A stretch of 64,000 bases of DNA, taken from positions 136,648,001-136,712,000 of the forward strand of contig OY740782.1 of the NCBI GenBank assembly GCA_963514005.1. Reading direction: 5' to 3'. Positions 1 to 64,000 of this stretch are shown piece after piece. The stretch comes from Raja brachyura (taxonomy: Eukaryota). Positions within the stretch are counted from its first letter, which is position 1, and every line of letters starts with the position of its first letter. Both the position numbers and the translations under genes were made by a program. A model generated the notes under the pieces. That model worked only from the letters and a program-made list of their open reading frames with translations, ran no database searches and had not been told where the DNA came from.

Positions 1-159
1 CTCGATGTGGAGTTAGTATCAATGCTGCCTCCGCGAAATAGACCAGATCTATTTGCAGGACAGGTAAACAATATCAGCATCCTCTTACCAGCCTGATCAC
101 ATTCAACCATCTCAATTAAGTTGGCCACAGCATCTGCATGCCTGTGAATGGACACTCCA

Positions 160-265
160 GACACTAAAACAAGATATAAAATGCAGGAGTAACTCAGTGG
201 GCCAGGCAGCATCCGTGGAGAACATGAATAGGTGACATTTTGGGTTGGGACCCTTCTTCGGACAT
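160..265 (-). mobile_element. Short Penelope-derived end (pseudo-LTR-like unit) with degenerate hammerhead motif
   Basis: Minus strand reads gtccgaagaagggtcccaacccaaaatgtcacc...gatgctgcctggcccactgagttactcc, matching the 3' end of the Penelope element at 52600-52695. Confidence 0.75.
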
Positions 266-289
266 GTACTAAGCATTCTTCAGACAGGT

Positions 290-660
290 TATAGTCGTAG
301 AGTTATAGAGTGATACAGTGCGGAAACCAGCCCTTCGGCCCACGTTGCCCACACCGGCCAACATGTCCCAGCTACAATACTCCCACCTGCCAGCATTTGG
401 TCCATATCCCTCCAAACCTGTCCTATCCATGTACCTGTGTAACTGTTTCTTAAATGTCACTGCCTCAACTACCTCCTCTGGCAGGTTGTTCCATATATCC
501 ACCACCCTTTGGGTGAAAAAAATTACCCCTCAGATGATACCAAAAGCCTTTTTGACCACCTGATCTACCTGCGACTCCACCTTCAGGGAACCTATGCACC
601 TGCACCTCTACCCCGAGCCCGACCATTCACTGTGTAGGTCCTGCCAATGTTAGACTTCCC
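290..660 (-). mobile_element. CR1 LINE 3' fragments
   Basis: ORF 269..505 contains WNNLPEEVVEA...FKKQLHRYMDRTGLEGYG (CR1 ORF2 C-terminus) followed by the CR1 3' UTR. Confidence 0.85.
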
Positions 661-669
661 AATAGGCTC

Positions 670-800
670 TTCAGATACTAAAACAAGACACAAAGTGCTG
701 AAGGAACATGGTGCATCAGGAAGCATCCCTGGAGAACATGGACAGGTGACGTTTCATGGGTAGGTGACATTTTATGTTGGAACCCTGCTTCGGACAGAGA
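670..800 (-). mobile_element. Short Penelope-derived end, degenerate
   Basis: Same aaacgtcacct...ctccagggatgct motif as the other copies, with a local duplication. Confidence 0.65.
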
Positions 801-940
801 CTAAACCTTCATCAGACAGGTTCTTCAGATACTAAAACAGAACTCTATTGTGACTCCTCTTCTTCCCAGGAGCATGGGAGAAATGTTTCAACGATACTCT
901 GAGACTCTTATTGAAAATATATATCATCTCCGAATAATAG

Positions 941-1177
941 GAATCCTGTTCTGTGTCCAATCAACATGGAAAATTGGCATTTAGAAACAAGATGAGCAAC
1001 TATGCCTCTGCAATGGGGGCACGCAGTGGACAAAGTACACAGTATCCCCAACAACCCATCCATTCTATATCTGCAACAGAATCCGCAGAAGATGCATTTG
1101 ATCCTTCAACTACATCAATGCCCAGATCACTTGAATCAAAGCTAGGCAACCCAAACTCAAAGAATGCCCAAGAATAA
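941..1177 (+). CDS. Possible terminal coding exon of an unidentified gene
   Basis: Non-repeat open frame ESCSVSNQHGKLAFRNKMSNYASAMGARSGQ...SKNAQE* followed by about 750 bp of unique AT-rich sequence. The acceptor (taatag at 935-940) is weak and I recognise no homology. Confidence 0.25.
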   Translation, partial: ESCSVSNQHGKLAFRNKMSNYASAMGARSGQSTQYPQQPIHSISATESAEDAFDPSTTSMPRSLESKLGNPNSKNAQE

Positions 1178-1994
1178 TCTTTGGTTTTGGAAGATGTACA
1201 TTTTGTTTGGTTTCCCTGAAACAGACATCTTCATTGATTAATGGATAGAATCAAACACACGTCCAAACATCGATTGTGGTTATAAATTTCTTCTTCGACA
1301 CTTCCCTGAAATATTACACAACAGGGCGATTTGTGTAACTCAGGAAATCATAAATAATGCGTGTTATATCAGAGACTGTGGTTGATTATGGGTTATTAAC
1401 TCCTCAATGTATTACTCAGCATTGACCCAGTTTATTTTTAGTTTTGTTTGTTACTCACGATTCCTGATTTTTAGAAGGTTTGCATGAATGACCCATAGTG
1501 CAACTATCACTCATAACTCAGTCTGGAATTCTTCACCTTTTACACTGAAAGGATTGTGACACAGTTTCTTGCATTGAGAAACATACCTGTATTCTTGACA
1601 ACAATGGATTTTGAATAGTAGGCCGTGAAGTTGAAATTAATTCCTGCTTCTGTTTTCGTAGATGCTGCCTTGTCTGTCGTGTAATTCCAACATTTTCTCT
1701 TTGTATGCCAATAGAAATGAATTTTTTTGTTTGTAATCTCCCAAACTGGCAAACAGGTTGGAGATATAGAGAATTTACTAATTCAGTCAATCACCTGTGA
1801 TTCGAAATTATTTGCTGTCTCCGTAACTTGTCAATCATTATTTCAATGAGCAAAGAGTCAGTTGTGGTGCAATTGGAGAAATTATGTCAAAATTGTGCAA
1901 AAGATTCATCTTATTGAATACATATCACAATCACAATCAGTTTTATTCGTCAGTTATATGCTAAACCAAGCAAGTAATTTTCCATAAATCGCAC

Positions 1995-3445
1995 ATAGAA
2001 ACATAGAAAAATAGGTGCAGGAGTAGGCCATTCGGCCCTTCAAGCCTGCACCGCCATTCAATGTGATCATGGCTGATCATCCAACTCAGTATCCCGTACC
2101 TGCCTTCTCTCCATACCCCCTGATCCCTTTAGCCACAAGTGCCACATCTAACGCCCTCTTAAATATAGCCAATGAACTGGCCTCAACTACCTTCTGTGGC
2201 AGAGAATTCCAGAGACTCACCACTCTCTGTGTAAAGAATGTTTTCCTCATCTCGGTCCTAAAGGAATTCCCCCTTATCTTTAGACTGTGACCCCTTGTTC
2301 TGGACTCCCCCAACATCGCGAACAATCTTCCAGCATCTAGCTTGTCCAACCCCTTAAGAATTTTGTAAGTTTCTATAAGATCCCTCCTCAATCTTCTAAA
2401 TTCCAGCGAGAACAAGCCAAGTCTATCCAGTCCTTCCTCATATGAAAGTCCTGACATCCCAGGAATCAGTATGGTGAATCTTCTCTGTACCCCCTCTATG
2501 GCAAGAATGTCTTTCCGCAGATTTGGAGACCAAAACTGTATGCAATACTCCAGGTGTGGCCTCACCAAAACCCTGTACAACTGCAGTAGAACCTCCCTGC
2601 TCCTATACTCAAATCCTTTCCCTATGAATGCTAACATACCATTTGCTTTCTTCACTGCCTGCTGCACCTGCATGCCTACTTTCAATGACTGGTGTACCAT
2701 GACACCCAGGTCTCGTTGCATCTCCCCTTTCCTAAACTGCCACCATTCAGATAATTGTCTACCCTCATGTTTTTGCCACCAAAGTGGATAACCTCACATT
2801 TATCCACATTATACTGCATCTGCCATGCATCTGCCCATTCACTCAGCCTATCCAAATCACCCTGCAGCCTCCAAGCATCCTCCTCACACCTAACTATATC
2901 CCCCAGCTTGGCGTCATCTACAAATTTGGAGATATTGCATTGAATTCCCTCATCCAAATCATTAATATATATTATAAATAGCTGGGGTCCCAGCACTGAG
3001 CCTTGCGTTACCCCACTAGTCACTGCCTGCCATTCTGAAAAGGACCCGTTTACTCCTACCCTTTGCTTCCTGTCTGCTAGCCAGTTCTCTATCCACTAAT
3101 ACTGAACCCCCAATACCGTGTGCTTTAAGTTTGTATGCTAATCTCTTATGCGGGACCTTGTCGAAAGCCTTCTGAAAGTCTAGATATAACACATCCACTG
3201 GTTCTCCCTCATCCACTCGAAAATTCTATCAGATTTGTCAGACATGATTTACCTTTCGTAAATCCATGCTGACTTTGTCCAATGATTTCCAAATGCGCTG
3301 CTATCCCATCTTTAATAACTAACAGTTTCCCCACTACCGATGTTAGACTAACTGGTCTGTAATTCCCCGCTTTCTCTCTCCCTCCTTTTTTAAAAAGTGG
3401 GATTACATTAGCTACCCTCCAATCCTCAGGAACTACTCCAGAGAA
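1995..3445 (-). mobile_element. CR1 LINE family A, 5'-truncated and frameshifted RT
   Basis: ORFs 3016..3216, 2682..3023 and 2086..2721 give YLDFQKAFDKVPH, GVTQGSVLGP, FVDD, RPHLEYCIQFWSP; (tttctatg)n tail; near-identical to copies at 26 kb and 61 kb. Confidence 0.97.
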
Positions 3446-5372
3446 TCAGATCTGTCTGAAGTTAATGCCTCACTTATTTAGTTAAAATAAACTTGTACTT
3501 TACCAGACATAAGTGAACAATGTTTTGACTTGAACGGTAAAATGCACAATTATTATTCCTTAACTACAATATATTGAATTCATAATTCATTGCTTTTGCT
3601 GCAAGAACGCATCAAAGCATCTGATGAACAGCATTCATGGCTCATCACAACATCTTCTGGACTTCATGCATAACAAAACATAGCCACGCCAAGTGCCGAT
3701 GACTGAAGATGTATTTCCATTTATGCAGTCTATGCCACCATTGTTCTGATTGATTGCTCCATACGCTACTCAGAAAACACAAAAAGGTCAGAGGTTTGAT
3801 TCTCTGGTTGACTCAAGGAATAAAAATTTTTTTCTTTGTTCAAAATACTATTCCATTCTGAGATGGTAAATTATTTCCTTTCGTCAGGTGGATGAATCAG
3901 ATATTTATTTTTTAATTTCATGGATAAACAGGCTGGGGAGGCAGAATGGCATTGTCCAGTTCCTGTGGATATAATCTCTTTACGAAATATATCAACAAGA
4001 GGCATTTCAATTGCTTATGTTGTCGAATTAAAAAAGTAGAATTAAAGATGATTTTAAGTCACTCAGGGTGTTGTCTTAATTGGTGTGAACATGCTGTAAC
4101 AGAACAGATGCTGCTGACCTATCCAACAATTCTGACCTGGTGGAAGTAGAAATAACAAGCAAGCAGCCTATTGAACATTCTCTTGAAGATAATGAGACCA
4201 CAGGGTAGCAGGAGTCTTGTCCATACCAATGCAGAAGGAGAAATAAGGAAGACTAAATTGACCAATTTGCTACATGTGGGCAAGCTATGGAATAACTACA
4301 ATTTGCAAAAGAGTTAGTGCACACAGGATTGTTTGTAAGCCAATTAACCTCTGGTGGAATGTAGCGAGAGATAAAACGCCTGCGAACACAAATGTTCAAA
4401 CTGGATACTAATAACAGGACTGTTGAGTACACAGTTATAACATGGAGTAATTAATGGGATGAATCAAAAGGAACAAGTTGTTATGATCAGATACTGATCA
4501 GGAATGGAGCCCTCGTCTCAAGTTGCTCAAGAAGCAATAACTAAATGTGTATTTTTCAAGAAAATGCGCATCTATTTTGTGTAACATTAGCATTGGGTCT
4601 TACAGGTGACATGCAACTATGCCGATTGTTATAACATTCACTGTATCTGCTGTGATTTTAAAGTCATGTCTTCTGTATCTGGGTAGCTTCATTGCACATA
4701 CTCAAATAAACTGGTAAACAAACAAACTTGGGTCTCCACAGAATTGCAGAGGGTCATTTTGCTTGCACACCAAATATCTGCAAATAACAATTTAAAACAC
4801 GATTTATCATGATTGGCACACATCAACAGCTGAGGTGCAGTAGTCTCTGAATTAAGACAATGCACCCAAACAAAAATCTGTCATGCCTACTAAGAGATTA
4901 AATTGCAAAATTACACTCTCTGATTTTTGTGTTCAACTCTTGGGATTTGATAGCAATGCCTTTTGTAATATGTCAAAAATACATGGCTGATATTTAATTA
5001 GTCCATTCACACCTTCGTGCCCAGGCAGTATATTTCTTGAGCCAAAGCCTTGTCTATTGATAGTAAATTCTCAGCATTTCTTTGCACAACTAATCGTAAT
5101 TAAAGCAAGGCAGATAATCAAAGAAAATTGGTTTTCAAACCACCTGCTTTCAAGGTTTGATGCCAGCACTGCACTGCTTGGTTACTGTTGCAGGTAACAG
5201 CAATAACTGGAATGACAAAGTGAAGACTGGAATGGGAATGGTGGCGGAATCACAAGAACGACAGCTGCAAAATGAAAAACTCACTTGCTTAGTTGGGTTT
5301 AGTTCATAGATACAGGACGGAAGCAGGCCCTTCGGCCCATCAAGTCCATGCCACCCAGCAATCCCCGCACAT

Positions 5373-6328
5373 TCATGAATGAATGAATGAATAGGTTTAT
5401 TGGCCAAGTATGCACACATACAAGGAATTTGCCTTGGTGCTCCGCTCGCAAGTAACAGCACGACATTCGGTAAACCATTAAGAATAAAACATAAAACATT
5501 AAAACATTAAGAATAAAACATCATAGTTCAAATGTGTGAATGAAATAAAATACCAGAGTAAAAAGAGGCTACAGACTTTTGGTTATGAAGTAGAGCTACT
5601 GCTCGTGGGAAAAAAAGCTGTTTTTAAGACCGGCTGTGACGGCTTTGACAGTCCGGAGTCGCCTTCCAGAGGGAAGTGCCTCAAAGAGTTTATGGCCAGG
5701 GTGAGAGGGGTCAGAGATGATCTTACCCGCTCGCCCTTGCAGTGTACAGTTCATCGATGGAGGGAAGGTTGCAGCCAACAACCTTGTCAGCTGATCGAAC
5801 GATTCGCTGCAGCCTCCGGATGTCGTGCTTGCTGGCCGAGCCAAACCAGACCATGATGGAGAAGGTGAGGACAGACTCCACGATGGCAGCATAGAATTGG
5901 ACCATCATTGCCTGTGGCAGATTGTGTTTCCTCAGCAGTTGCAGGAAGTACATCCTCCATTGGGCCATTTTGACTGTGGAGTCAATGGTGGCCCCTCATT
6001 TAAGGTCCTTGGAGATGATGGTTCCAAAGAACTTAAAGGCCTCCATAGATGTAACTGTGGTGTTGTTGATGGTGAATGGGGGGAGGGGAAGCTCTCCTAA
6101 TGTCTACTATGAATTCCACCGTCTTAAAAGCATTGAGCTCCAGGTTGTTGCGATGGCACCAGGATGCCAGTTATATCACTTCTTGTCTGTAGGCGGATTC
6201 CTGGATCAGTCCAATCAGGGTTGTGCCATCTGCAAACTTGAGAAGCTTGACAGAGGTGTCTGTGGAGGTGCAGTCATTGGTGTAGAGAGAGTAGAGGAGA
6301 GGGCAGAGTACGCAGCCTTGCGGTGCTG
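5373..6328 (-). mobile_element. Rex1/Babar LINE 3' part with (TTCA)n tail, inserted into a CR1 fragment
   Basis: [31 protein letters not shown] and HPGHKLFEALPSGRR motifs; flanked by CR1 pieces at 5295-5372 and 6330-6400. Confidence 0.93.
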
Positions 6329-6776
6329 AACCTGAATCTAGCTTGTCCAGTCCTTTTATAATGTTATACATTTCTATAAGATGCCTTCTCATCCTTCTAA
6401 TGCCCTCTCATCCTGGAAGCATCCTGCATCCACATGAAGATTGGTATGAGTATAGGCAGGACACTGAGGCGAGTCCAAGTTGCAAGCTGAATCACGTGCA
6501 ATTCAGTCCAGTATTGTACACGAGGTCAAGTTGTGTAAAGTAAATACATAATTTGGAAGTGAAGTTTGAAATAATGCTAGTATATTACTGATGTAAAAAA
6601 ATCCTCATGAATAAATATTACATTTTGCATGCATGTATAGACCTTGCTCAAATCAAATCCTTTTCACCATAAATAACTGTGTTCTAAAATCCTTTTGGCT
6701 TAGGAGTGATAGGAATAATTTTTTCATCTTGTATTCCTAATGTGCCAGCACAATTCACACTACAAATGGTGTAAAA

Positions 6777-7093
6777 GCCCTGTCCCACGGTACGAGTTCA
6801 TTCTAAGAGCTCTTGGTATTTACGGCAAAGAGATTTATGGTAATGGCCACTCGTCGGTACTCGGGGCTCTCGTGGACATTTTTCGACATGTTGAAAAATC
6901 TTCACGAGTCTTCCCGTGCATATCTGCTGTTAGCGAGTCTTCCCGAGTACCTGCGTTTAGCGTTACGAGCCGCTAAGAGACGTCCCCGAGCTCCGACGTA
7001 CCCACTAAGTTTATTCCCCGTGCTTATCACGAGTTTAATTTTTTTTAAACTCGGGAGAGCTCGTGGAATGAACTTGTACCGTGGGACAGGGCT
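6777..7093. mobile_element. PIF/Harbinger-like MITE
   Basis: TIR agccctgtcccacggtacgagttcatt ... aatgaacttgtaccgtgggacagggct; non-coding; related to 57492-57800. Confidence 0.85.
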
Positions 7094-7529
7094 ACACCAC
7101 AATGGGGTTAAAAAGTTTTGTAGCCACCAGAACCCTGACCTATATTCACTGTAAGTACATAATAATGGAATCCAAGAGCAGAAACAAGCTAGTCAGGCGG
7201 TTCCTCAGACTTCTTCCACAATATCATTGGATTTTGACACAGCTTCACTTTACAGAATTACCTTCCCTATTCTGGATAGCTCCGCCATATTCAATACATA
7301 GCACACATTGAACAAGGGGGTGATGGCTAAGCAGTAATTTCACTGAATAAGTCACCTGATCATCTAAATGCAACCAAGGGCTGAGATGAGAACAATCATC
7401 ATCAGTTGTCTAGTTTTACATCATATATTGGGCAGATCAAGCCAGGCTAATTTCAGATAATCTCATTTGCTGCTGTTAGTAACAGTAGTTGCTGAGCTAT
7501 AAGGCGATTATGAGAATGGGCAAATGAAA

Positions 7530-8190
7530 GGTCATAAAGTCATTGAGTCACACAGCGTGGAAACAGGCCCTTCGGCCCAACTTGACCGCACTGACCAACA
7601 TACTCCATTTAGATTAGTCCCACCTGCCCATGCTTGGCCCATATCCCTCTAAAGCTATCCTTAGCATGTAGCTGTCCAAAGGTCTCTTAAATGTTATAAT
7701 AGTACCTGCCTTAACTACCTCCTCTGGCAATTCATTCCATATATTCATCACCCTTTGTGTAAAGAGAATTATCCCATAGGCGGTGCTGGCTCGAAGGATC
7801 GAATGGCCTACTCCTGCACCTACTGTCTATTGGCTCCTATTAAATCCTTTCCCCCTCACCTTAAACCTATGTCCCCAAGTTCTCGATTCCCCTACACTGG
7901 GTGAAATACTGTGTGCTTTACCCGATCTATTCCTCTCATGATTTTGTACATCTGTAGAAGATCACCTCTCATCCTGTGCTCCTAGCCTGCCCAACGTATG
8001 CCAATAGCTCAGGTCCTCAAGTCCTGGCAACATTCTCGTAAATCTTCTCTGCACCCTCTCCAGCTTGACAACATCTTTCCTACAACATGGCGACCAAAAT
8101 CGAACCCAATATTCTAAATGTGGCCTCACCAATGCCTTCTACAATTGTAACATGACGTCCAAACTTCGATACTCAATACTCTGACGGATG
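7530..8190 (-). mobile_element. CR1 LINE 3' fragment
   Basis: Degenerate ALVRPHLEY...WSP-coding sequence and CR1 3' UTR (gaaacaggcccttcggccc). Confidence 0.85.
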
Positions 8191-8199
8191 AGAGGGTAA

Positions 8200-8925
8200 G
8201 TGAAATGTCATAGTAATGTCAAATGTAATGTGGAGAAAATGTAAGATTGTACATTTCGTCAGAAAAGCATATTTTGTTATTGGTGAGAGATTGCAGAACT
8301 CTGAAATGCAATGGGATTTGGGTGTGCTGATGCATGAAGCTGGTTTGCAAGTACAATAAGCAATTGGAAGGTAAACAATGTCACTGCTTATGCTTGGAGA
8401 ATTGAATACCAAATAAAGGTGCATAATGCTTTAGAAGACACTGGGAACTGCAGAGCTGGAATCTTGAGTAAAACACAAAGTACTGGAGTAACTGAGCAAG
8501 TCAAACAGCATCTCTGAAGGACATGGCTGGGCGCCGTTTTGGGTCGGGACACAATCAGACTCGATATGCTTTAGTTTTGTGGGCTTGTGGTGAAGCTAGA
8601 TTGTGAATACTGTGTACACTATTCATTATATTTAAGGATGCCATTGCATTAGAAGCTGGTAAGGTAAGGTTAAATAAACTAATGTATGAAATTGACTAGG
8701 CTTTTTTTTATTGGAGAAAAGTGAAAGAGAACTGTGAAAAAGAACGGGAATGAAAGTAAACTGTCTAAGATCATGTGATGAGCTAGGATTCTTGACAGGA
8801 GGAATGTGAAGAGGGTGTTTCCATGTGGTGGAATCTAGAACTAGAAATCACTCGTTAAAAATATGAAAAATAGTAATTGCCCATTTAAAACTCGAACAAG
8901 GTGTTGGTTTCCCCAGAGTGTCAAG
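8200..8925 (+). mobile_element. Old CR1 fragment (continues at about 10827-11020) with a nested Penelope-derived end at about 8435-8560
   Basis: Degenerate NVEKCKIVHF, DLGVLMH and ESRTRNHSLKI motifs. Confidence 0.7.
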
Positions 8926-8932
8926 TGTCTAA

Positions 8933-10824
8933 TGGGCCTGTCCAACTTAGGCAATTTGTTAGGCGACCACAGGCGACTTGACTGTTGCCACATGTTCGCT
9001 GGTGGTCGCCGGGGTATCACCTGTCAAGTGTCAAGTGTCAAGTGAGTTTATTGTCATGTGTCCCTAATAGGACAATGAAATTCTTGCTTTGCTTCAGCAC
9101 AACAGAACAAAGTAGGCATTGACTACAAAAACAGATCAGTGTGTTCATATACCATTATATAAATATATACACACATGAATAAATAAACTGATCAAGTGCA
9201 AATAACAGATAATGGGTTATTAATGTTCAGAGTTTTGTCCGAGTCAGGTTTAATAGTCTGATGGCTGTGGGGAAGTAGCTATTCCTGAACCTGGTCGTTG
9301 TAGTCTTCAGTCTCCTGTACCTTCTACCTCAAGGTAGCAGGGAGATGAGCGTGTGGCCAGGATGGTGTGGGTCCTTGATGATACTGCCAGCCTTTTTGAG
9401 GCAGCGACTGCGGTAAATCCCCTGGATGGAAGGAAGGTCTGAGCCGATGATAGACTGAGCAGTGCTTACTACTTTTTGTAGTCTTTTCCTCTCCAGGGCG
9501 CTCAAGTTGCTGAACCAAGCCACGATGCAACCGGTCAGCAAGCTCTCTATTGTGCACCTGAAGAAGTTAGAGAGAGTCCTCCTTGACAAACCGACTCTCC
9601 GTAATCTTCTCAGGAAGTAGAGGTGCTGATGAGCTTTCTTGATAATTGAATCAGTGTTCTCGGACCAGGAAAGATCTTCAGAGATGTGCACGCCCAGGAA
9701 TTTGAAGCTCTTGACCCTTTCAACCATCGACCCGTTGATATAAACAGGACTGCGGGTCCCCATCCTACTCCTTCCAAAGTCCACAATCAGTTCCTTGGTT
9801 TTGCTGGTGTTGAGGGCCAGGTTATTGTGCTGGCACCATATCGACAGTTGCTCGATCTCTCTTCTGTACTCCGACTCATCCCCATCAGTGATACGTCCCA
9901 CAACAGTGGTGTCGTCAGCGAACTTGATGATGGAGTTCGCACTGTGACCGGCTACGCGGTCATGAGTATAGAGAGAGTACAGCAGCGGGCTGAGCACGCA
10001 GCCTTGAGGTGCTCCCGTGCTGATTGTTATCGAGTCTGACACATTTTCACCAATATGAGCAGACTGTGGTCTGTGAATGAGGAAGTCGAGGATCCAATTG
10101 CAGAGGGATGCGCAGGGACCCAGTTCTGCGAGTTTGGTAACCAGCTTGGAGGAGATGATAGTATTAAATGCTGAGCTGTAATCGATGAATAACAGCCTGA
10201 CATATGAGTTTTTGTTGTCCAAGTGGTCCAGAGCGGAGTGGAGAGCCAGCGAGATCGCATCCACCATTGATCTGTTGTGGCGGTAAGCGAACTACAGTGG
10301 GTCCAGGTTTTTGTCAAGGTAGGAGTTGTGCCACAGGTCGTTAGTCATTGAGTATGGTTGTGAGTAGTTTCCTCAGTCGCGCAAAGAGTCATAGCGTCTT
10401 TCTGGTCAACATGCTGAAAAATTTTTGGCGACACTGCGTTTGACACATATGAGCATATCTTGACTTCTACTGACGTAGGTGCTATTGTAGGTAGAGGCCA
10501 GGTTAACCATGATGACGTATGTTGTCACTGGTGGTAACTTCGGTGAATTCCATTGGCGACTACCTACTTCAACCTACATCAACCGGCGACAGGTACCGGC
10601 AACTAAATTGTCTTACCTTGTCGTAGCTTGTCGAGGGGTGGACTTGGTGTGGTTGTAGGTGGAATCCTAATGGTCGCTGATTGCCTTAGCTTGATGTTGA
10701 CTAGGAGGTAGGTTGTTGTCATTTTCATAGGGGGGGGTCCAGTCGCCATTTTTTCAGCGACCTGCTACGACTATGACAGTCACCAGCAGTCGCCGAAGTA
10801 AATCGCCTGAGTGGGACAGGCCCA
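8933..10824. mobile_element. PIF/Harbinger-like MITE interrupted by a Rex1 insertion
   Basis: TIR tgggcctgtccaacttaggcaattt ... aaatcgcctgagtgggacaggccca; taa/tta flanks. Confidence 0.85.
9025..10328 (-). mobile_element. Rex1/Babar LINE, 5'-truncated, open RT frame 9329..10267
   Basis: [45 protein letters not shown]; (cacttga)n tail. Confidence 0.96.
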
Positions 10825-11454
10825 TTAGGAACTCACTTCCCCAAGGGCCAGTGGATGCAGTCCTTTTGTATATTGATAAGGGAGCGGCAAGATACATGAT
10901 AAACAATCGGGTGAACGTTTACCACAGATAGATGGAAATGCAATCACATCAGATTACAATCAGATCAACGGTAGACTTGTTCAATGGTGAAGCAGGCTCG
11001 AGGGATATTCTCCTCCATCTAATTTATGTTGTTCACATGATGACATCCTCATTGTAGGATTAAACTATTATACGAGAGGCAAATCATTAGTTGTCAGAGA
11101 TGATTATTTATGCTCCATGCTTTCTACATAATTAATAATTAATTCATATATTATCCATATTAAACTCCATCTGCAAATACATCCCTAAGATTTTTCCAAT
11201 CACTTGATTATAACTAGCTTCAATTATACTGCTCGCCTCATAATACAAATTATCAGTATTGTTAAATGCACAAGAATTTTTTTTAAATCCCACAGCACTG
11301 GTAAAATACCACAAACCAATTGTCGACATGAATGCCTTTGCAATGTTGTTAGGAAGACCAACCAAGTTTTTTTCCCCAAATGGTCATAAATAGCAAATGA
11401 GCCAAGGGTCTTTTTGTATTCTATTAGAATTATTCAGCTCTGTTTTGATTCCTA

Positions 11455-12245
11455 GTTCAAGTTCACATTTACTGTCCCATGCACCAATTAAGGTACAGTG
11501 ATATTTGAGTTACCATACAGCCATACAAGTAAAGAGAACCCAATACACAATCAAATTTAACATAAACATCCAACACAGTGGAATCAGCATTCTTCACTGT
11601 GATGGAAGGCAATAAAGTCCAGTCATCTTCCTCTTAAGTTCACTCGTGGTCTTGAACCCTCCACAGTCGCCGCTACAGATGTTCAGGCGGGATGATCGAA
11701 ACTCCATCGTTGGGCTGGATCAAAACACACTCCACGGCTTGGAGTTCCCGAACGGCCGCTTCTTACCGGAGACCGCGGGCGGCTTCACGATGTTAACATC
11801 CACAGGCCCCCGCGGTTGGAGTTCCAACACTGGTAATCCTCGGCAAAGGATCGCAGCTCTGCGATGTTAAAGTCTACGCCGCACCCGCAGCTAGAAGCCC
11901 CGCAGACCGCCACTTCACGATGTTAAAGTCAACAGGAACCTGCGGTCGGAGCTCCTACACTGGCGATCCTCGGCAAAGGATCCCAGGCACCCCGATGGTA
12001 ATTTTACGCTGCGCCTGCTGCTTGAAGCTCCGGACCGCCGGTCTCCAGTCTGGAGAGGCCGCACCAATCCAGTTGTTAGGCCGCGAGGGGGGGAAAATAG
12101 TCACATCTCCGTCGGTTTCTCCCAATCCCCCCCGCCCACCCCCCACATCAAACCTACCGAGAAATATTAAAATATACATTTAGACCCACTAAAAATAACA
12201 AAACACGAGCTGCTAGCGAAGCTGCCGCTCGCAGCACCATCTGGT
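11455..12245 (-). mobile_element. Composite non-coding retroposon, copy 1
   Basis: AGATGG head, T/G-rich block, GC-rich internally repeated middle, TGCCTTCC hairpin at 11568-11612, Rex-like tail ending (gaactt)n. Confidence 0.7.
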
Positions 12246-12769
12246 GGTCATTTAGGTCACACATGGGTATTTTTTGTCTGGTGGTCAGTTCAGTGTCCAG
12301 TAATACTCGGCCGTGGTAGTGTTGAGGTTTGTGATAGTTGCTGCTGTTTCAATACCGTGCCACATTTATAGCACAACTCTCACAACTAAGCATTGGAGAC
12401 GGTGGAGGAGGAGACCAAGAAAAACTATTTTCTATCTCAGCCGATCATGCTCACTTATCTTTTACTGTGGCCTCTGCAGCAGCTACATGACCACACACTG
12501 GTAAGAAAAATGCAAAATAAACATTCCAAACCGGATATATATATATATAAAGCAAAACCCATGATAATGCATGAAAATATCAACTATTCATGTTTGTCTT
12601 TTATTTTACATTAATTCATGCATAGTGTGCACATCAATGCCTGCATGTATTGACCTTCTGGAATTATTCATGCACTGAGGAGCCAGCTCAGTCAGTGATC
12701 ATGTGCAGATCCCACCTCTTTGTTATTCGCTAAATTATGTTCACTATCAGCATACAAATCTGGTGGCAG

Positions 12770-13015
12770 TCAGCATAAGATGGAGGGGAGGTGTTTCTTT
12801 AGACAGAGGATGCTGTATCTGTGCAATTATTTCCCACAGAAGGCTGTGGAGGCAAAATCAGCCCTTTTAAGGCAGAGATAGATTATTAGTATAGAGGTTA
12901 TGGGGAGAAGGCAGGAGAATGGGGTTAGGAGGGAGAGATGGATCAGCCATGATCGAATGGCAGAGTAGAGTTGATGGACCGAATTGCCTAATTCTGCTCC
13001 GAAATCTTATGATCT
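12770..13015 (+). mobile_element. CR1 3' end
   Basis: FPQKAVEA...RGYGEKAG-like sequence plus gatcagccatgatcgaatggc 3' UTR. Confidence 0.85.
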
Positions 13016-13231
13016 TCTTTACATTGAATGCATTCAACTGAGGGGAGAAATGATAAATCGTAAGATGGCAATAAGGGTTTATGGTAAGGTTGAAAGAGGA
13101 GAAGCATCTTTGTAGATCAGTAGAGATCTAGTTGTGCGAAGGATAAGGCACAAGACATAGCCACCATCTTTCAATTCAGTTCCATTATTGGTAACGACCA
13201 ATGTTTGTGACTAATGACAGAACTGGTCACC

Positions 13232-14710
13232 AGGGGGCGCCGCACGATGGCTACCTTGCCAATGCTCTGTCTTAGTCTTTTTCATTCTTTGTGTTTTTAC
13301 TTCGTTGTATGTTTTTACTATGTTTTTATTGCGACGGAATTGCGACATTTTCCTAGTCGTATCTCTGTCTTCACTGCGGCCTAACCTCGTGGAGTTGGCG
13401 GCCTCTTGTTTGGGAATTCTAGAGCTCCAAAACCACGGAGCCTGCGTACTTTAACTTCTTGGGGCAGGCGATCCCTTTGCCAGGCGTTGGCCTTTGATGC
13501 TCCAACATGCGGGTTCAAAGGTTCAAAGGTTATTTTATTGGTCACATACACCAATTGGTGTGGTGAAATGTATCTTGCCAATGCAGCGCATAAAAAAGAT
13601 TACAGACATAACCATAATAAAGAGATTTTAAACAAGAAAAACATCCCCGCACAATGGTTCCCATTATGAGGGAAGGCACAATGTCCAGTCCCCATCCCAT
13701 GTCCACCCATAGTCACGCCCATTGAGGCCTCCGCAATCGCCTTCACGGAGGCCCGATGTTCCAGGCCGTTCTCGCCGGGTGATGGTGCTCCGGCGTTGGG
13801 AGAATCCTCTCAGCGGCTTGGGACACCTGGAACAGCCGCTTCCTTACCGGAGTCCGCGACTTCCGAAGCCAACAAGGCCGCACTGAATGGAGCTCCCCCA
13901 CTGGCTCCCGATGTTGAAGTCAGCGCCGCTGCCAGCAGCTGGCTGTTCCACAGACCCGCAGCTCCGCGATGTTTTTCTCGGCGGTCTCAGCTCACCGGAG
14001 TTCCAGCGCGGCGACCCGGGCAAGGCATCGCCCGCTCTGCAATGGCGCTCCAGCGCTGCGCCGCTGCCGAAGCAGAGGTTTCTGGGTGGTCTCCTCAGGA
14101 AACGCTGCTCCAGGCCCACTGGTAGGCCGCGAGGACGGGTCAAAAGTGCAGCCCGGAGAAAAGCTGCCTCTTCGACCAGGTAGGGACCAGAAAAAGTAGT
14201 TTCCCCCTTCCCCTCCCACACCCCCCCCATAAAAAATAGAACTAAAAAAAAACACTTTAACTCACTAAAAGTAAAGAAAAGAGTGAAAAACAAACAGCTG
14301 CAGGCTGGGCAGCCATACCACACAGGACGGCTCCCCCTAAGGTAATTGCAGACTTTAACATCGTGAAGCTCGGGGTCCCCGGTTAGGGGCCGATTTCGGG
14401 AACTCCAAGTCGCAGGAAATTCGACCATCCCAATGCGGGAGCTTAGACTGCCCCGACATGGGAGCTCGTTCACCGGCAGTGGATGGTTCGACTCCCTTGA
14501 CCACGGGAGGAAAGGAGGAAAGAAGATAAGACCTTATTGCCTTCCGTCACAGTGGGGAATGTGGAGGAGCCACTGTGGTGGGTGTTTATGTCAAATTTTT
14601 ATGTAGTTGTGTATCTTGTTGCTTTTTTAGTATCACTATATGGTAAACCAAATTCTTCGTGTGTTGCAAAACATACTTGGTTAATAAATGACGATTATGA
14701 TTTTTATTAT
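13232..14710 (+). mobile_element. Composite retroposon copy 2 (+), interrupted by copy 3 (-, about 13513-14340)
   Basis: Head ggggcgccgcacgatggc, hairpin at 14538-14585, tail aataaa(tgat)n; nested copy has hairpin at 13641-13680 and a (tttgaacc)n tail. Confidence 0.7.
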
Positions 14711-15389
14711 AGTATGTTTGGGTGATATAGCTATCATGGGTGAGTGACTAGCACTGTGTACAAGCTACAAGGCACAGAGCAATGTTAAGTGCATCTGGAT
14801 GAACTCAGGCAATGAAAGTCAGACACGGGCACTGATTGCTGAGGACTGTCAATAAGTGAACGCTGGAGGTGTGGTAAATTGAGCAGTGCCCAAGGCCAAC
14901 TGCATGGACATGATGTCTGCATTCATTCAACTTGCCTGAACTTCCTTCGTCGCATCATCAGATTTCCTGACACTGACCAGCGTGGTTCCTCCTTTTGGTT
15001 TGATTGAAGATGCCTCGCATATATCCAGTCAAAGCCCATTAATTAAAAGCTACACTCTCTAATCTTGTTTAGATCCTCATCTGCGTCAATCAAATCCTTT
15101 ACAAAAAATACGGTTTTGCTGAATTTTTGCAGGCTTGCTTTCTTTCAAACATGATTTTGTCTGCCTTCAGGGGTAGCCACTTAACTGCACTCTAAGTGAA
15201 GGGTGCAAATCTAGAATCATTTAAAAGAGGCAACATGGTTTCAATTGTTATGTACTGCTGCATAACAAGTTGCTGGATTTTGTTACAGAATGTAAGTAAC
15301 GTCAATGAGTTTGGGCAATGGTCCCGCGCATCATTAAATTGTGCAATTCAATTAAAATTGAAGCAATTGAATGGCTTAACCCCTTGAGA

Positions 15390-15570
15390 TCTCAAAGGCC
15401 TCTTGAGGTCGCTTTCATTGTCAGTGAAGTACTTTTGGATGTAGTCAGATGTTATGTCGAAATTGTGGCAGCAAGAACGTGCTCAGCAGTCTTCCACAAA
15501 CATTTGTGCAATACTGACCAATTTGTTTCAGTGGCATTAGCTGAGAGATAAGCATTAGCCAGGAACATTG
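15390..15570 (-). repeat. Ancient Deu-domain SINE remnant (SacSINE1/AmnSINE-like)
   Basis: gaagtacttttggatgtagtca...gcagc...cagcagtcttccacaaaca...tgacca...tagctgagagataagcattagccagga resembles the DeuSINE consensus as I recall it. Confidence 0.55.
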
Positions 15571-15674
15571 TCTTTATCAAATTAGTGTTCAGACAACTAC
15601 AGATAACTCTCTGACACCTCCTCCTACTTACCCCTGGACCATGACCCCACAGATGAGAATCAGGCCATTATCTC

Positions 15675-15912
15675 AGAGAGCATTCTTTACTCAGAGAGTG
15701 GTAGCGGTGTGGAATGAGCTTCCAGTGGAAGTGGTGGCGGCAGGTTCGTTGGTATCATTTAAAAATAAATTGGATAGGCATATGGATGAGAAGGGTATGG
15801 AGGGTTATGGTACGAGTGCAGGCAGGTGGGACTAAGGGAAAAAAGTTGTTCGGCACGGACTTGAAGGGCCGTGATGGCCTGTTTCCGTGCTGTAATTGTT
15901 ATATGGTTATAT
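15675..15912 (+). mobile_element. CR1 family B 3' end
   Basis: Near-identical to 20460-20690 (FFTQRVVAVWNELPVEVVAAG), (atatggtt)n tail. Confidence 0.95.
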
Positions 15913-16165
15913 TATTACCTCCAGTTGTCTGCCCCCCACTGCTTCCAACCTTATCGAGCCCCAGCCCCGCATGGCTCGGTTTTACCTTCTCCCTAAACTC
16001 CATAAACAGAACGGCTCTGGAAGCCAAGAAAAAGGTTTGAAGAAGGGTCTCAACCTGAAACGTCACCTATACCTCTCTCCAGAAATGATGCCTGACCCGC
16101 TGAGTTACTCCAGCATTTTGAGTCTATCTTCGGTGTAAATCAGCATCTGCAGTTCCTTCCTACAC
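15913..16165 (+). mobile_element. Penelope fragment: RT piece plus terminal unit with hammerhead motif
   Basis: LPPTASNLIEPQPRMARFYLLPKLHK is the PLE RT 'FYLLPKIHK' motif; followed by tgaagaagggtctcaacctgaaacgtc. Confidence 0.85.
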
Positions 16166-16839
16166 TAGTTTGTTGTTTGAAAATGTAGGTGTGGGAACTG
16201 GTTCAATGTCATATGAAGCAGAAAGTATCTCTAGCGCTGTAAGACTCCCTTGTGCATGGCAGTATCAGCCCAAATCTCTTGATCAAGTCTCCAGTTGGGC
16301 TCAGGAGGGGCAGTGCAATAACTGAAACTAGCACAAAATGTAACACCACAAACAGGGAGTCTGCAGGCATTAGACTGAGCCTCAGATACCTCGGTGGGGG
16401 AGAGAGAGAGGAATGCAGAACAGCACTCAAGCATTTGACACAAACACAGCGCCGACAGGTGTGTATGAGCTGGATGGCTGCCCAAGGTCTTGGCCAGGGA
16501 TCTTGCATGCTGCTGAGACAACAGAAGATGAAAGGAGACTATTAAAGAGTCTAAATTAATCCCCAAGCAGTGCACAAAACAGCAATGTTAGACAGCTGGC
16601 CTCTCAATAAAATGATTCAAAACTCAATCCCAGCTATTATTCTGTTTTACCCTCCTCAAGGGAGTACTGATCTAGAGAAGGGGAAGAAAAAGAGTAACAA
16701 CTTGTAGTCTGAGGAAATGGTAAAAGTAGGCTGAAGTCAACAGGAAAGAATATCAATCCCCCATTAATCTTCAGTACTTAAGGGGAACATCTCATTACAT
16801 TGTGTCCTCACAAAGTGGCCTCATCATCATTAATTTTAC

Positions 16840-17130
16840 CGAGTCATAGTGACACAGGAAAAAAAGACCCCTCGGTCCACTGAGTTTGTGCTGCTTATCA
16901 AGCAGCAATTTGTACCAATTTCTATTCCATTCTGGCCACTTTCCAAACCCGACACAGATTCTAGCATTCATCTGCACACTTGGGCTAATTTATAGTGTCC
17001 AATTAACCTACCAAATGCCACATCTTTGAGACATAGGAGGAAACTGGAGCACCCAAAATAAATCCCTGCGGTTACAGGGGGATTGTGAAGCAGCACAGTT
17101 GGTCCAGGGATTGAACCCAAGGTTCTGGAA
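16840..17130 (-). mobile_element. HE1-like V-SINE, degenerate
   Basis: V-domain-like gggtgctccagtttcctcc...caaagatgtg...gtaggttaattgg on the minus strand. Confidence 0.75.
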
Positions 17131-18534
17131 GAGCAGCTGTCACAGAACGCCAGCAATTCAGTTAAGTGATCACTGTAAATTGCCTCTGGTGCAAGTGAGT
17201 TGATGGGGATGAGAGAAGGATAAAAAGGGACTCCTGTAAAATCAGAAATAAATGGCCGATACAAAGTAGAAATGGACTCAATGGAGCAAATGGGTATGTT
17301 TCAATGCCATAAGACCATGAATATAGTGAACCTGAGCTGTGATGAACAGCGTTCCAGATTGGGTCTAACAGAAACTCTAATCAGCTGCAGTGTCCACCCC
17401 TTTATATTTCAGCTACCTCGTGCGAAAGACTAAGTTCCATTAGCTATTCCAATTCTTTCTTGCACCTGTCCATTAGTTTTCAGTGACTTCTCCAGTTGGA
17501 TTTTTGAAACGGTAATATAATTTCTTATTGTGTGGCACTTGGAGAAGATGACTCTTCAAGCCCACCCAGAAAATAATTCTGCATGATTGGATGCACAATC
17601 TACGAGTTAGGATGAAGATGGAGTAACTCAGCAGGTCTGGCAGCAGATCTGGGGAAAGGGAATAGGTGACGTTTCAGGTTGAGACCCTTCTCCACACCAA
17701 CCCTTCTACTAGTTAGGGCTTTGGGTTGTAACTTTTGTTTAGCACATGGGCCAATGTTGGTTCTCAGAAGGTGCAGGCCTCGGCCGCCATCAATGCCGTT
17801 GACAGAAAGAAAGCTGTTAATGTTTAACACAAAAGACTTTGGTAACTAGATTTAGTTTTAGATTTGTTACTGTCATGTGTACTGCGGTACAGTGAAAAGC
17901 TTTTGTTTGTGTGCTGTCCAAACAAATCAGATGATACTGTACAGCAATACAATCAAGCCAAAAACAAGTACAACATGTAGACTGAAGAGAAAGATACAGA
18001 GTGCAGAATATAGTTCTCAGCATTGCAACGTATCAATTCCATAGACAAAGTCCAATGACTACCCCAATGCGGTTGAGATAAAATGGAGGGTATTCTATCT
18101 TATGGAATTACCATTCACAAGCCGGGTAACAGAGGAGAAGAATCTGTTCCTGAATCTGGTGGCAGGTGCATTAACGTTCCAGTGAATAATATAGCAATAG
18201 TGATAAAGGGCTTCATTGAAGTGCATACACAACCTACAGGTGGGAAGTGACTCGTTAATTTTATTTGCTCTATTCAATAAAGCTGCCGTCTCCTTGCAAG
18301 TCCTCCCACAGTTATTTACTGATTCATTGGCAATAAATAAGCTGCACTGACTTTCATGAGAAATTCATATGGCCAATTCATCTTGATATCGTGGATGCAA
18401 GCAGGCCCACATTTTACCTTGTAAATTTTAGAAGCTGGAGAAAATATCTGAATTTTTATTCAAATCCCTTCATGGCCTCACATTCAAATTACAAATCACC
18501 GAGATCCTCATATGCATCCCCAATTTCCATTACT

Positions 18535-18940
18535 CTTAGTCATAGTCATAGAGTGATACAGTGTGGAAACAAGCCTAATTGCCCAACTTGCCCACACCGG
18601 CCAACATGCCCCAGCTACACTCATCCCACCTGCCCGTGTTTGGTCCATATCCCTCAGAATTTGTCCTATCCATGCACCTGTCCAACAGTTCCTTAAATGT
18701 TGGGGTAGTCCCAGCCTCAAATACCTCCTCTGGCAGCTTGTTCCATACATCCACCACCCTTTGTGTGAAAAAGTTACCCCTCAGATTCTTATTAAATAGT
18801 TTCCCCTTCACCTTAAACTGATGTCACCTTAAACTGATGTCCTCGATTCACCTACTCTGGGCAAGAGACTCTGTGTTTCTACCCAGTCTATTCCTCTCAA
18901 GATCTTATACACCTCCATAAGATCACCCCTCATCCAGCCT
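18535..18940 (-). mobile_element. CR1 3' fragment
   Basis: ORF 18575..18811 NLRGNFFTQRVVDVWNKLPEEV. Confidence 0.9.
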
Positions 18941-18994
18941 ATGGTCGCAGTCTACACAAATCAAAGTCAAAGTCAAACAAACTTTATTGTCATT

Positions 18995-20705
18995 TAGAAA
19001 TACATTGATATACATTGACTGAATTATGTGAGGTAAGGGAAACTAGTAGAGTAGCTATGGATACTATGAGTTTCAAAGTAAAAGAAGTACTGACACTTTT
19101 GAAAAATATAAAAGTGGATAAGTCTCCAGGTCCTGACAGGATATTCCCTAGGACATTGGGGGAAGTTAGTGTAGAAATAGCCGGGGCTATGACAGAAATA
19201 TTTCAAATGTCATTAGAAATGGGAATAGTCCCCGAGGATTGGCGTACTGCGCATGTTGTTCCATTGTTTAAAAAGGGCTCTAAAAGTAAACCTAGCAATT
19301 ATAGACCGGTTAGTTTGACTTCAGTGGTGGGCAAATTAATGGAAAAGATACTTAGAGATAATATATATAAGTATCTGGATAAACAGGGTCTAATTAGGAA
19401 CAGTCAACATGGATTTATGCCTGGAAGGTCATGTTTGACTAATCTTCTTGAATGTTTTGAAGAGGTTACTAGGGAAATTGACGAGGGTAAAGCAGTGGAT
19501 GTTGTCTATATGGACTTCAGTAAGACCTTTGACAAGGTTCCTCATGGAAGGTTGGTTAAGAAGGTTCAACTGTTGGGTATAAATGCAGGAATAGCAAGAT
19601 GGATTCAACAGTGGCTGAATGGGAGAAGCCAGAGGGTAATGGTGGATGGCTGTTTGTCGGGTTGGAGGCAGGTGACTAGTGGGGTGCCTCCGGGATCTGT
19701 GTTGGGTCCTTTGTTGTTTGTCATGTACATCAATGATCTGGATGAAGGGGTGGTAAATTGGATTAGTAAGTATGCAGATGATACCAAGATAGGGGGTGTT
19801 GTGGATAATGAAGAGGATTTCCAAAGTCTACAGAGTGATTTAGGCCAGTTGGAAAAATGGGCTAAAAGATGGCAGATGGAGTTTAATGCTGATAAATGTG
19901 AGGTGCTACACCTTGGCAGGACAAATCAAAATAGGACGTACATGGTAAACGGTAGGGAATTGAAGAATACAGTTGAACAGAGGGATCTGGGAATAACCGT
20001 GCATAGTTCCTTGAAGGTGGAATCTCATATAGATAGGGTGGTAAAGAAAGCTTTTGGTATGCTAGCCTTTATAAATCAGAGCATTGAGTATAGAAGCTGG
20101 GATGTAATGTTAAAATTGTACAAGGCATTGGTGAGACCAAATCTGGAGTATGGTGTACAATTTTGGTCGCCCAATTATAGGAAGGATGTCAACAAAATAG
20201 AGAGGGTACAGAGGAGATTTACTAGAATGTTGCCTGTGTTTCAACAGCTAAGGTACAGAGATAGGTTGAATAAGTTAGGTCTTTATTCTCTGGAGCGCAG
20301 AAGGTTAAGGGGGGACTTGATAGAGGTGTTTAAAATGATGAGAGGGATAGACAGAGCTGATGTGGACAAGCTTTTCCCTTTAAGAATAGGGAAGATTCAA
20401 ACAAGAGGACATGACTTTAGAATTAAGGGACAGAGGTTAAGGGGTAACATGAGGGGGAACTTCTTTACTCAGAGAGTGGTAGCGGTGTGGAATGAGCTTC
20501 CAGTGGAAGTGGTGGCGGCAGGTTCGTTGGTATTATTTAAAAATAAATTGGATAGGCATATGGATGAGAAGGGTATGGAGGGTTACGGTATGAGTGCAGG
20601 CAGGTGGGACTAAGGGAAAAAAGTTGTTCGGCACGGACTTGAAGGGCCGAGATGGCCTGTTTCCGTGCCGTAATTGTTATATGGTTATATGCTATATGGT
20701 TATAT
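18995..20705 (+). mobile_element. CR1 family B, 5'-truncated, uninterrupted RT frame 19015..20613
   Basis: KSPGPD, NYRPVSLTS, QHGF, GSVLGP, YADD; lacks the endonuclease; inserted in the tail of the Rex1 element (tail remnant 18960-18995). Confidence 0.97.
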
Positions 20706-22320
20706 ATGCAGTTCCAAACGAAATTCCGTTGCATTTGGCTCCCTGTGCAACATGATAATTAACAGAAGGATAGACATGGATAAAATGGATAAAAGGATAA
20801 ATAGACAATGGTGGCAGCCCATTACATGGCATTCGGGAGTCTGATGGCTCGTGGGAAGAAGTTGTTGCAGAACCTTGATGTTCTGCTCCTTATGCTGCAA
20901 AATCTTTTGCCCGAGGGCAGCAGAGTGAACAGTCCGTGATGGAGATGTGTGGGGTCTTTTATAATACTGCTGGCCTTAGACACGCAATATCCCCGATTGA
21001 GGGGAGAGAGGTCCCGATAATTTTTTCCGCTGTCCTCACCACTCTCTGCACGGACTTCCAGTCAGAGGCTTTACAGTCCCCAAACCAGACAGAGATACAG
21101 CTGATCAAAATACTCTCTATGGTGCCCCTGTAGAAAGTAGTGAGGATGGGATGGGGGAGGTGAGCTCTTCTCATCCGGCGCAGAAAGTGCAACCGCTGCT
21201 GCGCTCTCTTAACTGTTGATGAGATGTTATTCGACCAGGTCAGACTGTTAGTGATCTGCACCCCCAGGAACTTTGTGCTACTGACCACCTCCACATCGCT
21301 GTCATTGATGTGAAGTGGTATGGGACTGTGCCGGTTTTTCCTGAAGTCGACGATGACCTCCTTTGTTTTTTCGACATTCATGATCAGGTTGTTCGTATTG
21401 CACCAGTCCACCAGTTGTTTCACCTCCTCCCTGCAAGCCAGCTCATTGTCGTCCCTGATGAGGCCCACCACTGTTGTATCATCTGCGTACTTCATGATGT
21501 GGTTTGTACTAAACCGGGCACAACAGTCATGGGTCATCAGGGTGAACAGCAGTGGACTCAGGACACAGCCCTGAGGGGAGCCGGTGCTCAGAGAGATGGT
21601 GTTAGAGGTGTTATTTCCAACCCTCACAGACTGGGGTCTGTCAGTGAGGAAGTCCAGTAGCCAGTTACACATGGGGGTGCCGAGGCCCAATGGAACCAGT
21701 TTGCTTATCAGGTGCTGGGGGATAATTGTGTTGAATGCTGAACTGAAATCCACGAACAGCATTTGCACATAGGTGTTTTTCTCCTCTAAATGTTCCAAGC
21801 TCAGATGGAGTACGGAGGATATAGCGTCCTCTGTGGACCGGTTTGCCTGTAAGCAAACTGGTATCGGTCAAGTGTGGAGGGGAGTCTGGAGGTAATGTGG
21901 TCCCTGACCAGCCTCTCGAAGCACTTCATCATTATGGGGGTGAGTGCTACAGGGCGGTAGTCATTGAGACATTGTATGTTGGATTTTTTTGGCACTGGTA
22001 TGATGGTGGCAGTCTTGAAACATAATGGGACAACAGCCTGGTTCAGCGAGGTGTTAAATATGTCCGTAAGGACATGTGCCAGCTGATCAGCACATTCCCT
22101 GAGCACCTGCCCTGGTATGTTATCAGGGCCTGCCGCCTTTCATGCGTTCACTCCTTTTAGGGTCCTCCGTACATCCACTATGTCAAGACTGAGTGCCTGT
22201 TCATCACAGTGAGGAATACCTTTGCTTGCAGGTGTGTTATTTAATGCCTCGAACTGACCAAAATAGTTGTTGAGTTCATTGAGGAACTCAATGTTGTCAT
22301 CACAGGGTGGTGGAGCGCTA
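20706..22320 (-). mobile_element. Rex1/Babar LINE, 5'-truncated and frameshifted
   Basis: ORFs 21801..22106 ([20 protein letters not shown]) and 20959..21798 ([20 protein letters not shown]). Confidence 0.96.
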
Positions 22321-22334
22321 TCTCCCTATTGGTG

Positions 22335-22520
22335 GTGGTGGAGCAAATTCTCCCTATTGCTCAGACCCTCTACTCCTGGCAAAATCCTCGTAAGTCTTCT
22401 CTGCACCTTTTCCAGCTTGACGACATCTTTCCAATAACACGGTGCCCAGAACAGATCATAATACTCTAAATATGGACTCACCAATGCCTTATACAACCTT
22501 AACATGACCCACAACTTCTA
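22335..22520 (-). mobile_element. CR1 fragment
   Basis: LYKALVSPYLEYYDLFWAP. Confidence 0.85.
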
Positions 22521-22889
22521 CTGGTGACTCTGCCTACTTTTGCCAAGGTCCTTAATTCCACTCCTAAATCTGATTTGCCATTCTGCTCTTCCCCCTTTAA
22601 ATCTAACTTTTTTGGCATCTGTCCTGATATTTTACTCCCTTAACAGCCTATATAAATTGCTGGGTTACACAAAAAGCTGGAGAAACTCAGCGGGTGCAGC
22701 AGCATCTAAGGAGCGAAGGAGATAGGCGACGTTTCGGGTCGAGATATAAATTGCTTGCCATTCAAGAGCTGGAAAGAACGTTGAGGCATATACCCATTCC
22801 TGTTCTCTGAGCTAATAGTAATGGGTAGACAATTAGTTGCAATTGCATTACTTTTTAAGCTCCGTAACATACTGTTACTCATCGACTTC

Positions 22890-23140
22890 AGAGATATAGA
22901 GCAGAAACAGGCCTTTTGGTCCACTGAGTCCGCGCCAACCAGCAATCACCCCATACACTACCACTATCCTACACATCAAGGACGAAGCCAATTAACCTAC
23001 AAACCTGTAATTCTTTGGAGTGTTGGAGAACTCACTTTCTCACAGGGAGAACGTACAAACTCCATACAGACAGCACCCATAGTCAGGATTGAACCAGGTT
23101 TTTCGGTGCTGTCGGCACCAACTCTACCATTGCGCCCGTG
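22890..23140 (-). mobile_element. HE1-like V-SINE
   Basis: tRNA-like head (ggcgcaatggtagagttg...ggttcaatcc), V-domain, CR1 tail. Confidence 0.85.
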
Positions 23141-24109
23141 CCCCCCCGGAGACTGATACCAAGACTAGGAATTATTGAGAAATCTCGACATGGTGACCGC
23201 ATTTGGTTGTACACTCCCCTCTGAGGGGAGTACTCACACTTTAGCTCCCAACCAGTCTTCAACCAATTTCATTTAGTTTAGTTTACAGAAGCAGCGCGGA
23301 AACAGGCCCTTCAGCCCACCGGGTCCGCGCGGGCCAGCGATCCCTGCACATTGGCAGACCTAAAGTCATAGTGTCATACAGCACAACATGCCGACCAAGA
23401 TGCCCCATCATCAACATTAGTCCCACCCGTCTCCATATGCCACAGATCTCTCTAAACCTTTCCTATCCATCCACCTGTCCAAAAGTATTTTCAACGTTGT
23501 TATGGTAGCTGCCTCAACTGTATACCTGCCTCCTCTGACAGCTTTTTCCATATACTCACCACCTGCCATGTGAAAAGGTTGCCCCCTGGTCCCTATTATG
23601 TAATTCATATGTTGGGATACACGACCACCCACAAGGGTGAGACGACCAGTCCCAGCCATAATGGTGCAAGATGCAACACTGATTCACAAAGCATCATCAG
23701 GCAGAGCTATTATTTCCCTTCTTGAATGTTCCTCCACCTAAAAGTGTATATGAAATGGGTGTAATGCCAGAGTGTGAATAACTACTTTGCTCATTGATGC
23801 CCAATACTGTCAATTCCCATTCCATGTGCAACATCTAAACAGGGAATTTCACACTTTCGGTTCCAAGCCCGAGTTGTGATGTCCTTCAGTCCGAGGCCTT
23901 TATGCCCTGTGCTCTGGGTAGGAGCAGATTAAAAAAGGAATCTGACTTCAGCAGTGAGTGATGGGCAGAAAGGATAGAAACATGGATTCAGCATCCAGTG
24001 ACATAATTGAGTTGATGTGGCCAGGGGCTGAGAATCGTGCCTAGGTCTGCCATTTCTGATGATTGCAACAGATCGTGAAAACAGAAGCTAAGCAGTTGTT
24101 GATAGATTG

Positions 24110-24338
24110 AAAGATACAACATGGAAACAGCCTTGGCTCAACGAATCCACAATGATCATCAATAGCCCATTCACACTGGTTTTATGCCATCCCACTCTCC
24201 AAAACACACAAGGGCAATTTACAGAGACCAATTAGCCTATAACATGCATGACTTTGGAATGTGGGAGGAAACTGGAACACCCAGAGGAAACCCATAAGGG
24301 CACAGGGAGAACGTGCACATTCTACACAGACAGCACCT
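24110..24338 (-). mobile_element. HE1-like V-SINE, partial
   Basis: gtgctgtctgtgtagaatgtgcacgttctccctgtg...ccagtttcctcccacattccaaag. Confidence 0.8.
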
Positions 24339-25296
24339 TTGCACATGTTGTTGCATTTTAGATTTCAAACAATTCCTCTGGAAATGAAAGGGGGTATTCT
24401 TGTGTTCTCCGACAGTACATTGTGAGGTATCTTAGCCTCTGGAACAAAAAAACAACCTGCGAGAGGTACTCAGTGGATTAGGCAGCAGCAGTGAAAGAAA
24501 TGGACAGTCAATAGTTAGGTTTGAGACCCTTCCTCTAGACTGTCTACATTTTGGATCATGACCTTTTTATGGACCCTGTCCACTTTTGACCATATTGCTC
24601 CTCAAATGCTTCCCGAGTTTCTCCAGCAGTTTGTTCTTGATCCAAATTGGTTCACAGTGATCTGGTCTGCAGGTTCACATCCACATGTCCAGCATGGATT
24701 CAATGGCAAGTATTTCACACACTCTATTGGGGATAGCTATGCATCACATTTTAAATATACGCGTTCTTGCATGAAGAGTGGTAAAGAGTGGCAAATAGCA
24801 CTCATTAGCAGTTTTCGATCCAGAGTGCAGCACATTTTTGCTGTGTTTTTAATGGAGAAAAAAATAAATTCTAACCCATAAATTTTTCATGAAAATCATT
24901 AGTCGACAGCAGATTGCACTTTATTGGTTGAAATCAACCATGACCCATAGATGGAAGCGAAAATGTGAAAATATTTCCATCAGTGTGGTTCTTCTTAACT
25001 AATGGTTATATATGCAATTGTTGCCTCTTGCTTAAATACAGATATGTGCCGAAATAACACAGCGATCTTGTGTACCTCATCAGCTTTGAAACTTCAATGA
25101 AAAGGTGCACAATTCTGACAAAACTCTGACAATAAAATGGGCCATTTTAACGGAGATTGTTGAAGGCAAAGGGAACACCATGACTGTCCACCATGACTGT
25201 CCTCCTTAAACTGTGCAATCCTTTACATTGTTTTGAAAATATATTGGTTGACTTTTCAATAAAGGATAACTTCTCCACAACCAGAGCAGTCCCTTA

Positions 25297-25855
25297 GGGG
25301 CCTGTCCCACTTGGGCGTCATTTGCACGTCATTTACGCAACATCCTAAAAATTGGTTGGCGAGGCGTGGTGGCGGATGCAGTGACGGCGGTAACGTGCGG
25401 CACCCCAGGATTTTGTGAGGCTCAAAATCCTCGTATCCCTTGCGCACGATGATGTACTGGTGGCGTGTAGTGCGTGGAGACGCATGGTTACGCACGGTGA
25501 CACACAGATGTTGCCTATGCTAATTTATTATGCGTCCGTAACCATTTGCCGTCGGCGCACCATTTGCGCGTCATTTGAGCGCCACACCACGTGACCATAC
25601 GGGTATAAAGCACGCGTTGTTTTGAAAAATTTTCACCATAGTATCTTTGATTTTCACTGGGAAAATCCTTGCCATGGAGATCAGACTAAGTACGAACAAC
25701 ATCGCAAACGGCTCCCAAAAGAAGCAGGGCCCTCAAGAGCACTTGGCGCGCGACTGTCGTACTGCTAGATGGTTTTCGCGCAACTGTCGCGCGTCAGTCA
25801 CTACCAGCCTGTCGCGTAAATGACGTGCAAATAACGCCCAAGTGGGACAAGCCCT
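25297..25855. mobile_element. PIF/Harbinger-like MITE, CpG-rich
   Basis: TIR ggggcctgtcccacttgggcgtcatttgcacgtcatttacgc ... gcgtaaatgacgtgcaaataacgcccaagtgggacaagccct; TTA on both sides. Confidence 0.88.
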
Positions 25856-26074
25856 TTAGTTCTCAAACTCTGGAACATGCTTGGCACCCACCACTCTTGT
25901 GGAGTTGCTAGTATAGTTCGCATGCATCCTTTTTTGTAGGCAATGACTGGTCCTGAGAGTTAACCATAAGCCTCTCCAGTTGCAATCATTGGAAGCTAAA
26001 GTAATTCTCACCTCAACCCAGATTTTAACATACAAGCCTATGCATTTTCCCGAGGTGAATTTCCAATCTGGTTT

Positions 26075-28140
26075 CATTGAATAAATCAGGGAAGGTGGTG
26101 CATCCATGGATAACAAGGGAAATCAGGGATAGTATAAAAACAAAAGATGAGGTATACAAATTTGCCAAAAAAAGCAGCCTACCGGAGGACTGGGAGAAAT
26201 TCAGAATCCAGCAGAGGAGGACAAAGGGCTTAATTAGGAAAGGGAAAATAGATTATGAAAGGAAACTGGCAGGGAACATAAAAACTGACTGCAAAAGTTT
26301 TTATCGATATGTGAAGAGAAAGAGACTAGTTAAAACAAATGTTGGTCCCTTGCAGTCAGAAACAGGTGAATTGATCGTGGGGAACAAGGACATGGCAGAC
26401 CAATTGAATAACTACTTTGGTTCTGTCTTCACTAAGGAAGACATAAATAATCTGCCGGAAATAGCAGTGGAACGGGGGTCAAATAAGATGGAGGAACTGA
26501 GTGAAATCCAGGTTAGCCGGGAGGTGGTGTTGGGTAAATTGAACGGATTGAAGGCCGATAAATCCCCAGGGCCAGATAGTCTGCATCCCAGAGTACTCAA
26601 GGAGGTAGCCACAGAAATAGTGGATGCATTAGTGATAATTTTTCAAAATTCCTTAGATTCTGGAGTAGTTCCTGAGGATTGGAGGATAGCTAATGTAACC
26701 CCACTTTTTAAAAAAGGAGGGAGAGAGAAAGCGGGGAATTACAGACCAGTTAGTCTAACATCGGTAGTGGGGAAACTGCTAGAGTCAGTTATTAAAGATG
26801 GGGTAGCAGCGCATTTGGAAAGTGGTGAAATCATTGGACAAAGTCAGCATGGATTTATGAAAGGTAAATCATGTCTGACAAATATGATAGAATTTTTCGA
26901 GGAGGTAACTAGTAGAGTGGATAAGGGAGAACCAGTGGATGTGTTATATCTAGACTTTCAGAAGGCTTTCGACAAGGTCCCGCATAAGAGATTAGCATAC
27001 AAACTTAAAGCACACGGTATTGGGGGTTCAGTATTGATGTGGATAGAGAACTGGCTAGCAGACAGGAGGCAAAGGGTAGGAGTAAACGGGTCCTTTTCAG
27101 AATGGCAGGCAGTGACTAGTGGGGTAACGCAAGGCTCAGTGCTGGGACCCCAGCTATTTACAATATATATTAATGATTTGGACGAGGGAATTCGATACAA
27201 CATCTCCAAGTTTGCAGATGACACCAAGCTGGAGGGTATAGTTAGGTGTGAGGAGGATGCTTGGAGGCTGCAGGGTGATTTGGATAGGCTGAGTGAATGG
27301 GCAGATGCATGGCAGATGCAGTATAATGTGGATAAATGTGAGGTTATCCACTTTGGTGGCAAAAACATGAGGGTAGACTATTATCTGAATGGTGGCAGAT
27401 TAGGAAAAGGGGAGATGCAACGAGACCTGGGTGTCATGGTACACCAGTCATTGAAAGTAGGCATGCAGGTGCAGCAGGCAGTGAAGAAAGCAAATGGTAT
27501 GTTAGCATTCATAGCGAAAGGATTTGAGTATAGGAGCAGGGAGGTTCTACTGCAGTTGTACAGGGTTTTGGTGAGGCCACACCTGGAGTATTGCATACAG
27601 TTTTGGTCTCCAAATCGGAGGAAAGACATCCTTGCCATAGAGGGGGTACAGAGAAGATTCACCAGACTGATTCCTGGGATGTCAGGACTTTCATATGAGG
27701 AAAGATTGGATAGACTCGGCTTGTACTCGCTGGAATTTAGAAGATTGAGGGGGGATCTTATAGAAACCTACAAAATTCTTAAGGGGTTGGACAAGCTAGA
27801 TGCTGGAAGATTGTTCCCGATGTTGGGGGAGTCCAGAACAAGGGGTCACAGTCTAAGGATAAGGGGGAATTCCTTTAGGACCGAGATGAGGAAAACATTC
27901 TTTACACAGAGAGTGGTGAGTCTCTGGAATTCTCTGCCACAGAAGGTAGTTGAGGCCAGTTCATTGGCTATATTTAAGAGGGTGTTAGATGTGGCACTTG
28001 TGGCTAAAGGGATCAGGGGGTATGGAGAGAAGGCAGGTATGGGATACCGAGTTGGATGATCAGCCATGATCATATTGAATGGCGGTGCAGGCTCGAAGGG
28101 CCGAATGGCCTGCTCTTGCATCTATTTTTCTATGTTTCTA
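26075..28140 (+). mobile_element. CR1 family A, 5'-truncated, uninterrupted 660-aa RT frame (26077..28059)
   Basis: PWIT, KSPGPD, NYRPVSLTS, FADD; (tttctatg)n tail; no endonuclease or ORF1. Confidence 0.98.
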
Positions 28141-29629
28141 TTGAACAAAATAGAATATTACCACAGGGAGAGACAATTTTCTTCTTTGGGCTCTGTAACA
28201 AACCTAATTCTTCAAGATTTTAGTTATCTGCTGCATGGTACTAAATTTAAGAAAGAAATGTTGACTCAACCATCCAATTAACTAACCATCTGAATTGAAA
28301 ACCATTGTCAAATTTGCAAGTTTGGCAATATAACCGTGAACAAAAGACTTGTGATAATTAATGATCTAACAGATCATTGGAAACACTTTGATCAGGTAAA
28401 CGAATGCATCAAATATTTTCATGATATTTTTCGTGGCAACTCTTGGTTAGATTCTAAACCCTTTTAAATCTAAGACTCCTGTACTCTTGTGAAATAACTC
28501 GAATTTATATACTGCATTTTGAAGAATTAGGAAGTTCTAAAACACGATAGACATAGACAGATTTAAATGTAGACAGCACAGTCCCGCTGTGATTAGATCA
28601 ACCAGTTAATCTGTTCTAGCAATGGACAAGCATTGTTTAGAATTACCCAGAATATCCCAGCTATCTCAGTAGTGCCATGGTGTTTTTTCACATTCATTCA
28701 AATTAATGGGTCCTGTTACAGCTATATACAGTCTTGATGCAATGATTCCCGATTAAAACAAGTTGAATTTAACAAATGGCAAGAGTATTTTTTATGATGC
28801 CAATTCCCACAAGATCATCAATTTTATTCCCAAAGCTATGATTGGTGGTGGGCTGCATTTTAGTTCCATATTTCTCAATTTACAAGAAATGTCACTTGAG
28901 GTAAACGTCATTAATAATTTAACAGATGTGATTGGTGCAAACACCAGCTCAGTCTTACACAGCAATTTGTTGAACCAAAACTTGCATCAATACAATATGG
29001 GTCACCGAATCAATCCTTTATGCTGGGAACCAAGCAGATTGCCATGATTTACAACATTTTAAAAAATACTGTAATTCTGACAATGTATTACTCTGCCTGT
29101 GCAGAATGCAATTAACATTCATTGCCTCGCAGCTGGGGCCCAAACCTGGGTTAAGAACTCCTGAGGCTCTATGGCACTATAGTCAATTTTGACTCTAGTC
29201 AATGGTTTGATGTTGGTACCATATTTGTTAGGGTTATGACTTTGACAGATCCACGTACTAACGCAATACAGTATTTAAGTAAGTCTTTATTTCCTGAACA
29301 GCCACATTAATAGATTTATGACCTTTATTCTTTTGGCCATTTCATATCCAAGCCCGACAGATTTAGTCAAATTCATTGGGGCAGCAGCTCCAGTTGCTGC
29401 TTAAATCATGTAACCCTTTCATTGCTAATCCTTTAAGCATGCTATTTAGCATATACTTCTTCTTGACCAAGAAAACCTGCAAACCCCAATACTCATGATG
29501 AATTGAAATACAAAGAGTTCTAAATTCACGAATAATTAGCGATAACTATTTGTATTAATGGTAAAGAAAAGTGTATATTAAATATATTGTAATGTTAGTT
29601 TATGATTTGGTTGCAGTGCATATCCTTAC

Positions 29630-29721
29630 AGCATTGTCAGGAGCTTTTCTGATAACAATTTTTGCACAATGCCCTGGGCATGGAGCTGATATACTTGTGT
29701 ATTAATTAACCTTTGCTGAGC
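29630..29721 (-). CDS. Candidate isolated internal exon AQQRLINTQVYQLHAQGIVQKLLSEKLLTML
   Basis: tttactttttttgatacag acceptor and gtaagg donor; 92 nt with only one open frame; no partner exon established. Confidence 0.35.
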
Positions 29722-30057
29722 CTGTATCAAAAAAAGTAAATTAATTTTATCATCTTTTGCACACCCTTGCAAAATCTGCACCATAAGACAAACAAATGCA
29801 TTTGATACATTACTGTAAATGTGTTTAATTAAAAATATGTCACTTTCCAGGGTTTTTAGTGGGATGAAAGGGCAATTTGAAATGCTTAAGTATTCTTTAA
29901 TTTGTAAAATGTACCAATGCCACAAGCTAGACATTAAATTACAAGCTTGTTGCTAGCAAAGACCATTAATGCTGCTTAGGAAAATTAAATGCACTGACAT
30001 TCACTGTAGTTTAAAAAAAAAATCTCGAACCAAGCATCGGCAACAGTGCTGTAGCAC

Positions 30058-30185
30058 TGTCTGAAGAAGGGGCCCAACCCAAAACGTCACCTATCCATGT
30101 CCTCTAGACTTGCTGCCTAACCCACTGTTTTACTCCAGCACATAGCGTCTTTTTTTGTAAGCCAGCGTCTGCAGTTCCTTGTTTC
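30058..30185 (+). mobile_element. Short Penelope-derived unit with hammerhead motif
   Basis: gtctgaagaaggggcccaacccaaaacgtcacc...tactccagc...tctgcagttcctt. Confidence 0.8.
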
Positions 30186-30419
30186 TGCAATGCTGTAACA
30201 TTATTTTTCTTACATCCTCATTGATTACTATGTTGTTGTCAGAGATTTTAAATAATTTAAAGAAAATTACTTCTAAAACCAATAACTTTCATATCCACCA
30301 AACAATCCAAAGTCAATGTGGTCTGTTAAGTTGCTCAATATATAGTCGCAGTTGTAATGTAAATTAACATGGAATTACACTGGAAGGGTCACGGAGTGGC
30401 CAGCTTTGTTTTTTAAAAC

Positions 30420-33400
30420 AAGATGGTGCTGAAAGGAGGAGACATTTTGTGGGCAACATGTTGGAGAACACTTATACCCTACAATTTGACATTTTAAAGG
30501 TGAGCTCCATAGCCAGAACTACCACAGCAGAAATTACTTTTTAAGTAATCTTACATCATCCTACAGACCTGATCCCTGCAGCTTTGTGTAGACCTCCATT
30601 GTGCTCGAAAACCTGGTCGCCAGGGAACCCCAAGTAAACACTGACGCGTTGAGGTATGCAAACTCACCTTCCCTCTTCAAGAAGCACCCTTCTTGCTAAT
30701 ATACTTGTTCTTGCTGGAGAATAAGATATATGACCCATGAGCAAGACATCAGTGACATGAGAGACATTTCTGCCTCACCAGAAATACCTGGACACTGAGC
30801 TTTGGGCTGAGAACGTTTCCATCCACCTCATGAACTGGATGGCAAAGTCGCAAAAAGGAAAAGAGGGTGGCTTCTGCATCATGATGTACTTGGACGGTGT
30901 GCTTGGACGTTGTGTTCTCATCTCATTCCTGCTTGTTGGCTTGGAACAGCTGGTGGCTAAGTGCTGACCATTCTATCTCCCGAGAGAGCTTTCCACCGTC
31001 ATCCTGACTGCAGTCTACATCCTGCCTCAGGCAGTCATCAAGCAAGCACTAGGGGAATTGAGCACCGCGCTAAACTATGCGTCGCTCTGGGCATCCAACC
31101 GACTCTGCCTAACTACAATTAATACACCATCTTCACTCTGGCATTTGTCTCTCTGCATTACCCGTTGAATGCTTGGATTGTGCTCATGCACGATATGATT
31201 TGACTGCACATCACATAAACAAAGCTTTTCACTGTAGATAGATACAAAATACTGAAGTAGCGCATTTCTTTATTATTAAGGGTCTCCACCCAAAACGTCA
31301 CCAACTCCTTCTCTCCAGAGATGCTGTGCAACACCTCTGGAGAGAAGGAATTGGTGACTTTTCGGGTCGAGACCCTTCATCAGACTAAGAGTAAGGGAGG
31401 GGGACACTGGAGGTATGGGAAGATACACAACAATGCAGAGCCTGCAGTGATGACTCGGGAAAGATGAAGCCGACAATGGTCATTGTTGGCTGGGGAAGAG
31501 GTTATAACGAAGGAATACAAACGGTGAAATTATTAATCGAATACTTTTTCACTGCATCGTGGTACATAAAACAATAATAAACCAACACAAACCAATGCAA
31601 ATGCCTTCAATAGCACAGGACCCAACACACTCGACCACTATATCACCAGTTCCGGCTACCACTCCGTCCCTCGCTTGCACTTCGGTAAATCTAACCATCT
31701 GGCAGTGTTTTTTCTTTCCTCCTGTGGGCAAAGACTGGAGAGGTGGCATCAGCAAGAAGGACAACAAAGAGCTGGTGGGGGAGACAGAGGAAAGGTTATG
31801 AAACTGCATCAACCCGGTGGACTGGACATCAACAGACCTGAATGAATATGTCACAGTTGTCAGCAGCTTCGTAAAAAGAAACGTGTGGATTCGTGTGTCC
31901 CTACAAAAACATTCTAAGTCTTCCCCAATTCAGGGCGGCACAGCGGTAGCGTTGCAGCCTTATAGCGCCAGAAACCCACGTTTGATCCTGAGGTGCTTTC
32001 TGTATTGGATTTGCACTTTTCCACTGTGACCATGTGGGTTTGCTCCAGTTTCCTCTTACATTCCAAAGACGTGCAGGATTGTGGGTTAATTAGCTTCTTT
32101 AAATTGCCCCCAGTGTGTAGTATAGAACTAGTGTACAGTTGATCATGGCTGGCACAGACCCTGCGGGCCGAAGGGACTGTAATTCTAAAGTAAATGCTGT
32201 ATGTCTAAACTAAACTAAAGCAGTCCTTGATGAACTAGGAGACATGTAATCTGCTGAGGGCCAGATCTGTGGCATTTTGGACCAGCTATCCAGAGTTATA
32301 CTGAAGGCCACCATGAGTGCTAAGGGAATTCTGGACTAAGGTGGATTCACAGGCAAAAGCCCCACACCTGTGACATAGATGGCAAAGATGCATCATTTCT
32401 GGATGAGCTCAAGGTCTTTTTTCACCAACTTCGAAAGAGAAAACAACGACACACCTACACGAGCTCTCCCAGCTCCTGACTGCCCCGTGATGTCAGACAA
32501 TGAGGCCGACATCGGAGCACACAAAGCTACTGGCTCAGCCAGCTACCTGGCCGAGTGCTAAAGACCTGTGTGGACTAGTCAAAATGTAGATACAAGGAAC
32601 TGCAGATGCTGATCAATCTGAATTCACTGGAATTTAAAAGGATGAGAGGGGATCTTATAGAAACATATACAATTCTTAAGGGATTGGAAAGGCTAGATGC
32701 AGGAAAAATGTTGGGGGAGTCCAGAACCAGATGTTCTCCTGACGATCCACCACTCCCAATGTTGGGGGAGTCCAGAACCAGGGGTCACAGTTTAAGAATA
32801 AGGGGTAGGCCATTTAGGACTGAGATGAAGAAAAAACATTTTCACCCAGAGAGTTGTAAATCTGTGAAAATCTCTGCCATGGAAGGCAGTGGAGGCCAAT
32901 TCACTGGATGTTTTCCAGAGAGAGTTAGATGTAGCTTTCAGGGGTAACGGAATCAAGGGATATGAGGAGAAAGCAGGAACAGGGTACTGATTTAGGATGA
33001 TCAGCCATGATCATATTGAATGGCAGTGCTTGCTTGAAGGGCCAAATGGGCTACTCCTGCACCTAATTTCCTATGTTTGTATGTTGCTTCTGGACCCGTA
33101 ACGTCACCTTTTCATGTTCCCCAGAGATGCTGCCTGGTGTGTTACTCCACCAATTTGTGCCTTCCTGTGTGGACTAACTGGTTGGACTATCCAAGACATT
33201 TCAACCTCTTGATTTTGAGATCCAAGGACTTCACCTGCTTCAAAGGGGCATGTGTGTATCAGTACCCAACAAGAACATGGTGATCTGCCTCAATGATTAC
33301 CGTTGCATAGCATTTACATCCACTGAATTGAACTGCTATGAAATATTTTATATGGTGCAATGGGGTTATGGTATGTCAGGGGTTATGGGGGGAAGACAGA

Positions 33401-33560
33401 AGATTGGGGTTGAGAGGGAAAGATAGATCAGCCATGATTGAATGGTAGAATAGACTTGGTGATCTGAATGACCTAATTCTGCTCTTATAAAGGTATGAAC
33501 TCCTGCCTCATAAATAACCTGGATCTGCTTCAATTTGCTTATTGCCACAAAGGTTCAACA
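30420..33560 (+). mobile_element. Old, near full-length Rex1 LINE in pieces, with nested SINE (31932-32220), Penelope-derived units (31255-31550, 33090-33160) and CR1 (32615-33075)
   Basis: AAGATGG start at about 30420; degenerate endonuclease (PFYLPRELSTVILTAVYILP) and RT (CLNDYR.IAFTS) pieces in collinear order. Confidence 0.65.
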
Positions 33561-33599
33561 TAGTCTTTTTCTTTTCACCGAGTTGTATAATTTATGTTT

Positions 33600-33970
33600 G
33601 TGTTGTCTGAATGTAGTCATAAAATTATCATAGAGAACATATGCCTAGCCAGTTTGTGCAAATTAATGTCACCAGAATAGTAATGTGATAATGATCAGAA
33701 AAAAATGTTTTTGATAATGTTGATAGATGTTAAAAATAAAATTGCCTGAGCATTGGCAAGGATTGACTTGTCAGAATCTTTTGCATTCTCTTGACAAAGT
33801 GGGTGGGTATTCAGTTTAAGCTCTCATCCAAAAGAGGACACCTACAATAATACAGTATCCTGTTAGTAATGGACCAATGTTAGCATACATTATGTGTTCA
33901 AATTTCAAGAGTGACACTTGAACCTAACTGTGTGGTGTCAGAGGTACCACAGCCATCAACTGAGGTCAGT
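33600..33970 (-). repeat. Ancient Deu-domain SINE remnant (SacSINE1-like)
   Basis: aatgtgataatgatcag...tgttgatagatg...tctcatccaaaaga...acttgaacc resembles the DeuSINE core and tRNA-like head. Confidence 0.55.
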
Positions 33971-34519
33971 CTTATTAGTTTCAACTCACGCTATCATAGC
34001 GCTGCTATAATGAAAAACAGTGCAGAAGCCCGTCAATAGAAGGAGGAGAACAAAATCACAATGCAGACATCCTAGAGCTGAGAAATTCCAAAGGACTATC
34101 AACAGAGACATATCACTGGAGGCAAAGGAGTAGGCATTTGGCTCATGCTTTATCATTGTGCAGAATGTGTGCCCTACGAAACAATAGGACAATATTACCA
34201 ACCAAATGTGTTAATTAAGTCATTACTATCAGCAGCTTGCAGCTTCACACATGTTCGCTTACTCAAACCATGTCCATCATTTCAAGTAGTAATACAATAA
34301 TAGCTTTAAAATTCAATACAAATACAAGTGCTTAGATGTGCCATACTTGTACAAGGATTTATTTCGGGCTACAACAGAATAAGTTGCGGAGATCACATGC
34401 AAGGGGAAAGTACACAGTTAATGGTATGACTCTTAACATTATTGATGTACAAAGGGATCTTCGGCAGCAAATCCATGGATCCCTGAAGTGGCAACACAAG
34501 TAGATAGTGTGGTAAAGAC

Positions 34520-34822
34520 GGTTTTTAGTTTTTTACTTTTAGAGACACACCGGGTCGACCGCCGACCAATGATCCCCGCATGTTAACACTATCCTACACC
34601 CACTAGGGACAATTTTTACATTTACCAAGCCAATTAACCTACAAACCTGTACTTTGGAATGTGGGAATAAACCGAAGATCTCAGAGAAAACCCACACAGA
34701 TCACGGGGATAACGCACAAACTCCGTACAGACAGCAACCGTAATCGAGATTAAACTCAGTTCTCCGGCACTGCATTCACTGCAAGGCTGCAACTCTACTG
34801 CTGCACCACCGTGACTGCCCAT
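34520..34822 (-). mobile_element. HE1-like V-SINE
   Basis: gggcagtcacggtggtgcagcagtagagttgc head, V-domain, CR1 tail. Confidence 0.9.
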
Positions 34823-34864
34823 AAGGTGCATGGTATGCTTGCCTTAATTGGTCAGGGCACAGAG

Positions 34865-36350
34865 TGTAAGGATGAGAGAGGATCTTATAGAAACATATAA
34901 AATTATTAAGGGATTGGACAGGATAGATGCAGGAAAAATGTTCCAGATGTTGGGGGAATCCAGAACCAGGGGCCACAGTTTAAGAATAAGGAGGAAGCCA
35001 TTTAGAACAGAGATGAGGAAACACTTTTTCTCACAGAGAGTGGTGAGTCTGTGGCATTCTCTGCCTCAAGAGGGCAGTGGAGGCAGGTTCTCTGGATGCT
35101 TTCAAGAGAGAGCTTGATAGGGCTCTTAAAAATAGCGGAGTCAGGGGATATGGGGAGAAGGCAGGAACCGGGTACTTATTGGGGATGATCAGCCATGATC
35201 ACATTGAATGGCAGTGCTGGCTCGAAGGGCTGAATGGCCTACTCCTGCACTTATTGTCTATTGAGATGAGGAAAACCCTTTTCACCCAGAGAGTTGTGAA
35301 TCCTTGGAATTCTCTGCTACAGAAGGCAGTGGAGACCAATTCACTGGATGTATTGAAGAGCAAGTTGGATATACCTCTTGGGGCTAATGGAATCAAGGGA
35401 TATGGAGAGAAAGCAGGAACGGAGGGTACTGATTCTGGATGATCAGCCATGATCATATTGAAGGGCCGAATGGCCTACTCCTGCACCTATGTTGGTGAGT
35501 GGGCAAATGTTTGGCAGATGCAGTATAATGTGGATAAATGTGAGGTTATCCACTTTGGTGGCAAAAATAGGAAAACCGACTACTATCTAAATGGTGGCCG
35601 ATTAGGAAAAGGGGAGATGCAGCGCGACCTGGGTGTCATAGTACACCAGTCATTGAAAGTAGGCATGCAGGTACAGCAGGCAGTGAAGAAAGCAAATGGT
35701 ATGTTAGCTTTCATAGCAAAAGGATTTGAGTATAGGAGCAGGGAGGTTCTACTTCAGTTGTATAGGGTCTTGGTGAGGCCACACCTGGAGTATTGCGTAC
35801 AGTTCTGGTCTCCAAATCTGAGGAAGGACATTATTGCCATAGAGGGAGTGCAGCGAAGGTTCACCAGACTGATTCCTGGGATGTCAGGATTGTCTTATGA
35901 AGAAAGACTGCATAGACTCGGTTTATACTCTCTAGAATTTAGGAGATTGAGAGGGGATCTTATAGAAACTTACAAGATTCTTAAGGGGTTGGACAGGCTA
36001 GATGCAGGAAGATTGTTCCCGATGTTGGGGAGGTCCAGGACAAGGGGTCACAGCTTAAGGATAAGGGGGAAATCCTTTAGGACCGAGATGAGAAGGACTT
36101 TTTTCACACAGAGAGTGGTGGGTCTCTGGAACTCTCTGCCACAGAGGGTAGTTGAGACCAGTTCATTGGCTATATTTAAGAGGGAGTTAGATGTGGCCCT
36201 TGTGGCTAAGGGGATCAGAGGGTATGGAGAGAAGGCAGGTACAGGATACTGAGTTGGATGATCAGCCATGATCATATTGAATGGCGGTGCAGGCTGGAAG
36301 GGCCGAATGGCCTACTCCTGCACCTAATTTCTATGTTTCTATGTTTCATG
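34865..36350 (+). mobile_element. Three stacked CR1 3' ends; the last has an open frame at 35449..36252
   Basis: The CR1 C-terminus and 3' UTR recur at about 34865-35260, 35260-35490 and 35490-36350. Confidence 0.93.
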
Positions 36351-36583
36351 TTTCCAAGGGTCAGAAAATCATGTTGTAACTGTATAAGACTTTGGTTAGG
36401 CCACGTTTAGAATATTGTGTTCTGGTTGCCCCATTACAGGAAGGATGTGGATGCTTTGGTCAGCTTGCAAATTAGTTTTACCAGAAGGCTGTGTGGTTTA
36501 GAAGGCATTAGCTACAAGTAGAGGATAAACAAATTCTGTTTTTGGCGGAACATCAGAGGTTGAGGAAAGGCCTGATTGAGGTA

Positions 36584-38143
36584 CAGCACATTCAGAAAGT
36601 ATTCAGACCACCTTCAATTTTCCACATTTTGTTACATTACAGCCTTATTCAAAAATTGATTACATTAATTTTTTTATCATCAATCTACACACAATACCCC
36701 ATTATACAAAAAACAAAACAACCATTTTAAATGTTTTCAAAGAAAAAAGAAATAACTGATACTTAAATATTCAGATCCTTTACTCAGTACTTTGATGAGG
36801 CACCTTTGGCAGTGATTACAGCCTCAGGTCTTCTTTGGTTTGATGCTACAAGCTTGGCATACCTGCATTTGGGTCACTTCTCCCATTCTTCTCTGCAGAT
36901 CCTCTCAATCTCTGTCAGGTTAGATGGGGGCATCGATGCAGAGCTATTTTTAGGTCCCCCCAGAGATGGTCGATCGGGTTCAAGTCCAGGCTCTGGCTGG
37001 GTCACTCAAGGACATTCACAGACTTGTCATGAAGTCACTCCTGGTTTGTCTTAGCTGGGTGCTAAGGGTCATTAATCCTGTTGAAAGGCGAACCTCCGCC
37101 AAGACCAAGGTCCAGAACACTCTGGAGCAGGTTTTCATCAAGGATCTCTCTGTATTTTGCTCCATTCATCATTCCCTCAATCCTGAGTAGTCTCCCAGTT
37201 CCTGCCGTTGAAAAACATGCCCACAGCATGATGCTGCCACCACTGTTTCACCATGATGAGCGGTGCATGGTTTCCTCCAGATTTGTCACTTAGCATTCAG
37301 GCCAAGGAGCTCAATCGTGGTTTTATCAGACCAGAAAATCTTGTTTCTCATGGTCTGAGAGTCCTTTCGGTGCCTTTTGGCAAACTCCAAGCGGGCTGTC
37401 ATGTGCCATTTACTGAAGAGTGGCTTCCATCTGGCCACTCTACCATAAAGGCCTGATTGGTGGAGTGATGCAGATATAGTTGTCCTTCTGGAAGGTTTTC
37501 CCCTCTCTACAGAGGAACTCTGGAGCTCTGTCAGAGTGACCATCGGGTTCTTGACCAAGGCCCTTCTCCCCCGTTTGGCCGAACAGCCAGCTCTATTGGA
37601 ACTTTGGAACAACCTGGTGGTTCCAAAGTTCTTCCATTTTAGAATGACAGAGGCCACTGTGCTCTTTGGGAGCTGCAATGCTGCAGAAATTGTTTATACC
37701 CTTCCCCAGAATCCTGTGTCGGAGGTCTATGGACAATTCCTTCATCTGCACGACTTGGTTTTTGCTCTGATATGCACTGTCAACTGTGGGACCTTATATA
37801 GACAGGTGTGTGCCTTTCCAAATCATGTCCAATCAATTTAATTTACCACTGGTGGACTCCAATCAAGTTGTAGCAACATCTCAAGGATAATCAATGGAAA
37901 CAGGATGAACCGAAGCTCAATTTTTAGTGTCATAGCAAAGGATCTGAATACTTATGTAAATGTGATATTTCAGTTATTTATTATTAATTATATTGCAAAC
38001 ATTTCAAAACACCTGTTTTCATTCTGGGCTATTGTGTGCAGATTGATAATAAAAAAAATGAATGTAATCCATTTTAGAATAAGGCTGTAACATAACAACA
38101 TGTGGAAAAAGTGTAGGGGTCTGAATACTTTCTGAATGCACTG
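36584..38143 (-). mobile_element. Tc1/mariner transposon with decayed transposase (Passport-like TIR)
   Basis: TIR cagcacattcagaaagtattcagacc / ggtctgaatactttctgaatgcactg, TA on both sides; minus-strand KNPMVTLTELQ...LHQSGLYGRVAR.KPL...IFWSDKTTIEL; splits a CR1 'LIEV|YKIMRG' frame (36350-38480). Confidence 0.95.
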
Positions 38144-40423
38144 TATATAAAATTATGAGAGGCAATAGATACAGTCAGAACCTTTTTCCCAGGATGCAAA
38201 TGTCAAAGGTGAGGGCACAGCATTAAGGTAAGAGGGGAAAAGTCTAAATTAGATATGTGGGGTTAGGTTTTTGCCAGAGCGAGTACTTGGTGCCTGGAAT
38301 GAGCTACCAGAGGTGGTGGCAGAGTCAAATACGATAGAGGCATTTAAGAGGTATTTCAATAGGCACAAGGATATGTTGGGAATGGAGGGATCACATGCAG
38401 GCAAAGGAGGTTAGTTTAACTTTGCATCATGTTCAGCACGGCCACTGTGGGCCACAGGGCCTGTTCTTGTGCTGTGTGTTCTATATCACGCATTAGGGAA
38501 GACTGGTAAAAACAAATAGTAAATACATTTAGGAAAATGCACACATTGTGTTTTTGTTATTTATGGCCGTATTAAAAAAAAGTTTCACTTTAAGAATGAT
38601 TCCAGGTTGACCAATGCATTGTTTTGTCAATTTTTTTGCGTATCTACAAACTTTAATAATGCACTGACTAGCGCCAACCTTGCTTGATAACAAATTCCTG
38701 GTTTAAAGAGTAGAAATTAAGAATGTCTCAGGCATTAAGAAATAAGTCACGATGACCAAACATGAACAATTATATCTAATGTTATGGACAACTAAAGAAT
38801 ATACAAAATTTGAAAGCATTTTGAGATTTTTTCAGAAAAAAATTAAATAAATTTCTTTAGCCACTGAAAATAGAATAAATCTCTTCATATATATTCCCGG
38901 ATGCTGTCTAATTTCTCTATGCATCCTTTGGGGTTCCTGTTTGATAATCAAAACCAAGAAATAAAAGTTAATTGGAGTAATCTGTTTATTTTGCTCAATA
39001 CTGAAAAAAACTCTATGATCACCACCAAATGTTGCCAAATGCAATAAATTATAGTCTGCATCTAACTTTCACTCAGAAATTCCATTCAAAACCGACAAAT
39101 GGCCAAGTCACAGCAGAAATTGAAATCAATATAAACATGCAAGGCTGAGTGCAGTTTACGTATTTAAAAATCATTACAAAAATGTAAAACTGACGGATGT
39201 GGATGTGCCACTCCTATCTGATGTTCTGCTCTGTTGTATTAGTCCTCAGTTCTTTTATCAAGCTTGCCAACTGTAATTACATGATATCAGATAGTAAATA
39301 AATAAATATTCTGGGATCCCATGCAACTGATGGGTTCTAACACGATAGTGTAAAATGGAAATCGCAGGTATTGCATCCATCCACGCCCTAACTTCTTCAT
39401 GTGAGATTCAGGACTGCAATAAATACGTTCTCTTGTTTATACAATACTGATAAAAGCTTCACCTTGTCCTTCATCTAATGTGGTATCCAAAAAAAAACTC
39501 ACTAAATTTCAATTTCTTTATTTTAATTCTCAGTAATATTCAATTAAAACCACAGAGCTTGCATACAGCAAGTCCTGGCGCATATTCTGACCAGCTTGTA
39601 AATTGTCCTATTGATAATTACAACATGTTGAAGCTTGGATACTTGTGCATTGCCATCAAGAACAGCAGAAAGCACTGGGTATTACAAAGCTCTGGGACCA
39701 GAATTGGTTGTATTAGCAAAGACCTGCATTTCATAACTAGCTGTACCTCTAGCCAAGCTGTTCTAATATAGTTAAAACACTGACATCAACCCAGCAGTGT
39801 GGGAAATTGCCCAGAGATGTCCTATTCAAAAAATGTTGGACCTTTCCCATCCAGTAAATTACCATTCAATCAGTTTATTCTCAATCAGCAAAGTGATAAA
39901 AGCTATCGTCAATGGTGCCAACAAGTGACACTTGCTCTCCAACAACCTGGCCACCAATTCCCAGTTTTGTATTTAGCTGCAACGGCTGGGCTTCAGACCT
40001 CATCACAGCCATGGCTAGAGAACAAAGGATTGAATTCCAGAGAGTGACCACTTTCACATCAATGCACCATTTGTCAGAGTGCGGCATCAAGGAACCATGG
40101 TACTAGTATAGACTAATTACAGTCACGTGTATCAAGATATCGTGAAAATGTTTGTTTGCATGCTATTCATCAAATCACATTATATATGGATATAATCTTG
40201 GTCGGGATCGGCACGTTGGGCTGAAGGGCCTGCTTCCATACTTTTTCACTCCATGACACAAAGAGGAAGGCTGGTTTGTAAAATTGACTGTGCCACTCCA
40301 TATGTCTTGGGCAGAGTTGTTGCCAAACTGAATTGTGATACCTCCTGGAAGGATGCTTTCTGCAGTGCATTTGTAGAGGTTTATAAAAGACATTGGATAG
40401 ATGTCAAAACATCCTTGGTCTTC

Positions 40424-41645
40424 TGTAGATGTTTAGTGCATGTCCCTTTAATTGTAGGTTGTGTAGCCACTCCCCTTTCACCAAGTATATTACTGTCTCT
40501 CCATCCCTGGTACCCCCTCTAGTAAAACGTGCAGACCATGTACAACTAGGGCATCGATATATATGTGATTAATAAAGACTCGGTAAAGGAACACTGTGTA
40601 CGTGTATACTCCTTTACATGGTGTCGGTCGTTTCGAATTGCGCGCCTCCTGTTTATCGGGTTTAGTTTTTTTGCCCCAGTTACCCTTTCCTGCCTGGTCA
40701 CGGCTTCCTCCTGCCGCAAGCCTGAGTCCCTTGTCTTTGACGACGACATCGCTCCCCGGTGGAACGTGTTCCGCCGGGATTTTCGGCATTATGTGGCTCT
40801 CGTGCACCCGGGAGTTTCCTCTGCCATTAAAGCGTCGCTGCTATTGAATCTAGCCGGCTCCGAGGCTCTGGAGCGCTCTGAATCGTTTGAGTACGGGCCG
40901 AATGAGGACCCCGAGGACCTTGACTGTCTACTGGGGAAGTTCAACGAGATGTGCGATGTGCCCACGAACTCTATTCTGGAGCGTTTTAAGTTTTTTGGAC
41001 GTCGTCAGAAACCAGGTGAGTCTGTCGGCAACTTCTACGCTGACCTACGGCACCTGGCTAGGCGATGCCACCTGAATGACGCTACCCCAGAGACCCTGAC
41101 CCGCGATGTCCTGGTGTATGGTCTACGAAATGAAAAGCTGCGGTCGGAGCTCCTGTGTAAGGCAGACTTGACTCTCCAGGCTGCCCTGCATGCTGCAAAG
41201 ATGTCTGAGGCTGTTATCTCTGCTGCACCACCCCCTGATCATGAGGTTCGGGCAGCTACCGTCGCAACCCGCCGTCCTGCTCAGCAAACTCGCCGTGGGG
41301 CCAGCTATGGTTCAAGTTCCAAGCTGGAGAAGCGCTGCCCGAACTGTAACTTTGTGACTCATCGTTTCAACGTGTGCCCTGCGGTGGGAAAGATTTGTAA
41401 CTTCTGCAACAAGCCTAACCACTTCTCGTCAGCATGCAGAGCTAGAAAAAATCCTGCCCAGCAACAGCGCAGGCACTCTAATTACCTGGTACGGGATGGT
41501 ACTGCGTCTGGTTCTTATCACTCTCCTGACAACCTCCCACTGTCTGATTCGGACTCTTCTCAGAGTGAGCAACTAGGGCATCGATATATATGTGATTAAT
41601 AAAGACTCGGTAAAGGAACACTGTGTACGTGTATACTCCTTTACA
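40424..41645 (+). mobile_element. Internally deleted, gag-only Ty3/Gypsy LTR retroelement
   Basis: TCTTC duplicated at 40419-40423 and 41646-41650; 5' LTR TGTA...TACA 40424-40618; PBS-like TGGTGTC at 40619; last 76 bp of the LTR repeated identically at 41570-41645. Confidence 0.93.
40700..41599 (+). CDS. gag: Gypsy Gag (capsid plus two CCHC zinc knuckles), open frame ending inside the 3' LTR
   Basis: ERFKFFGRRQKPGESVGNFYADLRHLARRC (MHR-like), RDVLVYGL, CPNCNFVTHRFNVC and CNFCNKPNHFSSAC; presumptive start codon reads ACG. Confidence 0.9.
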   Translation, partial: TASSCRKPESLVFDDDIAPRWNVFRRDFRHYVALVHPGVSSAIKASLLLNLAGSEALERSESFEYGPNEDPEDLDCLLGKFNEMCDVPTNSILERFKFFGRRQKPGESVGNFYADLRHLARRCHLNDATPETLTRDVLVYGLRNEKLRSELLCKADLTLQAALHAAKMSEAVISAAPPPDHEVRAATVATRRPAQQTRRGASYGSSSKLEKRCPNCNFVTHRFNVCPAVGKICNFCNKPNHFSSACRARKNPAQQQRRHSNYLVRDGTASGSYHSPDNLPLSDSDSSQSEQLGHRYICD

Positions 41646-42111
41646 TCTTCTGAGAAAGTAGAGGCATTGTAGTGTATTTTCCTGGTCGCAGCTTCCATTT
41701 GCTTGGTCCAGGATAAATTGTTGATGATATTTATACCTGGGAACTAGAAGCTCTCAACCATCCCCAGATCAGCACATTTGGTGCTGACTGGAAAATATGC
41801 ACAAACCCATTCCCTGAAGGCAACAAGTAGCTCCTTCATTGTGATGATATTGAACAAGATGTTGTTGTCTTGACATCCTGTATCCAATCTCCTTCTCAAC
41901 ATTGATCAAGTTCTGGCCCACTACAGTGGCAACATCTGCAAACCTGTAAACGAAGTTCGAGCACAAACGGAGGTCCCCCCACACCGGGTGCCAATTGTCT
42001 TCCCCCCCACCCCCCACCACGTTCCACCCCGCCACTGGGGCTCCCGCTGTTGCAGTTTTCCCTCAGTCTTCGACAACCAACCATCTCCACTACTTCATCA
42101 CAAACTACCTT

Positions 42112-42325
42112 CCATATAACCATATAACCATATAACAATTACAGCACGGAAACAGGCCTTCTTGGCCCTTCCAGTCCGTGCCGACCATTTATTTTCCCCA
42201 AGTCCCATCTACCTGCACTCAGACCGTACCCCTCCATTCCCTTCCCATCCATATACCTATCCATTTTACTTTTAAATGTTAAAATCGATCCTGCCTCCAC
42301 CACTTCTGCAGGAATATCATGCCAC
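42112..42325 (-). mobile_element. CR1 3' end (same subfamily as 57940-58270)
   Basis: AEVVEAGSILTFKSKMDRYMDGKGMEGYG; (atatggtt)n tail. Confidence 0.92.
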
Positions 42326-43947
42326 ACAGAAGTGATCTTCCATTAGAAGATCAAAAGTAGATGTGAATAATGATGATTGTACCATATTTAATTGAATTTG
42401 CAACTCAACAAATTATACAGCCCGAGGCAACAGACAAGGATAGTGGCAAGTAATTAAAACATTATCACAAAATTGTCACCCAATGACATTGTCCAACAAG
42501 AAAGACACTGCTCACCTACATTTGATATTCAACAACTCCATGCTTCCCATCATCCCAAGGGTGCCAATTGACCAGAAAATAGATTGGACCAGCATGAGCA
42601 AGAGAAGGTCAGAAGCTGAAAATCCTGAAGTGCCTGCACCGTGTAATACTCAACTGCTGATATTCAAATCTATGCCATAAATCTGTCATGTGATTTGCAT
42701 CAGTCGTCTGCAATTGAGCAAGTGCAGTTTCAAGTCAAACAGGTCCAGACCACCAAGAATATGAAACCTACTGGAATGGTATTTGCTTCACTCCCCAACA
42801 ACATTAATTCCCTCCATTAGTGGCCACGGCACATACCACCTCCAAAACGCACTGCAGTTACCTATCTCAACTCTCTGGGCAGTACTTTGCAGACATATGG
42901 TAAGACCACGGCAGAAGGAGGACACCACCACCTACAGGTTTCCCTTCCAGATGTCCACCTGTTGACTTTGAAGTACACCAGAAGTGCCTTTGTTGTCGCT
43001 GTGCCTAAATTCTGGAACTCTTTACCCAACAGTAATGTAGAAGTTCCTTCAGCATAAGTACTGCATTGATTCAAGAAGATGACTTACACTTAACTTCTCA
43101 TGGACGTTTATGAATGGGTAATGAAAGGCCTTTTTAGTCACAAATAATTAATTAAAGGGAAAACTGAAGTCTGCTATCCTGTTAATTCCCTTCAGTTAAA
43201 AATGCTTTCTAGGAATAGGATTATACTCTTGGTCCCTTAATTAAATAGACACAATATTGACTATGTATAAACAAACATATACCTAAAATGATGGAGGTGA
43301 TTATTTTACTCGGAAATGTGATTATTACTATTTAACATTTTTTTTAGATAATTATTTTGTTATAAAACTTACCAATGTTAAGTACTCCATTCCGTAAATA
43401 ATAACAACTGAAAGACTTCCATTAAATATTTAACACAATTTGATCTTTCCCCATTCCCCTTTACTGGCACACACATCTATAGAATTAAAAGTCTCATCTT
43501 GACCACTTCCTGTCTATGCTCTATATTGATTTTAGAAAAAACGCTACCCTGTATTGCTGTGATCTTTGGCCATCTTACTCACAGTCCTCCTCCGTTGAGC
43601 CAGCTCTGAGGATTTTTCCCATTGATGAAAAATAAAAAAGTTATGAGTGTTTAAAAAACCTTGAGATCAGGTTATTGATCCTCTCGCCTGTCAATCACCA
43701 TGATGAAAGTAATGCCATTTCCGGGGGGGGGGGGGGGGGGGGTTGAACTATAAAACCACAGATGCCTGAATATCAAATGTCAGTCACTCTGCAAGATCAT
43801 GAGGGAGAGCCCATGATCTGGATCTCAGAAATGAAATTAACTGAAATGACAATGCCATGGGTTGTTTGGCCTGCTGCCCTGCCTGTGCTTAAAATTACAA
43901 TGTTTTATTAGGTCCAACTGTGTTTGGAAGGAATAAATGCTTTATTA

Positions 43948-44420
43948 GCGGCGGCCTGGCTTTCGGGAGCTGTGGTGCTCCAGCGGTGGCCTGGCTTTCG
44001 GGAGCTGCAGTGTTCCAGCGGCGACCTGGGTTTCGGTAGCTGCGGTGCTCCAGCGGCGACCTGGGTTTCGGGAGCTGCGGTGCTCCAGCGGCGACCTGGG
44101 TTTCGGGAGCTGCGGTGCTCCAGCGACGTTCCGGCGGCGGCCCTGTGGCGGTGTTCCGGCGTTCCGGCGTCAGCGGTCTGGATCCCCTCAGCGCAGAGGG
44201 AGAATAAGGAGGGGAGAAAGACAGAGACCCTAAGACTTTTGCCTTCCACCACAGTGAGGAGGTGTTTGGTGAACTCACTGTGGTGGATGTTAATTTTGTG
44301 TTTATTGTATGGTATTGTTATTTTTATATATGTATGACTGCAGGCACGACATTTTGTTCAGACCGAAAGGTCTGAATGACAATAAAGGCATTCAATTCAA
44401 TTCAATTCAATTCAATTCAA
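43948..44420 (+). mobile_element. Composite retroposon copy 4 with 35-bp VNTR
   Basis: Tandem ggcgacctgggtttcgggagctgcggtgctccagc (about 5 units), hairpin at 44240-44290, ttcagaccgaaaggtctgaa stem-loop, (ttcaa)n tail. Confidence 0.8.
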
Positions 44421-44691
44421 TTAGGTCTGACTGTGTTTGGAAGGAATAAATGCTTTATTAGGTCTGACTGTGTTTACTCCAAAAGTCCCGCTCATTTTGT
44501 GACTTCCACTTAGCGGACAGGTCGCGCTGATTGCGCAATTTCCGGTGAGTGCAGTGGATGCGCTGATTGCGTAATTTCTGGTAAGTGCTGAAGTCACTCT
44601 GATTGCAGAAGTTCCGCTGACTGTGGAAGCCCCACAGTGGAGAGGCCATACTCAGCTGTGTGAGTAGATTCAAGAAAGTTTACAGTCATAT

Positions 44692-45278
44692 NNNNNNNNN
44701 NNNNNNNNNNNNNNNNNNNNNNNNNNNNNNNNNNNNNNNNNNNNNNNNNNNNNNNNNNNNNNNNNNNNNNNNNNNNNNNNNNNNNNNNNNNNNNNNNNNN
44801 NNNNNNNNNNNNNNNNNNNNNNNNNNNNNNNNNNNNNNNNNNNNNNNNNNNNNNNNNNNNNNNNNNNNNNNNNNNNNNNNNNNNNNNNNNNNNNNNNNNN
44901 NNNNNNNNNNNNNNNNNNNNNNNNNNNNNNNNNNNNNNNNNNNNNNNNNNNNNNNNNNNNNNNNNNNNNNNNNNNNNNNNNNNNNNNNNNNNNNNNNNNN
45001 NNNNNNNNNNNNNNNNNNNNNNNNNNNNNNNNNNNNNNNNNNNNNNNNNNNNNNNNNNNNNNNNNNNNNNNNNNNNNNNNNNNNNNNNNNNNNNNNNNNN
45101 NNNNNNNNNNNNNNNNNNNNNNNNNNNNNNNNNNNNNNNNNNNNNNNNNNNNNNNNNNNNNNNNNNNNNNNNNNNNNNNNNNNNNNNNNNNNNNNNNNNN
45201 NNNNNNNNNNNNNNNNNNNNNNNNNNNNNNNNNNNNNNNNNNNNNNNNNNNNNNNNNNNNNNNNNNNNNNNNNNNNNN
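44692..45278. other. Assembly gap (N run)
   Basis: Run of n characters. Confidence 1.
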
Positions 45279-45759
45279 TATTGCATTGGGGGACCAGCCC
45301 TCCAGTGTGAAGCTGGGACCCAACGGGTCCTACTTCGTCTAGTTGTTCTTTATAGCTCTGTATTGCATATTTATCCACCCACTTTCCTCATGTTTGATTC
45401 ATACAGTCCTTACTTTTATTTTATTTGCACTGATTCTGAATGTGAAGTCTGGAAGCATCAGGTGCAAGTGCAAAGAATACTACACATTTTATCTGCAACA
45501 TCAGGCAATAACACCTGAGATACATCAAAGGAAGCGAGATGCTTGAGGTGTGATAGAGAAGACTCAATTATTTCTCAGTTGCCAAGTCTCCGAAAAAAAA
45601 GGAAATCCATGGTTCAGTCAGTAGACATCCTGTCTTGGAGACAGTATTATATTTTGTTTGTAGTTGCTGCTATTCAAAGTTTATTGGAAGGTTACAACAG
45701 AATGCTTAGCACAGTGCCTAGCTACTGACCTTTGTTGGGACTTGTTTTAATTAAAGGAA

Positions 45760-45795
45760 CTAAATTTGAAACAATTTTTTAAACAAAGAACCATT
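45760..45795 (-). CDS. Possible terminal exon NGSLFKKLFQI* of the minus-strand gene
   Basis: Strong acceptor tttcctttgtttacag, phase 0 compatible with exon 46144-46220; ATTAAA shortly after the stop. Confidence 0.35.
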   Translation of the reverse strand, partial: NGSLFKKLFQI

Positions 45796-46143
45796 CTGTA
45801 AACAAAGGAAATATGATCAGAATTGAAGGAGGGAAAAAACAGGTCATATTGTTAAAAAGATAGCTAGCAAGTGAACCAATATAATGTTCTTGAGGAACAC
45901 GAAGAAAAATGTCAGATTTAGAAAGAAGAAACTGCATCTCAAAGTGAGCAAAGATAGACAAGAGACGATTTCAAAATTACCACCAGTCTCTGATGAATCT
46001 GCAATTACATCAATAGAAATGCAAAATAAGACATGTTTTCTTTCATAAAGAGGTAGTCCATAAACCCAGCTTCACATGGGCTACCAAGCTGAAATTCCAC
46101 CTAATCATCTCAGGCATACTACTTGAAGCACCATCATACATAC

Positions 46144-46220
46144 CAAGTCCCAACAATATAAATATAGTTCTTGCACACATTCATAAATGTAATCAGAATG
46201 TTCTTGGGAGGATTCATCAT
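46144..46220 (-). CDS. Internal exon (N)DESSQEHSDYIYECVQELYLYCWDL
   Basis: tcttttgctcttcacag acceptor, gtatgt donor, 77 nt, phase 1 to 0, compatible with exon 47577-47611. Confidence 0.6.
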
Positions 46221-46249
46221 CTGTGAAGAGCAAAAGATACTTTTTTAAC

Positions 46250-46440
46250 ATTCGGGTGCTCCGGTTTCCTCCAACAGCCTGAAGACCTGCGGGTTTGTAG
46301 GTTAATGGGCTTCTGTAAATTGCCCCATGCGTCAGCAGCATATGTGGAAATGGGGTAACACAGAACTAGTGGAAACGGGTGATCAATGGTTGCCGTGGAT
46401 TTGGTGAGCCGAAAGGCCTGTTTCCAGGCTGCATCTTTAT
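46250..46440 (+). mobile_element. HE1-like V-SINE, partial
   Basis: cgggtgctccggtttcctcc...gtaggttaat...ccgaaaggcctgtttcc. Confidence 0.8.
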
Positions 46441-46984
46441 TAAAAAAAGTAAGATATGAAGAACAAAACCTATATCTGTCATTTTGACTATTCTACATGA
46501 GATGTATGAATATTATCCTGGAATTAAATCTCAAAGACATGTCAGTGTGCAATTTAAAGATTTCCCTCTCAACTACTGCGGTGCCTTACTTGTTATGCAT
46601 GACACAGTAAGGATGTGGAGTTTCTGGAGGACAGAATGTTGTTTAATTTGCCTTGGAAGCTAGATTAAACCACAGGGACTGCAGAAGGGTCTCGATCCAA
46701 AACGTCATCTATCATAGAAACATAGGTGCAGGAGTAGGCCACTCGGCCCTTCGAGCCAGCACCGCTATCCATTTGCCTGACCTGTTGAGTTACTCCACAT
46801 TATTGCAGGGCTGCCAACTCTCACGCATTGAACGTGACAATCACACATTTCACTCGATTCTCACGCTCTCATGCTGATCACAGTATTCTCACTCTCAATT
46901 TTTTTTTTCAATTAAGAGAGTCCCGAAAAATTCAATTTGCCCAAGGCTTCCACGCTCCTCCAACTCAGAAACTCAGAGAGATGA

Positions 46985-47172
46985 CTCAGAGAATAGTCAC
47001 ATCCTCGCCAGGAAGTGACTGGGAAATGGTCCCCCCCTTACCATACCCCCTCTCCCACATAGAAAAACTACAGAACCCTCCAAAACATACTGTTAAGACA
47101 AATTAACATTAAAATAAGATCGAAAAAACGGACAGACTGTAGGCAGAGGCTGCCAACAATGCGGCGCCCCTA
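46985..47172 (-). mobile_element. Head fragment of the composite retroposon (copy 5)
   Basis: taggggcgccgcattgttggcagcctctgcctacagtctgtccgtttttt followed by a G-rich block, as in copies 2, 3 and 7. Confidence 0.6.
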
Positions 47173-47284
47173 GTGGCAGGTGTAAAACACAATGACTGGA
47201 GATATGTGGCATGAATCAGAATCATGTGTTCATCTTTATTGACATGACACCACAATATATATAGTAGAGACAAAATAATTTAAT

Positions 47285-47530
47285 GGGATGGCACAGTAGT
47301 GCAGCGGTAGAGTTGCTGCCTTACAGCACCACAGACCCAGATACGATCCCGATTACGGGTGCTGTCTGTACAGGGTTTTCTCCGGATATTCCGGTTTCAC
47401 CCACACCCGAAAGAAGTGCAGGTTTGTAGATTAATTGGCTTCTGTAAATTGTCCCTGGCGTGTCGGATAGAACTGGTGTATGGTAGATTGCCGGTCGGTA
47501 TGAAGTTGGTGGGCCGAAGGGCCTGTTTCC
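47285..47530 (+). mobile_element. HE1-like V-SINE
   Basis: ggcacagtagtgcagcggtagagttgctgcc head, V-domain, CR1 tail. Confidence 0.88.
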
Positions 47531-47576
47531 ATATATATGTTTTACATAAATATCTTAATTTCATTGAACCATATAC

Positions 47577-47611
47577 TTGGTTGAATATGTGGCATTATTT
47601 GTGTCTTGTTT
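47577..47611 (-). CDS. Internal exon (K)NKTQIMPHIQP
   Basis: tcttaccctttgactatag acceptor, gtatat donor, 35 nt, phase 2 to 1; bridges the flanking exons in frame. Confidence 0.5.
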
Positions 47612-48019
47612 CTATAGTCAAAGGGTAAGATTGATTAATTTATTTATGCAGAAGAGTGTTGAAGTCCAACTGCTCTTGCCTTGTTTCTATGTTTTTTTTA
47701 ATATTAATATGCATAGCAGCATGATTTATAATCTGATTTCCATACATGAATATACTAAGATTCATGTGCTGCACCTGTTAGAGCCTGGCTCTACTGTGGA
47801 ATGTAATTAGTAATGTAATTTAGCCTAAACTTATTCATACCTAATCCAATTTAAAGCATAAATGTTGCATTCAAGTGTAAATTAAAAGACTAGCTACAGT
47901 ATGCACCAGATTACACAATTTCAAGCCAAAAAATGCAAAACCTCCCTACCATGGGAGGGGGGAGACCCATCTCCCACACCCTTGATTATATGGCAGCCCT
48001 TCTGGGAATGGGATGTAAA

Positions 48020-48430
48020 TGAGCTAGTTAGTTGGGTAGCAATGGGGGAGAAACTGTTCATAAGTCCGGACACCTGTGCTTTCAAGTAGCTGTATCTTCT
48101 CCCAAAAGGTAGAAAAGAGAAAAGGCAATGGGCAGAGTGACTGGCATTCTTGACGGTACTTCCAGCTTTGCTGATAAAACACATTTTGGCAATGGACTGG
48201 ATGAAAGGAAAAGATGAGCCCGTGATGGTCTGGGCTATGTTTGCCACTCTCTACAGGTAACATTGGTGAAGAACAGCGCAGTGCCACACCGGACTGAAAT
48301 GCATCCCTTCAGAATACCTCCTACAGTGCATCTGTAGAAGTTCAAAGGAATCCACGTGGACAGACTGGATCTTCTCAGGTACCTAAGAAAATAAACATGC
48401 TGTTGCACGTTCTTGATTACTTCAGTGGGG
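48020..48430 (-). mobile_element. Old Rex1 3' fragment
   Basis: QQHVYFLRYLRR...NFYRCTVGGILKGCISV; HSAHCLFSFLPFGRRY. Confidence 0.85.
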
Positions 48431-49779
48431 TGGGAGGTTGCAACCTTCACGTGGTCTACCCTGTTTCGACAGATGAAATCAACCTGGCGTGCACAAACAG
48501 AATAGGCTGTGCACACCATAAGCAAGAAGAAAAAAAAGATTACTTTAGTGTGAAGGGATTGTGTTATGTTGATGGAGATATGGATGCCAAGGACTGAGGC
48601 TTTCCATGAACTCTACAGCTGCTCCACTGATGAGGAAAAAGAAAGATAAGGCAAGCCCACAGTAGTTCATTAACGTTAAGCTCAAGATTATGAGAGAAAG
48701 AACAGTGATTATGAGAGAAAGAACACTTCCGTCCATCAAGGTTCAGTGTGGCAGCACATCCATGTATTACAAATTAAACAAATGATTGTATTGTACAGCA
48801 CACGCCTCGTCCAATTTATTGAGCTACAGCAGTCATGGAAAAGTCACTGGTATCTTCTCCTTTCAAGATTAAAATAACCCTACATCAATTGGGTAGGGTA
48901 ATTTATACCATGGTTGACACCAAGAAAGGTTCAACCGACAAGAAAAGGTGTGACAGCAAAGACAAAATGGGTAGATTACATGTAGACACAAAACGTTGGA
49001 GTGGCATTTAATAATATGTTCCCTCCTCTGGCTTCACAATTCGCACTTCTTCGATCCTCATCTCACACCTTTTGTCTTTTTTATTCACTAGCCTTTGTCG
49101 AACCATCTGCTTTTAATAAAAATCCTCACCTGCATCCACTTATCACTCACCAGGATTTGACCTGTCTCTGCACTCTTCCAGCTTTCTCCATCACCCCCCA
49201 CCAACCCCCAACTCAGATCATGAAGATGTGTAGTGACCCAAAATGTCACCAATCCATATTCTCCAAAGATGCTTTCTGACCAGCTGAGTTACTCCGGAAC
49301 TATGTATTTTTTTGTAAAGTTCCTTGTGTCTATACTACCCACTAAGTCTCGATATATTCCAGTATACTTTTTAATCAGCTAAATCATTCAATATTGGATT
49401 AGCCAATACAATTTCCAAACTGCAGTGAACAGTGTTTGATGGAAATTGCGTTATAAGCCATTGCAATAGAAAATATGGCAGTGAGTGGAAGTGGCTAAAG
49501 ATTGCAAAAGCTAAGAAAAAGGCAGACTGTAATAGCAGAATCAATTTCATTTTTGTTAAATTATGAATGAAAAGTAAAATTTGAGATTGCATGTGCTTAG
49601 AGATAAATATAATAAAGGGCACAGGAAATTAACTACTCCATTATTACAAAGATATGTTTAAACATTGATTTTATATCAGGAATTGCATTAAAATATACCA
49701 GAAAGAACAAGAATTGCAAAATTCATTAGATTTTGTATTTCAGTTCCGTACAATATTCAACATTCAAATAAGAACTTAC

Positions 49780-49831
49780 TTAAAACCAAAAAGCTCTTTA
49801 GTGTGAATTTGTTGGAATTTTAAACCAAATT
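49780..49831 (-). CDS. Internal exon (x)FGLKFQQIHTKELFGF(K)
   Basis: ccctctgtatgtgttcatag acceptor, gtaagt donor, 52 nt, single open frame, phase 1 to 2. Confidence 0.6.
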
Positions 49832-50479
49832 CTATGAACACATACAGAGGGCATAAAAAAAGTATGAATTTAGGAGCAACATGCTTTTATTAATGGCATA
49901 GGAGGTGCCATTTAGCTATGATTCCTCCCTTTATTTTCCTTGTAAACCTATTTTCTCTCACATACCCTATCAACTCAACCCCAATTCTCCTACTAACCAT
50001 ACATGGTAGGGGTTGTTTCCAGTAATTAATTTATTCACCAACCAGCAACTCTTTGGGAAATGGGAAGAAAACAAGCCCCTTGGTAAAATCCTCATTATCA
50101 GAAAATGAACGTGAAAACTCCACATAAACAGCATCAGAGATTCGGAATGAGCACGAATACTTGGAGGCAAAACATTACTTGTCACGCACTGTGCAAGAAG
50201 TAGTAAAGGTACAAAGTAGATGTACAAAGGTATTAAATTGTGATAACTTAATGGCCATGTTTTTTTCAGAAAACATATGATAAATGAAAATCTAAGGATC
50301 TTGATTAAAAGTCTTTAGAGGTAAATTTGCTAATTATTTGAAAATGCACTTAGCATTAGGCAGTAGAAGGAGAAACAATTGAACAATTTGGTTTTATTTA
50401 GGAAAAAAAATATTTTTCTTAACATTGCAAAGTTTACTGACAAATTCATCCAATACTAAATATCAAGATTGAGGATGCA

Positions 50480-53335
50480 CAAAAAGATCTACCACTGGGT
50501 GACCCGATGAAATGGATGCTTTCTATGCTTGCTTCGAGCAGAAGGCCAAACAGGGCGGTGACACCTGGTCCTTCAGACTCCATTGTGCCTCTCCCCAGAG
50601 TGACTGTAGCAGAGATTAGATCAGCCTCCCTGAGAGTAAACTCACAGAAAGCAACTGACCCTGATGGAGTACCTGGCCATGTCCATGGTAGATGCGCGGA
50701 CCAGCTAGCGAGAGTATTCGCAGACATCTCTAATCCCACTCCGTTCTCCGGTACACACCTGCTTCAAGACAACCATCATCCCAGTGCCGAAGAAAACAAA
50801 GACCTCCTGCCAAAATGATTGCCATTCAGAGGCTATGTTTTGAGAGACTAGATGTGGAACTCGTTAAATCCAGTCCACACAGCAACCTTGACCCACTGCA
50901 GTTCGCCTACCACCACAACAGATCTACAGAAGATGCCATCGTCCTAGTCAGACACTCATCCCTGGAACACCTGAACACCCATTGTTTCAGCCTGCTCCTG
51001 TCACACGGGAATGAATTCCACGTACCTCGACTCCATCCTATCCCCACTGGTCCAATCTCTCCCGATCTATGTCCAAGATACCTCACATGCCCTTCGTCTC
51101 TTACATCACTTCTGCTTTCCGAGCCCCACTCCATCACTTTACTATGGATGTTCAGTCATTCTACACCTCCATCCCCCACCAAGATGGCCTTGCAGTCCTC
51201 AGTTTCTTCCTCGACCGCAGAACCATCCAATTTCCCTCTACTCATACTACTCCACCTAGCGGAGCTGACCCTCAACCTCAACAACTTCTCCTTTGACTCC
51301 TCCCACTTCCTCAGTCCAAGGCATAGCTATGGGAACCTGCATGGGCCCCAGCCTCTTTGCCTGCCTCTTTGTAGGGTACGTTGAACATTTCCTGTTCCAG
51401 GCATGCACTGGCCCTATCCCCAAACTCTATCTCCATTACACTGATGACTGCATTGGTGCTACCTCCAGCACCCATGCAGAACTCATGGACCATCAACATC
51501 ACCACCAATATTCATCCTGCACTCAAATTTATTTGGACCATCTCCGACACCTCCCTCCCCTTTCTTGATTTCATAATCTCCATCACAAGAAATAGACTAC
51601 TGACTGACATCTATTACAAACCCACTGACTCCCACAACTATCTCAACTACACTTTTTCCCACCTTGCTTCCTGCAAGGACTATCTCCTGCTCCCAATTCT
51701 TCCGTCTGCGCAGCATCTGCACCCAAGATGAAGTGTTCCATACCAGAACATCCGAGATGTCCTCATTCTTTAGGGAACAGCTCCGCCCTTGCTCCCCCTC
51801 CCCTCAAGTCACAAGAGTGACAGAGTCCCCCAAGTCCTTACCTTCCACCCCATTAGCCGTTGAATACAACCATAATCCTCCAAAATTTCCGTCACCTCCA
51901 ATGGGATCCCACCATTTGTCACATTTCCCCATCTCCACCCCTTTCCGCCTTCCGCAGCGCCCGTTCCCACCGCAACTCCCTGGTTAACTCATCCCTTCCC
52001 ACCCAAACCAAACCCTCCCCGGGTACCTTCCCCTGCAACTGCAGAAGATGCAACACCTGTCACTAGACATCCTCCCTCAACTCTGTCCAGGGACCCGGAC
52101 TGTCCTTTCGGTTTAGGTAGAGGTTCACTTGCACCTCCTCCAACCTCATCTACAGTATCCGTTGTTCAAGATGTGGACCAAACGCAGACTGGGCGATCGT
52201 TTTGATGAACACCTTCGCTCAGCCCGCGTGAACCAATCTAATCTCCTGGTTGCTGGACACTTTAATTCTCCTTCCCATTCCTATACAGACCTTTCTGTCC
52301 TCGGTCGCCTCCATTGTCAGAGTGAGGCTAAATGCAAATTGGAGGAACAGCATCTCATATTTCGCTTGGGCAGCTTACAGCCCAGTGGTATGAATATTGA
52401 TTTATCTCACTACAGGTATCCTTGGCATTCCCTCTCTCTCTATCTCTCCCCCACCCGTAGCACAAGCTTCTAATTTTCACCCTACAAACAGCCTACAATG
52501 GCCTGTTTCCTTTATCATCATTACTTTTTTGCATCTTTCATTCATTGGTCTTTATATCTCCACACCACCGTCTATATCTCTCATTTCCCTTATCCCTAAC
52601 CAGTTTGAAGAAGGGTCTCGATCTGAAATGTCACATATTCCTTCTCTTCAGAGATGCTGCCTGTGCCGCTGAGTTACTCCAGTTTTTTGTGTCTTTCTTC
52701 ACCAAAAACTTCTCCTGGACCACCTGAAAGCACACCAATGCCTCTACTTCCATAGAAGGCTTAAGAAGTTTGGCATGTCCCCTACAACTCTCACCAACTT
52801 CTACAGACGTACCATAGAAAGCATTTTATCAGGATGCAACACAGCTTGGTTTGGGAACAGCTCCATAAAAGACCACAAGAAATTGCAGCAAATTGCGGAT
52901 GCAGCCGAGATCATCACACAAACCAACCTCCCTTCTATTGACTCCATGCTGCCTCGGCAAGGCCAGCAACATAATCAAAAATGAGTCGCACCCTGGCCAC
53001 TCCCTCTTCTCTCTTCTCCCCTCTCCCATCAGGCAAAAGTGTGAAAACGCACATCTCCAGATTCAGGGATAATTTCTTCCCAGCTCTTATCAGGCAACTG
53101 AAGCAACCTATCACAACCAGAGAGCAGTGCAGAACTACTATCTACCTCATTGGTGACCCTCAGACTACCCTTGATCGGACTTTGCTGGTTTTACTTTGCA
53201 CTCAATGTTATTCCCTTATCACGTGTCTATACACTGTAATTGTAGTCATGTTTTGTCTTTATGCTGACTGGTTAGCACGCAACAAAAGCTTTTCATTCTA
53301 CCTCGGTACATGTGACAATAAACTAAACTGATACT
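50480..53335 (+). mobile_element. Decayed Rex1 LINE (50480-50975 and 52700-53335) split by a Penelope insertion
   Basis: KATDPDGVPG...[30 protein letters not shown]; resumes as NFYRRTIESILSGC; tail tgacaataaa(ctaaa)n. Confidence 0.9.
50980..52695 (+). mobile_element. Penelope-like element (decayed RT plus GIY-YIG endonuclease, terminal unit with hammerhead motif)
   Basis: YVQDTSHAL, FTMDVQSFYTSIPH, QGIAMGTCMGPS, YTDD, DIYYKPTDSH, PCNCRRCNTC, CTSSNLIYSIRC, TKRRLGDRFDEH, VAGHFN. Confidence 0.95.
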
Positions 53336-53794
53336 GAGGTGAACAGGTTAAAAGAAATGGAAATCAAACTTTAAAATAAGCATTGGATATTTGACTCTGC
53401 CAAGCATCCCAAAATATCACTAAAATTGTATTCATAAAATGGTAGTGTTCCTGTAAGTTGATCAGCAGGTCCAAAAGATTCACAATATAACCATTATCTC
53501 TTAATCCTTTAAACCTGTTGGCCTACTAATAATGATTAATAATGCTGTGGGTTGATAGCATGCATAATTTTTTCAGTAAGTTATGACCCAATATTTAATG
53601 ATGGCAAAGGATAAGAACATATTGAATTCAATAATGTTTAACAAGCATAAATTAATTAATAGTGCATGTAACTATTAACAGTAATATTATGCAAGTATCT
53701 TGCAAATAATGACCATATAAAATCCGAAATTAGATTTAAGAGGAAGAATGATAAGTAATGGTCTTAAATTTAGGTACAGCAAAGAGATAACAAA

Positions 53795-54172
53795 TAAGTA
53801 AGTAAGTAATTTTTATTTATATAGCACTTTTTAAATCAAATCACGCTGAAGCCAAAGTGCTTTACAGATAAGAAATTAGATTTCCATACATCCATATAAA
53901 AGAAAAAAGAAAAAAAGACACAATATACTTAGGATTCAACATGAAACGTCCCCCCACAGCAGAATCCACTGAGGGAAGGCACCAAAAAGTCCAATCCTCC
54001 TCCTCCTCATAGTCCACCCGAGGTTGGGGCCTATTTGTGGCCTCCTCAGCCAGTCCGATGTTTTCAGGCCCTCTTTGCCGGGAAGCAGGAACTCCAGTGT
54101 CGGGTGAACACTCCTCTGCGGCTTGGAAATGTCTGGAGCGGCCGCTTCCTCCCCGGAGACTGCGGCATTCGA
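53795..54172 (-). mobile_element. Composite retroposon copy 6 (truncated)
   Basis: GC-rich body, gaggag block, shortened tgccttccc hairpin at 53945-53985, tail aaataaaaa(ttac)n. Confidence 0.6.
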
Positions 54173-54659
54173 TACATACATATACGAGAAATAAATACTT
54201 TGGCACATATTCAAAATTGTATTTGGCCGATACACAACTAGTCGTCTCCCAAAAATCAATGGTCACGTAATTTTACAATTCAGGGGCATGAACGTACAAA
54301 ATTTGCTCGAGAAACACATAGGAAAATGGACAGGTAGCAACAATTGTTTCAAAGGGTAGGAGGGGAAAGTTTCGGGGGGTAAAGGCAATAGTGGATTTTG
54401 AAAATCAGGATTAATATTTGCTAATGAGGCGTAATTTATCTGCGAGTCATTGTAGGTCATGGATGACGAGATCTTGGTCATCTGGGACAGCAGGCTTTCA
54501 AACATTCTAAATGTGATGACAGCTGGAAAAGCATCAGAATTATTGAGCTGTAACAAGACTCTGGACAAAGTTTAAGATTTCAGCAATTGATGAATTGAGG
54601 AAAGCAATGCTACATGATATAGTTTTATAAACATACCCCTTTGCTCCTCAGTCTCAGAG

Positions 54660-55370
54660 AACACATCCCTCTTGCAAAGCCATGTTGACTATTGATAATA
54701 AGCCAATTTTTTTCCAAATGAGAGTAAATTCTCGCTCTGAGATCATTTCCTACAATTTCTCGACCACTTGCTCACGGGCCTTTTGCTTCTTGTGTTTTTC
54801 TGACACAACGTTGGCTATTCTCCAGTCTTCTGGGGGTCTTCGCCATGCCATAGATTTCCACCAAGACCCCAGCAATCCTCCTATGTCTCCCTCAGTATCC
54901 TGGAACAGATCAAGCCTCAAAGTCTTATCCTTAATGTTATTTTAACACACCCAACACCGTCTCCTTCTTAATGTTGGTGTTGGCATACTATGGCATAAAT
55001 AGTGAGATATCCTTAATAGCTTTGTTTTGCAAGCTTTTCGGGGGAGATTATACCATACTTGACTGCAATCACACCATACACCAGTACAACATGCAAATGG
55101 ACCAAGAGAGTAGAATGTAGTGTTACAGCTCCTTAATATTAACGTACCATGGCATATAAATATATCTCTGATCTCACCATCTCCCATGTTCTTCATATTG
55201 GTGAATACTGAAGTGAAATACTGATTTAGGACCTCGCCCATTTCCTCTGGGTCCAGGTAAAGATTCACTCCTTTTTCTAAAATGTATCCTCCATTTCCCT
55301 AGTTACCCTGTTACTTTTTATATACATAGAAAATGCCATGGGTTGCACCTAAGAGCCACTTGCCAAGGAG
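54660..55370 (-). mobile_element. Old CR1 fragment with nested insertion
   Basis: EEMGEVLNQYFTSVFT, DWRIANV, SQHGF. Confidence 0.75.
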
Positions 55371-55516
55371 AGAGTCATAGTTTTAGATTCAAGTTTGTTA
55401 TCGTCACGCGTACCGAAGTACAATGAAAGCCTTGTATATCATGATATCCAATCTGCTTAAATAACTCTATACATAGATATAATCAAGTCAAACTCAAGTG
55501 CAATAGGTAGAACAAT

Positions 55517-56326
55517 TGGATTGGATTGGATTGGATTCTTTATTTGTCCTTCAGACCTTTCGGTCTGAACGAAACTCTGTTCCCTGCAGTCATACATATA
55601 ATTAAAAATAAATAAATAAATAATGACAGAACACACAATAAACATCCACCACAGTGAGTTCACCAAACATCTCCTCACTGTGATGGAAGGCAAAAGTCTT
55701 AGAGTCTGTGTCTCTTCCCTCTTCTTTTCCCTCTGCGCCGAGGCGATCCAGGCCTCCGATGCCGCGACCGCCGCTGCCGCCGCCACCGCTGGAACCGCTC
55801 CGGGAGTCGGGCCACCGCCGCCGCTACTGCCGCCGCTGGAACCCCACCGGGAGTCAAGTCGCCGCTGCCGCTACAGCCGCTGAAACCGCCCCGGGAGCTG
55901 GGCCACCGCTGCTGTTGCTGCCGCCGCCGCCGGAACCCCACCGGGAGCCGGGCCACCGCTGCTGCTGCTGCCGCCGCCGCCGCCTGAACCACTCCGGGAG
56001 TCGGGCCGCCGCCGCTGCTGCTGCCGCCGCCGCTGGAACCGGTCCGGGACAGGGGTCGGGTCGCCGCCACTGGAACAGCCCCGGGGCCCGAGGCCGCCAG
56101 CTCTGCCATTAGGCCTCAGCGCAGACGGAGACAGGGGATACAACACAAAAAAAATTGCACCCCCCCCAGAAGGAAGAGACCCGGACATGTTACTCCCCCC
56201 CCACCCACATACACACGCAATCTAACAAAACAAACGAACCCCACTAAGAACAGGACAGAAAAAAATAAAATAAATAACAGACGGACTGCAGGCGGGCCGC
56301 AGCTGTTAAACCAGCGCCGCCATCTT
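55517..56326 (-). mobile_element. Composite retroposon copy 7, apparently full length, with GCN-rich VNTR
   Basis: AAGATGGCGGCG head, T-rich and G-run blocks, tandem (gcggcg/gcagca)...cccgactcccggagtggttcc units, hairpin at 55642-55692, ttcagaccgaaaggtctgaa loop, (aatcc)n tail; sits in a Rex1 tail. Confidence 0.8.
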
Positions 56327-56329
56327 GAA

Positions 56330-57482
56330 GTTGGGTGCAGAATATAGTTATCAGCATTGTTAAGCACCAGTTCCATAGGCAAAATCCACAATGGGATGGA
56401 AGTGAATTGGATAGTACCCTAGTTTATGGAAGGATGATTCAGAAGCCTGAAACAAAGGGGATGATGCTGTTCCTGAGTCTGATGGTGCACACTTTCAAGG
56501 TCCTGCTTAACTCGAGCGGAAAGAAGGAGGAATGACTAGGGTGGGAAAGATCTTTAATTCTGTTGGCTCCTTTTCCAAGGCAGTGTGAAGTACATATGGA
56601 GTCAATGGTAGGAAGTCTGGTCTGTGTAAATCTGTCTGAATCATCAGTCTGAAGAAGGGTCTCGACCCAAAACATCACCCATCCAGAGATGCTGCCTGTC
56701 CCGCTGAGTTACTCCAGCATTTTGTGTCTACCTTCGAATTAAACCAGCATCTGTAGTTCTTTCCTACACAGTCTGGTCTGTGCGATGGACTGGGCTTCAT
56801 CTCCAACTCTCTGCGATTTCTTGCAGTCTTGGGCAGAGCTATTTCCGAAATAAGCTGTGATACAACCTATTAGTATGCTTTCCATGGTACATCTTGTGTT
56901 GAAGTTTGCAAGAATCATTGGAGACATGCTGAAATGCCTCAGTGTCCTCAGGAAATGAAACCATTGGTGTGCCTTTTAAGCTGTTGCTTCATTGTGACTG
57001 GGCCACCAAAGATTGTTGGTAATGTTAACGCTAAGAAACTTAAAGCTCTTATCCATTTGCACCAATAGGTACCTTTGATACTGTTTGTGGCATGTACTCC
57101 ATCACATTTCTTGAAGTTGATCACTGCCTCCTTCGTCTTGCTGACATCAAAGGAGATATTTGTGTCGGAAGGAACAGCTGATGCTAGTTTAAACCATAGA
57201 CACAAAAAGCTGGAGTAACTCAGCGGGACAGGCAGCATGTCTGGAGAGAAGGAATGGATGGCGTGTCGGGTCGAGACTCTTCTTCAGCCTCGACCCAACA
57301 CGTCATCCATTCCTTCTCTCCAGAAATGCTGCCTGTCTCGCTGAGTTACTCCAGCTTTTTATATCTATCAAAGGAGATATTGTTGTCCTGACACCACGTT
57401 AGCAAGTTCTCTAATTCCTTCTCGTAGTTGTCTCTTAACTGTTCGTGATCTGGCGCACCCCAGTGGTGTCATCTGCAAACTT
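56330..57482 (-). mobile_element. Decayed Rex1 3' part with nested Penelope-derived units (56640-56770, 57161-57366)
   Basis: [36 protein letters not shown]. Confidence 0.85.
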
Positions 57483-57491
57483 GTGGATTAA

Positions 57492-57800
57492 AGGGCCTGT
57501 CCCACCATGCGAGTTTACCCAAGAGCTCTTCCGAGTTTTAAAAAAAAATCAAACTTGTGGTAAGTACATAGAATATACGTAGCGGGTACATCGGAGCTCG
57601 TGGATGTCTCTTGGCGGCTCGTAATGCTAACCGCAGGTACTCGGGAACCGCGGTAAGTTCGTGAAACTCGTGACGTTTTTTCAACAGTGTGAAAAATTTC
57701 CAAGAGTAAAAAAATACTCAAGATGGAGTACCACAGGTTTGATTTTTTTTTTAAAACTCTGGAGAACTCTTGGGTAAACTCGCATCATGGGACAGGCTCT
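57492..57800. mobile_element. PIF/Harbinger-like MITE
   Basis: TIR agggcctgtcccaccatgcgagtttacccaagag ... ctcttgggtaaactcgcatcatgggacaggctct; TAA flanks. Confidence 0.88.
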
Positions 57801-57939
57801 TAAGTTAGAGCCAAATCTGGTCACACAGTCGGGGTATAGTAGGGGCTTGGGCCAACTCCTGACCATGATCCCCAAGAAATAATTCTGGAACAGAAGTGTT
57901 CTTGTTACTAAAGCTTCACGTACCCTTTGAGGGAAATTA

Positions 57940-58270
57940 ACCATACAACCATATAACCATATAACAATTACAACACGGAAACAGGCCTTCTCGGCCCTTC
58001 CAGTCAGTGCCGACCATTTATTTTCCTCTAGTCCCATCTACCTGCACTCAGACCATACCCCTCCATTCCCTTCCCGTCCATATACCTATCCACTTTACTT
58101 TTAAATGTTAAAATCGATCCTGCCTCCACCACTTCTGCAGGAAGATCATTCCACACAGCCACCACTCTCTGAGTAAAGAAGTTCCCCCTCATGTTACCCC
58201 TAAACTTCTGTCCCTTAATTCTCATGTCATGCCCTCTTGTTTGAATCTTTCCTACCCTCAATGGGAAAAT
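57940..58270 (-). mobile_element. CR1 3' end
   Basis: FPLRVGKIQTRGHDMRIKGQKFRGNMRGNFFTQRVV. Confidence 0.93.
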
Positions 58271-59269
58271 GGGAAATTGAGCAGGTGAAAACGTTTTGTT
58301 AGCTCCATCAAGCAATCTGGGACCCATGAGGGTCAAAAATGCAATTCTTCAAGACAAGAATTGCATTGAATTTCTTACTGCACGAATCCTGTGAATTTAC
58401 AAAAATGCCTCATCTTGATGCTCTCCTTCACACACCCACGCATCCATGTAAAGGTAAATTACTAGAGATAGTAAAAAAAAGATCGACAGTTGAGGATTAC
58501 TTCTTCACTGTCATGTCTTTGAAAATCGGTATTTATCTTGTTAAACCTTTTATTAGCATCTTTCTAAATTTGACTTAATCCCAGCTTTCCTTTGGGATAA
58601 ACTGGTATCTGTTGCATGCAATTTACAGTCATCCCATTAGTCAATATTGTGTGTTAGGTGAAGAGGTGTTTTCAATATGAAATGATAGTGAATGAAATAT
58701 TCAGTGCTGTGCCGAGCTTGATTTCAGCAAACATAATGTCGGCACATGGTAATTGGGCAGGATTCGAAAAATCTATTTTAACAACTTTTTCATTCTTTTG
58801 ATAAATCTGAGACAACAATGCCTTTAATATGAAGTGCAATCATTGGAACACTTAAAATACATTTGCACAAATAACTTTATTCTCGAATACCATGTTAAAA
58901 ATATCTATCTACTGGACAACTTCATCTTTTAATGATTATTAAATGGCAGTTCACAGACAGCATCTGACAAGTTACAGTAAATAAAAGTAGATTGCTATTA
59001 TCAAGAAATGAAGAATATGGGATATTTTGTGGAGAAGAAATGTCCAGTAGTTGCTTACCCCTAAAATGGTTACTTTAAAATTAGTCAATGATCAATTTTA
59101 CCAACACGGGCAATTATCAAACTCATGTCATACAGAACATTAATTCGGGCACATAGCAATTCTTTGTGGATTTTTAGCACAATGTCCTGAAGACACAAAC
59201 AAAAACAGCTTTAACGTTGAACGGGTGAAACATACCCTAAAGTACATCGCCAACAACTTCTCCGGGACC

Positions 59270-59565
59270 TGGCTCTGGGTCTGTTGCTGGCTCGGGGTCT
59301 GTGCCTCCTGGTGTATAGGTCATGCAAGGAGGCGAGTGTAGTTCCCATAGTGCGTTCGGCCAAACACAATACTCTCTGCAGAGCCTTCCTGTCCTCGGCA
59401 GAGCTGTTCCCAAACCAGTTTGTGATGTTGCCGGACAAGATGCATTCTACAGCCCCAGTGTCGAAGCACTGAAGGATCCTCAGAGAGACTCTGAATTCCC
59501 TCAGCTGCCTGACGTGGTAAAGGCGCTGCCTTGCCTTACTCACCAGTGCGGCAGTGTGTGTTACC
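59270..59565 (-). mobile_element. Rex1 fragment
   Basis: KARQRLYHVRQLR...ECILSGNITNWFGN. Confidence 0.85.
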
Positions 59566-59938
59566 AGCAAACCTCCATTTGGAATGACTTCCAGCGAGTA
59601 TCCGAGACAAGGCCAGGCAAGAACTCAAACATAACCAATGGTGACCGTTGACCGAGTAAGTTAAATCTATAATCTTTCTTTAAAAACAATGCCTATTCTG
59701 CATTTCCTGCTCTAGTCTAGGAATTCTTACATAATCCAATACACTGCAGAAATAAAAACATCTGTAAATTCCAGTCACGTCTGAACTTTGAAACTGGATT
59801 AGTAATGAAGGACAATTGCTGAAGATATTCACAATTCCATTTTATCATTTTGTTTCTTCAAGAACCCAAGATACATGTTGCATATAGTGAGGTGGTTGTA
59901 CACACCCTTCTAAAAGCAGGTGACATGCTGTGGCTTAC

Positions 59939-60038
59939 CATACGAGCCTTGTACCTACTTATCATCTCTTTAATACCCGCTGTTTGTGCCACCCAGGTTA
60001 ACGATTTTAGCTGTTGGGCACTTACAAAAACATTGCTT
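59939..60038 (-). CDS. Internal exon (I)SNVFVSAQQLKSLTWVAQTAGIKEMISRYKARM
   Basis: ATG|gtaagc donor; ttaattag acceptor gives 100 nt, phase 2 to 0, matching exon 63024-63180 (an alternative cag acceptor would end the exon at 60010). Confidence 0.5.
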
Positions 60039-60944
60039 CTAATTAAGACCAGCATACATATTTTAAATTGTGTTTACTTAATGGGGACAACCATGCAAAG
60101 TGAATGTTTCACATGCTGTTTGGATTGTTTCATTAAGGAGTTTGTAATGAACCCTAATTTGTATCACGCCTAACGTTGAACTGTGGCAAGTAATGATTAC
60201 ACCGCTGAATGAGCTTCCAAAGTCTAATTATGCCACTTAGTCAAACAGTGGCTTTGAAGCACTGTGGCAGTCATCATTTAAAGAAACTTCAATGGTTAAG
60301 TTTACAGCATCCATTTTCTTTTGTTAGCATTGCCTCAAGGTTAGCTGCTGGAACTTCAAAGCAATTACACATATTCTAGGCTCTTTAAAAATAAGGATAT
60401 GGTTTGGTAACATCCCCAATAATCTGCATTTACTGAGAAAAATATGCAGAATTTATTGACCTTCATTTGGCTCCACACATGAAATACTTAAAACAAAAAT
60501 GGAGAGTTTAAAATGTTAATAATTATCGGATGGAATAACACAGCAGGGCAAGAAAAAAAGAGACACTAGTGGAACTGCAGAGCATTTAAGGCAGTAATGG
60601 AAAGGTCACATAAGACTACAAAAAGATATGGCACGGAAATTAGCGGGAGAAGAGGAATGTGACCCTATCAGTCCATGGGAATGGTACAATGATAATATTT
60701 GCTCATGAGAAACGTAAAAGTATATTGTTGGAACACATCAACCATCTATGAAAAAAGATAAAACAGCCACTGTTGGAGAATGCGTAAAGCTGACTGTTCG
60801 GTGCAATGGGGATGGCAGCAATATAATAATGAAAACAAAATTATGTGTTGTGCTTTCAATAGCACCCAATAACCAAGCATTGCTTTGCCAAGGGACAGAT
60901 CATGGATGTGGCTTGCAAAAACGAGTCGACCTTGTTTTGCCTTT

Positions 60945-61258
60945 TAGTTTAGTTTAGTTTAGAGATACTGCGCGGAAACAGGCCCTTCGGCCCACCGGGT
61001 CTGCACCGACCGACAATCACCACATATTAATACTATTCTGCACACACTGAGGCCAATTTTTACATTTACCGAGCTAATTTACCTACATACCTGTACGTCT
61101 TTGGAGTGTGGAAGGAAAACATAGATCTCGGTTAAAACTCATGCGATCACAGGGAGAACGCACAAACTCCGTACAGACAGCACCAGTAGTCGGGATTGAA
61201 CCCGTGTCTCCGGCGCTACAAGTACTGTAAGGCAACAACTCTACCGCTGCGCCACCGG
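60945..61258 (-). mobile_element. HE1-like V-SINE
   Basis: ggtggcgcagcggtagagttg...gggttcaatccc A/B-box-like head, V-domain, CR1 tail, (ctaaa)n. Confidence 0.92.
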
Positions 61259-61351
61259 GTTGTCTTGTAGGGAAGGATTCTGGCATTTCCTCGACATACC
61301 TGTTCGGAGGTGATTTGCACTCATTTGGGTAACAGATTCGAACAAGCGATG

Positions 61352-62782
61352 CCCCACTTTTTAAAAAAGGAGGGAGAGAGAAAGCGGGGAATTACAGACC
61401 AGTTAGTCTAACATCGGTAGTGGGGAAACTGCTAGAGTCAGTTATTAAAGATGGGATAGCAGTGCATTTGGAAAGTGGTGAAATCATTGGACAAAGTCAG
61501 CATGGATTTACGAAAGGTAAATCATGTCTGACAAATCTGATAGAATTTTTCGAGGATGTAACTAGTAGAGTGGATAAGGGAGAACCAGTGGATGTGTTGT
61601 ATCTAGACTTTCAGAAGGCTTTCGACAAGGTCCCGCATAAGAGATTAGCATACAAACTTAAAGCACACGGTATTGGGGGTTCAGTATTGATGTGGATAGA
61701 GAACTGGCTAGCAGACAGGAGGCAAAGGGTAGGAGTAAACGGGTCCTTTTCAGAATGGCAGGCAGTGACTAGTGGGGTGCCGCAAGGCTCAGTGCTGGGA
61801 CCCCAGCTATTTACAATATATATTAATGATTTGGACGAGGGAATTCAATGCAACATCTCCAAATTTGCAGATGATACCAAGCTGGGGGGTATAGTTAGGT
61901 GTGAGGAGGATGCTTGGAGGCTGCAGGGTGATTTGGATAGGCTGAGTGAATGGGCAGATGCATGGCAGATGCAGTACAATGTGGATAAATGTGAGGTTAT
62001 CCACTTTGGTGGCAAAAACATGAGGGTAGACTATTATCTGAATGGTGGCAGATTAGGTAAGGGGGAGATGCAACGAGACCTGGGTGTCATGGTACACCAG
62101 TCATTGAAAGTAGGCATGCAGGTGCAGCAGGCAGTGAAGAAAGCAAATGGTATGTTAGCATTCATAGCGAAAGGATTTGAGTATAGGAGCAGGGAGGTTC
62201 TACTGCAGTTGTACAGGGTTTTGGTGAGGCCACACCTGGAGTACTGCGTACAGTTTTGGTCTCCAAATCTGAGGAAAGACATCCTTGCCATAGAGGGGGT
62301 ACAGAGAAGATTCACCAGACTGATTCCTGGGATGTCAGGACTTTCATATGAGGAAAGATTGGATAGACTCGGTTTGTACTCGATGGAATTTAGAAGATTG
62401 AGGGGGGATCTTATAGAAACCTACAAAATTCTTAAGGGGTTGGACAAGCTAGATGCTGGAAGATTGTTCCCGATGTTGGGGGTGTCCAGAACAAGGGGTC
62501 ACAGTCTAAGGATAAGGGGGAATTCCTTTAGGACCGAAATGAGGAAAACATTCTTTACACAGAGAGTGGTGAGTCTCTGGAATTCTCTGCCACAGAAGGT
62601 AGTTGAGGCCAGTTCATTGGCTATATTTAAGAGGGCGTTAGATGTGGCACTTGTGGCTAAAGGGATCAGGGGGTATGGAGAGAAGGCAGGTACGGGATAC
62701 TGAGTTGGATGATCAGCCATGATCACATTGAATGGCGGTGCAGGCTCGAAGGGCCGAATGGCCTACTCCTGCACCTATTTTC
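61352..62782 (+). mobile_element. CR1 family A, 5'-truncated, open RT frame 61420..62703
   Basis: GVPQGSVLGP, FADD; (tttctatg)n tail. Confidence 0.98.
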
Positions 62783-63023
62783 TATGTTTCTATGTTTCTA
62801 TGCCTGCCAGTGTCTACAAAATCCAGGGCTCTTATTTATAGGAAAATGCTGATCCACAATCACTCAGCTTGGAACTAGCCTAAGGTCTGATCCTTGTAAG
62901 CTATGAAAATAAAATAGGATATGAATATCCTGAACTGAAATATTATGAGGAAGATAATTTCCTATTTAAAAATGGGGCATGTAATATAGGACAGTTGTTA
63001 ACCCTATTCCTCCCTGCACTTAC

Positions 63024-63180
63024 ATACACCCCTTGCTCTCTCTGGTCAACCGTGCTTCCATGATATTTATGGTGCAAAACACATTGTTATTCTCTGTCTT
63101 TTGGAGATGGTCAATACCCGGAAAGGACACAAGGGCAAATTCTTGCTGACAACACAGGGTTGGCCTTGAGGTGCATATTT
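63024..63180 (-). CDS. Internal exon (x)ICTSRPTLCCQQEFALVSFPGIDHLQKTENNNVFCTINIMEARLTRESKGC
   Basis: tgtttttcacccccag acceptor, gtaagt donor, 157 nt with a single open frame, phase 1 to 2. Confidence 0.6.
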
Positions 63181-63344
63181 CTGGGGGTGAAAAACAGTTG
63201 TTGCTTTCATGGTCTTAATTACCTGATTGCAGCAATATGTATTTGTTTGAATAAAGAATTACTCGAGCAAATAAAATCATGTATGGAAGACCAAATGGGT
63301 GGGTTAGCCAATGAAGGGTGGAAATACTTTATCCTCTCTGACCA

Positions 63345-64000
63345 ATGAATGAATGAATGAATGAATAATTTATTAGCCAAGTATTCACATACAAGGAATT
63401 TGCCTTGGTGCTCCGACCGCACGTGACAACATGACATAGGGTGACAGTTAGGAATGACGCATAAAACATTAAACATTAATAATGAAACATAATCGATTAA
63501 GCATGTGAATTAAATAAAATACCAGAGCAGAAGGAGGCTACAGATTTTTGGTTATTGAGTAAAGCTACTACTCGTGGAAAAAAGCTGTTTTTATGTCTGG
63601 CTGTGGCAGCTATGACAGTCCGGAGTCGCTTTCCAGAGGGAAGTGATTCAAAGAGTTTGTGACCAGGGTGAGAGGGGTCAGACATGATCTTACCCGCACG
63701 CTTTCCTACCCTTGCAGTGTGCAGTACATGAAAGGAAGGAAGGTAGCAGCCAATAACCTTCTTAGCTGAGCGGATAATTCTGTGCAGCATCCAGATGTCG
63801 TGCTTGGTGGCCGAGCCAAACCAAACCATGATGGAGAATGTGGGGACAGACTCTACGATGGCCGTATAGAATTGGACCATTATTGCCTGAGGCAGATTGT
63901 GCTTCCTCAGATGCCACAGGAAGTACATCCTCTGTTGTGCCTTTTTAACGGTGGAGTCGATGGTGCCCCCCCATTTAAGGTCCTTGGAGGTGATGGTTCC
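63345..64000 (-). mobile_element. Rex1/Babar LINE 3' part (same family as 5373-6328), runs off the window
   Basis: MYFLWHLRKHNLPQAIMVQFY...HPGHKLFESLPSGKR; (ttca)n tail. Confidence 0.95.

Follow-up and report, generated by a model that had tools for sequence, protein, structure and literature searches.

The window, a 64,000-nt stretch of the Raja brachyura genome, holds seven copies (e1 to e7) of one superfamily of ORF-less retroposons (0.7-1.1 kb when full-length), together with parts of Rex1-type LINEs:

5375..6335, minus strand: Rex1-type LINE of lineage B, 3' part, with the tail type of the e2 family
9020..10291, minus strand: Rex1-type LINE of lineage A, 3' part whose tail has a terminal stem-loop; used as comparison element
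11455..12247, minus strand: e1, full-length; 5' end CCACCAGATGGTGC (CTCF-like), internal duplication of ~130 bp, hairpin, TCAC..GTGAC Rex1-type tail, (GAACTT)n
13227..13512, plus strand: e2, 5' part; its head matches the 5' end of Rex1-B (GGCGCCG..ACGATGGCTGCC) and is preceded by a CTCF-core-like start
13513..14340, minus strand: e3, full-length and younger; TCAC..GTGAC tail, (TTTGAACC)n
14346..14710, plus strand: e2, 3' part; the remainder of the body, the hairpin and a tail that matches lineage B of Rex1 (..CATACTTGG.YAATAAA), with (GATTAT)n
30420..31075, plus strand: 5' fragment of an old Rex1-type element; begins with AAGATGG and contains a decayed match to the endonuclease
43948..44422, plus strand: e4, 5'-truncated; 35-bp VNTR (5.1 units), hairpin, TCGTT..AATGA tail, (ATTCA)n
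46985..47176, minus strand: e5, head only; CCACTAGGGGCGCC, T-tract and G-run, the 3' part being absent here
53795..54172, minus strand: e6, 5'-truncated; body homologous to e1, e3 and e5
53795..53866, minus strand: tail of e6; TGTAAAGCACTTTG..GTGCTATATAAATAAA and (ACTT)n, common to a non-Rex1, probably L2-clade LINE
55517..56326, minus strand: e7, full-length member of a family that is very young; it has a YY1-like start (AAGATGGCGGCG), a T-tract and G-runs, the VNTR, the hairpin and a terminal stem-loop, and (AATCC)n
55643..55690, minus strand: conserved internal hairpin in e7, TCCATCACAGTG..CACTGTGGTGGA, common to all families
55760..56070, minus strand: GC-rich VNTR of e7, units of about 45-50 bp
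63349..64000, minus strand: Rex1-type LINE of lineage B, 3' part, used as search query

The seven copies lie where a preliminary description of this DNA had placed them, and six carry both the purine block and the hairpin, e5 being head-only in the window although its family is full-length at other loci. The old Rex1 fragment does start with AAGATGG, as that description stated, and its endonuclease match lies at 30791-31075. Identity to the respective family consensus is 92% for e1, 95% for e3 and 99% for e7. The minus-strand e3 (13513-14340) is nested inside the plus-strand e2 (13227-14710), and no target duplication was seen at its junctions with e2. A 42-bp direct repeat, 95% identical, flanks e4 (43907-43948 and 44420-44461).

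The superfamily extends far beyond the window. A profile seeded on six window copies was run on 800 kb of unselected DNA from elsewhere in the genome. It found another 22 copies, which extrapolates to ~74,000 copies, against 0 matches in the reversed control. Members have fixed 5' and 3' ends and microsatellite termini, and the 5' truncation that the preliminary description proposed to look for was found among them; one 5' inversion occurs at locus L006. The modules also co-occur outside the window, as had been proposed: of 30 loci found with the e5 head as query, 23 have a same-strand hairpin on the downstream side, compared with 1 of 30 on the upstream side. Among heads found without targeting, 26 of 39 were followed by a hairpin within 1.5 kb (opposite-strand control, 1).

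If these stretches were UTRs or decayed remains of autonomous LINEs, one would expect LINE ends to match the element tails and short 5' motifs, as they do, and at 7 of 200 hairpin matches the C-terminus of a LINE on the same strand does lie no more than 450 bp upstream. However, these seven are a mixture of CR1 and Rex1 at variable distances, as nested insertion predicts, and the 79 full-length copies are self-contained units of 0.6-1.4 kb. Nor did the hairpin profile match any genuine Rex1 3' UTR, its only hit (L030) being a nested element, and full-length Rex1 lineages A, B, D and G have starts that differ from those of the elements. At locus L111 a Rex1-A copy lies between head and tail; this was considered as a case of LINE UTRs and rejected as a nested insertion. 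The UTR reading is refuted for these four lineages, and we give it practically no chance. The elements are also non-coding, as described before: none of the five chance ORFs over them had a Pfam match at cut-off, and long open frames are by-products of GC richness and VNTRs that occur on both strands.

The earlier statement that the elements lack a tRNA A or B box was upheld, by a weak test. No A box was matched in five of five consensus heads, and these heads contain no exact B box (1-3 mismatches), the tRNA-type SINE of the window itself having 2 mismatches. Rfam gave 0 matches and ARAGORN 0 tRNAs in the 64,000-nt window, where the tRNA-type SINEs were also missed. Contigs assembled from four sequencing runs cover head and hairpin; one of these runs is only guessed to be RNA, and these contigs are silent on transcription.

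The preliminary description held that the middle differs completely between copies and represents exchangeable GC-rich cargo. This is mostly wrong. Alignment against dinucleotide shuffles shows homologous middles in the families of the copies at 11455, 13232, 13513, 46985 and 53795. The window copies e1, e2, e3 and e6 align across the middle with z 7-29 in five of six pairs (e2-e6, z 2.0), and the middles and VNTRs of e4 and e7 align with each other (z 7.8). Heads are 72-83% identical over the aligned part (z 9-49), the middles of e1, e2, e3 and e5 are 70-87% identical (z 9-49), and the middles of the e1, e3, e5 and e6 families show 69-79% global identity. A chassis resembling SVA, with a fixed head and a Rex1 tail that enclose GC-rich cargo taken up from unrelated sources, could account for the e7 middle, which is unalignable with e1, e2, e3 and e6 (z 0.1-1.4), and for the different VNTR units of e4 and e7 (35 bp vs about 50 bp). 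Against this, the families of five of the seven copies have colinear middles, the e4 and e7 VNTRs are mutually alignable, and length changes arise through tandem duplication and deletion. The discordant module is the tail, and such a chassis is largely refuted and very improbable. The bodies are homologous and evolve by internal duplication and deletion, new VNTRs having arisen in one lineage only, and what is exchanged appears to be the tail and not the middle.

The lineage with new VNTRs is that of the copies at 43948 and 55517 (e4 and e7). In the e7 family, the VNTR spans 301-721 bp between fixed anchors with 3-13 unit cores at 20 loci, which include five segmental duplicates on contig C48, and its length varies within a family that is ~99% identical. 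A derivation of the e7 VNTR from that of Rex1-D was rejected, with no clear match among the matches listed. The proposed analogy to primate SVA fits this VNTR lineage only, and there only in layout; five of seven families have no true VNTR.

At least four tail types were found, three or more of Rex1 type and one non-Rex1. The tail motif is present at 111 of 165 ends of Rex1 copies and at 1 of 205 ends of CR1 copies, and the terminal stem-loop of the elements is built like that of Rex1, with closing pairs that match by lineage. With a profile built on Rex1 tails only, 17 of 28 unselected elements scored above the 95th percentile of 600 random stretches. The 11 below it include e1 and e7 of the window; two are L2-type, one is interrupted and the remainder have tails that are Rex1-like by eye only. 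Regex tail typing misses decayed copies, leaving 25 of 198 untyped. Among the individual families, the e2 tail matches Rex1-B best (score 54, next 23), and the tails of e1, e3 and e5 match the TCAC..GTGAC Rex1 tails. For e7 and e4, comparison with 13 clusters of Rex1 tails gave no specific partner (the best scores, 31-32, are close to background; clusters R1, a nested e7 copy at L030, and R12 had been dropped before scoring), and their tails match Rex1 at the level of the general motif and stem-loop only. Rex1-type lineages A, B, D, F and G are 49-72% identical to one another, and the lineage A LINE has RVT_1, PF09004 and a weak endonuclease match. We take PF09004 to be linked to Rex1, and the name Rex1 is presumed here from sequence motifs.

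The e6 tail is different. It scores 79 against a non-Rex1 LINE (L393) and 31 against the best Rex1 tail. This tail variant is accompanied by the hairpin in 11 of 12 loci and by the head in 5 of 12, and a sister variant directly ends an RT ORF at 4 of 8 loci. The RT ORF of this partner shares 25-28% identity with the five Rex1 lineages and 27% with CR1, is without PF09004, and has unnamed teleost RT proteins as closest relatives. From a C-terminal GDRAF..APRLWN motif and the tail type, we presume that it is an L2. The e6 family probably ends in the tail of a non-Rex1, L2 LINE. The Rex1-type tails of the preliminary description hold for most families and fail for 53795-54172, and its proposal that all copies were mobilised by Rex1 is not supported for this family. 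Because a related body is joined to tails matching several different LINEs, the elements have likely borrowed the enzymes of several LINEs, switching between partners.

Insertions are near-blunt, with overlaps of 2-7 bp. Of the target site duplications (TSDs) that the preliminary description suggested testing, long ones were not found in the 79 full-length elements, except for 1 of at least 8 bp (0 of 11 in Rex1). Where elements lie inside other repeats, junctions fall within -11 to +12 bp in 37 of 39 cases, and at -2 to -7 bp in 12 of 12 cases for e7; Rex1-D junctions are scattered (-1 to +42, 5 cases). These short overlaps agree with the TSD peak of 3-5 bp given for L2/CR1 and not with the 13-15 bp of L1 (PMC4245944), and they do not separate Rex1 from CR1 or L2.

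In the alignment of the internal hairpin, 95.7% of cells are paired, and 0 of 500 shuffles were as high. Double-sided changes occur at 3 of 13 pairs, on which the covariation rests, and two of five measures are not above shuffles (202/500 and 330/500).

The 5' termini differ among families, being YY1-, ETS- or CTCF-like. The e2 head matches the Rex1-B 5' end, which was verified at 25 of 25 endonuclease-bearing loci, with p 0.003 (the floor of 300 shuffles, picked from 48 comparisons). The heads of e1 and e3 match Rex1 weakly, and e5 combines a Rex1-B-like head with the tail of a different lineage. These observations bear on whether the elements began as a composite SINE-like family, in which a GC-rich non-LINE head acquired LINE tails and the Rex1-like head reflects convergence on YY1-type promoter motifs. 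Such an origin would fit the shortness of the Rex1-B likeness in e2 and e5 (about 20 nt and a T-rich tract), the variation of the 5' termini, and the GC-headed SINEs known in birds (PMC4844689). It would also fit the element body (500-800 bp between the ends) and the 150-nt T-tract/G-run head region, which match no LINE examined. Body and hairpin match no Rex1 copy except in nested element insertions, so the elements do not consist solely of the two ends of a LINE; internal deletion accounts for the element ends only, because the body matches no LINE examined. On the other hand, the e2 family fits one and the same Rex1 lineage with its 5' as well as its 3' end, and TGGCGCCAACGATGGC(A/T)GCC, as in Rex1-B, is present in related copies such as locus L343. 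We therefore consider the composite origin possible, at well under an even chance.

We favor an origin from both ends of a Rex1-type LINE around a GC-rich body, the e2 family matching lineage B in head motif and tail. The elements are likely transcribed by pol II and mobilised in trans. Transcription would start from the YY1-, ETS- or CTCF-like motifs at the 5' terminus, after which the ORF2 protein of the partner would bind the terminal stem-loop and carry out target-primed reverse transcription, as has been demonstrated for the L2 of zebrafish (PMC4176376). The elements would have survived by replacement of the tail just 3' of the internal hairpin and a T-rich tract, the new tails coming from Rex1 lineages and, in one case, from a probable L2, and the internal hairpin may work as RNA, independent of the partner. 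Taken as a whole, we find this explanation the best one and quite probable.

In some families only, the 5' ends match the CTCF-core motif and are candidate sites. On contig C1, 19 of the first 30 perfect CTCF-core sites are element 5' ends. Of the 12 sites that a looser consensus (at most 1 mismatch) finds in 800 kb, only 2 lie at element heads, and therefore the elements are not the source of most CTCF-like sites; the consensus heads of e3, e5 and e7 do not fit this loose consensus. Rodent B2 SINEs are transposable elements that carry CTCF sites. The likeness is that one retroposon family supplies many CTCF core motif matches, while here the motif lies at the exact 5' terminus, in some families only, as a candidate site. 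A bolder picture, which we offer as speculation and regard as doubtful, is that these retroposons are the source of some two thirds of the genome's CTCF motifs with a perfect core (about 700 of 1,146, if contig C1 is representative), and that part of these motifs are bound and shape chromatin loops. The superfamily would then be a pol II-driven, small-RNA-free one of cartilaginous fishes that outlived its LINE partners by tail swaps among Rex1 lineages and across clades to L2, with an independent SVA-like VNTR in its youngest branch. The CTCF-core 5' ends bear on a possible retroposon origin of insulators in a vertebrate genome that evolves slowly.

The families might already be listed in Repbase or Dfam, or carry the label Unknown, SINE? 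or Rex1-N in a RepeatModeler library; in that case the interpretation alone would be new. De novo repeat finders could not overlook tens of thousands of copies of which some are about 99% identical, and near-identical words, for half or more of the words, occur in sequencing runs of at least four organisms. Our literature search found no description of these families, although supplements of skate and shark genome papers may list them, and ORF-less bipartite LINEs were sourced from RTE, Ingi, Vingi and R2 only in the account of Kojima (2018, PMC5786205). We judge prior listing to be almost, but not quite, an even bet.

The closest known systems are the ORF-less bipartite non-autonomous LINEs RIME, NARTc, Bov-A, and the Vingi-1_EE and R2 derivatives (Kojima 2018, PMC5786205). 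They likewise have no ORF and no small-RNA head, combine a LINE-like 5' motif with a LINE 3' tail, and are presumed to be pol II-transcribed and mobilised in trans. In contrast, the partners here are Rex1-type LINEs and, in one family, probably an L2, neither being among the four clades of that account (PMC5786205); the 500-800 bp body is not traceable to a LINE, and tails vary by family. This Repbase-wide survey gives LINE-end parasites without ORF only for RTE, Ingi, Vingi and R2, and questions whether the bias is real; a Rex1-tied family of roughly 70,000 copies without small-RNA head would extend that list.

The CORE, V and Deu SINE superfamilies also have conserved domains, switched LINE tails and many subfamilies of different age (PMC5499810), and tRNA-headed SINEs are paired with RSg-1 and Rex1-24_NV, with HE1/HER1 in sharks and rays (PMC3747384). 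The present elements differ in having no detected tRNA, 5S or 7SL head, in being about three times longer, and in 5' ends bearing pol II-type motifs (PMC5499810, PMC3747384). One body with tails from several LINE lineages of two clades is a natural swap series for RNA recognition by stringent LINEs, and bears as well on the role of the conserved non-tail hairpin. The avian BuceSINE and ManaSINE2, GC-headed and RTE-mobilised with a bipartite RTE tail, share a GC-rich 5' part without pol III head and a LINE-derived tail, whereas our elements have Rex1/L2-type tails, an internal hairpin and VNTRs (PMC4844689). Finally, the hominoid VNTR composites SVA, LAVA, PVA and FVA (PMC4432496, PMC5174737) resemble the e7/e4 lineage only, as non-coding young retroposons with a variable GC-rich VNTR. 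Unlike SVA and LAVA, this lineage has a microsatellite rather than a poly(A) tail, no 13-15 bp TSD and independence from L1 (PMC4432496). Alu-like and ERV- or L1-derived domains would not be expected in this lineage. The young VNTR branch offers an independent comparison to primate SVA.

The seven copies that the preliminary description placed between 11455 and 56326 were all confirmed in position, and they belong to a superfamily of ORF-less retroposons that is real, abundant and long-lived. Each copy also names its family:

e1, from 11455, minus strand
e2, from 13232, plus strand
e3, from 13513, minus strand, nested in e2
e4, from 43948, plus strand, 5'-truncated
e5, from 46985, minus strand, head only
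e6, from 53795, minus strand, 5'-truncated
e7, from 55517, minus strand

We built a profile from the six copies that carry the hairpin; it gave 19 matches in 464 kb of sequence that takes in the window, and none on reversed DNA. With the same profile, 800 kb of unselected sequence from beyond the window gave 22 matches (control 0), which extrapolates to very roughly 74,000 copies in the 2.7 Gb genome. With six profile matches in 64 kb the window is denser than average, and CR1- and Rex1-type LINEs are abundant in it, a LINE content that suggests a cartilaginous fish. The window also holds an open frame of 349 aa (40550-41599) that looks like the gag of an LTR retrotransposon and has a CCHC knuckle, accompanied by a 77-bp exact repeat (40543-40619 / 41570-41646), and a fragment at 37286-37841 which, by translation, we take to be a Tc1/mariner-like transposase.

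The modules co-occur, as the preliminary description had anticipated. With the e5 head as query, a same-strand hairpin lay downstream in 23 of 30 loci and upstream in one of 30, and 26 of 39 untargeted heads had a hairpin at most 1.5 kb downstream, against one in the opposite-strand control. When copies were compared, 5' ends were fixed and the suggested check for 5' truncation revealed many truncated copies and one 5' inversion. An apparent head-LINE-tail unit at locus L111 proved to be mimicry, a Rex1 lineage A insertion having split an e5-family element. A further family (C10blk 86464 (L089), L257, L309 and the C33 block) has the head GGGGGCGCTGCAAG, a short-loop hairpin and the tail TTCACTTGCAC..GTGAC.

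Own-genome searches with e7, e1, e3, e2 and e5 returned 2,253-5,437 candidates, of which the best 40 were scored for each; the best 40 for e7 are 97-100% identical, and such identities overstate youth because these matches are best hits. Among 79 full-length copies (597-1,368 bp, five duplicate e7 loci excluded), 3' identity to consensus is 99.0% for e7, 97.8% for e3, 94.8% for e1, 93.9% for e2 and 93.3% for e5. Activity therefore came in several waves, the latest of them recent. Copies of the e7 family at L019/L020, and at L012-L016 on G000:C48 where they lie about 17-40 kb apart, share their flanks and thus reflect segmental or tandem duplication, not fresh insertion.

The proposal that the middle is exchangeable, copy-specific cargo was not upheld. 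Middles of e1, e2, e3 and e5 align at 70-87% and consensus heads pairwise at 72-83% (both z 9-49 against dinucleotide shuffles), and the homology of the middles is evident also among the window copies themselves. Global identity is 69-79% among the middles of the e1, e3, e5 and e6 families, and 47-50% for the shorter e2 middle. Duplications within the elements, one of 130 bp in e1 for instance, account for the differences in length, and a new GC-rich VNTR is limited to e4 and e7. In the e7 family it spans 301-721 bp between fixed anchors over 20 loci, and is therefore a family trait of variable length. A GC-rich VNTR near the ORF start occurs in Rex1 lineage D (L271, L272, L273 and L276; G000:C2:94689500-94696000 and others); it is ~0.5-1.7 kb long, largely in-frame with PHPTRG / GAGERHPTR units, and differs between copies. 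Lineage D is the youngest Rex1-type lineage (98-100% amino acid identity in 149 of 150 scored matches).

The exchanged part of the element is the tail. Elements and Rex1 share one terminal stem-loop fold, whose closing pairs vary with lineage (TCAC/GTGA, TCGTT/AATGA or TTCCT..CATACTTGG type). The motif TTTC..stem..GACAATAAA terminates 111 of 165 Rex1-type copies versus 1 of 205 CR1 copies, and 17 of 28 unselected elements exceed, on a Rex1-only tail profile, the 5% threshold set by 600 random stretches. The claim that all copies carry Rex1-type tails holds for e2, which scores 54 against lineage B and 23 against the next, and for e1, e3 and e5, which match TCAC-type tails (43-46) without lineage specificity. 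It fails for e6, whose tail scores 79 against a non-Rex1 LINE versus 31 against the best Rex1 tail, and for e4 and e7 no specific Rex1 partner was found (best scores 31-32). The e6 body matches those of e1, e3 and e5 (183-194). The e6 tail pattern occurs 1,377 times (control 0), a LINE ORF ends directly at its sister variant in 4 of 8 loci, and the e6 tail variant is accompanied by the hairpin in 11 of 12 loci and by the head in 5 of 12. With five Rex1 lineages the RT of the e6-tail LINE shares 25-28% identity, and with CR1 27%; PF09004 was not found in it, and it has many relatives among unnamed teleost proteins. From a C-terminal motif, we presume this LINE to be an L2.

Over 13 diverse copies, 13 pairs of the internal hairpin are kept in 95.7% of cells, a value reached by none of 500 shuffles, and slid controls are paired in 33-56%. 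Double-sided changes occur at three pairs, and two of five measures are no better than shuffles. The comparison with Rex1 ends that had been suggested found no hairpin in Rex1 3' UTRs and no T-tract/G-run head in full-length lineages A, D and G, whose start is AAGATGGCG or AAATGGCG and whose ORF opens at base 1 or close to it. A LINE C-terminus lies at most 450 bp upstream of the hairpin in 7 of 200 matches, with clades and distances mixed. In lineage B, 25 of 25 loci that carry the endonuclease start with ..TGGCGCCRACGATGGCTGCC and then a T-rich tract. Among 48 comparisons, the e2 head fits the lineage B 5' end (p 0.003, the floor of 300 shuffles), the e5 head fits it less well, and the e7 head matches lineage G weakly (p 0.007). 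Since both its tail and head match, e2 is like lineage B at both ends.

The 5' terminus differs by family: AAGATGGCGG, CCGGAAGTGG or CCACCAGRKGGCGC, which we take to be YY1-like, ETS-like and CTCF-like, respectively. A perfect CTCF core occurs at 1,146 sites genome-wide versus 14 for the reversed pattern. Among the first 30 core sites on contig C1, the profile identifies 19 as 5' ends of elements, inspection by eye adds one, and about 8 belong to a different repeat. This second repeat family, in which the perfect core reads ..tggcc(t/c)aaCCACCAGRKGGCGCCACA, is found at L327, L328, L330-L332, L335, L337 and L339. A looser consensus has 12 sites in 800 kb, only 2 of them at element heads, and is not matched by the heads of e3, e5 and e7. 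The CTCF-like motif overlaps the YY1-like start; it may do no more than serve the promoter or be derived from it, and CTCF binding is putative.

The suggested check for target-site duplications (TSDs) found ones of at least 8 bp in 1 of 79 elements and 0 of 11 Rex1. For elements inside other repeats, junctions fall within -11 to +12 bp in 37 of 39 cases; overlaps are 2-7 bp in 12 of 12 e7 junctions and 5 of 7 Rex1-A junctions, and the five Rex1-D junctions are scattered. These short overlaps fit the 3-5 bp peak of L2/CR1, not the 13-15 bp peak of L1, in the accessible text of PMC4245944, and do not single out Rex1. The exception is e4, with a 95% identical 42-bp direct repeat on both sides (43907-43948 / 44420-44461) followed by a partial unit, which is either an unusually long target duplication or a tandem repeat already there.

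As a mechanism, a capped pol II transcript would most likely begin at base 1, be bound through its terminal stem-loop by the ORF2 protein of a partner LINE, and enter its target by target-primed reverse transcription. For zebrafish L2, recognition of the cognate stem-loop is demonstrated in the accessible part of PMC4176376, and we infer it for the partners of these elements. Template switching or recombination on the 3' side of the hairpin would probably supply new tails, and such a gain would let an element follow the currently active LINE.

Our search of the literature, as distinct from repeat libraries, found no description of these elements, nor do they appear in the accessible portions of PMC5499810, PMC6274825 and PMC7245038. 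As far as the accessible text of Kojima 2018 goes, ORF-less bipartite LINEs are sourced only from RTE, Ingi, Vingi and R2, their transcription by pol II is expected, and tail exchange is documented for SINEs (PMC5786205). The portions available of three further sources tabulate SINEs with tRNA or 5S heads paired with RSg-1 or Rex1-24_NV (PMC3747384), report GC-headed SINEs in birds (PMC4844689), and give SVA-type composites as L1-driven and hominoid-specific (PMC4432496). The present superfamily works like a bipartite non-autonomous LINE, yet departs from one defining feature of that class, and likewise works like a tail-swapping SINE, yet departs from one defining feature of that class too.

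Follow-up and report, generated by a model that had tools for sequence, protein, structure and literature searches.

A Rex1-tailed, gene-less retroposon of Raja brachyura with a conserved hairpin domain that may dock its RNA on 18S rRNA helix 14

The window analyzed here is a single 64-kb stretch of the Raja brachyura genome, for which a first-pass annotation had listed five copies of a hairpin with conserved flanks. All five are present at or near the places given, three of them exactly and those listed at 11612 and 13680 with an offset of 1 to 2 nt. A strict form of the hairpin pattern matched four times in the window, compared to an expectation of 0.13, and at least four matches were reached in 0 of 100 shuffles. 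The features of the window are as follows.

5390..5733, minus strand: 3' end of a Rex1/Babar LINE fragment of candidate helper type, with a tail that fits one tail type of the hairpin element and without the hairpin domain
9040..10318, minus strand: 3' part of a second Rex1/Babar LINE fragment, with a TTTCA..GTGACAATAAA-like tail and without the hairpin domain
11456..12249, minus strand (ends approximate): apparently full-length element with hairpin copy 1; AGATGGTG head at 12235-12242, then a T-rich and G-run module, GCGGCCTAAC at 12075-12084, GC-rich body, hairpin, and Rex1-type tail with TTGAAC repeats
11566..11611, minus strand: hairpin domain copy 1, TGCCTTCC-stem-loop-GGATGT
13229..13513, plus strand: 5' part of a putative interrupted copy, with a GGGGGCGCCG head and GCGGCCTAAC at 13376
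13514..14341, minus strand (ends approximate): apparently full-length element with hairpin copy 2
13641..13678, minus strand: hairpin domain copy 2, short-loop subfamily
14342..14700, plus strand: 3' part of the putative interrupted copy, whose hairpin (14538-14585) is the GGGTGT variant and whose tail is of the CTTGGTTAATAAA type
43947..44421, plus strand: 5'-truncated copy with 35-bp internal repeats, the hairpin, a TTCAGACCGAAAGGTCTGAA terminal stem, TGACAATAAA, and an ATTCA microsatellite
44240..44290, plus strand: hairpin domain copy 4, with flanks complementary to 18S 422-437
about 53946..53981, minus strand: degenerate sixth hairpin (GGACGT), absent from the first-pass list
55512..56327, minus strand (ends approximate): full-length element with hairpin copy 5; CAAGATGGCG head (AGATGGCG at 56318-56325), GAGGCCTAAT at 56108-56117, 44- to 53-bp GC-rich repeats, hairpin, and Rex1-type tail with ATCCA repeats
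55642..55692, minus strand: hairpin domain copy 5

The element at 13514..14341 sits, in opposite orientation, inside another copy of the same superfamily, and the segments on either side of it, 13229..13513 and 14342..14700, would be the two parts of that one interrupted copy.

Genome-wide, the strict pattern gave 28,009 matches versus 58 for the control. The hairpin is an internal domain of a 0.7- to 1.2-kb element without a long conserved reading frame, the longest ATG-initiated frame per element being 40 to 148 aa in 36 copies, and it precedes a 3' tail of the Rex1/Babar type by ∼95 nt, with a fixed spacing of 76 to 108 nt (median, 95 nt; 83 copies) between the domain and the AATAAA of the tail. 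Copies are 5' truncated at scattered points, end in microsatellites, and are young, differing by 1 to 7.5% from the majority of their own cluster (clusters of three or more), and tails and bodies have evidently been shuffled among subfamilies. No consistent target site duplications were seen at the junctions of 24 copies.

None of 34 element heads carried a Pol III B-box-like motif, and searches for a small-RNA-derived head with ARAGORN and Rfam gave no match. A classical SINE with a tRNA, 7SL, 5S, or snRNA head was therefore rejected for lack of a small-RNA head with Pol III boxes. A presumed resemblance of the element to U1 did not lead to a U1-derived head or an origin from stem-loop II, as host U1 is without the motif and the similarity was not above that of shuffles (127/300). 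The first-pass annotation had named a DNA-transposon palindrome among the findings that would speak against it; no DNA-transposon features were found, and a DNA transposon or MITE was rejected given that the hairpin is internal, the G-U pairs favor one strand, and the copies have microsatellite ends. A metagenome scan for the motif returned 16 matches, which we attribute to chance because none has an inverted repeat or a tail. Judged from its sequence, the element appears to be a non-autonomous, Rex1-tailed retroposon that likely depends on Rex1.

All three tail types of the element have counterparts on the 3' ends of Rex1 LINEs, where we found AATTTCGTT-stem-AATGACAATAAA, TTTCACTG..GTGACAATAAA, and ATTCC..CTTGG..AATAAA. 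The hairpin domain was found in the LINE 3' UTR at 0 of 30 PF09004 loci and in 0 of 5 longer Rex1 stretches and is also absent from the 5' ends of both near-full-length Rex1 copies. Since the autonomous Rex1 ends examined are without the domain, we take it to be a feature of the parasite alone, for which ORF2p must be supplied in trans. The sole sequence common to the element head and the two Rex1 5' ends is a short CAAGATGGCG-type word, and neither BLAST nor nhmmer matched the element body and hairpin to the two near-full-length Rex1 copies. The likeness between the element and its candidate helper LINEs is at the level of tail type.

Selection on RNA structure, as the first-pass annotation had proposed, is supported for the element-sense strand: the G-U pairs fall on this strand, pair 3 is A-U in some subfamilies and C-G in others, and in 15 of 15 subfamilies the flanks are fixed. 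The accompanying description of stem changes as largely compensatory was overstated, for compensation and G-U pairs are present and most of the variation is one-sided (G-U). In an alignment of 19 copies, pairing holds for 94.9% of stem cells; two-sided change occurs in 3 of 13 stem pairs, and the covariation score of 0.254 compares with an average of 0.166 in shuffles and no more than 0.075 in slid registers, the relatedness of the copies inflating these measures. The number of pairs with two-sided change was itself not above shuffles, 123 of 500 of which reach it. Pairs were read from per-cluster folds, in which the stem is 13 to 15 bp long, because bulged subfamilies confound a fixed-register pair table, and we left out a chance match (L020), a duplicate of L026 (L030), two false pattern hits, and one cluster of two opposite-strand artifacts. 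A lower stem (GAC/GUU-like) that looked plausible by eye was rejected, its own pairings being no better than swapped ones (146/300), and an IRE was rejected by inspection, since CAGUG lies in the stem and covaries.

A stable stem with invariant flanking nucleotides could also belong to a self-cleaving ribozyme or a microRNA precursor, in line with the processing site suggested in the first-pass annotation. We found no support for either and regard this reading as highly improbable. Rfam at gathering score gave no matches in the window, and at eight further loci it gave weak matches elsewhere and none credible at the domain, so the search that the first-pass annotation had proposed points to no known family that fits. 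The hammerhead core (CTGANGA) lies near only 7 of 116 copies, inspection revealed neither a catalytic C after the stem nor a nested pseudoknot, and cutting 100 nt before the tail would remove the body of the element. A stem of 13 to 15 bp is, moreover, short for Drosha.

Across 15 multi-copy subfamilies (77 copies, many of them originally found by the motif itself), neighboring sequence is only 56 to 60% identical and GCCTTCC and GGATGT are invariant. All 13 of the 13 flank columns are fixed, compared with 3 of the 72 upstream columns, 11 of the 123 downstream columns, and 10 of the 34 columns that make up the inner stem and loop. A sample chosen by the tail, without selection on the flanks, reached the domain in 26 of 30 loci, with GGATGT in 25 and CCTTCC in 25. 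When copies were chosen by the inner stem, 73 of 100 among the matches listed had an intact GCCTTCC and 75 an intact GGATGT (counted by eye), with no rival majority letter at the flank positions. The invariant core is GCCTTCC...GGATGT; of the TGCCTT earlier described as invariant, the GCCTT part holds, and the first T is A or C in some subfamilies genome-wide. Of 100 copies listed, 8 have G in place of the last T of GGATGT, and 46 of 49 groups retain the T directly after this motif. Sequence conservation is high in the inner stem too, at 74% identity with 10 invariant columns, and the loop varies freely in length and sequence. The flanks are able to pair together as an irregular helix composed of UCC/GGA, a U-U mismatch, and C-G.

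The evident shuffling of tails and bodies among subfamilies and the youth of the copies (1 to 7.5% from the cluster majority) would be expected if the module were under no special selection and had recently spread among subfamilies by recombination or gene conversion. We consider this very unlikely, since the loop varies freely and the stem pairs change in concert with both flanks fixed, and a recent sweep would have homogenized the loop too.

Read together, the two hairpin flanks match positions 422-437 of host 18S rRNA, in helix 14, as an exact reverse complement over 13 to 14 nt, with the hairpin opposite two unpaired adenines and a 2-nt gap in the split complement. This complementarity and the Rex1-tailed host element are observations beyond the first-pass annotation. 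The exact split complement occurs once in host 18S and nowhere else on either strand of the 9.5-kb pre-rRNA, and six control motif pairs from the element gave no matches. The chance of such a match in shuffles is 1e-4 for 14 nt in 18S, 4e-4 to 2.5e-3 for 13 nt when 18S or the sense pre-rRNA is searched, and as high as 2.3e-2 under the loosest terms (13 nt, both strands, gap to 60); because the match was noticed first and tested afterwards, rRNA understates the real search space. Naked-RNA cofolding with 18S gave −11.7 to −16.4 kcal/mol for six of six subfamily representatives, and in all six 0 to 1 of 451 18S windows was better than the 422-437 site, a calculation that leaves out ribosomal proteins and the tertiary packing of helix 14 and in which the top rank follows from the match itself. 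The boundaries of conservation and complementarity are not identical: the conserved T after GGATGT would mismatch 18S, and the first T of the flank would pair with 18S yet varies (T, C, or A). As separate observations, pairing with 18S leaves the conservation of the inner-stem sequence unexplained, and the irregular flank-to-flank helix would compete with rRNA binding.

A 13/14 split match is also found in the coding strand of one Rex1 family, which indicates that near matches do arise. It lies, with a 48-nt gap, in the region coding for the ORF2 C terminus, and another Rex1 family shows a separate weak antisense profile match (E = 0.016), so that the flanks might instead pair with Rex1 mRNA and tether the element to the transcript of its helper. 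This is the least probable of the explanations that we weighed, as the site occurs in 6 of 35 Rex1 loci, all of one family, and a match with such a long gap and a mismatch is expected by chance (estimated at ∼0.06 for two families).

Host U14 snoRNAs carry the same antisense letters, CCTTCC-TT-GGATGT, and domain B of U14 is reported to pair with helix 14 (PMC10783500). The domain could therefore have arisen by rearrangement of a U14 snoRNA or from a piece of antisense rRNA, in a snoRTE-like manner, and have been kept for folding, stability, or nucleolar binding of pre-18S instead of docking on ribosomes engaged in translation; one host U14 starts with TCACTGTGATG, which is identical to the 3' arm of some subfamilies, and local alignment was above shuffles for two of five U14 copies (0/150 and 2/150). 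We nevertheless judge this descent improbable. Box D follows GGATGT in 0 of 116 copies, the profile match to U14 has an E value of 1.4 with no SNORD14 match in Rfam, the 18S match of the element is 1 to 2 letters longer than in any of the five U14 copies, and U14 would have to be circularly permuted. A U14-like box C/D snoRNA was rejected on the same absence of box D (CUGA) after the antisense element, and a box H/ACA snoRNA or snoRTE was rejected because the unpaired target is AA and not UN, the ACA or H box expected about 14 nt downstream (ACA or ANANNA) being present in 15 of 116 copies.

Our tentative preference is for ribosome docking, in which the flanks of this Rex1-tailed, gene-less retroposon are predicted to base-pair with helix 14 and so hold its RNA on ribosomes to capture Rex1 ORF2p. 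The element would probably be transcribed from an internal Pol II-type head; (U)GCCUUCC would then pair with 18S 430-437 and GGAUGU with 18S 422-427, placing the inner stem opposite the unpaired adenines 428-429 in a three-way junction. RNA held in this way could capture newly made Rex1 ORF2 protein, which would mobilize the element via its tail. The Alu domain with SRP9/14 is reported to contact h5, h14, and h15 (PMC8137916), ribosome association is described as the current model of ORF2p capture by Alu (bioRxiv 10.1101/2024.12.16.628748), and in-cell crosslinks between SINE B2 RNA and the h14/h15 region have been reported (PMC10881587). We are somewhat more doubtful about the specific form of docking, namely, that the superfamily evolved a two-part antisense guide holding helix 14 through a three-way junction, so that the RNA is placed in the region that Alu reaches via SRP9/14 and Rex1 ORF2p is captured cotranslationally, a protein-free, convergent route to trans-mobilization.

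Nearly as likely as docking is that the domain is a protein-binding irregular helix under a stable stem, recognized by Rex1 ORF2p or by a host export or stability factor, and that the 18S match is due to chance; a protein-binding site was among the functions suggested in the first-pass annotation. LINE and SINE tails commonly contain stem-loops by which LINE proteins are recruited, and such a helix would accommodate the conservation of the inner-stem sequence and of the T after GGATGT, the ability of the flanks to pair together, and the fixed distance of 76 to 108 nt from the tail AATAAA. On the other hand, the autonomous Rex1 ends examined are without the domain, so ORF2p does not need it, and a 13- to 14-nt match to a functionally fitting rRNA site is left to chance, at 1e-4 to 2e-2.

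A conserved middle domain across families with different tails is known from platypus snoRTE and the SINE central domains (CORE, V, Deu, and Ceph), from which the element, compared by description, differs in having neither H/ACA boxes nor a tRNA head. Like Alu and further SINEs of 7SL origin as described, it is a non-coding retroposon carrying a structured domain that is small and strongly conserved (bioRxiv 10.1101/2024.12.16.628748; PMC8137916), and placement on the ribosome for ORF2p capture has been proposed there too, via SRP9/14. Unlike Alu, it has no 7SL homology or Rfam match, a Rex1/Babar-like helper and not L1, a microsatellite tail and not poly(A), and an internal domain near the 3' end, and its contact with the ribosome, as far as complementarity suggests, would be direct base pairing and not a protein bridge. 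Bipartite ORF-less non-autonomous LINEs (derivatives of RTE, Ingi, Vingi, and R2; Kojima 2018, PMC5786205) share with the element the lack of an ORF and of a tRNA head, a LINE-type tail, and probably a Pol II-type head. In that paper, the sources listed are RTE, Ingi, Vingi, and R2 only and "Rex" does not occur; the element also differs in that its body and hairpin are without similarity to the two near-full-length Rex1 copies.

U14/SNORD14 domain B, according to PMC10783500, presents the same antisense letters against 18S helix 14, whereas in the element the guide is split by a hairpin, box D and snoRNP features are absent, and there are tens of thousands of mobile copies. For SINE B2 and FRAM in SINEUP RNAs, crosslinking of SINE RNA to the 18S h14/h15 region in cells is reported (PMC10881587); unlike in the element, the pairing there is short and discontinuous with few reads and was studied for translation enhancement and not mobility, and the available portion of that source reports no invariant 13-nt guide.

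According to the Alu minimal-domain preprint, the access of SINEs without 7SL descent to LINE ORF2p "requires elucidation" (bioRxiv 10.1101/2024.12.16.628748). We found no description of a Rex1-tailed superfamily with such a domain in the open-access literature, and a related family could be listed among the SINE tables of PMC5786205. The invariant 13-nt guide and its named rRNA target make docking testable by simple and compensatory mutation. Should docking prove false, what still stands is a large, non-autonomous, Rex1-tailed superfamily whose structured domain is conserved. If true, docking would add a novel mode of ribosome engagement by a selfish RNA, convergent with Alu in the region used, and the compact module might raise the trans-retrotransposition of engineered RNAs.

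All five hairpins that the first-pass annotation had read in the window are present, at positions that agree within 1-2 nt:

44240-44290, plus strand, hairpin
55642-55692, minus strand, hairpin
14538-14585, plus strand, hairpin
11566-11611, minus strand, hairpin
13641-13678, minus strand, hairpin

A sixth, degenerate hairpin lies near 53946-53981 (minus). The strict hairpin pattern gave 4 matches in the window against 0.13 expected, and 28,009 in the 2.7-Gb genome, where the reversed control pattern had 58. Repeat types point to a cartilaginous fish as the likely host.

The hairpin is carried by an element with full-length copies of ∼0.7-1.2 kb, whose ATG-ORFs span just 40-148 aa and whose copies are frequently 5' truncated. 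A U-rich stretch, a terminal stem, AATAAA and then usually a microsatellite follow the hairpin in every window copy and in 29 of the initial 30 loci, the one left out of this count being a chance pattern match. AATAAA was found in 83 of 116 copies, and in these it lies 76-108 nt from the hairpin (median 95). On its upstream side the hairpin has a purine-rich stretch, a GC-rich body that contains internal tandem repeats, and a 5' module. This module consists of a head, for instance GGGGGCGCC or CAAGATGGCG, together with a T-rich stretch, a G run, a small hairpin of the GGAGA..TCTCC type and GCGGCCTA. This second conserved module is common to all subfamilies; examples are the following:

window 56100-56327, 5' module
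window 14120-14341, 5' module

A U1 origin of the module was rejected. No B box was found in 34 element heads and no tRNA gene in the element, and the Rfam search proposed in the first-pass annotation was run and matched no family. Within window 13229-14700, a copy (13514-14341, minus) sits inside another of opposite orientation, and similar clustering or nesting occurs at loci L028, L094 and L096. Near-identical copies at L071, L072, L074, L107 and L108 (G000:C1:2.57-3.27 Mb) and at L026/L030 have flanks in common and therefore represent segmental or tandem duplications, not separate insertions.

Other features were also observed in the window. Another LINE, which has long reading frames and which we take from its tail sequence to be CR1-like, is present as young copies (90-99% alike) at 26059-28141, 35443-36343, 61333-62794 and 1995-3442, and a different repeat at ∼61100-61250 (minus) has a head that is presumably tRNA derived, in the SINE pattern, and was not called by ARAGORN. 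Long inverted repeats at 57196-57368 and at L005:2823-2917 consist of a common short repeat whose copies stand back to back, yielding Rfam miRNA matches below threshold. A 587-base N run (44692-45278), 270 bp past the 44240 copy, is a source of spurious ORFs.

LINEs bearing PF09004 are abundant in the genome, and two near-full-length copies each hold a single endonuclease/reverse-transcriptase frame of ∼1,000 aa; from their PF09004 domain we assign these LINEs to Rex1/Babar. Rex1 tails have the same form as element tails, with LINE counterparts for all three element tail types, which suggests that Rex1 may mobilise the element. The hairpin domain was not found in the 3' UTRs of 30 PF09004 loci (2-3 of them shortened by truncation), in the further Rex1 3' ends examined or at the 5' ends of two long Rex1 copies, so the domain is the parasite's and not the helper's. 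At L061 (G000:C2:68959000-68966000), a full-length element and an intact Rex1 frame of 1,013 codons face each other head to head across a gap of ∼75 bp, probably through independent insertion.

To compare subfamilies, 118 copies were grouped into 55 clusters, and 15 multi-copy clusters (77 copies) were kept after removal of one artefact cluster. Across their majority sequences, all columns of both flanks are invariant (GCCTTCC, 7/7; GGATGT, 6/6), compared with 10/34 in the inner stem and loop (74% identity), 3/72 upstream of the domain (56% pairwise identity) and 11/123 downstream (60%). The invariance claimed earlier for TGCCTT thus holds from the G onward but not for the first T, which is T, C or A by subfamily; where it is C, the resulting C-G decays to CA or TG. 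Because many copies had been found with the flank motif, three samples were drawn independently of it. Selection by tail reached the domain in 26 of 30 loci, with GGATGT in 25, CCTTCC in 25 and GCCTTCC in 23. Selection by 5' module reached it in 28 of 30, including 2 with internal deletions; 5 were near-identical duplicates. Among the first 100 of 7,439 inner-stem matches, counted by eye, GCCTTCC was intact in 73 and GGATGT in 75, a change of ∼4% per site, which is what decay after insertion would produce; in 8 of these 100, GGATGT has G for its last T. Sequencing-run contigs from five other organisms also cover the domain, and among the rows listed they carry no flank substitution at a 15% threshold and only G-to-A at the first G at 3%.

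The compensatory stem changes proposed in the first-pass annotation fared unevenly. Pair 3 changes from A-U to C-G, pair 9 from G-C through G-U to A-U and pair 12 from A-U to G-C between subfamilies, and 94.9% of stem cells pair in 19 aligned copies. In these copies none of 500 shuffles and no slid register reached the covariation score, but 123 of 500 shuffles reached the number of pairs changed on both sides; relatedness inflates tests of this kind.

The likeness of the flanks to an 18S complement was noticed first and then checked, post hoc, on the host's own rRNA. Host 18S 422-437 reads ACATCC-AA-GGAAGGCA; its reverse complement matches TGCCTTCC and GGATGT letter for letter, and in the predicted flank pairing its two unpaired adenines fall opposite the hairpin. 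No second split site of this kind occurs on either strand of the 9.5 kb that span 18S to 28S, and 0 of 6 control motif pairs had a site. Chance estimates and cofolding are listed below.

Chance of the split match and cofolding with host 18S
Letter shuffle, 14 nt in 18S: 1.0-1.3e-4
Letter shuffle, 13 nt in 18S: 4e-4 to 6e-4
Letter shuffle, 13 nt in sense pre-rRNA: 1.3-2.5e-3
Letter shuffle, both strands and gaps to 60: 2.0-2.3e-2
Null allowing for self-complementary base, gaps to 10: 3e-4 to 3.6e-3
Cofolding of six subfamily representatives with 18S 418-441 (naked RNA): -11.7 to -16.4 kcal/mol, three-way junction predicted in 5/6
18S windows cofolding better: 0-1 of 451, a rank due to the sequence match itself

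Five host U14 snoRNAs hold the antisense in contiguous form, (C)CTTCCTTGGATGTCTGA:

L140-L144, G000:C18 and C26, five U14/SNORD14 copies in two clusters

In passages of PMC10783500 the partner of U14 domain B is helix 14, which identifies the 18S site as helix 14. The hairpin domain could be a relic of U14 or of another antisense with a different role, and in some hairpin subfamilies the 3' arm is identical to the first 11 letters of one U14 copy; likeness beyond domain B is weak (E=1.4; scores exceed shuffles for 2 of 5 U14 copies), and we consider this origin unlikely.

We tentatively favour, from the sequence match, the possibility that the element docks on ribosomes by pairing of its flanks with helix 14. 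Current models, as put in parts of bioRxiv 10.1101/2024.12.16.628748, have Alu RNA bind SRP9/14, go to ribosomes and take ORF2p, with the route of other SINEs left open there. Passages of PMC8137916 place SRP9/14 in contact with 18S h5, h14 and h15, and those of PMC10881587 report SINE B2 RNA crosslinked in cells to the h14/h15 region, with few reads; the portion seen of PMC4357698 holds nothing further on helix 14. Whereas Alu gets to this region through SRP9/14, the element would reach it by direct base pairing; its domain keeps a distance of ∼95 nt to the tail, to which ORF2p has to bind. Against docking, the match was found post hoc, one pairing position (the first T) varies, mature subunits may leave helix 14 inaccessible, and a 13-of-14 split match, its halves 48 nt apart, also occurs in one Rex1 family (6 of 35 loci). 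Conservation moreover extends to the inner stem and to one flanking T, neither of which pairs with 18S, and the flanks are able to close on each other, as might suit a protein-binding helix, an account of the domain that we hold to be nearly as probable as docking; the remaining readings are very improbable.

As sources of bipartite ORF-less LINE derivatives, the available parts of Kojima 2018 (PMC5786205) name only RTE, Ingi, Vingi and R2, with Rex unmentioned. Searches of the open-access literature turned up neither this family nor any retroposon said to carry an rRNA guide; the family may be catalogued in Repbase, Dfam or subscription journals. Docking by pairing, if confirmed, would be a new mechanism.
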